DNA of 64,000 nt from assembly GCA_963774265.1 (NCBI GenBank), contig CAVZDU010000005.1:489671-553670 (forward strand), read 5' to 3'. The position numbers and the translations under genes were made by a program. The notes under the pieces are model-generated. The model ran no database searches. It was not told the DNA's origin and saw nothing but the letters and a program-made list of their open reading frames with translations. Of the stretch, positions 1 through 64,000 are shown piece after piece; position 1 is the first letter of the stretch, and the number at the start of each line of letters is the position of its first letter. Origin of the DNA: an uncultured Chloroflexia bacterium. Its GTDB lineage: Bacteria; Chloroflexota; Anaerolineae; CG2-30-64-16.

Positions 1-790
1 CGGTGGTGTCGGTCAGCCAGCTCCATTCGGTCTGACCGTAGCCTTCGCCGGCGCCGTTGACGATCAGGCCATACTGCGCGACCTTGCTCTTGTCGAAGGC
101 CGGGTCCAGGGCATTCTTGCCGTTCTCGTCCACCGTCAGCTTGGCGATCAGTTGGGCGAAGGTGCCGCCGTCGTCCGGGTTCCAGGTGGCGTTGCTGACA
201 TCGTCTACGGTGACGCCGGCTTTATCGAGCATATCCTTGTTGTACACGATGGCGATCGTGTCCCAGTCCTTGGGCAGGCCGAAGCGCTTGCCGTCGCGAG
301 CCCAAAGGTCGGCCAGGCCGCTCAGGTAGACGCTCGTGTCCACCTTGTCGCGATCGATGAACGGCTGGATGTCGAGCAACTGGTTCTTGGCCGCGAATTC
401 AGGATACTTGGCCAGGTGGTCGGTGAAGACGTCGGGCGCGTTCCCGGCGATCATGCCGTTTTGGATGCCACTCCAATAGTCGTCCCAACCCTGCTGGGTG
501 ATGTTGATCTTGATGTTGGGGTTCTTGGCCATGAAGTCGTCGGCGCACTTCTGGTAGGCTGGGAGCTGGTTAGCGTCCCACAGCCAATACGCCACGGGCA
601 CCGCTTCACCGCCGGCCGCCGGGGCTGCAGCCGCTGGGGCTGCGGTAGCTGCTGGCGCAGCCGCCGGAGCTTGGGTGGCTGCCGCCGCCGGGGCTTGAGT
701 CGGAGCCGGCTGGGCGCCGCCACCGCAGGCGCCGAGCAACACGCTGATCACGGTCAAAAGGCTCACAAGTAGCAGAAGACGACGGTTCAT
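1..790 (-). CDS. Sugar ABC transporter substrate-binding lipoprotein (runs off the left edge)
   Basis: Read by hand from ATG at 790: MNRRLLLLVSLLTVISVLLGAC lipobox, Ala/Pro linker, then WLWDANQLPAY...APDVF...GLPKDWDT typical of SBP family 1; GGAGG RBS upstream. Absent from the ORF track because it has no stop in the window. Confidence 0.9.
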   Translation of the reverse strand, partial: MNRRLLLLVSLLTVISVLLGACGGGAQPAPTQAPAAAATQAPAAAPAATAAPAAAAPAAGGEAVPVAYWLWDANQLPAYQKCADDFMAKNPNIKINITQQGWDDYWSGIQNGMIAGNAPDVFTDHLAKYPEFAAKNQLLDIQPFIDRDKVDTSVYLSGLADLWARDGKRFGLPKDWDTIAIVYNKDMLDKAGVTVDDVSNATWNPDDGGTFAQLIAKLTVDENGKNALDPAFDKSKVAQYGLIVNGAGEGYGQTEWSWLTDTT

Positions 791-998
791 AGGTTTCTTA
801 TCCTCCTGGAACTGAATGGTTGGCCCGAGCGGGCCTGCTTCACAGAATTGTCTGGCTTTCAAAGAGTCGACTGTGGGTTAGTTCATTTACACCTCCGCAC
901 GGCTGTTTTGGTTGAATCGCTTCACGGCGACGCATGGCATCTTGTGGGCTGGCAAGGTGGTGCGACGCGGCTCCTTGCATCGACCCCGCCTGATCGCA

Positions 999-1910
999 TT
1001 ACTTGAAGCCGCTAAACTGGATCGAGTCCAGGATCTTACGCCCCACGACCATGAAGAGGATGAACGTCGGGATGATCGCCAGCGTCGTGCCGGCCATCAA
1101 GCCCGTCCAGTCAGGCGCGCCTTGAGGCGTCTGTGATCGGAAGACACCCAATGCGACCGTCAGCACACGGACGTTCTCCTTGTTGCCGATGATCAGGGGC
1201 CACATGTAGTTGTTCCACGAATTGATGAAGGTGATGACCGCCAGCGTCGTGATTGCCGGTATGGTCATCGGCAGCACGATCCGGAAGAACACCACCGGAA
1301 CGTCGGCGCCGTCGATCAAGGACGCCTCTTCCACCTCCCGGTTGATGCCCAGGAAGAACTGGCGCAAGAAGAAAATCGCGAACGGCGTCATCAAGAATGT
1401 AGGCGCGACGATCCCGGCAAAGGTGTCGAGCCACCCCAGATTGCGCACCAGGATGAAGTTGGGGATGGTCATGACGATCCCAGGCACCATCAGCGCCGCG
1501 ATGTAGATGGCGAAAATTTGATTGCGGAAGGGGAACTGCAGGCGCGCGAAGGCGTAGGCCGCCATGGCGCAGAAGGTTATCTGCCCCGCCACTATGAGCA
1601 CCGAAACGATGATCGAGTTGCGCAGGGCCAGGAGGAAATTGATCGACTGCCCTGTTCCGCCCAGCGCCACGGCGGTCGCCACGTCGAGCGTGCCCAGCAC
1701 ACGTTGGAAGTTGATCAGGGTCGGCTGCACCGGCAGGAGCGAGCTGGTGTTTTTGAAGATGGCCGTCGGAAAGGTAAACGCCGTGCGCAGCATCCAGTAG
1801 AAGGGAAACAGGGTGACAAACAGCAGCAGGCCGACACCGGCCCATGCCAAGATCCTGCCCCATGGGATAGGCCGGCGCGGTGTGTGAATGGTTTGAGCGG
1901 GTGCGGTCAT
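999..1910 (-). CDS. Carbohydrate ABC transporter permease (MalG-like)
   Basis: EEASLIDGA EAA loop, WNNYMWPLI, multiple TM helices. Confidence 0.95.
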   Translation of the reverse strand: MTAPAQTIHTPRRPIPWGRILAWAGVGLLLFVTLFPFYWMLRTAFTFPTAIFKNTSSLLPVQPTLINFQRVLGTLDVATAVALGGTGQSINFLLALRNSIIVSVLIVAGQITFCAMAAYAFARLQFPFRNQIFAIYIAALMVPGIVMTIPNFILVRNLGWLDTFAGIVAPTFLMTPFAIFFLRQFFLGINREVEEASLIDGADVPVVFFRIVLPMTIPAITTLAVITFINSWNNYMWPLIIGNKENVRVLTVALGVFRSQTPQGAPDWTGLMAGTTLAIIPTFILFMVVGRKILDSIQFSGFK

Positions 1911-1980
1911 GATGATTGCTCCTTTTTGCGCTCGGGTCTGCCGGCGCACACGAAATGGCGGGAAAGGCTGCCGCCTGCGA

Positions 1981-2907
1981 CTACACGTCGGACTCTCCGG
2001 CGCGCATCAGGCGCATCTGCATCAGGCTGATGAAGATCAGGATCAGGAACAGCACCATGGAAATGGCCGTCGCGTAACCCATGTTGAAACGCGTGAATGC
2101 CTGCTCGTAAATGTACCAGTTGAACACCTTAGTCGCGTTCACCGGGCCGCCCTTGGTCGTGATGGCTATCGTATCGAAGATCTGGAAAGAACCGATGACG
2201 GAGGTGACGAGGACGAAGACCAGCACCGGGCGCAGCAGAGGCACCGTGACCTTCCAGAACATCTGCGTCTCCGAGGCGCCGTCGATGGAGGCGGCCTCGT
2301 ATACCGAGTTGTCAATGGACTGGAGGCCGGCGAAGAGCAACAGCGCGGTATAGCCAACGTACTGCCAGATGTTGATCATCGCAATCGACGGCATCGCATA
2401 CTTCGGAAGGTTCAGGAACGGGATCGTGCCCACCCCTATCGCGCGGAGCACCACGTTCACGATGCCGATGGTCGGATCCAGCAGCCACAACCAGAGCAGG
2501 CCGACGACCACACCCGGCATCAGCCATGGCAGGATGATCATAGCCCTGATGATGATGGACTTTGTTAAGCGGGACATCATCACCGCGATGACCATCGCCA
2601 GCACCGTTTGGATTGGGATGTTGAGTAAGACGTAGTAGACCGTTACCTTGAGGGAGTTCCAGAAGTTCGGGTCCTGCAGAAGTCTGGCGTAGTTCGCCAG
2701 GCCAACGGACTTGGCCGGCGTCAGCAGATCCCAGTTGGTGAAGCTGATCAACACTCCGCGCACGGCCGGTATGGCATAGAAGACGGTAAAGCCAATCAGG
2801 CTGGGCAGGATGAACAGCAGCCCGAAGACGGTTTCGCGGGGTCGCCATCGTCGCTTGGGTTCCGCGCCTATCACGAGTTTCGGGATAGCGGTTGACTGAA
2901 CGCTCAT
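1981..2907 (-). CDS. Carbohydrate ABC transporter permease (MalF-like)
   Basis: YEAASIDGA EAA loop, TKGGP, FNMGYATA. Confidence 0.95.
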   Translation of the reverse strand: MSVQSTAIPKLVIGAEPKRRWRPRETVFGLLFILPSLIGFTVFYAIPAVRGVLISFTNWDLLTPAKSVGLANYARLLQDPNFWNSLKVTVYYVLLNIPIQTVLAMVIAVMMSRLTKSIIIRAMIILPWLMPGVVVGLLWLWLLDPTIGIVNVVLRAIGVGTIPFLNLPKYAMPSIAMINIWQYVGYTALLLFAGLQSIDNSVYEAASIDGASETQMFWKVTVPLLRPVLVFVLVTSVIGSFQIFDTIAITTKGGPVNATKVFNWYIYEQAFTRFNMGYATAISMVLFLILIFISLMQMRLMRAGESDV

Positions 2908-2925
2908 ACTCTTCTCCTCTCTGAA

Positions 2926-3291
2926 CTAGCCTTGAAGGACTTTTTGCAGTGTGTCAAGCAAGGTCTGGGGCAGAACCGGTTTGACCAGGTATGCAGCGGC
3001 TCCCAGGTCCATGCCGCGCCTGCGTTCGTCCAAAGCGGTGCAAAAGACAATGGGCAACGGTGCGCCAGACCGCGTGTTCCGTATGCTTTCCATCAGGTGC
3101 CAGCCCTGGCCATCCGCCCACGCGGGTTCTAGCACGATGACATGAATATCGCCGGTGAGCAGGCGCTGCAACACCTCCTCTTCATGCTGGCAGGTCTGCA
3201 CGAGATAATGGCTGCTGAGCTCTCGCCGGTAAAGCTCTCGAGTCACATCGTCCGCCTCGAGGAGTAGGAGCGCTGGCAAGGCGTTTGACAT
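2926..3291 (-). CDS. Stand-alone receiver domain protein
   Basis: LLLEADD...IVLEP...AAAYLVKP CheY-like pattern; phospho-acceptor position appears to be Glu rather than Asp. Confidence 0.8.
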   Translation of the reverse strand: MSNALPALLLLEADDVTRELYRRELSSHYLVQTCQHEEEVLQRLLTGDIHVIVLEPAWADGQGWHLMESIRNTRSGAPLPIVFCTALDERRRGMDLGAAAYLVKPVLPQTLLDTLQKVLQG

Positions 3292-3459
3292 AGCCTGTCT
3301 TCATGGTTGAGCAGTGGTTTGCTAGCGCGTAATGGATGTTGTAATGATACAGAATCTGGCGGTGGCTGTCTTGTACAAGAGGGACGCATTTTTGGAGAAT
3401 TGGGGACAGGGGCCGGCTCATCCTGTGGGCTGTGAGAATTGGGGGGTCCTCCCGGCCGG

Positions 3460-5980
3460 CTAGCGCACCTGGCGGCGGAAAACGAGGGGACTGCGGCCGG
3501 CTTCCTGGTGGAAGACCCGGCTGAAGTAGGCGCTATCGTCGTAACCAACCCGATTCCCGATCTCAGTGATAGTGAGATTCGTGAAGCGCAGCAGGGTCTT
3601 GGCTTGCTCGATGCGGAAGCGGGTCAAATACTCCCAGGGTGCGATGCCCAGATCGCGGCGGAAGATGCGCGTGAGGTAGCTCTCGCTGGCTGCGACTTGC
3701 GCCGCAATCTGGCCGCGCGAACAGATCTGTGTCCGCGTAATTTTCGCGAAGACAAAGCACGGTTTCGCGGGTCAGGTTGTTGCACTGCGGGGGCAGGTTA
3801 GTTTCGCTGGGCAATGTGCTCGCAGGCGCATCAGGACGGAACCTCGGCCGGCTCTCTGGCTCTGGAAACGGCAGATAGACATGGAATGTGGTGCCCGCAC
3901 CGGGCAAGCTGGTGAAGGTGATGGCGCCATCGTGCAGCTTGACGAGCTCGTGCGTCACGCGCAGCCCTAACCCCAGCCCTTCAGGCGCCCGCCGCGGGCT
4001 TTCGGCAGTGATAAAGGAGCGAAAGATGTGCTTCTGCCGCTCCAGTGAGATACCTGAGCCCGTATCATCGACCCACAGGTGCAGGTGTGTGGCAGTGGGC
4101 AGAGCGCCCAAGGTGATGTTGCCGACCTCGGTGAACTTGTGTGCATTGCTCAGCAGGTTGAACACGATCTGGCGGAGCCGAACCGGGTCAGCCAGGACCA
4201 TGGGCAGAGACTCGGGCAACTCCAGCCGCCACCTGACCTCGGGACGCGAAGGCAAACTGCCCATCATGGCCTGGAAGACCTCTTCCAGAAACGCGTTGGT
4301 TGCAATCTGCTCGGGGAAGATGTCCAGGTCGCTGATCTCCGCACGAGACAGATCCAGGAGATCGTTGATGAGCCAGCCCAGGTGCTCGCTGCTACGATAG
4401 ATATGCCGCAGGTCGCGCGATAGCTCGGCCGGCAGATCGATCCCGTATGGGTTGGGCGTGGCCAGGGCAGATTGGCTATACCCCTGGATGATGTTGAGTG
4501 GCTGGCGCAGCTCGTGGCTGACATTGGCCAGCAGGCGCGCTTTAAGCTCGCTGGCGCGGCCGGCTTGAGCCTGGGCCGCCAGCGCCTCGCCATATAACTC
4601 GGCATTGCGTATCGCGATGCCCAACTGGCTGCCCAGGACCTGTAGGCCCACCAAATCCAGGTGGCTGTGCTGCGTGGTGCGAGCACTTTGCAGGTCCAGC
4701 ACCCCCAGCACTTGCTGCCCGAATCGAATCGGCACGATGACGCGCGAGCGGCAGTCAGGCGCACGTGGGTCCAGCGAGAAGCGCTCGCTGCGTTGCATGT
4801 CGGGGACGAAGGTGGGCTGGTTGCGCTGCAGTGTGTCGCCCAACAATCCCGATTCGGTCAGCGGGATGGGGGCCAGGCTGCCCGCGCTTACCCCCAGTTC
4901 CGGAACCAGCGCCTGGTCGGCCTCCGACCATAAGAAAATCTGCACCCGGTCATAATCGTAGCTGATGCGAATGGTCTCTGCGATCTCGCGACTCAGTTGC
5001 TGGCGATCCAGGATCGTGCCGACGCGTTGGCCGATCGCAAGGGTGGTCTCGAGCTGCCGCAGCCGCTGCACCTCCTGCTCCCGACTGAAACCCACCAGCC
5101 GGCTGGGAATGGTGGCGGAAGTGACGAGCTTTTCCGCCGCAATTACCGCGACGTTCTCTCGAGTCACGAGCCGTGGCTTGTAGCTGAAATGGGGCGGCAA
5201 CGGTTCGCCGCGCGCTGCCTGACATGCGAGATCCATCATCTGGCGGCCGAGCTCCGCGGCGGGTGTCTCGACCGTGGCGGCCATCGTGCCCTCGATAATC
5301 GCGGCCAGCGCCAGCGGGTCGCCGTTGATGCCGACAACCAGCGTCGCGTCCGTGGCCAAGCCCGCGACCCTAGCGGCATCCCGGCCGGCCAGTGCCAGCG
5401 AGTCGGAGAGACCGAAGAGGCCGTCAAACGGCGTCGTGCAGTCGCATAACGTCTCGCTCAGCTTACTGTAGGCCGGGCCATAGGTCCAAGGCGCCGGCCT
5501 ATGGGTCAGGCTGATGCCGGGGAAGCGGCAAAGCACATCGTGGCACGCTGCCAGACGGCTGGCGCCCTTCTCGAAGCCTTCGTGCAGGCCGCCGACCAGC
5601 AGGACGCAACCCTGACCATTCAGCCTCTCGGCCAGGTAGGACGCGCCGATGGCGGCCGCCTCGTAGAGGCCGTACGGCGAAGTTGCGCGGGGATGAGACA
5701 GGTCGATTTCTGTAGCGGTGATGAGCGGCACGCCTGCATCGAGGATGAGGTTCGCCAGCGCGATGTCCACCCCGCTGACGATCAGCGCATCCAGGTTCTG
5801 CGCCAGGCATTCCTCCAGGATGCTCACACGTTCTTCTGGCGCAAGAGGTGTGAGATCCCATTCCAAAGGGATCAGCGCGATGTTGAGTTGACCCGCGCGG
5901 TGATAGATCGCCTCACGTACAAGGACCCAGAACGGGTCACCGGTCGCAAACTGTAAGCCGATGCGGATTGCTTGAGTCAT
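3460..5980 (-). CDS. Hybrid sensor: LacI/RbsB-type sugar-binding domain + GAF + histidine kinase + AraC HTH (frameshifts near 3720 and 3485)
   Basis: PBP fold N-terminus, GAF, SHELRQPL H-box, NLLSNA/DTGSG/GLGLGL boxes; shifted frame gives SESYLTRIFRRDLG...RVGYDDSAYFSRVF AraC motif ending FRRQVR* at 3460. Confidence 0.85.
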
Positions 5981-6271
5981 GGCATTTCTAACGATGGCTA
6001 GCTTCCCAAGGTTATTCAGCCTGGAATCGATCGTTGGCTACGCTTATGCGCGTTGCGCACCCCGTGCCTTGGGGTATGACGATGCTGGTACAGGTCTTTG
6101 GTGTCGTTTGGCTCGGCGTACTGAACACCGCATTGTCCAAGTATATCAGAAGGTTGTGGGTTGGCCAACACAGGGCAACGAAGGGGATGCACAATCCTGC
6201 CACAGTATCGCTTCGTTCTGAACCAGGGTTTCGTGGTATGGTGGCGCATCTGACAGACTGCCACGCGACCC

Positions 6272-6529
6272 ATGGGAGAAGCATTATTGCGAACGCATAT
6301 AATCAGCTGCGCGACGCTTGGGGACGAGATGAAGCGCGTCGCGGATTTCTTCGGCATGGCGTTCGAGGAAATCGAGGGGTCAGACGTGTTCTTGCGCAAG
6401 CTGGTGGAGGGAGACTGGGACCAGCCAGCGGCCCACGCGAACGGCGATTTCGTCGTCATAGAGCCGGGGCAGACGGTGGAGTACACCGCTTTCAGCGCCA
6501 GCGGATCGGGAATGCCCACCACGGCATAA
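6272..6529 (+). pseudogene. Internally deleted DUF1638-like gene
   Basis: IISCATLGDEM resembles the DUF1638 start and FFGMAFEEIEGSDVFLRKLVEGDWD...FVVIEPG resembles its end; only 85 aa. Confidence 0.55.
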
Positions 6530-6563
6530 GAACCTCCGTGGTGGGCGCCGACGCATTTTCGCC

Positions 6564-9130
6564 TCATTCGTACCGCAACGCCTTGATAATCTCCATCTGC
6601 GCGGCGCGGCGCGCGGGGTATAGCGCGGCCAGAACGCCGAAGATCAGCCCGGCCGCGGTGGCCGCGAGGAGGCTGGCCAGGGGGAACGTGTATTCCATCT
6701 TGAAGACCCCGCTGGCGCTCAGGCCGGCGACCATCACGTAGCCGAGATACAGCCCGCCCAGGAGGCCGAAGGCCGTGCCGATCGCGGCCAGCAGCAGCGC
6801 CTCGGCGACGATCATCCGACGCACCTGGCCGCGCGCCGCACCGATCGCGCGCAGCATGCCGATCTCGCGCGTGCGTTCGATGACGCCGATGGCCAGCGTG
6901 TTGAGGATCGCGATCAGCGACGGCACCGAGAGCACGGCCAGCAGGACGTACACCCCCGCAAACATCGCATCGAACTGCTTGCTGAACTCGGCCAGGTATT
7001 CGCGCGTCGAGACCAAACGGAACTGCGGATAGTCCTCCACGATCGGCTTCAGCCGCTCTTCCACCGCGGCCGGGTCCGCGCCCTGCGCCAGGTTGACCTG
7101 CACGAAGATGTCCTCGGTCTTGTTGAAGTCCTCGCGCATCATGGCCTGCGAGATGTAGGCCGTGTTGATCTTCATGTTCAGCACGTCGCCGCCCACCGCG
7201 ACGATGCGATAATCCATCTGGCCCTGGGGCGTGGACAGCGCCACCGTGTCGCCGATCTTGAGGCCCGCCTGGGCCGCCAGGATGCCGTTGACGATGATGT
7301 TCCGCCCCTCACCCAGGCGGCGTAGGCGCCGTCAGGGTCGCCCTCGGTGAAATCCATCCCCGAGACCTCGCGATAGGTCGGGGGATCGATGCCCAGCACC
7401 GAGATTTCCACGTCCCCGGTCCCGCGCGCGGCGCTGGACGGGAACTCGGACCTGGCATAGCGCAAGGAGGTGACCGTGCCGACGCCCGGCACCGAGCGGA
7501 TCTTGTCGGCCAGGATCGCGGTCGCGCCGACGTCGCCCTTCCAGACGGCAACCGAGGGCGGGACGAGCATGTAGTCGCTGCCCATCGACTTCTGGAACAT
7601 CCCGATCACGCTGCCCTGGAGGCTCCACATCAGGCCGCCCACGCCGACGACAATGGCCAGGCCGATCATGGTCGCGCTGGCCGTGATGGCCGAGCGCGAC
7701 GGCTGGCGCGTGATGTTGCCCTGCGCCAGCTCGCCCGTGCCCTCGCGGGCAATGCCAGCGACACCAGCCCGCTAAGCAGCCGGGCGATCGGCTTGACGAG
7801 CACAGGCGCGAGGAGCACCAGGCCCAGGAGGAAGAGCAGCCCACCGAGCGCGACCAACGCAAAGATGCCCGACAAAAGCCCGGCGATGGCCAGGACGATC
7901 ATGACCGCGCCCACGATCGTGATGCCCCGGCCGATGCGCTGCGATTTGTCGCCTGCCATCGGCCGCAGCACTTCCATCGGCGTCACGCGGCTGGCGCTCA
8001 GGGCGGGGAGCAGCCCGGCCAGCAGTGTCACGCCGACGCCCAGCACGACGGAGGTGATGACCAGGCCGGCGAGATGACCGGCGGCCCAGGAGTGACGCTG
8101 AGGAATTGCCGGTAGATGGTTTGGGTGCCGTTGGAAATGACCACGCCCAGGAGATAACCCAGCACCAGGCCCAGCGCCGTGCCGACGAGCCCCTGCACCA
8201 GGCCCTCGCTCAGGATCAGGCCAACGATCGTGCCCCGGCTCGCGCCGATCGCGCGCAGCATGCCGATGTCGTGACGCCGCTCGGCGACGATGGTGCGGAA
8301 GGTGTTGAAGATGATGAACGCGCCCATGAACAGCGTCAGGAAGCCGAGGATGTTGAAGGCGGCCTGCGCCATGCCGATGCTCGCGAAGATCTCGGAGCCG
8401 CTGCCGAGCGCGTTGATGCTGTAGGTCTTGCCCAGCTGCGCCTGGATTTGGTCGATGATCGCCTGCCGCTGCGCTTCGTCCGTGGTGTTCAGGTTGGCTT
8501 CGATGACGTTGAGCCGCCCCTGCATGTCGAGCAGTTTCTGCGCCTGCGCCAGCGTGATGAACACCTCTTCGCCGGCCATGGGCCGGCCCGGCAGCAGGCC
8601 GACGATCTCAAGCTTGACGACGCCCTCGGTGGTCGGGACACGCAGCGTGTCGCCCAGCTTCAACTCCAACTGATCGGCCAGGCTCGTCCGGATCACCGCC
8701 ACATTGCCGTCGCCCGGCTTCAGGAAACGCCCCTCCTTTGGGGTGTAGTCGTGCAGCAAAGGTCCGGCGACCGGGTCGACGCCGGTCAGCGTGAGGCTCG
8801 TGACGGTCGAGCCCCGGCCGTAGAAGTTGGGCGGCAGGTTCATCGGCCGCGAGATCGAGCCGGCGATGGCTGCCACCCCGTCGACGTTCCGACTTTGTCC
8901 AGCGTGCTCGCGGCGAAAGCCTCGCCGGTCTTGTGGGTGATGGTCACGTCCGTCTGGCCCGAGACCGCGAGGAGGCTCTGCTGGAATGCCTGCATCATCG
9001 TCGGCAGCACGGTGCCCATGCCGAAGATCATCATCACGCCGATGACGATGGCCAGGGTCGTCAGGAAAGAGCGCAGCTTGCGGCCCCACAGATAGCGGGC
9101 GGCGAGCGATAGTTGGAATCTCATGGGCAC
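6564..9130 (-). CDS. FtsX/MacB-like ABC permease (several frameshifts)
   Basis: ORFs 8840-9130, 8028-9089, 7666-8046, 7178-7669 and 6564-7244 join into a two-repeat permease with ERRHDIGMLRAIGA and ERTREIGMLRAIGA. Confidence 0.9.
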
Positions 9131-9132
9131 TC

Positions 9133-10428
9133 CTACTTGGACTCGATGGTAACTTTGGCCGTCATGTTCCAGCGCAGCCGCGGGTCCTGGCGGTCAAGGA
9201 TGACGCTGACGGTGTAGACGATGTCGCCCTGCTTGCTCTCGCCGTACGGCTCGACCATGCCCACGCGGCCCGGCAACTCCAGCCCAGGGATCGCCTCGAA
9301 CGCGACAGTGACCGGTGACTCCTCGCTGATCTCCGCTACATTCAACTCGGTCAGGTCGGTGGTTTCGACCTGCCAGGCCGACGTATCGGCCAGCAGCAGG
9401 ACTGCAGCGCCCGGCGCGGCATATTCGCCTGGATGGATATCGAGCTTCATCACAGCGCCTGCGAACGGCGCAGCCAACGTGGCGTTCTTGAGCTGGCTGG
9501 CAGCCAGGTCGCGGCCAGCTTGGGCTGCCTTGAGGCTAGCCTCCAACACCGCGCGGTCATCCGCCGGCTGCTCAAGCTGCGCCAGTTGGGCCTTGGCGTT
9601 CTCAACCGCAGCCAGCGCTGCCTGGATCTGAGCCGAGCGAGGCGTCAGGCGATCGAGGCTGGCTTGCGCCGCTTGCACCTCCGCCTGGGCCGCGGACAAC
9701 TCGGCCGGGGTCGGATGACCGGCTGCGGCCTGGTACGCGGCGATGGCCGCGTTGTAGTTGTTCGTCGCCTGCTGGAGCGCCAAGCTTTGCGGGAGCATGG
9801 CTAGGTTTGCGTTGGCTTTGACCTGATCGTAGGCTGCCTGCGCTTGCTCCAGGCTGGCCCTGGCGTTGGCTACCTGCGCGCTCAGTTGCGCCAAATCATC
9901 GGCAGACGGTCCCGCGGCCACGCGCACAGAATTCTGCTGTGCAGCCGTCAGCGCCGCTCTTGCCGCGGCAAGGTCCGCCGCGCTGGGTCCCGCGGCCAGT
10001 TGGTCGTAGGCTGCCTGTGCCGAGGCCACGTTCTGCCTGGCTGCCGTCAAATCCTGCTCGGTTGGGCCGCGATCGAGCAGGTCCAGTCGAGCCTGGGCGC
10101 CGGCCAGGTTGGCTTCGGCCTGTGCAAGCTGTTGCTCGAGCACCCCGATGTCGAGCTGTGCCAGCACCTGGCCCGCGGCCACCTGCTCGCCAAGTGCAAC
10201 TGGGACTTGAGACACAATGCCGCCGGTCGCAAAGCTAAGGGTTACGCTCTTGGCGGGGATCACTCGCCCCTCTGCGACAATACGGCTGGCGGGCTGTCCT
10301 CCGCCGGCGACCGTAATCGGTGCCGCGGTGGGCGTCGGTTTCACCGGTATCTCTGTCGAACGGCACCCGGCAAGAGCGAGGGCCAGCAATAAAATCACCC
10401 ACAGGCTACGGATGGCGCCTTTGGTCAT
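9133..10428 (-). CDS. HlyD/MacA-type membrane fusion lipoprotein
   Basis: LAGC lipobox, lipoyl halves, long Ala/Gln coiled coil, LRWNMTAKV. Confidence 0.9.
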   Translation of the reverse strand: MTKGAIRSLWVILLLALALAGCRSTEIPVKPTPTAAPITVAGGGQPASRIVAEGRVIPAKSVTLSFATGGIVSQVPVALGEQVAAGQVLAQLDIGVLEQQLAQAEANLAGAQARLDLLDRGPTEQDLTAARQNVASAQAAYDQLAAGPSAADLAAARAALTAAQQNSVRVAAGPSADDLAQLSAQVANARASLEQAQAAYDQVKANANLAMLPQSLALQQATNNYNAAIAAYQAAAGHPTPAELSAAQAEVQAAQASLDRLTPRSAQIQAALAAVENAKAQLAQLEQPADDRAVLEASLKAAQAGRDLAASQLKNATLAAPFAGAVMKLDIHPGEYAAPGAAVLLLADTSAWQVETTDLTELNVAEISEESPVTVAFEAIPGLELPGRVGMVEPYGESKQGDIVYTVSVILDRQDPRLRWNMTAKVTIESK

Positions 10429-10440
10429 ATCCCACCCCCG

Positions 10441-11184
10441 TCACTGTAAGACGGCTTGCACCTGGCCGGCCACCGTTTCCCGCTCGCTCGCGGTGCTGGC
10501 TGCCAGGTCGGTCTCGCTCACAACTGTGCCGTCTTTCAGGAAGACGATGCGATCTGCGTAGGCGGCAATACGTGGGTCGTGCGTCACCATGAGCACGGCA
10601 TGGCCCCACTCCTTCGCGACCTGATTCAGCAAGCCAGCGATCTCGTCCGCCGCGCGCGAATCCAGGTTCCCTGTCGGCTCATCGGCAAGGACCAGCATCG
10701 GGTCGGTGAGCAACGCGCGCGCGATCGCCACGCGCTGCTGCTGCCCCGCGGACAGCTCGTCGGGCCGGTTGCTCAGCCGCGCGCCCAGGCCCACTCTCTC
10801 CAGCCACTCGGTTGCTCTCTCCTTGGCCTGCTTGCTGTTCTCGCCGTCCAGCAGCAGCGGCAGCGCGGCGTTGTCCACGGCGTCGAGGATCGGGATCAGG
10901 TTGAAAAACTGAAAGATGAAGCCGATCTTGCGGCGCCGGAGCTGCGACAGCGCGTTGTCGGACAGGCTCGATAGCGACTTACCGTCGATCATCACGCTGC
11001 CCTCCGTCGGCCGGTCGAGGCCGCCCAGGAGGTGCAGCAGCGTCGACTTGCCGCAGCCGCTGGGGCCCATCACCGCGACAAGCTCGCCCGCGTCCACGCT
11101 CATGTTTACGTGGTCGAGGGCGACGACCGCGGTTTCGCCTTTACCGTACACTTTGGTCAGGTTCTCGGTTCGAACGAGTGGCAT
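10441..11184 (-). CDS. ABC transporter ATP-binding protein (LolD/MacB-like)
   Basis: [33 protein letters not shown]. Confidence 0.95.
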
Positions 11185-11199
11185 GGTTTCCTCCGGGTA

Positions 11200-11794
11200 C
11201 TAATGATTATCCGGCGTTCTTTTGGGACGTCCGCGCTGCCTGAGTTCGGGCTCAGGCAGCGGTTGGCGCTTGATTTCGTCTAGACGAGCCTCCGTCATGT
11301 CCAGCCAGCGGAGGTCCGCTTCCAGATGCATGGCGGCTTTGTCGAGCAGCAGGATCTTGGCCAGCTCTTGACCGGCATCAGCACGCGTGCGCTGGCCCGT
11401 GATCGCATGGAGTTCCCGGTACAGGCACGTTCGTTGTGTGTGGATCAGCCGATAGGGATCGGCGGCCCCCGAGATCAGCGCGAGCATCAGCTTCATGAAG
11501 AATTCGTCGCGCTCGATGCTCCGGCAACACGCCCTCTTCAAACCAGGCTCGCAGAGCCTGATGTCCCTCGGGTGTGATGGCGTAAATACGCTTTTCGGGC
11601 CCCCCGTCCTGCTCGATTGACTGCTCCGTGACAAGGCCGCTTTTCTCCATGCGAGTCAATGTCGTGTAAACTTGCGCCGGCTTAACGTCCCAGTTCTCTG
11701 CGCCGCCCGCCACAGCCTCGAACGCCGCGCGCAGCTCGTACCCGTGACGCGGGCGCTGCGCCAGCAATCCGAGAACGGCATGGCGGACGGTCAA
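11200..11794 (-). CDS. PadR family transcriptional regulator (frameshift near 11520)
   Basis: VRHAVLGLL..RPRHGYEL...QVYTTLTRM...KRIYAITPEG, then RDEFFMKL...EADLRWLD C-terminal domain. Confidence 0.9.
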
Positions 11795-11829
11795 CTGACA
11801 CCTCTGATGAAGGTCAAAATGTTACTACT

Positions 11830-11882
11830 CTACAAGTTACTAGATTCGGAGAAATAATACAACGAGTTACTAGATTTGTCAA
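11830..11882 (-). promoter_or_regulatory. Sigma70 promoter of padR operon with repeated operator AATCTAGTAACT
   Basis: Minus strand TTGACA-17 nt-TATTAT; AGTTACTAGATT occurs twice (about 11834 and 11864). Confidence 0.65.
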
Positions 11883-12375
11883 GAGGGAGCCGCAGGTGAA
11901 CATCTACGCTGTCGCGACCATATTGGACAAAGCCCTGCGATGCGTAGAACGCCAGGGCATTTCTCCAATGCGGTTCTGTGAACACATGCAGGTCGAAGGC
12001 GCCGCGGCGTTGCGCGGCCGCCTTGCACGCGGCCACCAATGCCGATGCGATCCCACACCTTCTGTGCCCGGCGTCCACGGACATGCGGACGATGCGCGCC
12101 ACGCCGGCTGACTCGAAGATCAGGCCGGCGGTGCCAACGATCCGGCCGTCGAGCTCCGCGATGAAGAACTCACTCCCGCGACGACTGAAGTGTGCGTCGA
12201 TGTCGTCGAGGTCCGGGTTGGCTGTCTCGTCGATGAACCCAAAGTGCTCGCCGAGCCCGGTCAGTACGAGGGCCCGGGTCTCGGCCTGGTCGGCCGGTCG
12301 AAACGGCCGGATCAGGACGCCCTGCTGTTTTGTGATGTCGTCCTCTGTGTTCGTTGGGCAGTTATAGGCGTTCAC
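11830..12375 (-). CDS. GNAT family N-acetyltransferase
   Basis: IVGTAGL, RMSVDAGHRRCGIAS (motif A), ALAFYASQGF. Confidence 0.85.
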   Translation of the reverse strand: MNAYNCPTNTEDDITKQQGVLIRPFRPADQAETRALVLTGLGEHFGFIDETANPDLDDIDAHFSRRGSEFFIAELDGRIVGTAGLIFESAGVARIVRMSVDAGHRRCGIASALVAACKAAAQRRGAFDLHVFTEPHWRNALAFYASQGFVQYGRDSVDVHLRLPLDKSSNSLYYFSESSNL

Positions 12376-12923
12376 GATAGGCCCCGTACGCGGTATTTAT
12401 GCTGCACGAAGCCGAAATCATAGACTTGCGTGGCGATGTGGGTCAGGTGCATATCGGCAGGCAGCGGGCCGAACAGCGGCTTGCCCGCGCCTAGGAGAAT
12501 GGGGAGGACGGTGACGGTGAGATCGTCGATCAATCCCGCGGCCAGAAAGCTCTGGATCGTCCGGCCGCCGTCGATGTAGAGATGGCGCGCGCCGTCCGCA
12601 GAGAGCCTGGCGACGAGAACTGCCGGCGCCTCTTGAGAGATCGAGACGGTAGGGGGCGCTTTGCCCGGCAGCGAGCGGAGGGTGTGGCTCATAACAATCA
12701 CCGGTGTGACGCCATAGGGCCACTCGTCGAACGTCAGCACCTGCTCGAAGGTGTTGCGGCCCATGATGAGCGCGTCCACGGTCGCCATGAACTGGGCGAA
12801 GCCGAAGTCCTCACCGGGCGGTACGCCGGTATTAGCCTGTTCCAGCCAGTCGATGGCCCCGTCGGAGCGCGCGATGAAGCCGTCGAGGCTGACGCCAACG
12901 AAGACGGAACATTTAGCGGTCAT
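12372..12923 (-). CDS. Dihydrofolate reductase / RibD C-terminal family protein
   Basis: SLDGFIA, IMGRNTF, YIDGG..IQSFLAAGLID, PILLGAGKPLF. Confidence 0.9.
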   Translation of the reverse strand: MTAKCSVFVGVSLDGFIARSDGAIDWLEQANTGVPPGEDFGFAQFMATVDALIMGRNTFEQVLTFDEWPYGVTPVIVMSHTLRSLPGKAPPTVSISQEAPAVLVARLSADGARHLYIDGGRTIQSFLAAGLIDDLTVTVLPILLGAGKPLFGPLPADMHLTHIATQVYDFGFVQHKYRVRGLS

Positions 12924-13007
12924 TCTCAAGGTCCTCCCTTCTTCACAACTGCTTGTGATCCGTTTGAGCACCGATTATACTACAGGAACGAATCAGGAGA
13001 CTTGAGC

Positions 13008-13385
13008 ATGACCGGCACAACCGAACTGGAGAACTTCCTCGCCGTCCATCCCGCGAACATCCGCGATCTCGCCTTGTACGGTCGCACGCTGATCCTTGAC
13101 ATCTTCCCCGACGCGGTCGAGATGCTGGATGAGCCCGCGCGGCTGGTGGGATACGGGACCGATCGCACGTACAAAGGGCTGGTGTGCGGCCTCGCACTGC
13201 AACGCGCCTACGTCAATCTGATGTTTGCACGCGGTGCGGAGCTGCCCGATCCTACGGGCCTGCTGCAGGGGACCGGCAAACGCGGACGGCACGTCAAGCT
13301 GCGCCGGCAGGAGGATGTCGACGATCCCGCGGTGGCCGCGCTGCTTCGCGCGGCGCTGGCGCTGCACAGGCAGGCGGAGGGGTGA
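13008..13385 (+). CDS. DUF1801 (YdhG-like) domain protein
   Basis: VNLMFARGAELPDPTGLLQGTGKRGRHVKL signature; AGGAG RBS. Confidence 0.8.
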   Translation: MTGTTELENFLAVHPANIRDLALYGRTLILDIFPDAVEMLDEPARLVGYGTDRTYKGLVCGLALQRAYVNLMFARGAELPDPTGLLQGTGKRGRHVKLRRQEDVDDPAVAALLRAALALHRQAEG

Positions 13386-14023
13386 CCACGTGCGCCCACC
13401 CCTGGCCGTCGCTGGATGAAGTCACGCTCCGGGAGGCCGCTGCAGAGCTGGCCGGCCGCGATGGCCGGCTGGCGCGTATCTTCGACGCATATGGTCCGCC
13501 GCCTTTGTGGAGCCGTGAACCCGGCTTCCCCACCCTGCTCCGCATCATACTGGAACAGCAGGTGTCGCTGGCCTCGGCCAGGGCCGCGTACGACAAGCTA
13601 CTTCTCATTGCGTCACCACTCACGCCAGACCGATTTCTGGCGCTGGATGACGCGGCGCTCAAGGGGGCCGGCTTTAGCCGCCAGAAAGCGTGCTACGGTC
13701 GTGAGTTGGCAGCAGCGGTCAGGTCCGGCAGGCTCGATCTGGATCACCTGGGAATGCTGGACGATGATGCGGTGCGCCGCGAGTTGATGACCGTAAAGGG
13801 CATCGGTCGGTGGACTGCGGAAATCTATCTGCTAATGGCGCTGGGCCGGCCCGATGTGTGGCCGAGAGGCGATCTGGCGTTGGCGACCGCGGCCGGCCGC
13901 GCGCTTAACCTGGCGACTGCGCCAGGTTACGAGCAGCTGGAGGCCCTGGCGGACGCGTGGCGGCCGTGGCGCGCGGTCGCCGCGCGGTTGCTGTGGCACT
14001 TCTATCTGAGCGAAAAGGCCTGA
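13382..14023 (+). CDS. alkA: DNA-3-methyladenine glycosylase II family (HhH-GPD)
   Basis: ILEQQVSLASA, VKGIGRWTA HhH, DVWPRGD, WRPWRAVA. Confidence 0.85.
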   Translation: MTTCAHPWPSLDEVTLREAAAELAGRDGRLARIFDAYGPPPLWSREPGFPTLLRIILEQQVSLASARAAYDKLLLIASPLTPDRFLALDDAALKGAGFSRQKACYGRELAAAVRSGRLDLDHLGMLDDDAVRRELMTVKGIGRWTAEIYLLMALGRPDVWPRGDLALATAAGRALNLATAPGYEQLEALADAWRPWRAVAARLLWHFYLSEKA

Positions 14024-14253
14024 GACCTGTTGATCGGATCAGCCTGGACACTTGACCTGAACATTAGTTAATCATGTGCATGACGGATTTCACTTCGGTT
14101 TCATTTGGCCCCGTTACACTAACCAGACGAGGTAGACCAGGCACCTCCAACTCCATCACAACACGGAAGGCAAGTTGTCAGAAGCCTACCGTCTGTCTCA
14201 GGCAAATGCGCGACATACGTTTTGACTTGCGTGATTCGCAGCGGAAAGCGGCC

Positions 14254-15408
14254 ATGGCCTTCGACTTCGATCGTGTCATCGAACGCCGCACTACGGATAG
14301 CATCAAGTGGCGCCGGTATGGAGAGGCCATTCCTATGTGGGTGGCTGACATGGATTTTGCAGCACCGGAAGCTGTGATTCAGGCGCTTCATGCCCGGGTG
14401 GATCATGGCGTATTCGGCTACCCAGACGAGCCACCTATGCTGCGCGAGACGATCTGCACGTGGTTGCAGCGGCGCTTCGGTTGGACCGTTTCTTCCGACG
14501 CGTTCGTTTTCGCATCCGGCGTGGTTTCAGCCTTCAATGTCGCGTGTCGCGCCTTCTGTGCGTCGGGCGACGGCGTGTTGGTGCAGGCGCCGGTGTATCC
14601 TCACATTCGCACTGCGCCGGCTAACTTCAATCTGTCGTGCGACGAGATGGAGCTGACTCAGGATTCAAGCGGCCGCTATACGGTGGACTACAGCTGCATG
14701 GCGAACACCATAACGGACCGAACACGGCTCTTCCTGTTGTGCAATCCTCACAACCCGACAGGCCGCGCCTTCACTCGCGACGAGTTGATAGACATGGCCG
14801 ACATCTGTCTGCGCCGGGGATTGACGATCTGCTCCGACGAGATTCACTGCGACTTGATCTTTGAGCCCCATCAGCACTTGCCGATCGCCAGCCTCGATGC
14901 GGAGATCGCACGCCACACCATCACGCTGATGGCGCCGAGCAAGACATTCAACCTCCCGGGCCTGGGTTCTGCATTCGCGATTATCGAGGATCCCGACCTG
15001 CGGCAGCGATTCAGGATGGCCAGTCGCGACATCGTGCCCCACACAAACGTGTTAGGCTACACCGCCGCGCTGGCCGCCTACACCGAGGGCGAGCCGTGGC
15101 TGGAGGCGTGCATCGCTTACCTGCGCCAGAACCGTGATACCCTGATGCAGTTCGTTGCAGAGCGGCTGTCTGGCGTTTTCATGGCCTTACCCGAGGCGAC
15201 CTACCTCGCATGGCTGGACTTTCGGGCGGCAGGCCTGGGCGAAGATCCCCAGCAGTTCTTTCTCAAACATGCCGGAGTCGCTCTGAAGGAGGCTGCAGCA
15301 TTTGGCCCGGGCAGCGAAGGGTTCGCGCGTCTCAACTTTGGCTGTCCCCGCAGCACACTTTTCGAAGCTCTGGAGCGGATGGAGTGCGCTCTGCGTGGCC
15401 GGCAGTGA
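14254..15408 (+). CDS. MalY/PatB family PLP-dependent C-S lyase
   Basis: PMWVADMDF, LCNPHNPTG, SDEIHCDL, APSKTFN, ATYLAWLD. Confidence 0.95.
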   Translation: MAFDFDRVIERRTTDSIKWRRYGEAIPMWVADMDFAAPEAVIQALHARVDHGVFGYPDEPPMLRETICTWLQRRFGWTVSSDAFVFASGVVSAFNVACRAFCASGDGVLVQAPVYPHIRTAPANFNLSCDEMELTQDSSGRYTVDYSCMANTITDRTRLFLLCNPHNPTGRAFTRDELIDMADICLRRGLTICSDEIHCDLIFEPHQHLPIASLDAEIARHTITLMAPSKTFNLPGLGSAFAIIEDPDLRQRFRMASRDIVPHTNVLGYTAALAAYTEGEPWLEACIAYLRQNRDTLMQFVAERLSGVFMALPEATYLAWLDFRAAGLGEDPQQFFLKHAGVALKEAAAFGPGSEGFARLNFGCPRSTLFEALERMECALRGRQ

Positions 15409-15546
15409 TAGCCCCTTTTGAAATGCGACAGCCAGGGTGCAGCCTTCAAACACGCTTATCGAGGCCGCAGGGTCCCGAAGACAAGGCCGGCTTCAGCAAC
15501 GTGTGCGTTTTATCTGGACTTTGGTTGGGCTTGGAGGTACCTTCCA

Positions 15547-16548
15547 GTGGAGTTATTTGGAAAGAACATCTTGATTACAGGCGGGGCCGGGTTCATCGGC
15601 AGCCATCTGGTCGACCGGGTTGTGGCCGCCGGCAACTGCGTGACGATCATCGACGATTTCTCCTGCGGCAAAGAGGCGAACGTCCACCACCACCGGGGCA
15701 ATCCGCTGGTGCGCATCATTCGGGCAGACATCCGCAATTATGACGAGCTAGATCGCGCCATGAGGGGCGTGGACGTGGTCCTGCACTTGGCCGTCTGCTG
15801 CGCGCGCACCTCGGCCTCCAACCCGGCCCAAGCCGATGGAGTGAACGCCGTTGGCTCGCTGAACGTGTGCGAGGCCGCCCGGCGGCATCGTGTCAGGCGG
15901 CTGATATATGTCTCTTCGGTTGGCGTGTATGGCGACGCCCAGTACTTGCCTGTGGACGAGAGGCACCCCCTTTGGCCAACGAACATGTATGGAGCCAGCA
16001 AGGCCGCCGGTGAGATGCACGCCCTCAGCTATTGGAAAACCTATGGCCTGCCCACAGCCATCGTCCGGCTGTCGAGCACCTACGGCCCGCGCGAGCCGTC
16101 GGAGGGCAGGCGCGCCGAAGTAATACCCAAGTTCGTGATGCGCATTCGGGCTGGCGAGCGGCCAATCATCTGGGGCACCGGCGAGCAGACCCGCGATTTC
16201 ACCTACGTGGACGACATCGTGCGCGGTCTGCTCCTTGCCACGGAATGCGACGCCCTGGTTGGCGAATGTGTGAACCTGGGCCGGGGGCAGGATGTGAGCA
16301 TCGGGACGGTGTGTCGCATGATCCTGCAGAAGCTGGATCGCCCGGACCTGGAACCTGTTTTCGTCCCCAACGGGTCATCGCCGGATCGCGATCGGGCCGT
16401 TATCAATGTTTGCAAAGCAGGGCAGTTGTTTGGCTTTAAGGCCTACGTCGATATCGACGCAGGCCTGGATAGCTACATCCAGTGGATACGCCAGCAGGAC
16501 CTGGACCTGAAGTGCTGGCTGGAGCAGGATCGAACGCCGGGGACCTGA
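15547..16548 (+). CDS. NAD-dependent nucleotide-sugar epimerase/dehydratase
   Basis: ITGGAGFIGSH, YGASK, GEQTRDFTYV; GGAGG before GTG 15547. Confidence 0.9.
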   Translation: MELFGKNILITGGAGFIGSHLVDRVVAAGNCVTIIDDFSCGKEANVHHHRGNPLVRIIRADIRNYDELDRAMRGVDVVLHLAVCCARTSASNPAQADGVNAVGSLNVCEAARRHRVRRLIYVSSVGVYGDAQYLPVDERHPLWPTNMYGASKAAGEMHALSYWKTYGLPTAIVRLSSTYGPREPSEGRRAEVIPKFVMRIRAGERPIIWGTGEQTRDFTYVDDIVRGLLLATECDALVGECVNLGRGQDVSIGTVCRMILQKLDRPDLEPVFVPNGSSPDRDRAVINVCKAGQLFGFKAYVDIDAGLDSYIQWIRQQDLDLKCWLEQDRTPGT

Positions 16549-16563
16549 AAACAGAATTCCTTC

Positions 16564-16624
16564 TTGACAAGCACTGGCTCTCGTGCTAAACTGTGCAAGT
16601 GTTCGCTGATTGTGCAATTGCACA
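16564..16624 (+). promoter_or_regulatory. Sigma70 promoter and palindromic operator of the ROK operon
   Basis: TTGACA(16564)-17 nt-TAAACT(16587); perfect palindrome TGTGCAATTGCACA at 16611-16624. Confidence 0.7.
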
Positions 16625-16697
16625 TCCTCTTCGCCGCTTCGTTCAGTTGCACAGACCTGTATAGTTTGAACCGCACTTAGCCGGTGAGGGTGCTCAT

Positions 16698-17654
16698 ATG
16701 GAACCCTGGGTTGTCGGCATAGATCTCGGCGCGACCAAGGTGGCTCTCGGCCTGATCGATCCTGAGAATCGGATTGTGGCTCGCAGGCGCTTTGCGATGA
16801 CCGAGGCGCCTTCTGCAGCTGCCGTCGTGGACCGCATCGCCGGAGCGGTGACCGAACTATCCGCCAGCCTGCCCTTCGGCCAGCACCCTGTCGGCGTGGC
16901 CCTGTGCAGTCCCGGCCCGCTCGATCACCAGAGCGGCATCATCCTCGATCCTCCTAACGTACCTGCCCTGCACAACGTCCCGCTTGCGCAACTCCTCCAA
17001 GATCGACTGGCCCTGCCGGTTCGCCTGGAGCACGACGCCAAGGCCGCCGCCTTGGGCGAGTACTATTACGGTGCGGGAAAAGGCGCCCGGAGCATGGTGT
17101 ATATCGTCGTCGGCACGGGGGTCGGCGCGGCGATCATCGTGGACGGCCAACTATTCCGGGGGGAACACAACTCCGCGGGCGAGATCGGTCACGTCACCAT
17201 CGATCCGCACGGCGAGCGTTGTTCTTGCGGCTCGATCGGCTGCGTCGAGACGTTCCTCGCCGGCCCTGGGCTGGTGCGGGCATATCGCCGCTCACTGCAG
17301 GAGGCCGCGATCTTGCCCCCAGGCGCGCCCAGCCCTGACGAGGTGACGGGCGAGGTGGTCGCCCGCCGCGTGGCAGGGGGTGATCCACTGGCCGTGGTCG
17401 CGATGGCGCGTGCCGGCGAAGCGCTGGGCGTCGCAGTCGCCTCCCTGGCGATGATCCTCAATATCGACCTCTATGTTATTGGCAGCAGCGTGTCCAAGGC
17501 GGGTGATCTGTTGCTCCAACCTGCACGCGAGGCTGTGCCGCGCCACGCCTTCCGCTCGGTCGCCAGCCGCGTGCGGATCGTTAGCTGCGACCTGCCGGAT
17601 GACGGGCCCATTCTCGGGTGCGGCTGGATCATCCGCCAGGCGGTGCGGTCATAG
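16698..17654 (+). CDS. ROK family sugar kinase
   Basis: GIDLGATK, EHDAKAAALGE, GTGVG, AGEIGH, CSCGSIGCVE; no HTH. Confidence 0.92.
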   Translation: MEPWVVGIDLGATKVALGLIDPENRIVARRRFAMTEAPSAAAVVDRIAGAVTELSASLPFGQHPVGVALCSPGPLDHQSGIILDPPNVPALHNVPLAQLLQDRLALPVRLEHDAKAAALGEYYYGAGKGARSMVYIVVGTGVGAAIIVDGQLFRGEHNSAGEIGHVTIDPHGERCSCGSIGCVETFLAGPGLVRAYRRSLQEAAILPPGAPSPDEVTGEVVARRVAGGDPLAVVAMARAGEALGVAVASLAMILNIDLYVIGSSVSKAGDLLLQPAREAVPRHAFRSVASRVRIVSCDLPDDGPILGCGWIIRQAVRS

Positions 17655-17688
17655 TGGAGACCTGTTGTCCATCCGAGGAGGCTTCAAG

Positions 17689-18744
17689 ATGGTGATTCGT
17701 ATCGGCATCGTCGGTTGTGGCTCCATCAGCGAGTTCCGGCACGTCCCCGAGTACGCCGCCAATCGCAGCGCCAGGCTCGTCGCCTATTGCGACCCGCAGG
17801 GGGACAGGGCCGCGAGACTGGCAGCCAGGTACGGCGGGCGGGTCGCGACCGATTACCGTGAGATCATCGAAGACCCGGAGATTGATGCCATCAGCGATTG
17901 CTCGACAAACGAGATGCATCACATTATCACTACGGCTGCACTGGAGCACGACAAGCACGTACTTTGCGAGAAACCGATGGCGTTGACCCGCGAAGGCGCC
18001 CACATGATGCTGGATGCGAGCCGTAAGTCGGGCAAGATCTTGATGCTCGGCCACAACCAGCGCCTCGCCCCCGCGCACCGTAAGGCCAGGGCCATTCTCG
18101 AGGGCGGAGAGCTCGGCAAGGTGCTGACCTTCGCCACCGTCTTCGGGCACAAAGGCCCCGAGTACTGGAGCGCCGACAAGAGCAAGGCAACGTGGTTCTT
18201 CGATCGCGTCCGTTCGGGGTTCGGCGTCACCGGCGACCTGGGCATCCACAAGGTGGATCTCCTGCGTTACTTGTTGGATGATGAATTTGTTGAGGTTTGC
18301 GCCCAGGAAGGGGTCCTCGACAAGGTCGACTCCTCAGGTCAGCCCATTTCCAGCAGCGACAACCTGGTGGCTTTGCTCAAGACCGAACGCGGTGCTTTCG
18401 GCACGCTGACGGTGAGTTGGACCCACTACGGCCCCGAGAGCAATAGCACTACGCTCTACTGCCAGCGCGGGATCATGCAACTGTACGGCGATCCCACCTA
18501 TCAGATCGTGATCCGGAAGGTTGATGGCGAGGAGGCGCTGTATAAGGTCGGCGAGATCCAGACCAACGACAACCAGACGAACAGCGGCGTCATCGACGCC
18601 TTCATCGATGCCATCCAGCGCGGTGTCCCGCCGCCCATTACCGGTGAGGACGGTCTGCGAGGGTTGGAGGTCGTGTGGGCCGCAGTAGAATCGGCGGCTA
18701 AGGGGGTCAGGGTTCGGGTGTCACATGAGGGGCGAGGTCTGTAA
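17689..18744 (+). CDS. Gfo/Idh/MocA family oxidoreductase
   Basis: IGIVGCG, HVLCEKPMA, DLGIH. Confidence 0.92.
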   Translation: MVIRIGIVGCGSISEFRHVPEYAANRSARLVAYCDPQGDRAARLAARYGGRVATDYREIIEDPEIDAISDCSTNEMHHIITTAALEHDKHVLCEKPMALTREGAHMMLDASRKSGKILMLGHNQRLAPAHRKARAILEGGELGKVLTFATVFGHKGPEYWSADKSKATWFFDRVRSGFGVTGDLGIHKVDLLRYLLDDEFVEVCAQEGVLDKVDSSGQPISSSDNLVALLKTERGAFGTLTVSWTHYGPESNSTTLYCQRGIMQLYGDPTYQIVIRKVDGEEALYKVGEIQTNDNQTNSGVIDAFIDAIQRGVPPPITGEDGLRGLEVVWAAVESAAKGVRVRVSHEGRGL

Positions 18745-18747
18745 GAG

Positions 18748-19518
18748 ATGAAAGAAACCATCGGGAAGATTGACGGCAGGACCAAAATCGCGGCCGGCCT
18801 GTTCTGGGCCGATTACGGCGTTCTTGGCGCCCAGGTGGAGGAACTGACTGCAGGCGGCGTGGATTGGATCCACCTGGAGATGCGCGACGGCAAATACATG
18901 AACTTCAGCGTTCCGCGCGGCGGCATCGATATTCTCGAAGGGGCGCGCGACCACACCGATCTGGACATCGAAGTCCAGCTACAGATGATGCGACCTGATC
19001 ACGAACTGTTCCGCCAGTTGGCGGACGCGGGCGCCAATCCGATTTCCCTGCCCATCGAGACCACCGGGGAAACCCTGATCCAGAGCATCTCCTACATCAA
19101 AGAGACTCTGGGCCTCAAAGTAGGCGTATGGGCCTGGCAGGGTTGCCCATTGGTTTTCTTCGATCCCTACCTGCCGTTCGTAGACATCATCGAATACGAG
19201 AGCCGGGCGCCGTTCTGGGCGCCGTTGAAGCCGGGACAGAGCCCGCATACGATCGACCCGATCGTGATCGAAAGCATCGGCACGCTCCATGACATGTTGG
19301 TCGGCCGTGGAGTCGCGGACCGGGTCGATCTGATGGAAGACGGAGGCCTGAACGCCGGCAACGTCGCGCAGTTTGTTGCCGCGGGCATGACCGTGGGCGA
19401 ATTCTCCTCGCCGCTGCTCAAGGGTCCGGGCGGCAAGCTGCGCCCCGGCACGGGCGAAATCGCGGCCGCCGTGGCCCGCGTGCGTGCGGCGCTCGATCGG
19501 GCCGTGGCCGGCAGGTAA
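18748..19518 (+). CDS. Divergent ribulose-phosphate 3-epimerase family protein
   Basis: ADYGVLG..VEELTAGGVDWIHLEMRDG, MEDGGLN, AAGM pattern of the RPE barrel. Confidence 0.75.
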   Translation: MKETIGKIDGRTKIAAGLFWADYGVLGAQVEELTAGGVDWIHLEMRDGKYMNFSVPRGGIDILEGARDHTDLDIEVQLQMMRPDHELFRQLADAGANPISLPIETTGETLIQSISYIKETLGLKVGVWAWQGCPLVFFDPYLPFVDIIEYESRAPFWAPLKPGQSPHTIDPIVIESIGTLHDMLVGRGVADRVDLMEDGGLNAGNVAQFVAAGMTVGEFSSPLLKGPGGKLRPGTGEIAAAVARVRAALDRAVAGR

Positions 19519-19522
19519 CACG

Positions 19523-20683
19523 ATGACGAACACCCTCCGGCCACTCGGCATCGCTATGATCGGCTACGGCGGAATCGGGCGGGTTCACGCCATGGGCTAC
19601 CGCGACCTCGGCTTCCACTATGGCTTGCCGGCCGATGCGGTGCGACTGGTCGGCGTCGCGACGACAAGGGCCGAAACGGCTGAGAAGGCGGCGCGCGAGA
19701 TCGGTTGCCCGATCTGGACGGCCGATTACCGGGATCTGCTGGCACGTGACGATGTACAGGTCGTCGACGTGTCTGTGCCCAACGACCGGCACGAGGAGAT
19801 CGTGCTGGCCGCGGCTGCAGCAGGTAAGCACATCTACTGCGAGAAGCCACTCGCGCTGGATGCGGCCCAGGCGGAACGCATGGCGCACGCGGTCGAGGAG
19901 GCCGGTGTCAAGGCACAGGTGACCTTCAACTTCCGATTCGTTCCCGCTGTGTTGAGGGCCCGCCAGCTTCTCGACGAAGGCCTGGTCGGTCGCGTCTTTT
20001 CCTTTCGGACCTGGTATTTTCGTTCCAGTTACATCTCGCCACAGCGGCCGCTCACCTGGCGCTTCAGCCGGGAAGTGTCGGGCGGCGGCGCGCTCTTTGA
20101 CCTGGGCTCGCACCTGCTGGACCTGATCAGGTTCCTGTTGGGGGATGTGGCCCAGGTACGCGCCATGCTGGAGACGCGCATCCTCGAGCGCCCGGTAGCC
20201 GGCGATCCATCCAGGATGGGCAAGGTAGAGGTCGATGACCTGGCCTTTCTGCACATGCGGCTGGCCGACGGTACGCCCGGCGCCGCCGAGACTTCGCGGC
20301 TGGCCACCGGCGCCACGAACGACTTCGAGCTCGAGATTTTCGGCGAGTCGGGCGCCGTTCGTCTCAACCTCACCGACCCGAACTGGCTGCACATTTACGA
20401 TACACGCGCGGCGGACAAGCCGGTGGGCGGGCGCCGCGGCTACACCCGGGTGGAAACCATTCAACGTTTCGACGGCGCGCTTGCACCGGATTGGACCCAA
20501 CCGATGAGCTTCGTGCGCTCACACGCAGAATGCCAGTACCAGTTTTTGAAGGCCATCTGGGAAGATCGTGCACCCGAGCCCGATTTCTGGGACGGCGTGG
20601 CCGTCCAGGCCATGCTGGACGCGGCGCAAGCCTCCGCCCGCGAGAACCGATGGGCGGACGTTGAACGGATTGAACGGACATAA
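19523..20683 (+). CDS. Gfo/Idh/MocA family oxidoreductase
   Basis: MIGYGGIG, HIYCEKPLA, GGGALFDLGSH. Confidence 0.92.
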   Translation: MTNTLRPLGIAMIGYGGIGRVHAMGYRDLGFHYGLPADAVRLVGVATTRAETAEKAAREIGCPIWTADYRDLLARDDVQVVDVSVPNDRHEEIVLAAAAAGKHIYCEKPLALDAAQAERMAHAVEEAGVKAQVTFNFRFVPAVLRARQLLDEGLVGRVFSFRTWYFRSSYISPQRPLTWRFSREVSGGGALFDLGSHLLDLIRFLLGDVAQVRAMLETRILERPVAGDPSRMGKVEVDDLAFLHMRLADGTPGAAETSRLATGATNDFELEIFGESGAVRLNLTDPNWLHIYDTRAADKPVGGRRGYTRVETIQRFDGALAPDWTQPMSFVRSHAECQYQFLKAIWEDRAPEPDFWDGVAVQAMLDAAQASARENRWADVERIERT

Positions 20684-20703
20684 CCCCGATGATCACAACA
20701 GCC

Positions 20704-20728
20704 GGGCGACCGCAGGGGTCGCCCTTAC
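20704..20728. repeat. REP-like palindrome
   Basis: GGGCGACC-GCAGG-GGTCGCCC-TTAC; minus strand begins GTAA, resembling GTAG-class REPs. Confidence 0.45.
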
Positions 20729-20736
20729 CCCTCCAA

Positions 20737-20964
20737 ATGCACGTCCCGGTGTTCGCCGGCTATGGTGAGTTGGCCTACGAGGACCGCCTCGTGCCACATC
20801 CCCAGGCGGCCGACGACGCGCTGGTCGGAACCTTCCATCCCGGTGTTTTGATCACGCATCGTCTGCCGCTCTCGGCCCTGGCGGAGGGCGTAAGCCTGAT
20901 GCGGTCGGGACAGGCCATGAAGGTCGCCATTCAGATGGCCGAGCATGGACCCAGTCTATCGTGA
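20737..20964 (+). pseudogene. Internally deleted zinc-dependent alcohol dehydrogenase
   Basis: MHVPVFAGYGELAYEDRLVPHP..DDALV (MDR start) fused to LITHRLPLSALAEGVSLMRSGQAMKVAI (MDR end). Confidence 0.7.
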
Positions 20965-21183
20965 TATGCCGGCAGATTGGGTAAGAGAGCTTATGCGTGC
21001 CGCGGATTCTGTGTTGCGCCGCGCTGGTGCTCTCGCTTGAGGCCGTGCGCCGGGCAAGCGCCATCATCACCGCCTCACTGTTGGTGGTCGGCGGCGCCAC
21101 CTGGCTCATCCTGATGACGCATCCGGTGACCTACCCGGAAGAGTCGCTGTTGATCGGTTGAAGAAATACCGGACACAACATGC

Positions 21184-22300
21184 CTATCCCTCCCAGCTAC
21201 GCACCCCCTCGTTGACGAACTGCGTCAGCTCGCCGACGCTCAGCCGGTCGATGCCCAGCTTGTCCAGCGTACGGCCGCGGCGCCAGTAGTCGGTGCGGTG
21301 GATGATGCACGCCAGGCGGATGATCGCATCCATGCCGCGCACCGAGACGCCGATAGTGCTGGCCCAGCGCCGCAATGGGCACCAGGCTCATCGGAATGTC
21401 CTCGAAGATGTAACGATGGTTCAGCGTGCTGGGCGCCTTGATGCCATAGTAGCCGGGCTGGTTGTGGATGGCCTCGTTGAGGTCTTCGCCTTCGGCGTCG
21501 TAGGCCATCTTGAGCCACTCCTGGGCCGTCTGCGCGCGGATGCCCAGCGAGGCAGCCACGGTCACCCGCTCGCGATCCAGCACCTCCAGCACCCGCGCCA
21601 CCGACGGCGTCACCCCCTCGATGTAGAACTCGTAGTCGCCGTGGGTGGACTCGATGCGGCCCGCGTTGAGCAGGGTCAGCGCCGGATGGAAGATCGCGCC
21701 CATGTTGTCGAGCCCGGTGCGCAGCACGTTGATCCCGTCGATGAACTGCGGATAGGCCGGCGCCAGGGCTTCCAGGACTTGCGCCGTGCGCGTGGCCGGC
21801 AGCGCGGCCAGCGGCACGGCCTCCTTGATGCGGAAGATGCGCGCCTGGGCCGGGCCATCGGAACGGCTGGCATAGATGAAGGTGCCGGCCTCGGCGACGG
21901 TGACATCGGCCTGGCAGCCCTGGTCGCAGAGCACCTTGTCGAACTCGATGGCGCCCAGGGTGCGGCCAGGATGCAGCACGACGATCTGCCCGTCGCGCAG
22001 GTGCGGCGCCGCGGTCTTGGCGATCTCGGCGTGGGCCGAAGAAGGCACGACGACATGCACCACGTCGGCCTCCGCCAGCGCTTCGCCCATGTCTGACGTG
22101 ACGGCCGCCAGCCGGCCGAAGCCGTGCGGGCCGCCGTCGTAGCTCTCCAGGTCGATCCCGCGGCGAGCCTTGATGGCCGCCACGCGCTCGGGGGTGCGGT
22201 TGAACAGGGTCACGCGGAATCCCATCAGCGCCAGGTGGGCGGCCATCGCCTTGCCGCCGTGCCCCGCGCCGATGACGGTGTAGTTTGGAGTCGTGCTCAT
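21184..22300 (-). CDS. NAD/NADP octopine/nopaline (opine) dehydrogenase family (frameshift near 21350)
   Basis: VIGAGHGG, PGRTLGA, N..AIFHP, D.ERVTVA, HRYIFEDIPMSLVP, YWRRGRTL. Confidence 0.9.
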
Positions 22301-22385
22301 TGACTGCCTCCTCATGGAATAGAGTGGATCAGGCCACGAGACGGCGGAGTGCTGTCTCACGGCCTCGACCGTGCGGAGCCGTTAC

Positions 22386-24055
22386 TCAGCTCAGCCAGAT
22401 GGTGAGTTCGCTCAGAGGACTACCGGCGGCATCCACTGCGACGCAGGCGCCCCGTTCGTCGATGCGGGTGACGATCCGCCCGCACGCGTAGCGGTTGTTG
22501 CGCAGGTGCGGCGCGTCCAGGATACCGGAGGTCACGGCCCGCGCCAGCGTGGCCGGATCGCGTGAAGGGATCGGCGCACGTCCGGCGCCAGCCAGGCGCA
22601 CGGATGGCGTCCAGCGTCGACCTGCGCCTCGGCGATCAGTTCCTGCTTGCGCGCCTGGACGCGCGGGTCAGCCGGTCATGTCCGGAGCGCCGGCCACGGC
22701 ATTCTCGATGGCTCGCCGCGCGACCTTGCAGGCGGCGATCACATCCTCGGCGGTGGCGGCGTGATGCGCCTCAGTGTGGCCGACCACGTGCACGATGTGC
22801 GGCTTGAGCGCCATCTGCAGATAGGTGGCCGCTGCCAGGTGCCCGCGCGCCGCTTCCGGATCGAGCGGGTGGCTCAGCAGGCCGACGCGGGTCTGCCGGT
22901 AGATGCGAAAGCTGCCCTCACTCCGGCCTCTGCCGAAGCAAGGGGCTCGATCATCTCCAGACACGCCAGCATCTTGGCCAGATCCATCGCATCCGAGAGG
23001 CCGGGCGGACTGTTGAACATCATCTGTGCGATGTAGTCGCGCACGCCGAAGCGCGCGAGCGTTGTAGGCCGACAGATAGGCGGCGACGACGAAGACCACG
23101 TCCGGCGCATCGCGCATGCCCCAATGATGCGGCTCGTTGAGCTCCACCGGGATGCCCCGTGCGCCGTACCAGGCCATCAACTGCTGGTGCTCTCGGATCG
23201 AAGATCTCGAGGTCGTGTGGGCCGCGGCCATCCATCGCGTTGAACCAGAAGAGCGGCACCGCGGCCCAGGCGATATTGATCGTCTCGACGTACATCTCCG
23301 CCAGCCGGATGAAGTCGTCGGTGCCCGAATAGGTGCGCATCAGTGGGTGGTTGCCGCGGCGGCTGGCGGCGTAGAGCTGCCGGTAGTCATCGGCGCTGCG
23401 CACCGGCACGCCGCCTGCGCCCGTGCGCCGCGGGTCCTGTCGCTCCGGGTGGAAGAAGTTCTCCTGCGCATCCTGGTCGATGCCCAGCGAAATCACGTCC
23501 AGCACGCGTGCGTCGGCGATTTGCTCGATGCCCTGCGCGCGTGGCTTCCACCGTCGGCAGGCCGAAGTGATGGCGCATGAGCGGATAGGGCGCTTTCCAG
23601 GCGATGCGCTCAACGGTCGTCTGTGGGATAGTCGGCCTCGGTCGCTGTGTACTGACGCGCCCACGCAGGTAGGCCAACACTTCCTCGGTCGGCTCCGAGC
23701 CGTCGAAAACGCGCTCGAAGAAGCCGATGAGCGGCCGCTCGCTCGGCCACCGGCGGCGTGCCGCCGAACGCGAAGCGCACCCCTGCCGGCGCGCAGATCG
23801 TCGGCGGCTTCGGCGAACTCGACCAGCAGCCGTTCGCCGGTCTCCGGGGTCAGCCGGTAGGAAACGCCGACCAGTGACGCCGCATGCTTCGGCGCGCGCC
23901 GCCTCAAGCACGCGCTCGACCGGGACGGCCGGCCCCAGGAAGACCGTCTGCCAGCCGGCCGCCTCGGCCAGGCGCAGAAAGTTCATGACGCCGGCGACAT
24001 GGACGCATTCGCCCAGCGCCGCAGCGACAACTGTTTTCTGTTTATGAGAATTCAT
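22386..24055 (-). CDS. Cobalamin-binding domain protein with large C-terminal catalytic domain (multiple frameshifts)
   Basis: GECVHVAG His-on motif and VGVSYRL; downstream RHHFGLP, LDVISLG.DQDAQ, GAGGVP, ELNEPHHW..RDAPD, RQTR.GLLS, HVVGHTEAHHAA, GILDAPHL spread over several frames. Confidence 0.8.
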
Positions 24056-24079
24056 AAGGAAATATCATCCATATCAAGT

Positions 24080-24108
24080 TTGACAAAGGATATATCTTTC
24101 TTTATGAT
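24080..24108 (+). promoter_or_regulatory. Sigma70 promoter in divergent intergenic region
   Basis: TTGACA-17 nt-TATGAT; a TGTCAA near 24127 could be the -35 of the opposite promoter. Confidence 0.6.
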
Positions 24109-24157
24109 ACTATCATCCTGACAATCTGTCAAACACGATTTCACGGAGGCGACTTTT

Positions 24158-24967
24158 ATGGCCGGTGGTGACCTGCCCGCACCCAATTTGATGCTGACGA
24201 TTCGCGGTCTGCTCCCTTCGCTGAACGAGCAGGAACAGAAGGTCGGCCAATATGTGCTCGACCATCCATATGAAGTCATCCACCTGCCGATGGCAGACCT
24301 CGCAGTACGCTGCGGCGTAGGCGATACGACGATCTTCCGCTTTTGCCGCCGCGTCCGAACCGAGGGTTACCAGGATTTCAAAATCTCCCTTGCGCGCGAG
24401 CTGCCACAGGCCACGCCTGCCATATTTGCGGCTGAGGCAGCCGGTGACGCGTTGGCCCAGGCCGCGCATAAGGTGATCACGGACGATATGAAGTCACTGG
24501 AGGACACCTTGCGCGTCCTGGATCTGGGCGCACTGGTGCGTGCGGCAGAGGCGCTGCTGGCCGCGCGACGGGTGGACATCTACGGCTCGGGCGGCAGCGC
24601 GGTCGCCGCGCTCGACCTGCAGTACAAACTGATGCGCGTGGGGGTGCGGGCGCTGGCATACACCGACGCCCAATTGCAGGCACTGTCCGCATCCCTCCTG
24701 ACCCCGGCTGACCTGGCCGTCGGCATTTCCCATTCGGGCGCCGCGCCGGACGTGCTCCGAGCACTGGAGATGGCCAGGGAAGCAGGCGCGCAGACGATCG
24801 CACTCACCAACCACCCGGCGTCGCCGATCGCCCGACTCGCAGATATCAGCCTTTGCTCTGCAGCGCAGGAGGCTCCGGGGCACGGTTACCCCCTGGGCGC
24901 GCGCGTGGCCCAGGTGGGACTGATCGATGTGCTTTACACCTTTCTGACGCTCAAGCGACCGGGATGA
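24158..24967 (+). CDS. MurR/RpiR family transcriptional regulator
   Basis: TTIFRFCRRV..EGYQDFK HTH; SIS domain YGSGGS, GISHSG, ALTN. Confidence 0.92.
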   Translation: MAGGDLPAPNLMLTIRGLLPSLNEQEQKVGQYVLDHPYEVIHLPMADLAVRCGVGDTTIFRFCRRVRTEGYQDFKISLARELPQATPAIFAAEAAGDALAQAAHKVITDDMKSLEDTLRVLDLGALVRAAEALLAARRVDIYGSGGSAVAALDLQYKLMRVGVRALAYTDAQLQALSASLLTPADLAVGISHSGAAPDVLRALEMAREAGAQTIALTNHPASPIARLADISLCSAAQEAPGHGYPLGARVAQVGLIDVLYTFLTLKRPG

Positions 24968-25048
24968 TCGGTTCGGCCGCCGGCTTCAGGTGGCAGGCGC
25001 AGCTTCGGGATCGGCTACGCACCGAACTACCGATATTCAGATTGAAGG

Positions 25049-26267
25049 ATGATGCCTATGACACCTTTTCTCCAGTTGGTCTTTTCTTTGATCGTCATCA
25101 TCATGGCCGCCAAGGCCGGCGGCTGGTTGGCAGTGCGCTTGCGCCAACCAGCCGTCCTGGGTGAGTTGCTGGTTGGCGTCCTGCTCGGCCCCAGCCTGCT
25201 CGATCTGCTGCACTGGCCGCTCCTTGCGAATGTGGTCGAGCCACACCTGCTGACCGAGATGATCTACCACCTGGCCGAGTTGGGGGTCATCTGTCTGATG
25301 TTTCTGGCCGGCCTGGAGGTGGATGTGCGGGAGATGCGCCGGACGGGGCGCGTGGCGACGCTGGCAGGTGTCAGCGGGGTGATCTTCCCACTGGTGCTGG
25401 GGGCGCTGGTGATGCTGCCGTTCGGCTATCACGGCCAAGCCGCCCTCTTTGTGGGAATGATCCTGACCGCCACCAGCGTCAGCATCAGCGCGCAGACGCT
25501 GCTCGAGCTGGGCGTGCTGCGCAGCCGAGAGGGGATCGCGCTGTTGGGCGCCGCGGTGGTCGACGACGTCCTGGTGATCTTGCTGCTTTCGGTTTTCGTC
25601 GCCCTCGCAGCCTCCGGCTCTGGGGTTGGCGCCATCGTGCTGGTTGTCGTACGCATGCTGCTCTACCTGGGATTAGCGACTGCGGCCGCGCTTTCTGTTG
25701 CTGCCGCAACTGGCCAATTGGGCCGATGACCAGTCGATCAGCGAAGGATTGGCCGCGATGGTCCTGGTGGTGATCCTCGTCTTTGCCTGGACGGCCGAGG
25801 TGGGCGGGGGGCTGGCAGCAATCACCGGCGCCTTCATTGCTGGCGTGGGTTTCGGCCGCAGCCGCCTGCACGCTGCAATAGGACGCTCCATACATACGAT
25901 CGCCTACGCGTTCCTGGTGCCGATCTTCTTTGTGAGCATCGGACTCAAAACCAACGCGCGGCTGTTGACCGGGCCAGATCTCCTGCTAGTGTTCGTGCTG
26001 GTGCTTGTCGCCGTAGTGTCCAAAGTGCTGGGCGGCGGCCTGGGCGCGCGCCTGGGCGGTTTCAACAACCGTGGGTCTTTGCGCGTGGGTGTCGGAATGA
26101 TCAGCCGCGGAGAGGTAGGGCTCATCGTCGCCAGTGTCGGCGTGAATGCCGGCCTGATCAAGACCGGGCTGTTCTCGGTTGTCACGATTATCGTGTTGCT
26201 CACGACACTCATTACGCCGCCGCTCTTGCGGCAGGTCTTTACGAATAAGGAGACGACTCATGCCTAG
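25049..26267 (+). CDS. Cation:proton antiporter, CPA2/NapA-like (frameshift near 25700)
   Basis: QPAVLGELLVG, TATSVSI, AAVVDD, PIFFVSIG, GMISRGEV. Confidence 0.9.
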
Positions 26268-26629
26268 CCTGATCGTTGCGATATTGCCGAACATAGATCG
26301 CTGCCACGATGTGCTTCAAGCCTGGGATCGCCTGGGCGTCACCGGCATCACGATCGTCGAAAGCGCAGGACTGCACAAACTGAAGCAGGTGCGCGGGCGG
26401 TCGCGATGACATGCCACTCATGCCGTCACTGCGCCACCTCTTGGAGGCCGAGGAATACCATCACCGGACAGCCTTCGTGGTGGTGGGAGACGACTTCGAC
26501 TTGCAGGGGCTGTTGCGGGCCACCGAACAGGCGGTGGGCGGCGACTTCAACGCGCCGGACAGTGGACTGCTCTTCGTGGTGCCCATTGCGCAGGTTTTTG
26601 GTTTGCGCCCACATTGGACGCAGGGGTGA
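26260..26629 (+). CDS. PII-like small regulator (frameshift near 26400)
   Basis: GVTGITIVESAG...DDMPLMPSL...GDFNAPDSGLLFVVPI; overlaps antiporter stop. Confidence 0.65.
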
Positions 26630-26733
26630 GGCCGAAACCGGCGGCGATCTCATGCCTCTGCACTGACCGGGAGAAAGCCGGGCCGGCGACATAGGTTGTC
26701 ACCGGCCTTTCGATCGTGGTGTACGCCGACGGG

Positions 26734-27912
26734 TTATGGCGCCGGGATGATCAGCTTCTGCCCGGGTCGTATCATTTGCGGCCTGGCAATCACCTGGAAG
26801 GTGCTGTCAGTGGCTGCGCGAGCGTTGGTAGCCTCGAAGATCTGCCGCCATCGCTCGCCGCTGCCGTAGAAGCGCTGTGCGAGCCCGTAGAGCGAATCGC
26901 CTTTTTGGACGATGTACTCCTGCTCTCCGGCGCTCCCCGCGGTCGGAGCCGGGGTGGGCGCTGCAGTAGCTGCCGCGATCGGCGCCGCAGCAGCCGCTGC
27001 CAGCGGCGCGAGCGCTGGCACCTCGAGCTGCAGCCAGGGATCATTCTGCGGTCCGGCCGCGACCCAACCGACCACGTCCGCGCCGTTATCGAGGCGGTAC
27101 CAGTCGTAGCCGCCCGCACGGGTCGGACCTTCGAGCACGGTTACGAGCGTATTCATGCGCAGGGTGCCAACCTGTTTGGCCTCGGTGCTCGCCGATTCAC
27201 GCACATTCAAACCGCCAGTCACCATCACACGCGCCTGGCGCTCGCCTTGCGCAGCAGTTGACGCGGTTGCGGGCGCCGCGGTCGGCGCCTCAGTAGCCGC
27301 TGCCACCGGCTGAGCAGTGGGTTCAGCCGCTGGAGCTTCAGTCGGCATCGCCGTCGGCGCTGTGGTTGGCGCCTGCGTGGGTGCTGCCGTCGGGGCCTCG
27401 GTCGGCGCGGCGGACGGCGCCTCAGTCGACAGGGTCGTCGGCTGGAGGGCCGGTGCGGTTGTGGCCGCGGCGGCCATCGCGCTGGCTGAAGCCGAGAGGT
27501 CCGGCACGATCAGCTTGATCTGCGGCGACTGCGTTCCCGCTCCGCCCGCGTCCGTTCGGCGGGCCACCAGGTCGTATGTGCCGGCCTTGAGGCTGTCTTT
27601 CAGGCTCCCGGCGAAATCTCCTGCCAGTTGCCATCGGCCATCCGCACCGGCAGTCACTTCACCCAGAGATATGCCGTTGGCGACGAGTTGGAGCCGCGCA
27701 CCGGGCGCAGCCAGGCCACTGATCGTGAACGCGCCGCTTTTGTCGATCTGCGGCAAATCGACGACGATGTTTGTGCCTGTCGTCGGCATGCCGTAGCTCG
27801 CGCCGCCCTGCAGAAGCAGGATGAGCGCGATGATCGCCAGGATCACGGCCACGATGGTCTTGAAGATATCGAGCGGTCGTGCTTCCGGACGGCCCGCAGT
27901 GTTGAGCGTCAT
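26734..27912 (-). CDS. Membrane-anchored Ig-like + SH3b + LysM protein
   Basis: N-terminal TM, ADGRW Ig-like, APT linker, LNVRE..GWVA SH3b, YIVQKGDSL..IRPGQKLIIP LysM. Confidence 0.85.
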   Translation of the reverse strand: MTLNTAGRPEARPLDIFKTIVAVILAIIALILLLQGGASYGMPTTGTNIVVDLPQIDKSGAFTISGLAAPGARLQLVANGISLGEVTAGADGRWQLAGDFAGSLKDSLKAGTYDLVARRTDAGGAGTQSPQIKLIVPDLSASASAMAAAATTAPALQPTTLSTEAPSAAPTEAPTAAPTQAPTTAPTAMPTEAPAAEPTAQPVAAATEAPTAAPATASTAAQGERQARVMVTGGLNVRESASTEAKQVGTLRMNTLVTVLEGPTRAGGYDWYRLDNGADVVGWVAAGPQNDPWLQLEVPALAPLAAAAAAPIAAATAAPTPAPTAGSAGEQEYIVQKGDSLYGLAQRFYGSGERWRQIFEATNARAATDSTFQVIARPQMIRPGQKLIIPAP

Positions 27913-27942
27913 CTGCTGTACCTCTCCTTCACCTTTATCCGC

Positions 27943-28803
27943 TCACCGGCCGCCCTTAAGCTGGTCTTGCAGGGCCTTCAAGCCATCCCAGTCGCCGCTA
28001 GCGGCCAGGAGTGCCTGCTGGGCCCACGAGCCCGGATCGGCCACACGGAAGCGCGGCCCTGCATCGGCCAGGATGCGCTGGAGGGTGACCAGGGGCGTCC
28101 CGGCCAGCTCTGCGAAAGTGCGGATGCCCTGCTCGTCCAGTAAACGGGCGATGGCGGGGCCGATTCCCTCGATGAGTTTCAGATCGTCAGGCAGCAATGA
28201 CCGCACCGAGGCGCCGAGGCCGGCAACCCCAAGATCGACGTCCGGCAGCTCGAGCTGGCCGGTGCGCTCACTCGGGTAGGTCACTTCGGGTGCTTCCAGG
28301 TCGGGCGCTGCAACTGCACGTGCCTCGAACGAGGGCGCCTCGAACGAGGGCGCCTCGATGTGTGGAGCGCTCAGGCGGGCGTTCAATTCAGCAATGCGTG
28401 TGTATGCCGCGTCCAGCTCGCTTTTCAGGACAGGCAGTTGGGCGTCCAGATCGGCGCTGCGTGCGTTCGCTACGTCAAGCTCGCCGCGCAGATCAGGCAG
28501 TTGTGCGTCCAGCTCAGCGATACGTGCATGCGCTACGTCAAGCTCGCCGCGCAGGCCAGGAAGCTGAACATCCAACTCGGCGATGCGTGCGCGAGCCGCG
28601 GTCAACTCACTCCGCAGCTGGCTGGTTTCCGGGCCAACTGCCCGGAGCCGCGCCGTCTCGTTTTTCGCGTTCGCCAACTCTTCGCGCAGCCGCGCCTCAT
28701 CCTCTTGGCACTTCTGCCACCGACGTCGCCAGTAGAAAATGTCGATGAGCCATTCGACAAGCCAGCCAACCAGTGCGCCTACGACAAAGCTAAACCAGTG
28801 CAT
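27943..28803 (-). CDS. Membrane-anchored coiled-coil protein with C-terminal HhH (DUF4332-like) domain
   Basis: N-terminal TM; DDLKLIEGIGP...SWAQQALLAASGDW...LKGGR. Confidence 0.75.
   Translation of the reverse strand: MHWFSFVVGALVGWLVEWLIDIFYWRRRWQKCQEDEARLREELANAKNETARLRAVGPETSQLRSELTAARARIAELDVQLPGLRGELDVAHARIAELDAQLPDLRGELDVANARSADLDAQLPVLKSELDAAYTRIAELNARLSAPHIEAPSFEAPSFEARAVAAPDLEAPEVTYPSERTGQLELPDVDLGVAGLGASVRSLLPDDLKLIEGIGPAIARLLDEQGIRTFAELAGTPLVTLQRILADAGPRFRVADPGSWAQQALLAASGDWDGLKALQDQLKGGR
28376..28612 (-). repeat. About four copies of a 63-bp (21-aa) coding tandem repeat
   Basis: ELTAARARIAELDVQLPGLRG / ELDVAHARIAELDAQLPDLRG / ELDVANARSADLDAQLPVLKS / ELDAAYTRIAEL. Confidence 0.85.
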
Positions 28804-28906
28804 TGTTTGCTCCTCTAAGTCATGAAACGATACGCGACGCGGACGCGCCGCAATGAATTGGATTGTACACCCACTGGGTTACGGGCAAGATAACAGGCGG
28901 AACCCG

Positions 28907-30166
28907 TAGGGCAATCGCATCTTAATTGCCCTGGCCGAAGAGCACTTTGAGCAGGTACGGCTCGTCCCAGCCGGCTTTGAGGCGTTTGGCCTTGATGCCG
29001 GCCTTGACAGTCTTTTCCTGTTTGAGCAGGTTGAGGGCAATGTGCCGGAGGACAGCGAAGTTGGCCGGGCCGTTGTCCTTGCGCACCCGCTGGTGATCTT
29101 CATCGAAGGCGATGTCGAGCACCCAGTGCAGCGAGTTTTCGATGCCCCAATGGCTGCGCACCGCTTTGAGCATGCGCCGGGCATCGCCGTCCAGGCTGGA
29201 GATGAAGTAACGGGTCTTCGATCGTCGTCTCGCCCGTTCATGCGGCGCTCGGCGACGACCTTGACGATGGTGCGCAGGTTGCGCCACCCGGCCCGGTTGC
29301 GCAGGTAGCTGACCAGACTGCGCATCGGAGATGGTCCAACACTGGCGGATTTCCAGGCGGCCATGCTCCTTGTCCGTGGTCTTGTGGTAATCGTGCGGCA
29401 CGTCCTTGAAGTTCACTTCTTGGGCGGCATCAAACAGCGCTTGGATGTCTTCGTAGAGATGGCCCTGGTTCTCCTTGACCGCCAGCACGTAGTCGGCGTC
29501 CTGCTCGACAATCGCCTGGGCGATCTCGGTTTGGCAGCCGATGGCGTCGATGGTCACGATGCAGCCGGCAATTTCCAGCACTTGCAGCAGCTTGGGGATG
29601 GCCGTGATCTCGTTGGATTTGTCGTCCACCTTGACCTGACCCAGCACCAAATGATTGGCCGTGGCCCAGGCACTGACCATGTCGATGCCCGCCTTGCCCA
29701 GCAGCCGGTTGCAGGAGCCGCGCAGCACCTTACCATCAATCGCAATGACTTGGCCGCAGGTCACCTCGCTCACGGCCTGAATCCATGCCAGAAAACACTG
29801 CTGGAACTGCTCGGGATTCAGCCGAGCAAACACCCGCCCAAAGGTGTCGTGCGAAGGGATGCCGTTGGGCAGTTCAAGGAACGTCCGTCAGCCACGCCAG
29901 CTTGGCGTTCCCGAACAGTTCCACCTCGACCCAATCATCGGCACCACAGATGATGGCGCAGATCGCAATGACGAGGATGTCGAGCAGCTGATGCAGCTTC
30001 GTCCGGTCGATCCGGGGATCTTCCAGGCTCGCAAAGTGCTCGCTGATCGAAGCGGTAGGCTCGTTGTTCATGGCTACCCTCCTGACAACTCAAGGATAGC
30101 CCATTTCGCCTGCCGCGTCTACCATCCAAGCAAACAATATGACATTTATTAGATGCGTACGCCCTT
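28907..30166 (-). mobile_element. ISAs1-family insertion sequence, 1260 bp
   Basis: 10-bp TSD GCGGAACCCG at 28897-28906 and 30167-30176; imperfect TIRs TAGGGCAATCGCATCT / AAGGGCGTACGCATCT. Confidence 0.93.
28922..30071 (-). CDS. ISAs1 transposase (frameshifts)
   Basis: [51 protein letters not shown]. Confidence 0.93.
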
Positions 30167-30185
30167 GCGGAACCCGGATTTTTGT

Positions 30186-30214
30186 TTGACACTCCCCCCC
30201 GCCGCGGGTATAAT
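30186..30214 (+). promoter_or_regulatory. Consensus sigma70 promoter of dnaG-rpoD
   Basis: TTGACA(30186)-17 nt-TATAAT(30209). Confidence 0.85.
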
Positions 30215-30242
30215 TCTTTTCACCTTTCGGCCAGGCTGACGG

Positions 30243-32213
30243 ATGACTGTTATCGACGAGATCAAGGACCGCCTGGACATCATCGACGTGGTGTCCACTT
30301 ACGTGCAGCTTAAGAAGGCGGGCCGCACCTATAAGGGGCTGTGCCCGTTCCATAACGAGAAAACACCCTCGTTCGTGGTGTTCCCCGACAGCCAGAACTG
30401 GCACTGCTTCGGCGCCTGCGGGACGGGCGGTGATATCTTCTCGTTCGTGATGAAGCGCGAGAATCTCGATTTCGGCGATGCCCTGGCGATCCTGGCCGCC
30501 AGGGCGGGCGTTGAGCTGAAGCCGCAATCAGACCAGGCTGCGGGGGAGGATAGCCGGCTCGAGCGGCTGCGGGCCATTCAGACGGACGCGGCGGTCTACT
30601 TCCATCACCTCCTCAGCAAGTCGGAAGAAGGGGTCATCGCCCGGGAGTACCTGGAACGCCGCGGCCTGGCGCGCGAGACTTGGGAAACCTGGCAGCTTGG
30701 TTACTCGTTGGATAGTTGGGACGCCCTGAAAAACCGGTTGCAGGGCAAAGGTTATCGCCCCGAGGAACTTGAAGAGGCCGGTCTGGTCATCCGTAAGGAG
30801 GAGACCAGCAGTTATTTCGACCGGTTCCGCGGCCGGTTGATGATCCCGATCCGCGATGGGCAGGGGCGAACGATAGGCTTTGGGGCGCGTGTCCTGCGTG
30901 AGGACCCGGCCCACCCGAGCCCGAAGTACATGAACTCGCCGCAAACACCGCTCTTTGACAAAGGAAGCGTCCTTTTTGGCCTGGATATGGCCCGCAGGGC
31001 GATCCGCGACGCTAACCTCGCAGTGATCGTCGAGGGATACATGGACGTGCTGATGTCACACCAGGTGGGCGTCGCGCACGTGGTCGCCGGTATGGGCACA
31101 GCGCTGACTGAAGCGCAGATGCGGCTGCTCAAACGGTACACGGCCAACATTACGCTGGCACTGGACCCGGACGTGGCAGGTGAACATGCGGCAGTTCGCG
31201 GTTTGGAGGCTGCCCGGTCGTCGCTGGAGCGTGACTGGGAGCCGGTTTTCAGTCCGACTGGGCTGGTGCGTCACGAAAGCCGGCTGAAGGCGCAGTTACG
31301 CATCGCAGCGTTGCCCGACGGGCTGGACCCGGATGAGTTGGCTTACCGCGATGTGGAACGCTGGCGGCAGGTGATCGACAATGCCAAACCGATCGTGGAC
31401 TACTACCTGGCGCTGGTGACGCGCGAAGAAGATCTGACGACCGGATCTGGCAAGGCGAAGGCTATCGAGCGACTGGCGCCCTTGATCCTGGAAATCGCCA
31501 ACCCGATTGAGCGCACGCACTACATCCAGGCGCTGGCGCGGGCAATCCAGATCGATGAGCGCCTGGTAGCCGATCAGATTCCGCGTGGCGGGCGGCTGGA
31601 AGAGCGCCGCGTGCAGGCGAGCGCAGAAGAGTCGGCGCGGCGCCGCAGTCCGACGGGCAGTGGTCGGAAGCGGGTCGAGGCGCCCCCTGTTTTTGGCCCG
31701 GAAGAGTATATTTTGGGTTGGCTGTTCCTGCGACCCGAGTTGTTGGGAGGGCTGGACGAGGAGATGATCGGCCAGCAAGCGCCGCCGCTGGGCCTGGATG
31801 ATCTGAGCAGCGCGATGAACCAGGCGCTGCTGGCGGCCCTGCTGGCGCAAATGCCGGTCCCGCCGGACATGGCGCTCGAGGAGCGACTGATTGAGTTGGC
31901 CGAACCGCTCCATGCGCGGGCGCAGGCTGCCATTGCGGAGGTACGGTTGCGGCCACCGTTGACCGATGAAAAGCTGATCAAGGACCTGGGTGACTCGTTG
32001 CTGCGCACCCGAGAGCGCAATTTGAAGCGTCAGGTGCAGCAACTCGAATTCCTGATTCGCGACACCACCACGGCCGACGACCGGGAGGAGATACGGCGGC
32101 TGCGGGAGTTGATGATGACCTACACGGCGCAAAAGCGCTACATCCAGAAGTTGCTCAACATGCGCTCCATTGCTGGAGTATTGGCTCAGCGCAAACCGCT
32201 TGCCGAGAACTGA
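30243..32213 (+). CDS. dnaG: DNA primase
   Basis: CPFHNEKTPSF...HCFGAC zinc finger, DRFRGRLMIPI, PKYMNSP, VEGYMD, LALDPD. Confidence 0.97.
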   Translation: MTVIDEIKDRLDIIDVVSTYVQLKKAGRTYKGLCPFHNEKTPSFVVFPDSQNWHCFGACGTGGDIFSFVMKRENLDFGDALAILAARAGVELKPQSDQAAGEDSRLERLRAIQTDAAVYFHHLLSKSEEGVIAREYLERRGLARETWETWQLGYSLDSWDALKNRLQGKGYRPEELEEAGLVIRKEETSSYFDRFRGRLMIPIRDGQGRTIGFGARVLREDPAHPSPKYMNSPQTPLFDKGSVLFGLDMARRAIRDANLAVIVEGYMDVLMSHQVGVAHVVAGMGTALTEAQMRLLKRYTANITLALDPDVAGEHAAVRGLEAARSSLERDWEPVFSPTGLVRHESRLKAQLRIAALPDGLDPDELAYRDVERWRQVIDNAKPIVDYYLALVTREEDLTTGSGKAKAIERLAPLILEIANPIERTHYIQALARAIQIDERLVADQIPRGGRLEERRVQASAEESARRRSPTGSGRKRVEAPPVFGPEEYILGWLFLRPELLGGLDEEMIGQQAPPLGLDDLSSAMNQALLAALLAQMPVPPDMALEERLIELAEPLHARAQAAIAEVRLRPPLTDEKLIKDLGDSLLRTRERNLKRQVQQLEFLIRDTTTADDREEIRRLRELMMTYTAQKRYIQKLLNMRSIAGVLAQRKPLAEN

Positions 32214-32229
32214 GCCCAAAGGGGAAGTA

Positions 32230-33610
<1,381 letters not shown>

Positions 33611-33631
33611 GGAGCGCACCCCCCCGTCATT

Positions 33632-33659
33632 TTGACGGAGCAGCCCTTATCGGTATAAT
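33632..33659 (+). promoter_or_regulatory. Promoter of tRNA-Asn
   Basis: TTGACG-16 nt-TATAAT. Confidence 0.7.
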
Positions 33660-33672
33660 GGGGAAGTCACGA

Positions 33673-33745
33673 TCCTCGATAGCTCAATTGGCAGAGCAAG
33701 CGGCTGTTAACCGCAAGGTTGGAGGTTCGAGTCCTCCTCGAGGAG
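33673..33745 (+). tRNA. tRNA-Asn(GTT)
   Basis: Acceptor TCCTCGA/TCGAGGA, D arm AGCTCAATTGGCAGAGC, anticodon loop CTGTTAA, T loop GGTTCGAGTCC; CCA not encoded. Confidence 0.96.
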
Positions 33746-33821
33746 CTAAGCCTCAATGCCCGATGTGGATCGGTTAGGTTGTTAAGGTGCGTGCCCCGTA
33801 ACTCGACAACAAGAGGCTTGG

Positions 33822-33856
33822 AAACGGGCGCCCGGCCAGGCGCTCGTTTTGCATTT
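33822..33856 (+). terminator. Hairpin/intrinsic terminator after tRNA-Asn
   Basis: AAACGGGCGCC...GGCGCTCGTTTT. Confidence 0.55.
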
Positions 33857-33943
33857 AACGGGCTGGAATGGTCTGGCGGAGCGGATCGTAGCGCTGTATT
33901 GCGGTGGGCAGTCGGCGCCGCCCTTGCGGACGCGGCTCGGGGC

Positions 33944-34035
33944 TCAACGTCAGGTGCAGGGTGTGATGGCGTCCGACTGTGGCGACATTAATGTCGCCAT
34001 GATACCGTAGAGCGCGGTGAGCGTGGAGTCGTATT
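33944..34035. repeat. 92-bp direct repeat, copy 1
   Basis: Ungapped match to 35024-35115 (75/92 by hand count); perfect palindrome TGGCGACATTAATGTCGCCA at 33980-33999. Confidence 0.9.
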
Positions 34036-34057
34036 CGGAGGGCATCTTGGGGCAACA

Positions 34058-35005
34058 TTATCTCGCTTTCGACCTGGAATACTCGACCAGGGTATCGTAA
34101 GTGATGATGCTGATTCCGCCAGAGCCCATTGCTGCACTCCGATTGCTTTCGGATAAATAATATAGTTGCTCCGTCGTCAAGTATTTTCTTCTTCCGACTA
34201 CCAGTACTCCCTGTAAAAAACCACGAGAGTACGCTGGGCCAAAGAACCCCCCCAGACCTTGTAGCGTATGCAAAGGGATCCTGAAAGTGTCCAGCATAAC
34301 TGCCCGTCTGCAATACGAATCATAGTTGTTCTTTACGAAATCGATGTAGCTCATGACAACTTTCTCACCCTCGTCAAGCTCGGGGCTTTTGGTAGTGCCC
34401 TCCAGGAATACGCTGTCCTTTGGGTTGAGAAAATCGATGAAGATGATGTAGTTCGGAATCTGTGAAGCCTGGGGCTGAAAAATGAACCTGGTGAAATCTG
34501 GTGCGAGGCCTTCACTCACTGGAAAGTCCAGCACATCTTCAATTATTGGGTCGCCTGCAAGATATTGAGGTACTCCGTTCAGAACCGTCTTGTGGTTATT
34601 GATTGACGCTTTGATCGTGCTGATATCCGCGGTCCCTATAGCCCTGATGAACTCAGCCCACGCGATCGCTTCCTCTCGCGCGGTGGGTGGCACAGTTGGT
34701 GTGCGCGGAGGTTCCGATTCTGGTTGCCCAGTCTCCTTCCACTGCCGGAATTCCTCGCGCAGGTCGGCCAGGTCCCGACTTGCCGGGGCCTGCCTGGAGG
34801 CAAGCTCCAACAACGCCTCGACCTTACCCTGCCGCTCAGCCTCTTCCAGGATGCGCTGCCAGAATTCGATCGGGGCGCCGGAAAGATCGATCTGCGCCAG
34901 ACTCAGGCCGATATCTTGCGCGAAAAGCTCGGCGCGAGCGCGTTGGGGATAGCACTTGGCCAGGGCCACGCGCATCCGGCGAAAGAGGTCATGGCGGTCG
35001 GTCAT
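34058..35005 (-). CDS. EAD1 effector-associated domain fused to a Shedu (DUF4263)-like domain
   Basis: ALAKCYP...IGL...IDLSGAPIEFWQRILEEAERQGKVEALL (EAD1-like); PDF, VLVVGRR, ISIITYDTLVE (DUF4263-like). Confidence 0.65.
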   Translation of the reverse strand: MTDRHDLFRRMRVALAKCYPQRARAELFAQDIGLSLAQIDLSGAPIEFWQRILEEAERQGKVEALLELASRQAPASRDLADLREEFRQWKETGQPESEPPRTPTVPPTAREEAIAWAEFIRAIGTADISTIKASINNHKTVLNGVPQYLAGDPIIEDVLDFPVSEGLAPDFTRFIFQPQASQIPNYIIFIDFLNPKDSVFLEGTTKSPELDEGEKVVMSYIDFVKNNYDSYCRRAVMLDTFRIPLHTLQGLGGFFGPAYSRGFLQGVLVVGRRKYLTTEQLYYLSESNRSAAMGSGGISIITYDTLVEYSRSKAR

Positions 35006-35023
35006 GGGCGGAGATCCTTGGAT

Positions 35024-35115
35024 TCAACGTCACGTGCGAGGCATGATGGCGTCCGACTGCGGCGACGTTAATGTCGCCATGATAGCACGGAGCGGGATGA
35101 CCGCAAAGTCGTATT
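35024..35115. repeat. 92-bp direct repeat, copy 2 (probable promoter/operator of the EAD1 gene)
   Basis: See copy 1; minus strand TTGCGG-16 nt-TATCAT with TG extension. Confidence 0.9.
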
Positions 35116-35253
35116 GTGGGATGTCGCGGCTTCGTTGCGCCTCTGAGAGCGGGATATCCATATCCGGGCCTTCTGCGTATACTTCGTAGAAACGCTTATG
35201 TGCGACCTCGTTTTGAGCCCCGCCAGGGGTCGGGGCAGCACAGGAGAGGTAGT

Positions 35254-35490
35254 ATGGATCTACTCAACGGGCTGCGTCTGCTGCGGCAGGGTGAATGGGA
35301 CCGGGCGCACAAGATCGCCCAGGAAGACGACACGACCCTTGGATCCTGGCTGCATGGTGTCGTGCACATGGCAGAGCCCGACGAGGGCAACTCGCGCTAC
35401 TGGTACCGGCAGGCGGGCCGGCCGTTTCCGGGCATGAGAGCCCTGGCGGCCGAGATGGACGCGCTGGAGCAGGTGCTTGCCGCCGCGTAG
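35254..35490 (+). CDS. Small conserved hypothetical protein
   Basis: AGGAGAGG RBS; WDRAHKIAQ...WLHGVVH..E.DEGNSRYWYRQAG pattern. Confidence 0.75.
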   Translation: MDLLNGLRLLRQGEWDRAHKIAQEDDTTLGSWLHGVVHMAEPDEGNSRYWYRQAGRPFPGMRALAAEMDALEQVLAAA

Positions 35491-35521
35491 TGGCGGTTGC
35501 GGGTGACCGGAGGCCGTGTCA

Positions 35522-35725
35522 ATGGCGCAGGGTCGTCAGGACGCGCCGGCGGCCGTGCAGGCGCGGGCGGTGGAGTTGTATGGCGGCGGGCAGTCGGCGC
35601 CGGCCATCGCGCGAGAATTGAGGGTGGGCGAGAACGGGGTGTACGAGCTGCTGCACGAGCGCGGGCTGGTGCGGCCCAGGAGCGAGGCGATGCAGCTGGT
35701 CGGGAGGCGACGGCGATGGCGTTAG
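35522..35725 (+). CDS. Small helix-turn-helix protein
   Basis: AVELYGGGQSAPAIARELRVGENGVYELLHERG. Confidence 0.65.
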   Translation: MAQGRQDAPAAVQARAVELYGGGQSAPAIARELRVGENGVYELLHERGLVRPRSEAMQLVGRRRRWR

Positions 35726-36195
35726 CAGAGAACGGAGCGCGGTTTACGGAGGACCAGGAACGGCGGGTGCTGCGCACGATCGAGCAGCTGCGGGCCTGCC
35801 AGGGCGACTACCAGAGCATTCACACGGAGCTCGAGCAAAAGCGGCTGGCCTGGTGGGAGGCCAACCGCGGGCAGCTGCGGCTGTCCGGCTCCCCCGAGCG
35901 CCAGGCCTACACGCTGTTCCTGCTTGAATACCTGGGGTTGGATGAGGGGGAGGTCCCGGTCGTGTATGAGGACGGTCGGCGGATCGTCTGGCGTTCGGTC
36001 AACTTCTGCTCGATGCTGGAAGGCTGCCGGCGGCTAGGGCTGGACACTCGGGTGGTGTGCCGGGCGGCGACGGAACGCTCGGTGGAAACGCTGATCCGGC
36101 GGCTGGACGACCGGTTGCGGTTCGGGCGGAACTACGAGACGGGCATGCGGCCGTTTGCGGCGTATTGCGAGGAAGAGATCTGGCTGGCCGAGTAA
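35716..36195 (+). CDS. Hypothetical protein with Cys-containing domain
   Basis: GGGAGG RBS; NFCSMLEGC..LGLDTRVVC...RNY...RP..YCEEEI. Confidence 0.7.
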   Translation: MALAENGARFTEDQERRVLRTIEQLRACQGDYQSIHTELEQKRLAWWEANRGQLRLSGSPERQAYTLFLLEYLGLDEGEVPVVYEDGRRIVWRSVNFCSMLEGCRRLGLDTRVVCRAATERSVETLIRRLDDRLRFGRNYETGMRPFAAYCEEEIWLAE

Positions 36196-36226
36196 GGCGA
36201 CGCGGCGGGACTGCGACTCTCACTGG

Positions 36227-36820
36227 TCAGGGTGATACGCCTGTTGGGCCCTGGCATGCGCGCTTCGCTCGCTCTGTCACTGCAACGATGAAGGCCGTCT
36301 TCTCTTCGGTGTAGCGGACGCGGTCACCTGCGAACTCCGCGGCAAGCCGGCGCTTGAGCGTGGCATACTGAGCAGCCGTTTCGGGGTGGGCGATCAAGTA
36401 GTCGCGGAAAAGCACCCGATCCCAATGCTCAGCGAATCCCATCTCCACCACGTGGATGTGATGCGTTCGCTCGCCCGCGTCATCGCGCTTGATGAACCAG
36501 GGGTAAAAAGGCGGGCCAGCATCACCGCGTGTCGGACGCCAAAAATAGTCGTAGCCCTGCGCTTCCAGAAGCGGAGCGATCTCCTCACGCACGAGTGCCA
36601 GATCATTGACACCGGCGAGAATGTCGATGATGGGCTTTGCCGCCAGTCTGGGGACGGCGGTGCTGCCGATGTGCTCAATGCGGATGATGGAACCTTCGGG
36701 GAAACAAGCAAGCAGGTGTTGTTTTTCCTGCTCAAAGCGAGCGGGCCACGCGGGGTCGTAGTCGACGATGTCGACAACCTCAGCTGTGACGCGGCGCACC
36801 TTGTCTTCAAGACTCTCCAT
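36227..36820 (-). CDS. GrpB (UPF0157) family protein
   Basis: YDPAWP..F, EHIGSTAVP.LAAKPIIDI, RTHHIH, FRDYL, YTEEK. Confidence 0.92.
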   Translation of the reverse strand: MESLEDKVRRVTAEVVDIVDYDPAWPARFEQEKQHLLACFPEGSIIRIEHIGSTAVPRLAAKPIIDILAGVNDLALVREEIAPLLEAQGYDYFWRPTRGDAGPPFYPWFIKRDDAGERTHHIHVVEMGFAEHWDRVLFRDYLIAHPETAAQYATLKRRLAAEFAGDRVRYTEEKTAFIVAVTERAKRACQGPTGVSP

Positions 36821-36856
36821 CGTTTCCCCATGAGATCAGCCCGTCATTCATCCAGT

Positions 36857-37096
36857 CTACACCCTCACCCCCTCATTCGCCACTCGCGCCGCCTCCACAT
36901 ACCTGAGCGGCATCGGTTCAACTGCATTTAGCTTGGGCAAGCTCCACCCACCCGCGTCCTGCAGCCGGTCCAGCGGCGTCCCGTTCCGCGCGGCACGCGT
37001 CGCCCATGCGTGCCGCAGATCGTGCGCGCTTAACCCCTCGACGCCGATTGCATTCTCAAACCACCGCACGAGCGCGGTGATCGTCCGCTCGCTCAT
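36857..37096 (-). pseudogene. C-terminal fragment of a tyrosine recombinase
   Basis: SAHDLRHAWAT (HxxR), GGW...PLRY catalytic Tyr; N-terminal part absent. Confidence 0.8.
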
Positions 37097-37302
37097 CCCG
37101 GCCCTGCACCTCGGGTAAGACGTGCCTCGTGGTATGGGTTTTGCGGCTGAAAGTCCAGCCTCCTCCGCGACATCACCGCTGATTCGGGAGTGGCCTTACG
37201 GTAGGCGGACATGGCTCCGGTATATGATTCCGACTCTGATGGCGCTCATCGAGCTGCGCCCCTCGATGGTACTTTGTCTTCGCGGTGTGAGGAGCGAACA
37301 CG

Positions 37303-37428
37303 ATGGATTTGAGAGCCCTATGGGAAGCGGTGGTGGCTGTTGGAATCACGCCCCTTGCCTCAATCGCCATGGCGCTGTTTGTCGTGGCTGGCATAGTTGT
37401 ACTCTTCAGGAAGATCGATCGTCGGTAG
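37303..37428 (+). CDS. 41-aa single-TM membrane peptide
   Basis: GAGGAG RBS 8 nt before ATG; MDLRALWEAVVAVGITPLASIAMALFVVAGIVVLFRKIDRR*. Confidence 0.6.
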   Translation: MDLRALWEAVVAVGITPLASIAMALFVVAGIVVLFRKIDRR

Positions 37429-37793
37429 AGTGACGGCGGCCCTTTTGAAGCGAAGCGCTGCGTGGTTGCGGCCCCACTCCGCGATGAGGCCGTAGTACGT
37501 CGCGACAACGAAGCGTACACGGATGGCCAGAGGATGTCTTGTCGACAACGCTTCACACGGCGTACACCCGCACCCCTCACGGCGCAGAAGGCGGCCTTGA
37601 CCTGGCGCTTTCCCTAGCCAAGCGAATGTAGTGTGGTTGAAGTGACTGGGCGGCGGTCTTCAGTCAATGAAGCTGCCCTGACTTGTGCGCATTCCATATA
37701 CAAAGCGGCAGATTTGTGCTAGGATGTCGATTGGACCGCAGGTTTCTCCCTTTTTGCGACGGAACGATTGTCCTGAAGAGAGGAGCAATTACC

Positions 37794-38927
37794 ATGAGTC
37801 AATCGGATGTGACCTCACTCAGCCGGGAAAGTGTGCCCGAAGAGGCCTATCGGCAAGCCATGCAGTCCTCCGCGGCCGAACCGCCGGGCCAGCAGTATGG
37901 CGAGGCACTGCAGCAACTCAGGGCAGAGTACCTGGATGGCTTGTACGGCCTCATCGGACCGGCGAATCTTCAGCGTTATCTGCACCTCCACGAGCGACGC
38001 GTCCGCAACATGCTCAAACTGCGCGAAACGACACCGGCCACCCCTGATGGTGCGCGGATACTCGCAGAACGCAGGGCGCACAACATTGCGGAGTCGTACA
38101 AGCTATTCCAGCGTTCCGGGATCGACATCGACCAGTTGACCCGCCTTCGACAGCAACACACAGCGGCGCTCTGTGCCATTTTTCCGGACCGGCCTGGTGC
38201 AAGCGCCACGCAAGCGGAAGGGGCAATGCCCCTCGGGGGAGGCGGCGGGGCCATCGACCTGGAAGCGCCCTATCTTGAAAAGCAATGCACTGAGTATGCG
38301 TGGAGCAACAGAGGGCCAGATCATTATGGTCTTACCCGCTCCTGCGATAACGTCACAGGGAGAATGGAACACGACTCCTGGATGAGGGTCTACGATGCAA
38401 GCAACCACGATGAAGTCTATATGGAGAGCGTGCATCAAGTCGGGTCGCTGGCCTGCGTCCCCCACGGCTGTACCAGTCTATGGCTGACCGCAGTCTTCGC
38501 GAATGAGCGTTCGGAAAGCCGCGGTTCCTGGGACGAGGAATGTGGATGGTCGCGGCTCAGGTTTATGCAATGGCTTTCGGCCCGCCTCACCGTGAAGCGG
38601 GTCTGGCCCGCCGGCAGCAGTGAAATGCGTGAGACGACCGTCAGGGGAGCACTGGGCGGAACCGGAGCTCAGCAGTTCATATGGGACGACGCCTGGATAC
38701 ACATCGGCGAGGGGACCATCTGCAGTGTGGACGCCGACCTGTTCCAGGCTGGGGAGCAAGTCTGCAGCGATCCGCTTTTCTTCGCCGGCCCGTACGCTGA
38801 AGGGGACTACCTGGGCGTCTGGGCCGGCTTGAGATGCGGGCACTGCGCCTGGATCGACGACGTTTCGCTGACAGACGACCTTAGTTATCACCTCCGGCTC
38901 GATAAGATCGTGGTGATCTTCGCCTGA
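37794..38927 (+). CDS. Hypothetical protein (helical N-terminus, Cys/Trp-rich C-terminus)
   Basis: AGAGGAG RBS, long uninterrupted ORF; no family recognised. Confidence 0.7.
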   Translation: MSQSDVTSLSRESVPEEAYRQAMQSSAAEPPGQQYGEALQQLRAEYLDGLYGLIGPANLQRYLHLHERRVRNMLKLRETTPATPDGARILAERRAHNIAESYKLFQRSGIDIDQLTRLRQQHTAALCAIFPDRPGASATQAEGAMPLGGGGGAIDLEAPYLEKQCTEYAWSNRGPDHYGLTRSCDNVTGRMEHDSWMRVYDASNHDEVYMESVHQVGSLACVPHGCTSLWLTAVFANERSESRGSWDEECGWSRLRFMQWLSARLTVKRVWPAGSSEMRETTVRGALGGTGAQQFIWDDAWIHIGEGTICSVDADLFQAGEQVCSDPLFFAGPYAEGDYLGVWAGLRCGHCAWIDDVSLTDDLSYHLRLDKIVVIFA

Positions 38928-38958
38928 TCCTGTGCGAGCCTCGCTATTCGCCTCATAC

Positions 38959-39033
38959 GACTTGACAACTCCATCGGCAGGGCAAGCGGCTTTTTGCCCG
39001 CAAGGTCGGAGGCTCCAGTCCTCCTCGAGGAGC
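38959..39033 (+). pseudogene. Degenerate full-length tRNA-Asn copy (attR-like)
   Basis: GGCAGGGCAAGCGGCTTTTTGCCCGCAAGGTCGGAGGCTCCAGTCCTCCTCGAGGAGC aligns with 33673-33746. Confidence 0.85.
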
Positions 39034-39043
39034 CTGGACATTG

Positions 39044-39077
39044 ACCGGCGACCCGTAAGGGTTGCCGGTTTTGCTTT
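39044..39077 (+). terminator. Intrinsic terminator after the tRNA remnant
   Basis: ACCGGCGACCC-GTAA-GGGTTGCCGGT-TTTGCTTT. Confidence 0.7.
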
Positions 39078-39388
39078 AATCTATAGCCTCAGCTTCGGCG
39101 CGGCCGTTGGCTCTGGCATCTTCGTTACGAGATCGTCGGCCTCCGTTGCGGAAGTTGGCATTTCTGCCGCAACCGTGGGCATTGGTGCAGGCTTGGTTGG
39201 TGACTGGGCCAATAGCGCGCCTGCCGCGAGTATCACGATCGCCAGCCCGATTCCAGCGGGATGACCTGCCGCCTGCCGTGCTTTTTCAGATAGTCCAGCA
39301 CGGGAGCCTTCAGAGTGGTTTTCGACGTCGTATTGCGTACGGTTGTTCGCTCCGCGTTCTCGATTTTTTCTCTTTCCGATATTTCGAC

Positions 39389-39410
39389 TATAATGCCGGA
39401 ACACCTGTTC
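39389..39410 (+). promoter_or_regulatory. -10 box and LexA (SOS) box of the mutasome operon
   Basis: TATAAT 39389-39394 then GAAC-ACCT-GTTC 39399-39410, 11 nt before imuA. Confidence 0.8.
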
Positions 39411-39421
39411 AGGTCAGGCAT

Positions 39422-40174
39422 ATGACATCTCAACGTCATCGCAAATTGGATGCGGTTGTCGCCCGGTTGCAACTGGCGTATGGACCGCGTGCTATCCGTC
39501 GGGCCGACCCCGACGAGAAGACGCCGCCCATCGCGCGTATTGCGACTTCATTCGCTGAGCTAGACGCGGCCCTCGACGGCGGGCTGCCCCAGGGGCGCAT
39601 CACGGAAATTTCCGGTCCTGCAACTTCCGGCAAGCTAACCGTGGCCGCCAAAGCCATTGCGATGGCGCACCACCTGGATGCGGATGTCCTGGCCGCCTGG
39701 ATCGATCCCGGTTACTCATGTGATCCCGACTATATGCACCGTTGCGGCGTTGATTTGGACCGGCTGCTGGTCGTGCATCCGGTCAATCCGGAGGACGCAC
39801 TCTCCATCATGTTGCACCTGGTCGAGAGCAACGCGCTGGCCCTGCTTGTCGTTGACTGGGAGCCATCCCTGTGGGATGCGGAAGCTGCGTTCGTCGAGCA
39901 GGCGGCCGCGTTGGCCCGGCTCTCTTCCATGCTGCCGCGCACCGCCACCGCCCTTGTCTTTCTATCTGAGCTACGTGGACAATCGCGCGCTTTGGGACAC
40001 GCAGCCGCCGTGCGTATCATCCTCCGTCGCGAGCGATGGATCACCCGCGACGACGGTGACGTGCGGGGGTATATCGGGCAGGCGGAGATCGCGAAGAATC
40101 GCTTTGGGAATTCGGGCGTGCGGGCCACGGTGCGCATCACGTTCAACGGCACGGTGCGGGGTGATGGCCTATGA
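39422..40174 (+). CDS. imuA: RecA-like ImuA protein
   Basis: IATSFAELDAAL.GGLPQGRITEISGPATSGK, WID, GVDLDRLLVV, KNRFG; short, first gene of cassette. Confidence 0.8.
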   Translation: MTSQRHRKLDAVVARLQLAYGPRAIRRADPDEKTPPIARIATSFAELDAALDGGLPQGRITEISGPATSGKLTVAAKAIAMAHHLDADVLAAWIDPGYSCDPDYMHRCGVDLDRLLVVHPVNPEDALSIMLHLVESNALALLVVDWEPSLWDAEAAFVEQAAALARLSSMLPRTATALVFLSELRGQSRALGHAAAVRIILRRERWITRDDGDVRGYIGQAEIAKNRFGNSGVRATVRITFNGTVRGDGL

Positions 40175-41439
40175 CCGCCGGCTGGGAACCGCCCCCACGG
40201 GATCGACGTATCGCCTACCTCGTCGCACCCGAGTTTGGCGCCCAGGTATTGCAGCGATGGCGACGCAAGCGTCGGCAGCATGGCCGTGTCGACCCCGCCT
40301 TATGTGAGGGCCCGTGGGCGCTGTTGGATGACCAGGGCCGCGTGCTGACTCTCAACGCGCTGGCGGCGCGTAGCGGCATCATGCCGGGACAGACTGAGTC
40401 GCAGGCGATGGCGCGGTGTCCCGTTGCCACACTGCGCCCTGCCAGCCGTTATCCCCTTTTTGAGGTGCAAACCGAGTTCATCGCGGCCGTGGCGCATTAT
40501 GCCGGCCGCTGGCAGCCTGCGGGCCTGGGCTGCGCCTACCTGGACACTGAGGGCCTGGGAATTGGGAGCGATCCCCTGATGACCTGGTGCCAGGCGCTTG
40601 CGGTTGATATCCGCAGCCTCGGCCTGACGCCCAGTCTTGGCTTGACCAGCTCTAAATTCGGCGCCTTTGCCGCGGGCCAGGCCGCAGGGCGCAACAGCAT
40701 GCTGGTGATGAGTTCGACCGTAGAACGATCATTCGTGGCCGCCCAGCCGGTCACGTTGTTGCCGCTGGATGCCGCGACGTTGCTGCACCTCCGGCATCTC
40801 GGCATCCGATCGCTGGGTGAGTACGCGCGCCTGCCCGCCGCGGGAGTGCTCGCCCGTTTCGGTGAGGCGGGCCGGACCGCACAACGTTGGGCGCAAGGCC
40901 ACGATGAGCGCCCTGTCACCCTACCTGATGAGCTGCCGCAAGTTACCTCCCGCATCGAGTTCGAGACGCCGGTGACCGATCGAGACATCCTGTTGGGCGC
41001 CTTGTTGCAGCGCACATCAACGCTGCTGGCCCCGTTGCACGCAAACCTGCAGGCCGTCGGGCGGCTGACCCTGGTCGTCCTGGCCGCGGATCGGCGTGTC
41101 CTGCCCGCAAATCACACTTTCTCACTGCCCACCGCCGCCATGGCAACCATCCGGCTGGCGTTGGCTGCGGCCTGGACCTATCCGCGGCGATCCTTGGATC
41201 GCAGAATAGTGAAGGTGCGAGCGAGGTCACGCTCATCTGGGCGACATCAGTGATGCGGCGATACCCGTATCGCTGCAGTTGTCTTTATTCGACGGCGGGC
41301 CAACCTCGCGCTGCGGCGTTGACGGCCCTCCTCGATCGGTTCGCCACGCGTCGGGCCACACGCATTCCAGATGGCTGCCCTGACGGAACCCGGCCATCCA
41401 CTTCCCGAACGGCGGGCCAACTGGAAGGAGTTCAGTTAG
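40171..41439 (+). CDS. imuB: ImuB, inactive Y-family polymerase (frameshifts in 3' part)
   Basis: GIMPG...AMARCP, AYLD, LGIRSLGEYARLP; shifted frames give QLSLF clamp motif and HPLPERR ending at TAG 41439. Confidence 0.8.
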
Positions 41440-41444
41440 AGGTC

Positions 41445-41731
41445 ATGACGCGACTTCGGCCGCAGGAGCGCCGGTGCAGGTGGTGGCGCGGAACGACGGT
41501 GCACCGGCGCGCTTCCAGCTGTGGGGTGACTGGCATGAAGGTCGCGTTCATTGCCAATCGCTGGCGCGTGCACACGGCCTGGTGGCTGTCGGAAGCGGTC
41601 ACGCAACGCGACGATCCAAGGACTGCGGCATCGCGCGAGTATTTCAAGCTCGCTTCCACCGATGGGCTGCTTTGCACCTCTATCGCGATCTGCAGGACAG
41701 CGCCTGGTATTGTGCGCGGGTGTACGACTGA
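41445..41731 (+). CDS. Small mutasome-associated protein (DUF6504-like; frameshifted)
   Basis: PARF...IANRWRVHTAWW...REYFKL...LYRDL...WYCARVYD. Confidence 0.65.
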
Positions 41732-41745
41732 AATAGCGCCTGGTC

Positions 41746-44700
41746 ATGTACTGTGAACTGCATTGCCACTCGTATTACTCTCTTCTCGATGCCGCATCCG
41801 CACCCGAGGCGTTGGTCGAGGCCGCGGCCGCGGAAGGCGTGGCTGCGCTGGCCCTCACCGACCATGACGGTCTCTATGGGGCCGTGGCGTTCTGGCGCGC
41901 GGCGCAGGCGCGGGGCGTGCGGCCCATCATCGGTGCGGAGCTCACCCTGGCCCACGGCTCGCACCTGACTTTACTGGCAGAAACGCAGGCGGGTTACGCC
42001 AACCTTAGCCGGCTCATCAGCATCGGGCAACTGGCGGGGAGTAAGGGCAACCCCCGCCTGGCGATCGAGGACGTGGCCCGGCACGCGGGCGGGCTGCTGT
42101 GCCTGACGGGATGCCCGCAAGGCGCAGTGGCCGCGGCCGTGCTGGCCGATGACACACCGCGGGCGCGACGGGCCGCGGGCAGGCTCGCTGATATCTTCGG
42201 CCGCGATCGAACGTGGGTCGAGGTGCAGCGCCACTGGCTGCCGGACGATGCACGGTTGAATGCGGGGCTGGTTGCGGTCGCGCAGGGGACCGGCCTGCCC
42301 GTGGTGGCGACGAACGACGTTCATTACGCGGCGCCGGAGGGCCATCGACTGCGCGAAGTGCTGACTGCCACCCGTCTCAACTGTTCCCTGGGCGAGCTGG
42401 TTGCGCGGCTGCCGCCGGGCCTTGTGGCCGCGCAAGCCTCAACCGAGTTTTATCTCAAGAGCGAGGCCGAGATGGCCGCCCTCTTTGCCGACCTGCCCCA
42501 CGCCATCACGGAGACGCAGGCGATTGCCGAGCGCTGCAGCGTCGACCTTGATTTTTCACAGCGGCGCACACCCGCCTTTCCCCCTCAAACCGCGGACTTC
42601 ACCGCCGGGCTCCCCGCCGGCGAAACGCCGTTCAGCTATTTGTACCGGCTCAGCCATGCCGGGTTGACCGAGCGATCCGAAGGATCGCAGTATCGCCCGG
42701 TCACCCCGGCCGCCCTGCGCCAACTCAGCCACGAATTGACGGTGATCGAGAACGCGGGACTGGCTGATTACTTTCTGATCGTATGGGATATCGTCCGGTT
42801 TGCGCGCTCGCAAAACATCCGGTGCCAGGGCCGCGGCAGCGCCGCCAATTCGGTGGTGGCATACGTCCTGGGCATCACGCCGGTCGATCCCCTGCAGTAC
42901 GATCTCCTCTTTGAACGATTCCTGAGCGACCGGCACGACACCACTCCTGACATCGATCTGGATTTCGCGTCCGACCGGCGGGACGAGGTGGTGGCGTATA
43001 TTTACGAGCGCTACGGCGTCGAGCATGCGGCCATGGTGTGCAATGTCAACACCTATCAATGGCGCAGCGCGGTGCGCGATGCGGCGCGCGCATTGGGGTA
43101 CCAGCCGGAGGATGTAGACCGGATTGCTGAGTGGGCGCGCGAGAACCGGCCGAAGGACGCACAGGTGAAGGAAGAAGGAAAAAGGAAAAAGGAAAATCTT
43201 CCCTCTTCCCTCTTCCCTCTTCCTTTTCGTTCGGCGCTAGTGCTGGAGTTGGCGGCGCAATTGATCGACACGCCGCGGCACCTCTCCGTGCACGTCGGCG
43301 GGATGTTGATCACTGCGCAGCCGCTGGTGGAGATCGTGCCGCTGGAACGGGCCACCAAAGAAGGGATCGTCGTCGCGCAATGGAACAAAGACAGCGTCGA
43401 GGACGCGGGACTCATCAAAATCGATCTGCTTTGCCTGCGGACATTGGATGCCATCAGCGAAGCTTGCGCGTTGATTGCGCAGCGCAGCGGGTCTGCGCCG
43501 GATTTGGCCGCACTGCCGTTGGACGATCCCGCGGTCTATCGCCTCCTGGCCGCGGGCGACACCATCGGCGCGTTTCAGGTCGAAAGTCGCGCCCAGGCCC
43601 AGATGCTGCCGCGACTGAAACCAGCACGCTTCGAAGACCTGATCATCCAGGTGAGCATTGTCCGGCCCGGGCCCATTCAAGGCGGCATGGTGCATCCATA
43701 CCTGCGCCGGCGGCAGGGGCTGGAGCCTGTGACTTACCTCCATCCCAGCCTGGAGCCGGTTTTGCGCGAGACCCTGGGCGTGATCCTTTTTCAGGAACAG
43801 GTCTTGCGCGTGGCAATGGTGCTGGCCAGGTTCACGCCCGGCGAGGCGGATCTGCTGCGCCGCGCGATGAGCCGGAGCCGGTCCGCGCAAGCGATGGCCG
43901 AATTGCAGGAACGGTTTTTGGCCGGCGCGGTGGCGAACGGTGTTGCACCGGCGGTCGCCCAGGAAGTCTTCCGCCAGCTTCAGGGTTTCGCCACCTACGG
44001 GTTCTGCAAGTCGCACGCAGCGAGTTTTGCGCTCATCGCCTATCAGACGCTGTGGCTCAAGGCACATCACCCGCTCGAATACACCTGTGCGCTGCTGAAT
44101 CACCAGCCCATGGGCTTTTACGCGCCTGAAGTGGTTATGGGCGACGCGCAGCGGCACGGCATCAAGATCATGCGGCCGAACGTCAATCTGAGCCTGGATG
44201 CCTGCACCATCGAGGCAGGTTCGCTGCGATTGGGATTGCGCTATCTGCATGGGCTTGGGGAAGCGGGGTGCGGTCGCGTGCTGGCCGCGCGATCCCTGGA
44301 TCGCCGCGGCGACCACGGGTCGTGCGACCACGAGTCGTGCGACCACGAGTCGTGCGACCAACCGTTTACCTCGTTGACCGACTTCTGCCGGCGCACGCGG
44401 CTGCCGCGCACACTGATCGGCGACCTGATCCGGGCCGGTGCATTGGACGGGCTCAGCACCCAAAAGGGAGACGGCACGCCCACCAAACGGAACGTGAATG
44501 CCTGCGAAGTGGGCAGTGAAGCAGTGGGCAGCGGCCAGGAGCCGCAGCCGGCCCGCCGGCAGATGCTGTGGCTGCTGGGCGATGTGCAGTACGACGAAGA
44601 GCAACTTGTCGAAGTTCCCCCCCTCGAAGCGGACCTGCCACCCCTGAGCGAAGCGGAGGCGCTGGCCTGGGACTACGAACTCATGGGCGTGTCGCCGCGA

Positions 44701-45069
44701 TCCGGCACAGGATCGCTGGATCACCCCATGCGGCTCATGCGGGCGACTCTTGAGTCGCTGCGGGGCCGGGGCGTGCTCACTGCCGCGGAACTGGCGCGGC
44801 GGCCGGCCGGGCAATTGGTCGTCGTCGCAGGGCTGGTCATCGTGCGGCAGGCGCCGCCGACCGCGAAGGGACACTTGTTCATCACGCTGGAAGACGAGTC
44901 CGGCCTGGCGAACCTCATCATCCGGCCCGACCTGTATGAGCGAAAGCGCGCCGTCCTGCACCGAGCGTCCGCGCTCATTGTTCGGGGCGTGACGCAGCGG
45001 GATGGGGGGGCGAGCAGCCTGCTGGTGCGGGACGTTGCGGCGCTGGAGAGCGGGAGCGGCTTCGTATGA
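41746..45069 (+). CDS. dnaE2: Error-prone DNA polymerase DnaE2 (ImuC)
   Basis: ELHCHSYYSLLD PHP, GRGSAANS, PDIDLDF, PRHLSVHVGG, FQVESRAQ, YGFCKSHAASFA, QPMGFY, RQAPPTAKG. Confidence 0.96.
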   Translation: MYCELHCHSYYSLLDAASAPEALVEAAAAEGVAALALTDHDGLYGAVAFWRAAQARGVRPIIGAELTLAHGSHLTLLAETQAGYANLSRLISIGQLAGSKGNPRLAIEDVARHAGGLLCLTGCPQGAVAAAVLADDTPRARRAAGRLADIFGRDRTWVEVQRHWLPDDARLNAGLVAVAQGTGLPVVATNDVHYAAPEGHRLREVLTATRLNCSLGELVARLPPGLVAAQASTEFYLKSEAEMAALFADLPHAITETQAIAERCSVDLDFSQRRTPAFPPQTADFTAGLPAGETPFSYLYRLSHAGLTERSEGSQYRPVTPAALRQLSHELTVIENAGLADYFLIVWDIVRFARSQNIRCQGRGSAANSVVAYVLGITPVDPLQYDLLFERFLSDRHDTTPDIDLDFASDRRDEVVAYIYERYGVEHAAMVCNVNTYQWRSAVRDAARALGYQPEDVDRIAEWARENRPKDAQVKEEGKRKKENLPSSLFPLPFRSALVLELAAQLIDTPRHLSVHVGGMLITAQPLVEIVPLERATKEGIVVAQWNKDSVEDAGLIKIDLLCLRTLDAISEACALIAQRSGSAPDLAALPLDDPAVYRLLAAGDTIGAFQVESRAQAQMLPRLKPARFEDLIIQVSIVRPGPIQGGMVHPYLRRRQGLEPVTYLHPSLEPVLRETLGVILFQEQVLRVAMVLARFTPGEADLLRRAMSRSRSAQAMAELQERFLAGAVANGVAPAVAQEVFRQLQGFATYGFCKSHAASFALIAYQTLWLKAHHPLEYTCALLNHQPMGFYAPEVVMGDAQRHGIKIMRPNVNLSLDACTIEAGSLRLGLRYLHGLGEAGCGRVLAARSLDRRGDHGSCDHESCDHESCDQPFTSLTDFCRRTRLPRTLIGDLIRAGALDGLSTQKGDGTPTKRNVNACEVGSEAVGSGQEPQPARRQMLWLLGDVQYDEEQLVEVPPLEADLPPLSEAEALAWDYELMGVSPRSGTGSLDHPMRLMRATLESLRGRGVLTAAELARRPAGQLVVVAGLVIVRQAPPTAKGHLFITLEDESGLANLIIRPDLYERKRAVLHRASALIVRGVTQRDGGASSLLVRDVAALESGSGFV
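43167..43228. repeat. Inverted heptamer array (GGAA(A/G)AA)n / (TCTTCCC)n inside dnaE2
   Basis: Direct reading; encodes KEEGKRKKENLPSSLFPLPF. Confidence 0.85.
44311..44360. repeat. 15-bp tandem repeat GACCACGAGTCGTGC x3 inside dnaE2
   Basis: Encodes DHGSC-DHESC-DHESC. Confidence 0.9.
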
Positions 45070-45280
45070 CACGTCGACCGGGCGCCTCGCCCACAGGGCG
45101 TGCAGCTTACGTCTGGTCAATGTCACCCGCGAAGACGCGCTGGAACGGCCCGATGAACCTCTTTGCCGTCGACCAATCCAGGATTGCAAAGATCACCTGG
45201 CTACCTGAAGGTTTCCATTGCTTGCACTCTCCGTGTATCCTGATTATCCCTATGGCACCGTGCCGGTCTGTGCGCGAACT

Positions 45281-46963
45281 CTACCTGACCACGATGAAGA
45301 AGCAGTTGAAATAGGCCGTGTCAGGCTTGAGCTCCCAGGTCCCCAGGAAGGGGGTCACGCTGCGGTCGTCCACGCGCGCCACCACCTGGCTGCTGCCTGG
45401 CTTCAGGCGGATCGTCCTCTTCGGGCGGCCCTCCTCCTGACAAGAGCTTGGGCCGACGCTATAGTGCTTGCAGCTCGAGCAAGCTTCGATCGTGATCGAT
45501 GTGGAGCTGGGCGAGCCGACAAGCACCGTGAGCACGTGCGGTGTGTCGTTGACGATCGTCACCTCGGTCTCCCCGCCCGCCGACACCCCGCCCATGTCAC
45601 CCGGTTGTGGCAGCGCACCGTGCGTCCCTTTGGCAACCGCGGCGATTTGTTCGTCGATGGTGAGCGTCGCCTTGGGGACGACCGGTTTGCTCGTGGCGGC
45701 TGGGGTGGGAGGCTTGGGGATATTCTGCGCCTCTGCAATGCCGCTCACCGGCACATCCAACTTGACCAGCGAAGCCGCAACCCAGCCCTTCTTCCCGTCG
45801 GCCAGGGTCACCGCCAGCCAGTCGCCGGTCTTGGTCCGGCCGGTGACCCCCACCTGATCTCCCTTACGCAGTACGCCGATCTTCGGGTAGTTGGTGCCTG
45901 GCCCAGTCCGCACGTTGAGCACATCAGTGGTGACGACAGCACGCGGCGAACTGGCGGTGACGGTGGTGGCGCGCGTGGCCGAAGGGCCGGGCGTTGAGGT
46001 AGCCGTGTCTGTCGCCTGCGAAAGCACCGTCTGTGCCCGAGAACCTGCAGTCCAGTCCGGCTGGACGCCGGTGATCCCGCTCAGCAGCTGCTGCGCCCCG
46101 GAGCCGTCGGCATTCATCACCCAGAGACCCTGGCTGGAACCCTCTGAGTTCTCGGTGAAGGCATCGTAGACGATCATCTTCCCGTCGGGTGACCACGCGG
46201 GATTCGCTTCGCTACCGGGTTGAGCGAGCGCGTGCAGGCCGCTCCCGTCCGCGTCGAAGATGTACAGATCCTCCGGCAGTTCTTCGCCCCCTTGTGTACC
46301 GCAGCACCAGTCGCCAGCCAGGATCTTCTTGCCGTCGGGCGACCAGGCGAACGCCTGGAACCGCCACGGCGGCTCAAGGAGCGTCCGCGACTCGCCGCTC
46401 TCCACATCGAAGAGACAGACCTCGGAGGACGAGAAGGCCGTGCAGTCGAAGACGATCTGGGTCCCGTCCGGCGACCAGGCATAGGCACCAGAAAAACTGT
46501 TCTTCCAATTAGGGCTGGAGAGTGCCAGCACGCGCACACCCGAGCCGTCGGGACGCATCACGGCAAGCTTCCCCGCGGCGAAGAAGGAGATGTTCCCGTC
46601 GGGTAGCCACGCCGGTCGCGAGGGCCACAAGGAACCATCGCTAGTCTCGGGGGTCAGGAAGGCACCGCCACTGCCGTCGCTCTTGACGACGGCGAGCTGC
46701 CATTTGTCGGTGATGTAGGCGATCTGCGTGCCATCGGGCGACCAGACCGGATAGGATTGATTGACGAAGCCAGCCCCCGCCAGCCGGCGCGTCCCCTGGG
46801 CATCGAGCAGGTAGATGTCGGCGTACTTGCCCCCCTTGTGCGGCGAAGCGAAGACGATGGAGCCGTCGATCGCAACGGCCGGCTTCCCAGCCCCCGAGTC
46901 GCTGCAGCCCGAAATTGCGGCAACGACGAGGATCACCAACGGAATCATCTTGATTGGATTCAT
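45281..46963 (-). CDS. Lipoprotein: TolB-like PD40 beta-propeller + SH3b + C-terminal domain
   Basis: ISGC lipobox, repeated WSPDG, LNVRTGPGTNY..GWVAA. Confidence 0.88.
   Translation of the reverse strand: MNPIKMIPLVILVVAAISGCSDSGAGKPAVAIDGSIVFASPHKGGKYADIYLLDAQGTRRLAGAGFVNQSYPVWSPDGTQIAYITDKWQLAVVKSDGSGGAFLTPETSDGSLWPSRPAWLPDGNISFFAAGKLAVMRPDGSGVRVLALSSPNWKNSFSGAYAWSPDGTQIVFDCTAFSSSEVCLFDVESGESRTLLEPPWRFQAFAWSPDGKKILAGDWCCGTQGGEELPEDLYIFDADGSGLHALAQPGSEANPAWSPDGKMIVYDAFTENSEGSSQGLWVMNADGSGAQQLLSGITGVQPDWTAGSRAQTVLSQATDTATSTPGPSATRATTVTASSPRAVVTTDVLNVRTGPGTNYPKIGVLRKGDQVGVTGRTKTGDWLAVTLADGKKGWVAASLVKLDVPVSGIAEAQNIPKPPTPAATSKPVVPKATLTIDEQIAAVAKGTHGALPQPGDMGGVSAGGETEVTIVNDTPHVLTVLVGSPSSTSITIEACSSCKHYSVGPSSCQEEGRPKRTIRLKPGSSQVVARVDDRSVTPFLGTWELKPDTAYFNCFFIVVR
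45746..46044. repeat. ~300-bp linker+SH3b module, copy 1
   Basis: High nucleotide similarity to 52126-52424. Confidence 0.9.
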
Positions 46964-48180
46964 TTCAAGCTCCCTTCTTTGCCTTGCAACTCGTCCGGAT
47001 TGTCGCACATTCTCGGTCATACCCAGTGGCGCCGCGAGCGCTACAGTCACGGCTTGACCAGCTGGCCGCCAAGCGCCTCGCGACCAGAGTGGCCAGGCTG
47101 AGGAGCCGTGGCCGCGCGATCCTCATGACAGCGTGCCGCGCAACGATGCGTCTCACTATCTACGTAGAAGGCTCACGGCGACGATGGCGATCACGCACAC
47201 CAACGCGAACCCCAGGTAGGTAAGTATCGGTCTCTTCGAGCGATCCCACGGCGAATACACGCCGAGGAACGAGCCAAGCAAGCCCACGTAGGTCGCGGCC
47301 CACAGGAGGATCAGATCGTACTCAAGCGATGCGCCCGAAGCGGCGCCCCCTTCGAAGTAGAACATCGCGTTCAGCGCGGGGGGCTCACGGCAACGGCGAG
47401 TGCCAGGAGATGCAACACCCACACCAGACGAGCACGCAGGGGCGGCCGGTCGGGGGCCAGTGACTTCCCCCGTCGCAGCAGGCTGGATAGGGCGAGGAAG
47501 ACGATCGTCAAACCCGCGACGCACAGCCCGCTGATGAGCGTCGCCAACCCTGTGAAGAACGGAAGGGAACCACCTCCAGGGTGAGTGAAGAAGCCCGGGA
47601 TGATAAGGACGTTGTTGCCGGAATCGCGCTGGAGCTCGTAGAGGTCCCACCCGCTCCACGTGCGGCCGGCTTCGGACCCCAGCCAGGGCATGAACGAGGC
47701 CGCGATCATCAGTCCGCTGGCCAGGAGAGCGATCGCGCCCGCGATCAGCACGCACCTCCTCCAGTTCGGCTTTGTCGCCGCTGGGATGGTGACCGCCGTG
47801 GCCTCGTAGGTGCCGCCTGTGCGAGACCTTGACGGCCAGGGTGTCGGGGAAGATCGGGGACTCCTGAATCTGCTCCTGAGCGCCCGCCGGTGCCGCGCTG
47901 CTCCTCTCGTCGGTCCCGTTGATCAACAGCTTGCCTTTGGGTCTCGCAACTAAATAGACCAGAATCCCAAAGACGCCGAACAGAAGTACGATCACGAACC
48001 AGCACCCTGCCCTGGCTCCCCGCTTTTTGGCCTCCTTGATGACCCAGACGAGGAGAGCGATGTTAATCGCCAGTGCAACGATTCCAACCGCAATGCCACA
48101 GAGGGCCACAGCGACATCGGTGTCTTCGCTCTGCGCAAAAACAGTCGTGGGCAGCAGAAGGGATAGCATAGCCGCCATCC

Positions 48181-49995
48181 CTAGCGTAAGTTTTGTGCAA
48201 TCAGAGCCGGAGTCATGGAAATCGGCTCGAAATGACAACTTTGGAAGAGCGGCAGGCTGAGCTGGACGACCCAGCTGCCGACCTGAATGATGCGACCGGC
48301 ATAGAGACTATCATCCGAGAACCTTAACAAGCAACCGTTGGGTAGCCACTGGACACTGGCAGGCGTGTGAGCAGCAACCTGGACCAGCGTTTTGATGCTC
48401 GCTGTGACCGGTACGAGCCACTGGTTAGGCACTTGTCCGCAGTCATGGCACAACCAATGGGCGGCCCAGCGCAGGAAGTTGGCCGCAAAGGCGGCGAACT
48501 GTTCTTGCAGCCAGAGCGCCGGTAGGGAACGCACCTTGAGATGGTGCATCTGGAACACGCCCTTACCTTCCTTGATGCCCGCCTCGACCGTCTGGCGACC
48601 ATTGTAGAAGGCAAACCAGCCACCCAGATCTTTGGTGACAGCGTCCGACCCGAAGTGTAGGAGCGCGCCGTACCGCTCGGTCTTGCCTGTATAGAAGTGC
48701 TCAAGGGCAACATCGACCGGGTAGGGGTTGCCCTTGAAGAGCACGCCAGACCAGGCGATCATCTCGGCATTGGCACCTACGCGCACCCAGGGCGTCGTAT
48801 CCTCGATCCTATGCAGCAAACTGGCCTTGACCTTCTGACTGTAGGGTCGGGTGTAGACCTCGTAGCCCAGTTCGATCAAGCGGGCGACGTTTTCCCAGGT
48901 GCCGAACCCGGCATCCAATCGAAAGACGGCATGGATGGGGGCCGGATTGGCAGCATTCTCCCGGTTGAAGTCGTCAAGCCGCTGGCCTAAGGTCCGCTCC
49001 ATAGCCCGTAAGGCCGCGAACCGCACCTGCTCACGCGCGACGCTACGCTGAGCCTGCAGAAAGCGCTGCTGCTGGCGCTGCAAGCGGCGTTCGCAGGCGG
49101 CGAGATGCGCCCGAGCCTGTGCCAGACGGCAATGCGGTCGCCCCTTGCGCTGCGCGGCCTGCTCGCTGGCGGCCATCAGGCCAGTCAAGGCGGCATTCGC
49201 CTGACCTACCTGCTCGCTGCGAGCCTGCATCAACGCCTGTGCTGCGCTGAACGCCTGGCAGCGTTGCTGAAGGCGCTGCTCAACCAGCGCCCGCTCTTGG
49301 CTCACGGCGTGCAGGCGCTGGCCCAGTAATTCGGTACGCCGTCGGGGACGCACCCCGGTCTGGCCTTCTGCAGCCAGCACCATCTCTTCGGCTACTTGAC
49401 AGGAAAGCACGTTGCCTGGATGCGGCTTGACTGAGAGCCACAGTCGACCATAGGTCGGGCTCTTTAGGCTGACGACAGCCGCTTGGTAGCCGAGGCGTAC
49501 CGCATCGTCCATGTGGCCAAAGGCAGCCCCGGGGTAGCTCGTGCTGGTATTGGAGACGGGTCGGCCGGTAAGATCGCCGTCGTAAATGAGCCGGCCCTCC
49601 TGGAGCAGCGCCTGCGCCACCTGATCGTCAATGAAGGGATGGCTGATTTGGCTTAAGGCAGCGGCGATCCGTTCCGCTTCCGGTTGAGTGAGCGCCTGTA
49701 AGGTCCGCCCAACGCCACTGTAGTCGGCCCAGCCGTCCTGCTGCCAGGCAGTCGCCACAACCAGGTCTTGGTCCAACGGCCGCGCATCGCGACTGATGTC
49801 CTCGAGATGCGGCAGGCCAGCCAGAATCGCCACCAGGAACTCGACCACCTTGGTTTGTGGCTGATGCGTGCGGGTCTTCTGATGCAGAGATGCCGCCATC
49901 AGGACCTGAATGAGCCCGAGATGCTGGGCGTACTGGCCCAGAAGTACCAAGAGCGCATGCTCCGTATGGCTCGGTTGAGTGGCGACTTCACGCAT
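48181..49995 (-). CDS. DDE transposase, IS1380-like, with coiled-coil insertion
   Basis: YDGDLTG (D1), RLDAGFG (D2), YNGRQTVEAGIKEGK (E); AGGAGG RBS before ATG 49995. Confidence 0.85.
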   Translation of the reverse strand: MREVATQPSHTEHALLVLLGQYAQHLGLIQVLMAASLHQKTRTHQPQTKVVEFLVAILAGLPHLEDISRDARPLDQDLVVATAWQQDGWADYSGVGRTLQALTQPEAERIAAALSQISHPFIDDQVAQALLQEGRLIYDGDLTGRPVSNTSTSYPGAAFGHMDDAVRLGYQAAVVSLKSPTYGRLWLSVKPHPGNVLSCQVAEEMVLAAEGQTGVRPRRRTELLGQRLHAVSQERALVEQRLQQRCQAFSAAQALMQARSEQVGQANAALTGLMAASEQAAQRKGRPHCRLAQARAHLAACERRLQRQQQRFLQAQRSVAREQVRFAALRAMERTLGQRLDDFNRENAANPAPIHAVFRLDAGFGTWENVARLIELGYEVYTRPYSQKVKASLLHRIEDTTPWVRVGANAEMIAWSGVLFKGNPYPVDVALEHFYTGKTERYGALLHFGSDAVTKDLGGWFAFYNGRQTVEAGIKEGKGVFQMHHLKVRSLPALWLQEQFAAFAANFLRWAAHWLCHDCGQVPNQWLVPVTASIKTLVQVAAHTPASVQWLPNGCLLRFSDDSLYAGRIIQVGSWVVQLSLPLFQSCHFEPISMTPALIAQNLR

Positions 49996-50120
49996 GGCGG
50001 ATTCCTCCTTAACTGAGCGGAGATTCGCCCCGAGCATAACGGTTGCCTGTCGATTATAAAAGTTCGAATTTCGGGCCGTTTTCTATGATTCGACCGCTGA
50101 TTGCACAAAACCTGCGCTAG
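48181..50120 (-). mobile_element. IS1380-like insertion sequence with ~60-bp imperfect TIRs, CTAG at both ends
   Basis: Left CTAGCGTAAGTTTTGTGCAATCAG...CGAAATGACAACT versus right (reverse complement) CTAGCGCAGGTTTTGTGCAATCAG...CGAAATTCGAACT. Confidence 0.9.
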
Positions 50121-50391
50121 TACACTGGCAACTGTATTAACTGGGCGTTTCATCGGTCTCCCCTTTGCTGCTGATACTGTTTGCGAAATATGTGTACTGT
50201 CAGGCATCGTGTTGCACAGTAACACGGTCAAGATGGGCTGCCGGTCCCCTATCCTCCAGGAACAGGTTGCCGGTGTCGATGGCTGTCCGTCGTCTGGGCC
50301 GAGCACTCATCCCAGTGGCAAGAGCTACTTGCCCAGCTCTTGTAAGGTACGATCCATCAGAGTACACGTAATTCTCCATACAGCGATTCTG

Positions 50392-51936
50392 CTACTTGTT
50401 GTTGCGTCCCTCCGATATGATGCTCGTACTGCCGTCTTCTACCACGATGTTATGGTCCAAGTCTCGGGACGAGAGCGACGAGGATCCAGCAGGCGTGGTA
50501 ACCTGCCAAGTCTCGGAATCAGTGCCAATGGCATAGTCATTTCGCGCCGAAACCCACCACTGGTAGGTGGTATTGGCACTCAACCAAACTGTGGACCCTG
50601 TGTCATTCACCCAGTCATAATCGTACCCCTGTTGGCCAACCCCCCGCCAATGCGTCAGATACTCTACTGCGCCAGACACAGACGACCATTGCAGAGTTAC
50701 TGTCGTGGTTGACGCTGTACTTCCGTTGGCAGGGGCAACCAGGGTAGGGGCGGGCAGGATAGTTCCTCCTGAGCCCGTAGTGAAAGACCACACTTCCGAA
50801 TATGGTCCTTGGATGTCACCGCACACTAGCCAGGCTCGCCAGTAGTAAGTCGTGGCGGGGTCAAGGTTTTGCGAGAAGCGGTGTTCTCTCACTCCGGGGT
50901 GAGGCGTTGAGGACCACAAGTCACCAGCAACGTGCGTGAAACCAGAGTCCTCGGCTACCTGCAAACGCAATGTGGTTGCGCTCGGGTTGTTGCCATTATC
51001 CCACCTATATAGGGGTGCAATAGTGTTCAGACTGCTTCCATTGGTAGGGCTAAGAAGTGTGGGAATTGTTGAGCAGCCCCCGGGCGGCTGCACGATCACC
51101 GATGCCACGTTACTCCACCCGCTCGCACCCCAGGTGTTGCTCGCCTGCACTCGATAGTAGTAGGTGCCAGCCGCCCTGCCGGTGGCGGTCCAGGAAGTGC
51201 TGGAGCCCGAATAGCGCGCCTCCGGGCTCGGGAATGCAGCATTGTCGTCCTCTTGAAGGAGATAGCCGGTGGCGTTGGCTGACGCGCTCCACGATACGGT
51301 GTAGTTGCCATCCCCGTCCGAGTTCTCGATGGCGTTCAGCACCGGCGCTGCCGGAAAGGGTGGGAAGCCTTTCAGCGCTAGCGGCAGGTATACCGTGCTA
51401 AGAGGCGGATCAACTCGTTCAACTATTCCTCGCTGCCCACCGTCAGGGGGCACGTCATTCCAATAGTCTCCAAAGCTACCGCTACCTACGTCTGTCTGCC
51501 AATTCATTACAGCGGCATCCTCGCAACCCGGGTATTCCGTACAGAAGCAGCAATTGTTTGGCTCCTCTTGCTCCCAGTTCGTGTAAGTGACCGGTGCCCC
51601 ACTTGACCAGACCCAATTGCCCTCGTCTGCGATGTCATTAAAGCCTATATAGAAATGCTCGAGCCTGCCGAAGGTATCCTTGACCCAAAGCTCCTCTTCT
51701 GAGTTGTCAAGGGTCACAAGATGACCACCCCAAGCTACCGCCTGAGTCTCTGCATCAAACCAACTCATTGGATCTGTAGGCCGGTAATGGTGACCATTGG
51801 CAGGATTGAAAAACCAAGACCCTCCTTGAGCCAATGCGACTCCTGACTTAGCCGAACCCAACGCCAACAGAGCGACAACGATCATTGTCATAGTCAATGA
51901 GAGCGCAGTGAGTTTTGAGTTGAATTTTATGTTCAT
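50392..51936 (-). CDS. Secreted C-type lectin + fibronectin-III-like repeat protein
   Basis: Signal peptide; NGHHY..MSWFDAE..GGHLVT..YTNW..EPNN..WND; YYYRVQA, TYYWR, TYQWWV. Confidence 0.85.
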   Translation of the reverse strand: MNIKFNSKLTALSLTMTMIVVALLALGSAKSGVALAQGGSWFFNPANGHHYRPTDPMSWFDAETQAVAWGGHLVTLDNSEEELWVKDTFGRLEHFYIGFNDIADEGNWVWSSGAPVTYTNWEQEEPNNCCFCTEYPGCEDAAVMNWQTDVGSGSFGDYWNDVPPDGGQRGIVERVDPPLSTVYLPLALKGFPPFPAAPVLNAIENSDGDGNYTVSWSASANATGYLLQEDDNAAFPSPEARYSGSSTSWTATGRAAGTYYYRVQASNTWGASGWSNVASVIVQPPGGCSTIPTLLSPTNGSSLNTIAPLYRWDNGNNPSATTLRLQVAEDSGFTHVAGDLWSSTPHPGVREHRFSQNLDPATTYYWRAWLVCGDIQGPYSEVWSFTTGSGGTILPAPTLVAPANGSTASTTTVTLQWSSVSGAVEYLTHWRGVGQQGYDYDWVNDTGSTVWLSANTTYQWWVSARNDYAIGTDSETWQVTTPAGSSSLSSRDLDHNIVVEDGSTSIISEGRNNK

Positions 51937-51963
51937 TGTACCCTCCCAATTGTGCAATGTAAG

Positions 51964-53565
51964 TCAAACAGCGAACTTGCTCATGTTTGTCTTCGCACAA
52001 CTTGTCAGTAGACGGACAGATGTCGAACTCATTCCGCAGCAAACGGCGGTCGCCGCTGAATTTGACCCAACGACCGTCCGGCACGATGACTGGGCGAGCA
52101 CCCAGTCGACCACCGGCAGTGACGCCACCGGCACGTCCAGCTTGACCAGCGAAGCCGCCACCCAGCCCTTCTTCCCGTCGGCCAGGGTCACCGCCAGCCA
52201 GTCGCCGGCCTCGGTCCGGCCGGTGACCACCATCTGAACTCCCTTACGCACTACGCGAGTCTTCGGGTAGTTCGTGCCAGGCCCAGTCCGCACATTGAGC
52301 GTATCGGTGGTGACGACAGCACGCGGCAAACTGGCGGTGAGGGTGGCGGCGGGCGTGGCCGAAGGGCGGAGCGTTGGGGTGGCAGTGTCTGTCGACAGCA
52401 AAAGCTCCGTCGCTGCCCGAGAGCCTTCGGCTACCGGCATAGCCGTTGCCTGCTGGCTGACAGCCTCCGAGGTGGTCGCCGTGACGAGCCCTCGATTCCG
52501 AGAGAACGCGGGCAGCTTCAGACCCATAGCCGGCAGCAGCAAGACTGCACCCGCTGCCACGATCACCAGCACCAGCATTAGGGCCGCAAGGCGGGCGCCC
52601 TGGCCCACTTCACGTCGCGGAGCTGGGCGTGCCGGGATCGCCGGCAGGTGCATGGGCATCGACCAACGCTCGATCTCAGCGCCGAGCGATGCCGGCAGGG
52701 TCGTGCTGAACCAGGTCTCGGTCTTCGACTCGGTGCTGGTCTTGCCCTTCTTGTCTTTCTTGTCCTGCTTGAGCTCGTCCCAGTGCACCGTGGTGACAAG
52801 GTTGTAGTCACTCCGGCCGCACTCGCATCGCGACAGGTCGAGCTGGATCCGGGCGGGATCGGTGACGCGGATCGGCACGGCCTGGAGTGGCAGGGCCGAT
52901 TCGCTGGCCAGCGCTTCGACGAGCGGCGGCGCGCCCTCGATCGGGATTGTCGTCGTCTTTGGTGTGCCGTACCAAGTCTCGCACGATTCGCAGAACGGGC
53001 TCTTGTAGGACCCGGCGGCGGTCATCGTGGCACCCAACAGGACAAGCAGCCCGTCGATCACCATTAGCCCATAGTTGAACGGCGGATCGACCGTCTCCAG
53101 AATCCGCGAGCTCTCGTGGAGCGGCGCGTTCATCAGCACAGCGGTTCCCATGAACGCCGTGTAGGTCAGACCCCCGGTCAGCAACCCAAGCAGGCCCGCG
53201 ACCCAGGGCTTCCGACACTTGCCCACCCTCGCCCCCGATGCCACTGCGCTTCCGGCGACCGCGCCGATTAGGAGCGGATAGCCGATGCCGACCATCAACG
53301 CGGGGAAAATGAGCACGAACACGGCCACTCCGTTGCCGACCAGCCCCACATCTGACAGCCAGGCGGCGACCGCCGCGCTGAGATGGGTGGTCTGGATGCC
53401 GATCCAACGCGTGACCGCGCCCCCGAAGTAGCCACCCCCGCCAGCGATCAGCGCGGCCGGGACGCCGACGCCAACCATCAACGCCAGGGCTCTAAACGGG
53501 AGTCGTCCGCTGAATTGGTAGGGATGGCGCCACGAGGCAGCCTTGACATCCGGAACGTACGGCAT
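51964..53565 (-). CDS. Multi-TM membrane protein with CxxC/CxC region and C-terminal SH3b (start uncertain, possibly 53727)
   Basis: Hydrophobic helices, PFCESCETWY, RCECG, TM, LNVRTGPGTNY..GWVAA. Confidence 0.7.
   Translation of the reverse strand: MPYVPDVKAASWRHPYQFSGRLPFRALALMVGVGVPAALIAGGGGYFGGAVTRWIGIQTTHLSAAVAAWLSDVGLVGNGVAVFVLIFPALMVGIGYPLLIGAVAGSAVASGARVGKCRKPWVAGLLGLLTGGLTYTAFMGTAVLMNAPLHESSRILETVDPPFNYGLMVIDGLLVLLGATMTAAGSYKSPFCESCETWYGTPKTTTIPIEGAPPLVEALASESALPLQAVPIRVTDPARIQLDLSRCECGRSDYNLVTTVHWDELKQDKKDKKGKTSTESKTETWFSTTLPASLGAEIERWSMPMHLPAIPARPAPRREVGQGARLAALMLVLVIVAAGAVLLLPAMGLKLPAFSRNRGLVTATTSEAVSQQATAMPVAEGSRAATELLLSTDTATPTLRPSATPAATLTASLPRAVVTTDTLNVRTGPGTNYPKTRVVRKGVQMVVTGRTEAGDWLAVTLADGKKGWVAASLVKLDVPVASLPVVDWVLAQSSCRTVVGSNSAATAVCCGMSSTSVRLLTSCAKTNMSKFAV
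52126..52424. repeat. ~300-bp linker+SH3b module, copy 2
   Basis: See 45746-46044. Confidence 0.9.
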
Positions 53566-53947
53566 TGCCACTTCAGCCACCTCTTCTCTACCAGCGGGTG
53601 AATCGTCCAGCCACCCGGAGAACGATAATCCGCCCAGGCTGCGAGCATCGCTGGGCGCGCTGACATCGACGACCTCCCATTCGTCCAGCGGGTTGCCGTC
53701 GTGGCGCGTGCAGTCCGGCGCCTCCATCGTGGAGTAAGTTCCGGGGTCTGGGCCGGTCAGTTTGCATGAGTTGGGCAGCCTAACGTCTAAGCTCCGACTC
53801 GGCAATACATGAATGTTTTCCCGTTGACCGGTGGTTGGGGGGACAAAAAAGGCTTCCAACCCCCCAAGACGAAGGTGTCCTGGAATGGAAGGGAAGCCAT
53901 GAGGTGACGATGCGACTTTGTGAGGCGGCCCATCCTTGAACAGAGGC

Positions 53948-53994
53948 ACGCGTCGTTGTTGCTTCACAATAGCACGACGCGTATGGGGTGTCAA
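53948..53994 (-). promoter_or_regulatory. Promoter with inverted-repeat operator for the surface-protein cluster
   Basis: Minus strand TTGACA-17 nt-TATTGT; ACGCGTCGT/ACGACGCGT arms flank the -10. Confidence 0.6.
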
Positions 53995-54028
53995 GCTTTT
54001 CCCAAATCAACAAATCGGAATTCCACTC

Positions 54029-54080
54029 TTGACAAAGTCAGAATAATGGTATAGAATACTCTGTAGTACAGAGTACTCTA
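54029..54080 (+). promoter_or_regulatory. Promoter and palindromic operator of the ABC-2 operon
   Basis: TTGACA-17 nt-TAGAAT, then palindrome TACTCTGTA-G-TACAGAGTA. Confidence 0.7.
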
Positions 54081-54093
54081 AAGGAGTGATCCA

Positions 54094-54663
54094 ATGAACA
54101 TCTCCCCTGACGAAGCCGAAGAAGCGCTGGCGGCCATCCAAAGGATGACGCAGAAGACCCGCCACTCGATTGCCAGCAGCGGCGCCTACATTTTCCTGAT
54201 CGTCACGGGCATCATCTGGCTGGTCGGATTTCTGTCCACCCAGTTCCTGACCGGTGAAATCGTCGCCTATATCTGGATCGGGATGAGCCTCCTTGGCAGC
54301 GCTCTGTCCATCCTGCTCGGCACCCGGATGGGCACGCGCGTCCGCGGGCCATCAGCCGCCGCCTCCGCAAAGCGAGCCGGCATCTTCTGGCTGCTGCTGG
54401 TCTTCTACGGCATTGCCGCCATCGCCATCGCCCGGCCCACGGACGGGAAGCAGGTGACCATGTTCATCATCCTGTTCATCATGATCGGCCAGCTGGCCAT
54501 GGGCCTGCTGCTCTCTTTCTCCTCCATCTGGTGGGCGCTGCCGATCACCGCCCTGGCGCTGGTCGGCTACTTCCTGCTGCCCGGTATCTTCTATCTGTGG
54601 ATGGCCATCCTGGTCGGCGGCGGGATGATCGCCCTCGGCCTGTACATCCGCTCGAGGTGGTAA
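54094..54663 (+). CDS. Membrane protein (about 6 TM)
   Basis: AAGGAG RBS; hydrophobic; typical partner of the downstream wHTH regulator. Confidence 0.8.
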   Translation: MNISPDEAEEALAAIQRMTQKTRHSIASSGAYIFLIVTGIIWLVGFLSTQFLTGEIVAYIWIGMSLLGSALSILLGTRMGTRVRGPSAAASAKRAGIFWLLLVFYGIAAIAIARPTDGKQVTMFIILFIMIGQLAMGLLLSFSSIWWALPITALALVGYFLLPGIFYLWMAILVGGGMIALGLYIRSRW

Positions 54664-54666
54664 GCC

Positions 54667-54960
54667 ATGGCCGAGTTGAATGAAACCATCCACCAGCCGG
54701 TGCGCCTGCGCATCATGGCCGCCCTGGTGACCCTGGAGGCGGGCAACGAGGTGGACTTCACCTACCTGCGCGACCTGCTCGAGGTCACCGACGGCAACCT
54801 GGGCGCCCACCTGCGCAAACTGGAAGAGGCCGGCTACATCGCCGTCAACAAGACCTTCGTCGAACGCAAGCCGCGCACCTTCGTCGCCGCCACCGCCGCG
54901 GGACGCAAGGTCTTCCAGGAGCACGTGGCAGCACTGGAATCGATCTTGAAAAGGAAGTGA
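54667..54960 (+). CDS. Winged-helix (HTH_34, ArsR/MarR-like) regulator
   Basis: IHQPVRLRIMAAL, FTYLRDLL.VTDGNLGAHLRKLEEAGY. Confidence 0.9.
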   Translation: MAELNETIHQPVRLRIMAALVTLEAGNEVDFTYLRDLLEVTDGNLGAHLRKLEEAGYIAVNKTFVERKPRTFVAATAAGRKVFQEHVAALESILKRK

Positions 54961-54968
54961 GGCAAGAT

Positions 54969-55893
54969 ATGGACACCATCGTGCAAGTTGAAGGACTGCG
55001 CAAGATCTACGGGGCAACCGTCGCCGTGGACGAGATCTCGTTCGAGGTCCGCGAAGGCGAGATCTTTGGGATGGTCGGCCCGAACGGGGCCGGCAAGACC
55101 ACCACCATCGAATGCCTGGAAGGCCTGCGCAAACCGGACCGGGGAATCGGTCCGCGTCCTGGGCGTGGACCCGCAGCGCGACGGCCAGACCCTGCGCGAA
55201 CGCACCGGGATGCAGCTGCAGCAGTCCAACCTGCCGGACCGGATGCGCGTTTGGGAGGCGCTGGACCTGTATGCCTCGTTCTACCCCAAAGCGGCCGACT
55301 GGAAGGAACTGCTCGCCCAGCTGGGGCTGGAGGAGAAACGCAATGCCCCCTTCTCGAAACTCTCCGGCGGGCAGAAGCAGCGCCTGTTCATCGCCCTGGC
55401 GCTCCTCCCGGACCCGCAGCTGGTCTTCCTGGACGAGCTGACCACCGGCCTCGACCCCCAGGCGCGGCACGCCATCTGGGACCTGGTGCGCGACGTGCGC
55501 GCCAGGGGCAAGACGGTCCTGCTGACCACCCATTTCATGGAAGAGGCCGAGCGCCTGTGCGACCGGGTAGCCATCCTCGACCACGGCCGGATCGTGGCGC
55601 TGGACACCCCGGCGGCCCTGATCCGCGGCCTGGGGGCGGAGGAACGGGTCGTCTTCAGCCTGGACGGGGCTCTGCCGGCAGGCTTCGAAAAAGCCCTTTC
55701 CGGCGCGGTCCGGCTCGAGGTCCAGGGAGAGCGGGTGATCGTCCACGGGAAGAACGGCCGCAAGGTCCCGCTGGTGAGCGAGGTGGTCAGCCTGCTGACC
55801 GGACAGGGGATCCCGTTCCGCGACCTGCGCACCGAGCAGCCGACCCTGGAAGATGTCTTCCTGAGCCTGACCGGCCGCGAGATGAGAGAGTGA
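54969..55893 (+). CDS. ABC-2 exporter ATP-binding protein (frameshift near 55145)
   Basis: GPNGAGKTT, LSGGQKQR, LDELTTGLDP, TTHFMEEAE. Confidence 0.92.
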
Positions 55894-55901
55894 GGTGTGA
55901 G

Positions 55902-56647
55902 ATGAAAAGCCTGTTGAAAATGACCTGGATGGAAGCCAAGCTGTTCCTGCGCGAGCCGGTGGGCGCCTTTTTCACGCTGGTCTTCCCCTTGATGATGCTG
56001 TTCCTGTTCGGCAGCCATCTATGGCAACCAACCCGCACCGCAGTCCGGCGGCCAGGGGGCGATCGACACTGTTGATCCCGGCCTTGACCGCCATGATCAT
56101 CGGCATCACCGGACTGATGTCCATCACCATCACCATGGCCACCTACCGGGAGAACGGCATCCTGCGCCGCCTGCGGACCACGCCGGTCAGCCCGCTGGTC
56201 GTCATGGCCGCGCAGGTGATCGTGGTCTTCGCCATGACCTGCCTGGGCATGCTCCTGCTCGTCGCCGCCGGGAAGCTGGTCTACCACGTGCGCTTCGAGG
56301 GCAACGCCTTCAGCATGCTGGCCGGCTTCATCCTGAGCAGCCTGAGTTTCTTCGGGATCGGATTCATCCTGGCGGGCATCATGCCCACGGCGCGCACCGC
56401 CCAGATCGTCGCGATGGTGCTGCTGTACCCGATGTTGATCCTCTCCGGGGCCGCCTGGCCGCGCGAACTGATGCCCGCAACCGTCCAGAAGGTCTCGGCC
56501 TTCCTGCCGCTGACCTACGTGGTCAACCTGCTGCGCGGCCTGTGGATCGGCGAGCCCTGGGGAAATCACCTGCTGGATGTCGGCGTGCTGGCCGGGATGC
56601 TCCTGCTGGGGATTATCGTCTCGGCGAAGACATTCCGCTGGGAGTAA
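55902..56647 (+). CDS. ABC-2 exporter permease (frameshifted near 56020-56070)
   Basis: KLFLREP..FFTLVFP; RENGILRRLRTTP; LPLTY; FRWE. Confidence 0.88.
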
Positions 56648-56694
56648 TGGCCGTCATTCACCAAGTCGCCGTTCTGTAACCTTCAACCGGCTTG

Positions 56695-57558
56695 CTACAC
56701 CCCGCTGAACGCCGAGAACCCGCCGTCCACCGGCACGGTGATGCCCGTGACGAACGCCGAGGCCTCGGAGAGCAGCCAAAGGATGGTGCCCAGCAGGTCT
56801 GCTGGCTCGCCAAAGCGGCCCATGGGGGTGTGGTCGATAATTGCCTGGCCGCGCGGGGTCAATGCGCCGGTCTCGCGGTCGGTCAGCAGGTAGCGGTTTT
56901 GCTCGCCCAGGAAGAAGCCGGGCGCGATCGCGTTGACTCGAATTTGCCGTGTATACTGCTGCGCTATGTGCACGGCCAGCCACTGGGTGAAGTTGCTGAT
57001 GCCGGCCTTGCCGGCCGAGTAGGCGGGGGTGCGCGTCAGCGGCCGGAACGCGTTCATCGACGAGAAGTTGAGGATCACACCCTCGCCGCGCTGCGCCATT
57101 TGCTGGCCGAACACCTGGCAGGGCAGAATCGTGCCCATCAGGTTCAGGTCGAGCACGAAGCGCAGCGCGTCCTCGGGCAGGTCGAAGAAGCTCAAATCTG
57201 GGCCAGTGGTGGCGGTCGGCTTGTTGCCCCCGGCCGCGTTGACCAGGCCGTAGATGCAGCCGAAGCGCTCGTTGATGATCGTTGCTGCTTTGAGCAGGCT
57301 CTCTCGGTCCAGCACGTCGCCGTGCACCGCCTCAGCCCGGCAGGCGTGCGGTGATCCTTCGGATCGCGATCCGAAGGATCGCCCCATCCGCTCCAGGATG
57401 CCCTGAACCGGGTCGAGATTGCGGTCGAGGAGGACGACGTTGGCACCGACGCCTGCCAGCGCGCACGCTACCTCGCTGCCCAGTACGCCGGTGCCGCCGG
57501 TTACCACGAAGGTTCGGCCGGTGAAGTCGTAGAGTTGAGTGAGTTGTTGGAGGTTCAC
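56695..57558 (-). CDS. SDR oxidoreductase, D-mannonate oxidoreductase (UxuB)-like
   Basis: TGGTGVLG, NAAGGN, SSMNAFRPLTR.PAYSAGK, TPMGRFG, VDGGFSAFSGV; AAGGAG before GTG 57558. Confidence 0.88.
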   Translation of the reverse strand: MNLQQLTQLYDFTGRTFVVTGGTGVLGSEVACALAGVGANVVLLDRNLDPVQGILERMGRSFGSRSEGSPHACRAEAVHGDVLDRESLLKAATIINERFGCIYGLVNAAGGNKPTATTGPDLSFFDLPEDALRFVLDLNLMGTILPCQVFGQQMAQRGEGVILNFSSMNAFRPLTRTPAYSAGKAGISNFTQWLAVHIAQQYTRQIRVNAIAPGFFLGEQNRYLLTDRETGALTPRGQAIIDHTPMGRFGEPADLLGTILWLLSEASAFVTGITVPVDGGFSAFSGV

Positions 57559-57774
57559 AGGCGCTCCTTTGGATTGAAGAGATGATATCACAGCCTGATA
57601 TGACCGGAAAACGGCTGCACCGGCCCGTCGTCGGCGCCAAGGACCGGCAGATGTATCCAACTGAGATCGCCCGTGAGGTCGGTGGCCCAGATGATAGCGC
57701 CGACAGCGGACTCTCGCAGATCCAGCTCCCGCAGCGGCGAAACGCAAAGCGCCCGACTGAAACAAATCAGCGAT

Positions 57775-58350
57775 TCAGGCGGGTGATTCCGGATAGAGCC
57801 AGTGACGAAACAGCCGGGTTATGCCCGGCATGAGGTAGTACGTCATGATCGGGACCAGCATGAGCACAGTCAGGAGCATTAGCAATGGCCGCGGCCAACC
57901 ATGAATAAACCGGGAGAGTATCGTGCTGAGAACAAGAAGCGAAGGGTAGAGGGCCAGGATGGTGAGTAATGCCATCTTGTACTTGGGAGGTGCTGTCAAA
58001 ACGGCGGGTTGACCCGGCAAGGTGAACCAGGGCGCCAACCCCTCCGCCTCCTGGAACTGAATCTCGCCGATTGTCATGTCCTCTGATCTTTTCACCCATT
58101 CTGCGCGTTCTGCCGATCCCATCCAGGCTCCCAGGTGCTCGTAGCCGTCAAATCGAAGCACGATGGCATACTCCGGATGAGAGCGATCGCGGGGCCGGAT
58201 GAGATCCGTGCCCAGATAGCCGTCGAACTTCTTCACGACTCGATTGATCCCCTTGACCCACTCCTCGAAGTCATCGACACGGTCCGGCCTGACATTTCTC
58301 ACAAGCAGCACCGTGATGGGTTCGGAGCCCGACTTTCCTTCGTTTTCCAT
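57775..58350 (-). CDS. Antibiotic biosynthesis monooxygenase-like domain with two C-terminal TMs
   Basis: FEEW...FDGYLG...W..S.ER..W; WF..P..PPKYKMALL...MTYYLMP. Confidence 0.8.
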   Translation of the reverse strand: MENEGKSGSEPITVLLVRNVRPDRVDDFEEWVKGINRVVKKFDGYLGTDLIRPRDRSHPEYAIVLRFDGYEHLGAWMGSAERAEWVKRSEDMTIGEIQFQEAEGLAPWFTLPGQPAVLTAPPKYKMALLTILALYPSLLVLSTILSRFIHGWPRPLLMLLTVLMLVPIMTYYLMPGITRLFRHWLYPESPA

Positions 58351-58558
58351 CGACCACATCTCTTATCGTACCATACTTGTGTTAATTTTGTCGTACGATT
58401 ATATCTAACTTACTACTCGTTCTGTATGTTTGTATACGAGGCATATTAGAACCTGATGAAAGATCAGCAGATTGCAGGTGCATAACTTCTATGGCATAAT
58501 CGATTCGGTGGGTCCCGGGTATTCGATGAGGCAAGAAGCTGCCAAAGGAGACAGTCAG

Positions 58559-60169
58559 ATGAACTCACCTCGCAAGATCCTCGTTTGTCTGCAGCTCGTC
58601 GTCCTCCTGCTGATGGTGGGAGGAATGGCTCCGGCAGCCGCCGACAGTCCGATGCCGGAGAACAAGGTTCCCGGATGGGTGGAAAGCAAGGCTCGTCGGC
58701 TCGCAAACGGTCTCAAGCAGCAAGGCTACGAGGTTGCCCGCGGTTACTTCAAGCTCTACACCAAAGACGATTGCCCGTACTCCTACGAAGTGTTGAAGTC
58801 CTGTTTGGGCAACAATCCTGCCGCGCCTTACGTGTTGCCCGTCGTGCCTGCCTGGCCCGACGAGTGGGTGGATCGCGGGACGGCCGGCCTGATCGGACCC
58901 ACGGTGAAGGGTTACAACGCTTCTTACCGCCTCGACCCGCGCGAGGCGATCGTGATCCTCGGCGAGCTCCCACCACCCGCTCGCTACTTCGGGCTGCAGA
59001 CCTATTTGCTCTCGCGCCCGGGCGAGTGGAATAAGGGCAGCGATCAGTACAAGTTCGTGGCGAAGTACGTCCCCGCCTTGCTCAATACATTCTTCACGAA
59101 GCTGCCCAAGAACGACGAGCGCCTGCAGCTCTTCGCGGACCTGAGCGACCCCATCAACAATGTGGTGATCAAGAAGGGGTCAGGCGACGTCTGGGACCAG
59201 GTGCGCACCTTCGTCATCACGCCGGACGAGAACATGAACCGCGCGGTCCGGCAAGCCCTCGTCGGGCTTGGCATCCGGGACAAGGATGTCTTCACCGAGC
59301 AGATTCCATCCAGGCTCGGCGGCCTGCCAATGGCGGTCGGGCTCACCGAGGGGTCGGATGATTTCCTGACCGTGCTGCGGTACGCGATGCCTGTCGACGG
59401 CGGTGGGGACCGCGCCCGCTCGACTGCGTGGCGAGAACGCTTGCCTCTCGTCGTCCTGCGCATCCGGGACACGCGGCCGGCCCACAAACCGCAGCCTTAC
59501 CCGTCGGTCAAGTTCGAGACCCGGTTCGGCGCCACACCGCCCGAAATCACCTACGCCCCTAACCTCATCACGCTGGCCAAGGCCATCTGCAGCAGATGGG
59601 GACAACCCTGTGACCTTGAAGGGGATGCATTTAACCAACGCGTGCCGCCGTTGCTGAACATGCGACCAGCCCTGTCCTGGACCGGGCCCGAGTGCGTGAA
59701 GGTCGGGATGAACTGCCTTGCCCCCAATGAGGACGCGGCTTATTTCATGAGCCCGAGGCTGCCGCTCCCCGATGACCGGGTCTACGCCGTGGTCGGCGCC
59801 CTGGGCACCCGGACCCGCAACGCCACCTATGTGGGCTTGGGCCTGAACTCGAGCCTGACCCAGTTGGGCTTCGACAACATCGATGACGACAAGCTGGCTG
59901 GCTCCGCGGACCGATACCCGCAAGTGCTCAACCACGATCGCTTCTTCCTGCAGTATTTCGCCCGGGACTGCGCCGGCCTCGAGGACCTGACTGCCGGCAG
60001 CCACTGCTACTCGATCGGCGACAAGCTCCCGGACTGTTACGACCCTGCGGATCTGACGTGCGCGATGCTCGTCCTTTCGGTGCGCGATTACCTTCTCCCC
60101 GGTACGCAGCGGGGACCCGCTGCGGAGCTGACGCTCAGCCCGCGGGTGATCACGCTGAAAAGGCCCTAA
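58559..60169 (+). CDS. Secreted cysteine-containing hypothetical protein
   Basis: AAGGAG RBS, signal peptide ending APAAA, long ORF; no family recognised. Confidence 0.8.
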   Translation: MNSPRKILVCLQLVVLLLMVGGMAPAAADSPMPENKVPGWVESKARRLANGLKQQGYEVARGYFKLYTKDDCPYSYEVLKSCLGNNPAAPYVLPVVPAWPDEWVDRGTAGLIGPTVKGYNASYRLDPREAIVILGELPPPARYFGLQTYLLSRPGEWNKGSDQYKFVAKYVPALLNTFFTKLPKNDERLQLFADLSDPINNVVIKKGSGDVWDQVRTFVITPDENMNRAVRQALVGLGIRDKDVFTEQIPSRLGGLPMAVGLTEGSDDFLTVLRYAMPVDGGGDRARSTAWRERLPLVVLRIRDTRPAHKPQPYPSVKFETRFGATPPEITYAPNLITLAKAICSRWGQPCDLEGDAFNQRVPPLLNMRPALSWTGPECVKVGMNCLAPNEDAAYFMSPRLPLPDDRVYAVVGALGTRTRNATYVGLGLNSSLTQLGFDNIDDDKLAGSADRYPQVLNHDRFFLQYFARDCAGLEDLTAGSHCYSIGDKLPDCYDPADLTCAMLVLSVRDYLLPGTQRGPAAELTLSPRVITLKRP

Positions 60170-60432
60170 GGCTTCGGTTTCAGTCGGGGGAGTGAGTTTG
60201 CTTCTTGCTGGGGAGCACGAATGCTGGCTGGGGTCGCGGCGAGTATTCAGGTCGCCCACTGTACACCCAACAGGGCACTCAAGTCACGCGCCGCTCGGTC
60301 GGAGTTGATCTCATCCGTAGGGCGATGCCACATATCCCAAGCGCAGCCCGCCACCCACGCCGCTTCCACATACTGCAGCGGCACGTCCCAGAGTACGCGG
60401 CCGCTGCCCAGCAGACCTGATTCCAGTCACCA

Positions 60433-60471
60433 TGTTGCAGGTTGTCCACTTTCAACCTTCAACCTTCAACC
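60433..60471. repeat. Heptamer repeat (TTCAACC)x3 with short inverted arm
   Basis: TGTTGCAGGTTG...TTCAACCTTCAACCTTCAACC. Confidence 0.7.
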
Positions 60472-60559
60472 CACCGCTCCGGGCCCTTTCGCTTCTCAAA
60501 CGCAAGTCAATCGGCTCGCGGTTCCCAAGCTGCAACTGCAGCTTGGGAACCGCGCGGAC

Positions 60560-60859
60560 TCAACGCCGTCGTGACGCCACCCGGCTACCTCCGCCACCCC
60601 AGATCGACACGATGCCCAGCAGAAAGCCGAAGGTGTACCAACTCCCGTTGTTGTGCACCTCGTACACGTGGACCGCGTCTGAGAAAAGCGAGATGACGAA
60701 CGTCACCGGCGCGATGATGCCGTGCCAGAGGCCCAGCCAGAAACCGGCGATAGTGCCATCCTCATTGGGAACGTTGACCAGCGTGTTAGGGCCGGCGACG
60801 CAGCCCCCCAGGATGACGACGGTCAGAATCAGCAGCCCAGCGACAGACACGGTTTTCAT
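60560..60859 (-). CDS. Small membrane lipoprotein
   Basis: AGGAGG RBS; LGGC lipobox; GFWLGLWHG..P...YEVHNNG.WY.FGF. Confidence 0.8.
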   Translation of the reverse strand: MKTVSVAGLLILTVVILGGCVAGPNTLVNVPNEDGTIAGFWLGLWHGIIAPVTFVISLFSDAVHVYEVHNNGSWYTFGFLLGIVSIWGGGGSRVASRRR

Positions 60860-61117
60860 GCGCACCTCCTTCTTCAACTATTCACCAATATACTGCATGT
60901 CTGCTTTCGCAATCGGATGTGTGACCGACGAAATCCGGACAGTCCTGACAGACTCCCTTTGGCCAGGACGGCTGCACCGTCAGGGCTGATGAGGGCGCCG
61001 GCGGCACGAAGGTCAGGCTGTAGACGTCCATATCGTACGGGTAGACCACCTTCGGCTGAGCCCAGACGACACGCGCGGTGCCGTCGGCGTCCAGCGAAAT
61101 ATCACTTTGACGGGTGT

Positions 61118-61339
61118 TTATATTTCGGGGTGAACATCTGAATCCTCCCGGGCGCAAGGCCCGAATTGTGAATGGGCATGCCTGCCCAACAACGCCGCAA
61201 TCAACTCCTGCCAACCGGCAAAGCTGCACGCCTCGCCGCTCGCCAGGTCCAGCAGCCGGCCCCGCCAGCCCCCTTCCTGCCGCCACACCCGCAGCAAGAA
61301 CAGGCGGGATACCCTTGGGCTGCCCGGTTCACCGGCCAT
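61118..61339 (-). CDS. Small hypothetical protein (FLLRVW...RGRL...SGE...F type)
   Basis: Recurrent Chloroflexota-type small protein pattern; divergent from STAND regulator. Confidence 0.6.
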   Translation of the reverse strand: MAGEPGSPRVSRLFLLRVWRQEGGWRGRLLDLASGEACSFAGWQELIAALLGRHAHSQFGPCAREDSDVHPEI

Positions 61340-61470
61340 GCCTTCTTCTTTCATCTGCACCAATTGAGGTCACCTCCCGTTCATCTGCTTCCATAATAGG
61401 GCGAAATCGGCTATAATGATCGCCACCAAAACCTGTACAGAAACTGGTACAAGCGCCGCCGGTGAGACCG

Positions 61471-64000
61471 ATGGCCCAGGCTTCCCCCTCCGCCGGGACT
61501 CCTTTTGGAACCTGGCTCAGGCAGCGCCGCAAGGCGCTCGACCTAACCCAGGAGCAACTGGCCGCGGCCATCGACGTCTCGCTGCCCACCATCGTGAAGA
61601 TCGAGGCCGGCCAGCGCCGGCCCTCCCGGCAGGTGGCCGAGCTGTTGGCCCGCTGCCTGGAGGTGCTGCCCGAGGAGCAGGCAGCCTTCATGCGCCTGGC
61701 CCGGACGCTCTTGCAGCCCACATCGGAGTCGACGGCTCCCCTCCCGCTCCTCCCTGCTACCGATCTGCCCGCTCCCCTCGATCGCCTCATCGGCCGCGAG
61801 CACGAGCTGGCTCAGTTGGCGACACTGCTGGGCGCCGAGGACGTGCGGCTACTCACCCTCACGGGCCCGGGCGGCGTGGGCAAGACGCGCCTGGCCATCG
61901 CCCTTGCCTGGCGCCTGGCGGACCGGTTCCCGGATGGCGTCCGCTTCGTTTCGCTTTCCTCCCTGCGTGATCCGGGCCTGGTGCTCGACGCAATCGCCCG
62001 CCGGGTAGGGGTAGGCGAAGCCAGCGAGCCGCTGGCAGATCGCCTTTGCCGGCGCCTGGCCGGCCGGCACATCCTGCTGCTGCTGGACAACTTCGAGCAC
62101 CTGCTCGCGGCAGCCCCGGACGTCAGCGACCTGCTCGCCTGCTGCCCTGCGTTGCGCATCCTGGCCACCAGCCGCGAGGGCCTGCGGGTGCGTGGGGAGC
62201 GGCAGTTCCACGTGCCCCCCCTGCCCCTGCCCGATCTCGCGCAGTTGCCGCCCCTGGCCGTCCTGGCCGGCCTGCCGCCGGTCGCTCTCTTCGTGGAGCG
62301 GGCCTGCGACGTGGCTCCCGACTTCAGCCTGGACGAAGCGGCCGGCGCGGCAGTGGCCGCCATCTGCGCCCGCTTCGACGGGCTCCCCCTCGCGATCGAG
62401 CTGGCTGCTGCGCACATGGATCTTCTCACGCCGGCCGCTTTGCTCGCCGGCCTGGACAGCCGCCTGGCCGTCGACGCTGACCTGGCAGCCGCACCGCGCG
62501 ACCTGCCTGCCCGCCAGCGCAGCCTGCGCGACGCCATCGGCTGGAGCTATGATCTGCTCGGCCCGGGGGAACAGGTGCTCTTCGCCCGCCTGGGCGTGTT
62601 CGCCGGCGGCTTCACACTCAGCGCAGCCGAGGCGGTCTGCAACAGCCGCGGGGACCTGCCGCTGGGGATGCCTGCAGGTCTGGCATCCCTTCTGCGGAAG
62701 AGCCTTCTGGTAGCAGCCCCGCCGCGCCCCGGCCTGCCTGCCGGTCCTGTTCCGGATGCCGAGCGCCGGCTGGCGATGCTGGAGACCATCCGCGAGTATG
62801 CGCTGGAGCGGCTGGCCGAGAGCGGCGGAGAACGGGAGATCTTGCGCTGTCACCTGGAGTACTACCTGGCCTTGGCCGAGGCAGCCTCACCCGAGGTCCT
62901 GGCGGGGCCCGAGCAGGGAGCCTGGGTGCGGCGGCTGGAGGAGGAGCACAACAACATCCGGGCCGCGCTGGCATGGTCGGTCGCCGGCGGGCCCGATACT
63001 GCGGCCGCAACTGCGGGCGCTGTTGCGGAGTTGGCTTTGCGATTGAGCAGTGCGTTGGGGCGGTTCTGGGACATGCGCGGTTATGTCGGCGAGGGTCGCC
63101 GCTGGCTGCAGCTGGCCCTGCAGAACGCCGCCGCAGGTCGGGATGAGGATGATGGCTCTCGACCGGGGTTGATCTCCCCGCACCTGCGGGCCAAGGCTCT
63201 GACCGCGGCCGGCAACCTGGCCATGAACCAGGGGGATTACCCGGCCGCGCGCGCCTTTCTACGGCAGGCGCTGGAGCTGGCTGGAGAGACCGGGGACCGC
63301 CGGCGCATGTGCCTCTGCCTGATGAACCTGGGCACGCTTGCCAACCGCACGGGCGACTATGGTGAAGGCCGCGCTCTGCTGGAGCGGGCATTGGCGCTGA
63401 TGCGCGAGCTGGACGACCGGGCCGGCACTGCCCGGGCCCTGCTCAACCTGGGCATCGGCGCTGCCTGGCAGGGCGACTACGAGCGGGCGCGGGCGTTGTA
63501 TGAGGAAAGCCTGGCCCTCCGCCGCCAACTGAAGGACGAGTACGGCATCGCGCTCCTGCTCGGTAACCTGGGCGACCTTGCGGCGCACCAGGGGGACCAC
63601 GCCGGCGCCCACGCTCTCCTCACTGAAAGCCTGACCTTGCGCGAACAGGCGGGCGACGAGAGGGGCATTGCTTTTTCCCTGGCGGCCCTGGCCGATCTCG
63701 CCAACCGGGAGGGCAGCTATTCCGAGGCTCGCTCATTGTACGCCCGCAGCCTCGACTTGCATCAGGAGCTGGGAGACCGCGCCAGCCTGGCCGCCGGCCT
63801 GGAGGGCTTGGGGCTGGTGCACCTGAACCTGGCCCAGCCGGCCCCGGCCGTCCACCTGTGGAGTGCTGCCCATTGCTTGCGCAGCTCCGGCGCCTCATGC
63901 ATCTTCCTGGTCGATCGGCCGCGCTACGAGGCGGCCGTCGCGCTGGCCCGCAGCCGCCTGGGCGAAGCCGGTTTCGCTCAGGCCTGGGCAGAAGGCGCTG
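61471..64000 (+). CDS. XRE-HTH + NB-ARC/STAND ATPase + TPR regulator (runs off the right edge)
   Basis: Read by hand: FGTWLRQRRKALDLTQEQLA, LIGRE, LTGPGGVGKTRLA, LLLDNFEH, DGLPLAIELAAA, WSYDLL, MLETIREYA, TPR repeats. Confidence 0.92.
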   Translation, partial: MAQASPSAGTPFGTWLRQRRKALDLTQEQLAAAIDVSLPTIVKIEAGQRRPSRQVAELLARCLEVLPEEQAAFMRLARTLLQPTSESTAPLPLLPATDLPAPLDRLIGREHELAQLATLLGAEDVRLLTLTGPGGVGKTRLAIALAWRLADRFPDGVRFVSLSSLRDPGLVLDAIARRVGVGEASEPLADRLCRRLAGRHILLLLDNFEHLLAAAPDVSDLLACCPALRILATSREGLRVRGERQFHVPPLPLPDLAQLPPLAVLAGLPPVALFVERACDVAPDFSLDEAAGAAVAAICARFDGLPLAIELAAAHMDLLTPAALLAGLDSRLAVDADLAAAPRDLPARQRSLRDAIGWSYDLLGPGEQVLFARLGVFAGGFTLSAAEAVCNSRGDLPLGMPAGLASLLRKSLLVAAPPRPGLPAGPVPDAERRLAMLETIREYALERLAESGGEREILRCHLEYYLALAEAASPEVLAGPEQGAWVRRLEEEHNNIRAALAWSVAGGPDTAAATAGAVAELALRLSSALGRFWDMRGYVGEGRRWLQLALQNAAAGRDEDDGSRPGLISPHLRAKALTAAGNLAMNQGDYPAARAFLRQALELAGETGDRRRMCLCLMNLGTLANRTGDYGEGRALLERALALMRELDDRAGTARALLNLGIGAAWQGDYERARALYEESLALRRQLKDEYGIALLLGNLGDLAAHQGDHAGAHALLTESLTLREQAGDERGIAFSLAALADLANREGSYSEARSLYARSLDLHQELGDRASLAAGLEGLGLVHLNLAQPAPAVHLWSAAHCLRSSGASCIFLVDRPRYEAAVALARSRLGEAGFAQAWAEGA

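Follow-up and report, generated by a model that had tools for sequence, protein, structure and literature searches.

A family of very short hairpins with the formula (G)CGATCC-N2-6-GGATCG(C) was enriched in the genome of an uncultured soil Chloroflexota bacterium, and several of its copies lay in protein genes, above all DNA-repair genes, as additional DNA of exactly hairpin size. As judged by comparison with orthologs, the copies are lineage-specific insertions that add peptides of 5-10 residues (RSEGS, RSLDR, RSGTGS and RSFGS-RSEGS). We give about an even chance to the reading that these units are miniature palindromic insertion sequences, non-coding and REP-like, that form one family in an Anaerolineae/Caldilineales-like lineage of the Chloroflexota. 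The window, that is, the whole stretch of 64,000 nucleotides that was analysed, contained the following features.

5004..5016, unstranded: CGATCC-A-GGATCG (loop of 1 nt) within a long ORF, out of phase with it; left out of the family as a probable chance match
40171..41440, plus strand: imuB-like gene, with frame changes in its last third at the hairpin and in at least three other places
41187..41202, unstranded: imuB hairpin GCGATCC-TT-GGATCGC (3' third of the gene), with a frame change at the 14-bp core (41188-41201)
41612..41625, unstranded: CGATCC-AA-GGACTG, two arm mismatches, at chance level
41746..45069, plus strand: dnaE2, error-prone DNA polymerase, an intact frame of 1107 codons hosting three hairpin inserts
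42672..42688, unstranded: hairpin GCGATCC-GAA-GGATCGC, a net in-frame insertion of 15 bp (42673-42687) giving RSEGS in dnaE2
44289..44304, unstranded: hairpin GCGATCC-CT-GGATCGC, a net insertion of 15 bp (44290-44304) giving RSLDR in dnaE2
44310..44354, plus strand: tandem array of three 15-bp units CGACCACG(G/A)GTCGTG, every unit forming a small hairpin
44697..44716, unstranded: hairpin GCGATCC-GGCACA-GGATCGC, a net insertion of 18 bp giving RSGTGS in dnaE2
56695..57558, minus strand: short-chain dehydrogenase/reductase (SDR) gene hosting a 30-bp dimer
57352..57381, unstranded: 30-bp head-to-head dimer with loops TTC and GAA, encoding RSFGS-RSEGS on the minus strand in the SDR gene

The five perfect hairpins named in the original prediction were confirmed by reading the sequence. 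In the window, CGATCC-N(0-8)-GGATCG had six matches where 0.12 were expected, a count that none of 100 shuffles reached. The scan was extended to the genome (5.51 Mb, 10 contigs, 84% marker completeness), where 30 perfect copies with loops of 2-4 nt were found against 5.5 expected. Arms of 6 bp with loops of 1-6 nt gave 37 observed and 11.1 expected, and arms of 7 bp (GCGATCC/GGATCGC) with the same loops gave 16 and 1.24. The predicted family is therefore real and enriched, and its constant arms and variable loops were seen across the copies. Loops were 2, 3, 4 or 6 nt long and whole units 14-20 bp, while net inserts measured 14, 15 or 18 bp for single units and 30 bp for the head-to-head dimer. 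Clustering was tight: 16 kb of the window held 5 of the 16 genome copies with 7-bp arms, with P ~2e-6 for at least four other copies so near a given copy.

About half of the convincing copies were genic. A codon-start phase was found in 10 of 19 genic copies, which was not significant (P = 0.065). Genome-wide, matches with one mismatch were at expectation (139 vs 135), and the family thus has no tail of decayed copies. Matches with two mismatches were likewise at chance (1665 vs 1659), and the degenerate copy proposed at 41612-41625 was dropped from the family. When the flanks of 46 matches were compared, only G...C was conserved, and no GTAG or CGTC tag stood beside the hairpins. Rfam returned no family match in 39000-58500.

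The inserts were clearest in dnaE2, whose relatives in the database bear the name 'error-prone DNA polymerase' and have the Pfam domains PHP and DNA_pol3_alpha; the closest, in a search among 5.8 billion proteins, was 75% identical. RSEGS faced a 5-residue gap in all 8 alignable genome orthologs and in 47 of 47 database homologs. RSGTGS faced a 6-residue gap in orthologs and again in 47 of 47 homologs, at an ambiguous junction where the GGC of the present loop may itself be the ancestral codon. RSLDR split the exact centre of an older 12-bp palindrome, GCCGCG|CGCGGC, and its removal in silico left flanks that were palindromic over 6 bp. The three tandem units adjoin this second hairpin, encode DHGSC-DHESC-DHESC, and occur in the genome only as these three copies. 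RSLDR and the DH(G/E)SC block together make one lineage-specific insert of ~20 residues, present in 0 of 47 dnaE2 homologs and in no aligned ortholog. Codon alignments agreed with the protein gaps. No CGATCC hairpin occurred in 80 dnaE2 loci of species-representative genomes (454 kb), and a search for a same-species empty allele found none.

The SDR protein had as its best solved relative 4wuv_A, a 2-hydroxycyclohexanecarboxyl-CoA dehydrogenase (E 3.7e-61). The 30 bp of its dimer were missing in 11 of 11 orthologs and corresponded to a 10-residue gap against PDB 4wuv_A. This was a clean insertion, with the flanks ATG GGG | CCG CAC unchanged and no target duplication. The dimer contains a perfect palindrome of 28 bp and folds, as single-stranded DNA, at -14.6 kcal/mol. 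Its unit GCGATCC-GAA-GGATCGC at 57366-57382 is identical to the dnaE2 unit at 42672-42688; the second unit (RSFGS, loop TTC) is also real, with one outer base imperfect. Two other genes of the same genome contained 15-bp inserts, which were missing in 5 of 5 orthologs (C1:435281) and in the single ortholog compared (C9:24075). The proposal of true insertions was thus upheld in dnaE2 and the SDR gene by gaps of hairpin size.

Insertion in frame, as originally claimed, held for dnaE2 and the SDR gene but not for imuB, where the 14-bp core shifts the frame. Cutting these 14 bp in silico joined the frames, and SEGASEVTL then aligned with GEGAADMTL of six orthologs. The other frame changes of imuB were read by eye from a three-frame translation against orthologs; they may stem from true decay of the gene or from indels of the assembly.

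The insert junction was G|C at 6 of 7 genic sites (P = 0.003). Clean junctions showed no target duplication, and the sites shared no longer target motif than a G preceding the insert and, in most cases, a C following it. A target rule based on palindrome centres was rejected: a strong palindrome (6 bp) was present at one of the seven genic sites and 2 bp at another, the rest being G|C, which is a hint only. Among loops of three nucleotides, 10 of 14 read GNA on one strand, compared with 105 of 861 in other hairpins with 6-bp arms; the GNA loops here are C-GAA-G or C-GCA-G. According to excerpts of two physico-chemical oligonucleotide studies (PMC3201870, PMC13037366), GNA loops closed by C:G form very stable DNA mini-hairpins. 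The GCGNAGC / d(GNA) hairpins in those excerpts have the same loop type, but the excerpts describe no genomic insertion element.

Some copies were nested in larger structures. In 10 of the 37 copies (6-bp arms, loops of 1-6 nt) the hairpin formed the tip of REP-like palindromes AGGTGCCCGGCACTT...AAGTGCCGGGCACCT, at least one of which sits within a gene. The hairpin likewise caps longer palindromes in the relative G004, and in the relative G013 it is one module of a repeat of ~150 bp. Within the studied genome, a 51-bp palindrome of three units (C3:336573) and tandem triplets (C1:1286978) were found in addition to the head-to-head dimer of the SDR gene.

Copy number was patchy, at 0-24 per genome across 37 genomes of the family and 0-7 in 300 other genomes of the phylum. 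The hairpin was present in 21 other family genomes, many of them in several hundred contigs. The original prediction of a dispersed element was borne out by this lineage-specific copy number. The hairpin unit may be mobile.

As for candidate enzymes, the genome encodes three stand-alone Y1_Tnp genes (C7:428267-428773, C1:1281417-1281974 and C5:45817-46368). One of them sits in a hairpin-rich region of 15 kb (C1:1.276-1.290 Mb). Within the genus, Y1_Tnp was found only in G000, G004 and G005, the three most hairpin-rich genomes (16, 9 and 4 copies vs 0, 1, 1, 0 and 0), a pattern confounded by kinship. Across the family the picture was mixed: G013 had 24 copies yet no Y1_Tnp match at 93% completeness, and G014, G015 and G035 carried 3-4 Y1_Tnp genes and no hairpin copies. 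The Y1_Tnp genes were flanked by other hairpin families, for example GCCCGCT-NN-AGCGGGC, and never by CGATCC hairpins. Other hairpin families of the same genome do bear GTAG...CTAC. Capture of free hairpins by end joining was rejected, as no Ku gene was found in the 84%-complete genome.

In the REP-like reading, the unit would spread in single-stranded form, as a DNA mini-hairpin whose loops, where 3 nt long, are mostly of the very stable C-GNA-G type. A hairpin-recognising enzyme would act in trans, and the likeliest candidates would be the stand-alone Y1/HUH (RAYT-like) transposases of the genome. Selection would then retain genic copies only if the net length is divisible by three and the site is a tolerant surface loop or linker, in which the added RS-x-GS peptide would be hydrophilic. 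That copies are concentrated in dnaE2, imuB and a UvrD-like helicase matches what has been published for intragenic REPs and probably reflects repair proteins that tolerate insertions and are weakly constrained, rather than a function of the insert. The missing tag argues against RAYT-type mobilisation, since RAYT-mobilised REPs are defined by the GTAG/CGTC tag. Further points against the REP-like reading are the other hairpin families beside the Y1_Tnp genes, the mismatch between Y1_Tnp and copy number in several family genomes, the variable loop and insert lengths, the absence of decayed copies and the weak reading-phase bias.

Published REPs provide the nearest comparison. Intragenic GTAG/CGTC-tagged REPs are known in replication and repair genes, including those for UvrD/REP helicases and DnaE2 error-prone polymerases, according to sections of Di Nocera, De Gregorio & Rocco (2013, PMC3733652), which also report GTAG repeats in Chloroflexi, a REP size of 20-40 bp and head-to-head dimers, and mention the Rickettsia palindromic elements. 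The hairpins resemble the intragenic REPs of these sections in being dispersed, short, GC-rich stem-loops that give in-frame peptide inserts, form head-to-head dimers and concentrate in genes of DNA synthesis and repair. They differ from REPs in lacking the GTAG/CGTC tag and in their size (units of 14-20 bp, net insert 15 bp), which is below the REP range, given elsewhere as 21-65 bp (PMC3184786). They also differ in their loops of 2-3 nt, in the genic position of about half of the convincing copies, and in their nesting at the tips of other palindromes. Dispersal in multiple copies with dimers and clusters, as in REPs, was thus found, and the tag and the size of REPs were not. Apart from general reviews, PMC3733652 was the only paper returned by literature searches for a described element of such a kind in Chloroflexi. 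REP palindromes inside repair genes, among them DnaE2 genes, are already on record, and what is new here is the ultra-small, untagged form.

The hairpins are also similar to the REPIN/RAYT system, in which, according to parts of Bertels & Rainey (2011, PMC3116915), hairpins often form inverted doublets and are believed to depend for their movement on a single-copy Y1/HUH transposase acting in trans; Y1/HUH genes are present here as well. The differences are that hairpins of other families flank the Y1_Tnp genes of this genome, that no tetranucleotide tag is present, and that copy number across the family shows no clear relation to Y1_Tnp.

Copying from a template by a nascent strand, with no dedicated enzyme, is a possible though rather doubtful alternative. 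During replication or repair the strand would use 1-2 nt of microhomology to switch to a hairpin close by, copy it and return, and a short templated insertion would be left behind. Loop and net insert lengths were variable, and the flanking G and C act like 1-nt junction microhomologies; variable lengths together with 1-nt microhomologies fit copying or joining during replication or repair better than a precise transposase cut. The same account is favoured by the stalling of polymerases at hairpins, the absence of target duplication, possible microhomology in the form of the junction G and C (6 of 7 sites), variable net lengths (14, 15 and 18 bp), and the lack of a tag for a RAYT. Tight local clustering would be expected if donor and acceptor shared a replication fork, and the insertion centred in a 12-bp palindrome and the 10 copies at the tips of long palindromes point the same way. 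However, neighbouring copies differ in their loops (GAA, CT, GGCACA and TT within 3.5 kb), so that most copies have no obvious nearby donor. A strong palindrome was present at only 1 of 7 genic targets. The same arms recur in conserved form as a module in different repeats of different genera, which suggests specific recognition of the hairpin, and lineage-specific bursts are more typical of mobile elements.

A bolder version of the REP-like reading, which we regard as unlikely, takes the 15-nt C-GNA-G mini-hairpin as the complete mobile unit and the smallest known, excised or copied as single-stranded DNA without a tag and recognised by its structure alone. Recurrent entry into dnaE2, imuB and the UvrD-like helicase would then mark where single-stranded DNA meets the enzyme, and not mere tolerance. 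Insertion would proceed without duplication at G|C steps and at palindrome tips, the loops of other REPs included.

It is very improbable that no insertion element exists, and that the motif recurs by chance or composition or through independent selection of RS-x-GS linkers. CGA TCC ... GGA TCG in phase 0 does encode flexible Arg-Ser / Gly-Ser linkers, and ~5-11 chance matches are expected genome-wide; some of the listed matches are clearly chance, such as the P-loop GDPGIGKST. Nevertheless, perfect copies were in sixfold to thirteenfold excess, and the arms were never written with synonymous codons. The gaps in orthologs match the hairpin size exactly, so the alignments already contradict this explanation. 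Furthermore, 10 copies lie in REP-like palindromes, at least one of them intragenic, and one copy breaks the frame.

An artefact of sequencing or of long-read metagenome assembly is scarcely credible. Marker completeness was 84% even though the assembly has 10 contigs, and the reading frame of imuB changes several times over 250 bp, as in indel-prone assemblies. The only public runs sharing words with 41100-45100 were three soil-metagenome contig sets with shares of 0.05-0.07; compared with 40000-58000, these were short, diverged pieces of other organisms, none of which crossed a hairpin site. Against an artefact, the inserts in dnaE2 and the SDR gene leave long frames open, the hairpin recurs in the other genomes of the family, many of which are fragmented assemblies, and a perfect 15-bp palindrome would be unusual as a consensus error.

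The parallel with HIP1 that had been drawn, in which GATC/CGATCG methylation and biased repair make a palindrome frequent, as proposed for the cyanobacterial GCGATCGC, is highly unlikely to apply: the arms do include GCGATC / GATCGC, but GCGATCGC was not enriched (454 observed vs 498 expected under a Markov model), no Dam-type methylase (PF02086) and only one weak C5-methylase fragment (PF00145) were found in the 84%-complete genome, and HIP1 arises from substitution whereas the copies here are insertions of 15-30 bp.

Other known systems were compared as well. MITEs have terminal inverted repeats, target-site duplications and a length of ~50-500 bp, whereas the hairpin measures 15 bp and causes no duplication. 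An IS605-type element was rejected, as TnpB was not found in the genome. IS200/IS605 single-strand transposition takes place without duplication, 3' of a fixed tetra- or pentanucleotide; for the hairpins no duplication was seen, and the shared target was only G...C at 6 of 7 sites. Cyanobacterial small dispersed repeats are reportedly ~21-27 nt long and hairpin-forming. They are said to have been judged mobile by their presence or absence between related genomes, and to be nested in repeats and occasionally in genes. From these repeats, as so described, the present units differ in phylum and sequence, in their smaller size and in the lack of a HIP1 background. The Rickettsia palindromic elements are in-frame palindromic inserts in protein genes whose added peptides are tolerated. 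RPE-1 is about ten times longer than the hairpin and has no sequence kinship with it.

If the unit is mobile, the lower size limit of a bacterial insertion element would fall to ~15 bp, and a bare DNA mini-hairpin, untagged and free of duplication, would be able to spread and to reshape the loops of proteins. Junctions as clean as those of the 15-bp and 30-bp inserts are rare, precise material on the entry of REP-like palindromes into genes, and the case provides a Chloroflexota example of an unexplained published pattern, namely palindromic inserts in DnaE2 and UvrD-type helicase genes. Such inserts make lineage-specific indels, which can cause errors when metagenome-assembled genomes are aligned or their genes called.

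As a separate observation, the dnaE2 homolog P0005 bears the peptide RSPAGS.

The original prediction that the CGATCC hairpins, units of the form (G)CGATCC-N2-6-GGATCG(C), are true insertions was confirmed in two host genes of the window (C5:489671-553670 of the source genome, G000), whose orthologs are gapped at the hairpin sites. Going by the names of related proteins and records, the organism is a Chloroflexota of the Anaerolineae/Caldilineales kind.

56695-57558, minus strand: short-chain dehydrogenase/reductase (SDR) gene, host of a 30-bp insert
41746-45069: dnaE2, intact frame

Judged by ortholog comparison, the SDR gene is the cleanest case. All 11 orthologs read ATG GGG CCG CAC, whereas in the window GGG and CCG are separated by 30 bp, with unaltered flanks and no duplication. 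4wuv_A, a relative with a solved structure, is gapped by 10 residues at this position. The insert consists of two head-to-head hairpin units with loops TTC and GAA, a dimer that forms a 28-bp perfect palindrome with a single-stranded DNA fold of -14.6 kcal/mol.

In dnaE2, all eight alignable orthologs from related genomes showed gaps of 5 residues opposite RSEGS (site 1), about 20 residues opposite RSLDR plus DHGSC-DHESC-DHESC (site 2), and 6 residues opposite RSGTGS (site 3). RSEGS, RSGTGS and the site-2 block were each missing from all 47 closest database homologs (at most 75% identity). Codon alignment gave net inserts of 15 bp at site 1, 15 bp (CGATCCCTGGATCGC) at site 2, and 18 bp with an ambiguous junction at site 3. 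Directly 3' of the site-2 hairpin, three tandem 15-bp units (CGACCACGRGTCGTG; 44310-44354) of the form CGACCACG(G/A)GTCGTG, each a small hairpin, encode DHGSC-DHESC-DHESC. These units had no other copies in the source genome (G000) and occurred in no dnaE2 homolog aligned. The closest homologs, P0004 and P0005 (75% identity), each contain many other lineage-specific inserts. At the protein level, P0005 carries RSPAGS in place of RSLDR, as well as the peptide RDVACYVST, which the GTAGAGACGTAGCATGCTACGTCTCTAC palindrome family encodes in phase 0, and P0004 carries RSNGS at another dnaE2 site.

Elsewhere in G000, a CoxM/CoxS-type gene contained a 15-bp insert (CGATCCAGGGATCGC) missing in five of five orthologs, and an oxidoreductase on contig C9 contained CGATCCTTGGATCGC, missing in the sole ortholog compared (84% identical). 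The copy in 6-phosphogluconate dehydrogenase, a candidate insertion, matched a 4-residue gap relative to PDB 1pgn_A. The imuB copy, also expected to be in frame, was not: its 14-bp core (41188-41201) falls at a frame change, and in-silico removal of this core regained the local alignment to six orthologs. The last third of this imuB-like gene (41131-41440) contains at least four frame changes, one at the hairpin and at least three more in about 250 bp, reflecting either a decaying gene tail or pseudogene, or local assembly indels. The downstream dnaE2 is intact.

A third DNA-repair gene in G000 also hosted hairpins.

C1:1285514-1289033 (515-4036 of the fetched locus L053): PHP-domain/UvrD-like helicase fusion, 1173 codons

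This gene contains three CGATCC hairpins in tandem (ERSEGSSDPEGSSDPFGS), a palindrome of the GTAG type (GGGCGACC) encoding GVGGDLRVAP, and a capped palindrome (GARHFSDPRIASAGH) resembling repetitive extragenic palindromes (REPs). Inserts of all three kinds are in frame, in linkers that are variable among orthologs too, where different peptides of REP origin (PVGATGRSPL) are found. Together with the hairpins of dnaE2 and imuB, the helicase copies bring the three DNA-repair genes to eight genic copies.

The CGATCC hairpin family in G000 (5.51 Mb, 10 contigs, 62% G+C) is small but real. The window holds six matches to CGATCC-N0-8-GGATCG where 0.12 would be expected, a number that none of 100 shuffles attained. 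Five matches are the predicted copies at 41187, 42672, 44289, 44697 and 57366; the remaining one (5004), which has a loop of a single nucleotide and falls within a long ORF but in a different phase, is probably due to chance. Genome-wide, 6-bp arms with loops of 1-6 nt gave 37 copies against 11.1 expected, and the CGATCC arm ranked sixth in enrichment among 2648 such arms; 7-bp arms gave 16 against 1.24. Perfect copies with 2-4-nt loops were likewise in excess genome-wide (30 against 5.5 expected). One-mismatch (139 against 135 expected) and two-mismatch hairpins (1665 against 1659) were at chance level; therefore, the copy at 41612, previously taken as degenerate, does not count as evidence, and decayed members of the family are not apparent. 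Copies were clustered, with 5 of 16 seven-bp-arm copies in a 16-kb part of the window (P about 2e-6) and further clusters at C1:435281-435522 and C1:1.276-1.290 Mb.

At the ortholog-checked sites, G precedes the insert and C follows it at six of seven (P = 0.003), and these flanking bases lengthen the arms to 7 bp. No target duplication was found at the insert junctions. Net inserts were 14, 15 or 18 bp long, with loops of 2, 3 or 6 nt. One of the seven sites falls precisely in the middle of a 12-bp palindrome (the probability that at least one of seven would do so is about 0.003); no strong palindromic target was seen at the other six. The 3-nt loops were GAA or GCA on one strand in 10 of 14 cases, compared to 105 of 861 in other 6-bp-arm hairpins. 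PMC3201870 and PMC13037366 describe extreme stability of the C-GNA-G loop type in single-stranded DNA; together with the loop excess, this suggests that the unit takes a single-stranded DNA form. The reading phase giving RS-x-GS was weakly favoured (10 of 19 copies, P = 0.065).

Copy number was patchy across the family. Among 37 family genomes, GCGATCC-N2-6-GGATCGC occurred 24 times in G013, 16 in G000, 9 in its congener G004, 6 in G038, and 0-4 times in the rest. Each of 300 further genomes from the phylum had 0-7 copies; three of these, flagged unpublished (G220, G274 and G319), enter no other result given here. G000 has three stand-alone Y1/HUH transposase genes, all flanked by hairpins other than CGATCC and one of them inside the largest hairpin cluster.

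C7:428267-428773: stand-alone Y1_Tnp (RAYT-like), GCCCGCT-NN-AGCGGGC hairpins on flanks
C1:1281417-1281974: stand-alone Y1_Tnp (RAYT-like), same flanking hairpins

GCCCGCT-NN-AGCGGGC, with eight copies among those listed, is probably the own REP family of these two genes. As to the suggested co-occurrence with RAYT, Y1_Tnp was present within the genus only in the three hairpin-richest genomes, a pattern confounded by kinship, but the association did not extend across the family; G013, despite its 24 copies, had no Y1_Tnp match. Neither a TnpB nor a Ku gene was found in the 84%-complete G000.

The explanation we favour, with evenly balanced confidence, is a miniature REP-like insertion sequence. 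The CGATCC unit would spread as a single-stranded DNA mini-hairpin, most likely through a HUH enzyme that recognises hairpins and acts in trans, and selection would retain in-frame copies in tolerant protein loops. The main rival, possible though doubtful, is templated copying without an enzyme, by strand switching at hairpins; it would better explain why the junctions resemble microhomology and why copies cluster locally than the insertion-sequence reading does, but accounts less well for loop diversity and for arm conservation across genera. Chance or peptide selection is unlikely, since it is contradicted by the ortholog gaps, and so is an assembly artefact, given the intact long frames and the hairpin family in 21 other genomes. 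A process like HIP1, the cyanobacterial iterated octamer, is also unlikely: this proposed parallel fails because GCGATCGC is not enriched in G000 (454 against 498 expected) and the methylase check found no Dam-type methylase in this 84%-complete genome.

The nearest known system in size is reportedly the small dispersed repeats of cyanobacteria described by Elhai in 2008. We consider the CGATCC hairpin an ultra-small, untagged, new form among the palindromic repeats already known inside genes. Di Nocera et al. (2013, PMC3733652) report GTAG- and CGTC-tagged REPs inside ORFs of several species, many intragenic REPs in replication and repair genes (UvrD/REP helicases and DnaE2 are named), and GTAG repeats in Chloroflexi. 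The CGATCC hairpin behaves like these intragenic REPs; however, it lacks a GTAG or CGTC tag and is smaller than the REP size given in the literature (20-40 bp, PMC3733652; 21-65 bp, PMC3184786), which separates it from REPs proper. Its RAYT link is putative. Full-text literature searches turned up neither this hairpin nor any 15-bp genic element described from Chloroflexi.

Ten of the 37 G000 copies form the tip of a longer palindrome, AGGTGCCCGGCACTT-(hairpin)-AAGTGCCGGGCACCT, whose plain form with a 3-nt loop has about 21 copies in this genome. In G004, six of nine copies cap the same palindrome and two more cap other long palindromes. The G013 hairpin, GGGGCGATCC-GGN-GGATCGCCCC, is a module of an approximately 150-bp composite repeat that also includes GGCACTTCGTGCC and a longer stem, GCCGACACCC...GGTCGGC, and was present in at least 15 of 16 fetched loci (L065-L080). 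At G000 C3:336573-336623, three units (GCGATCC-TGA-GGATGGC, GCGATCC-TCA-GGATCGC and GCCATCC-TCA-GGATCGC) form a 51-bp perfect palindrome adjoining two GGCGGAC-type palindromes.

Another G000 family is a 30-bp perfect palindrome, TGTAGAGACGTTGCA|TGCAACGTCTCTACA, with GTAG...CTAC ends and 15 copies; a sister family (9 copies), whose arms are ACGTAGC, has GTAG...CTAC ends too.

G000 C1:4276, 982665, 982932 and 1019387; C3:103840 and 192574; C9:32445; and others: copies of the 30-bp family and its sister family

Eight of the 15 copies are located in long ORFs, where they share one phase and translate as VETLHATSL. A RACo-like gene has two GTAG...CTAC palindrome copies, one at an 8-residue gap of two orthologs and the other replacing a variable segment.
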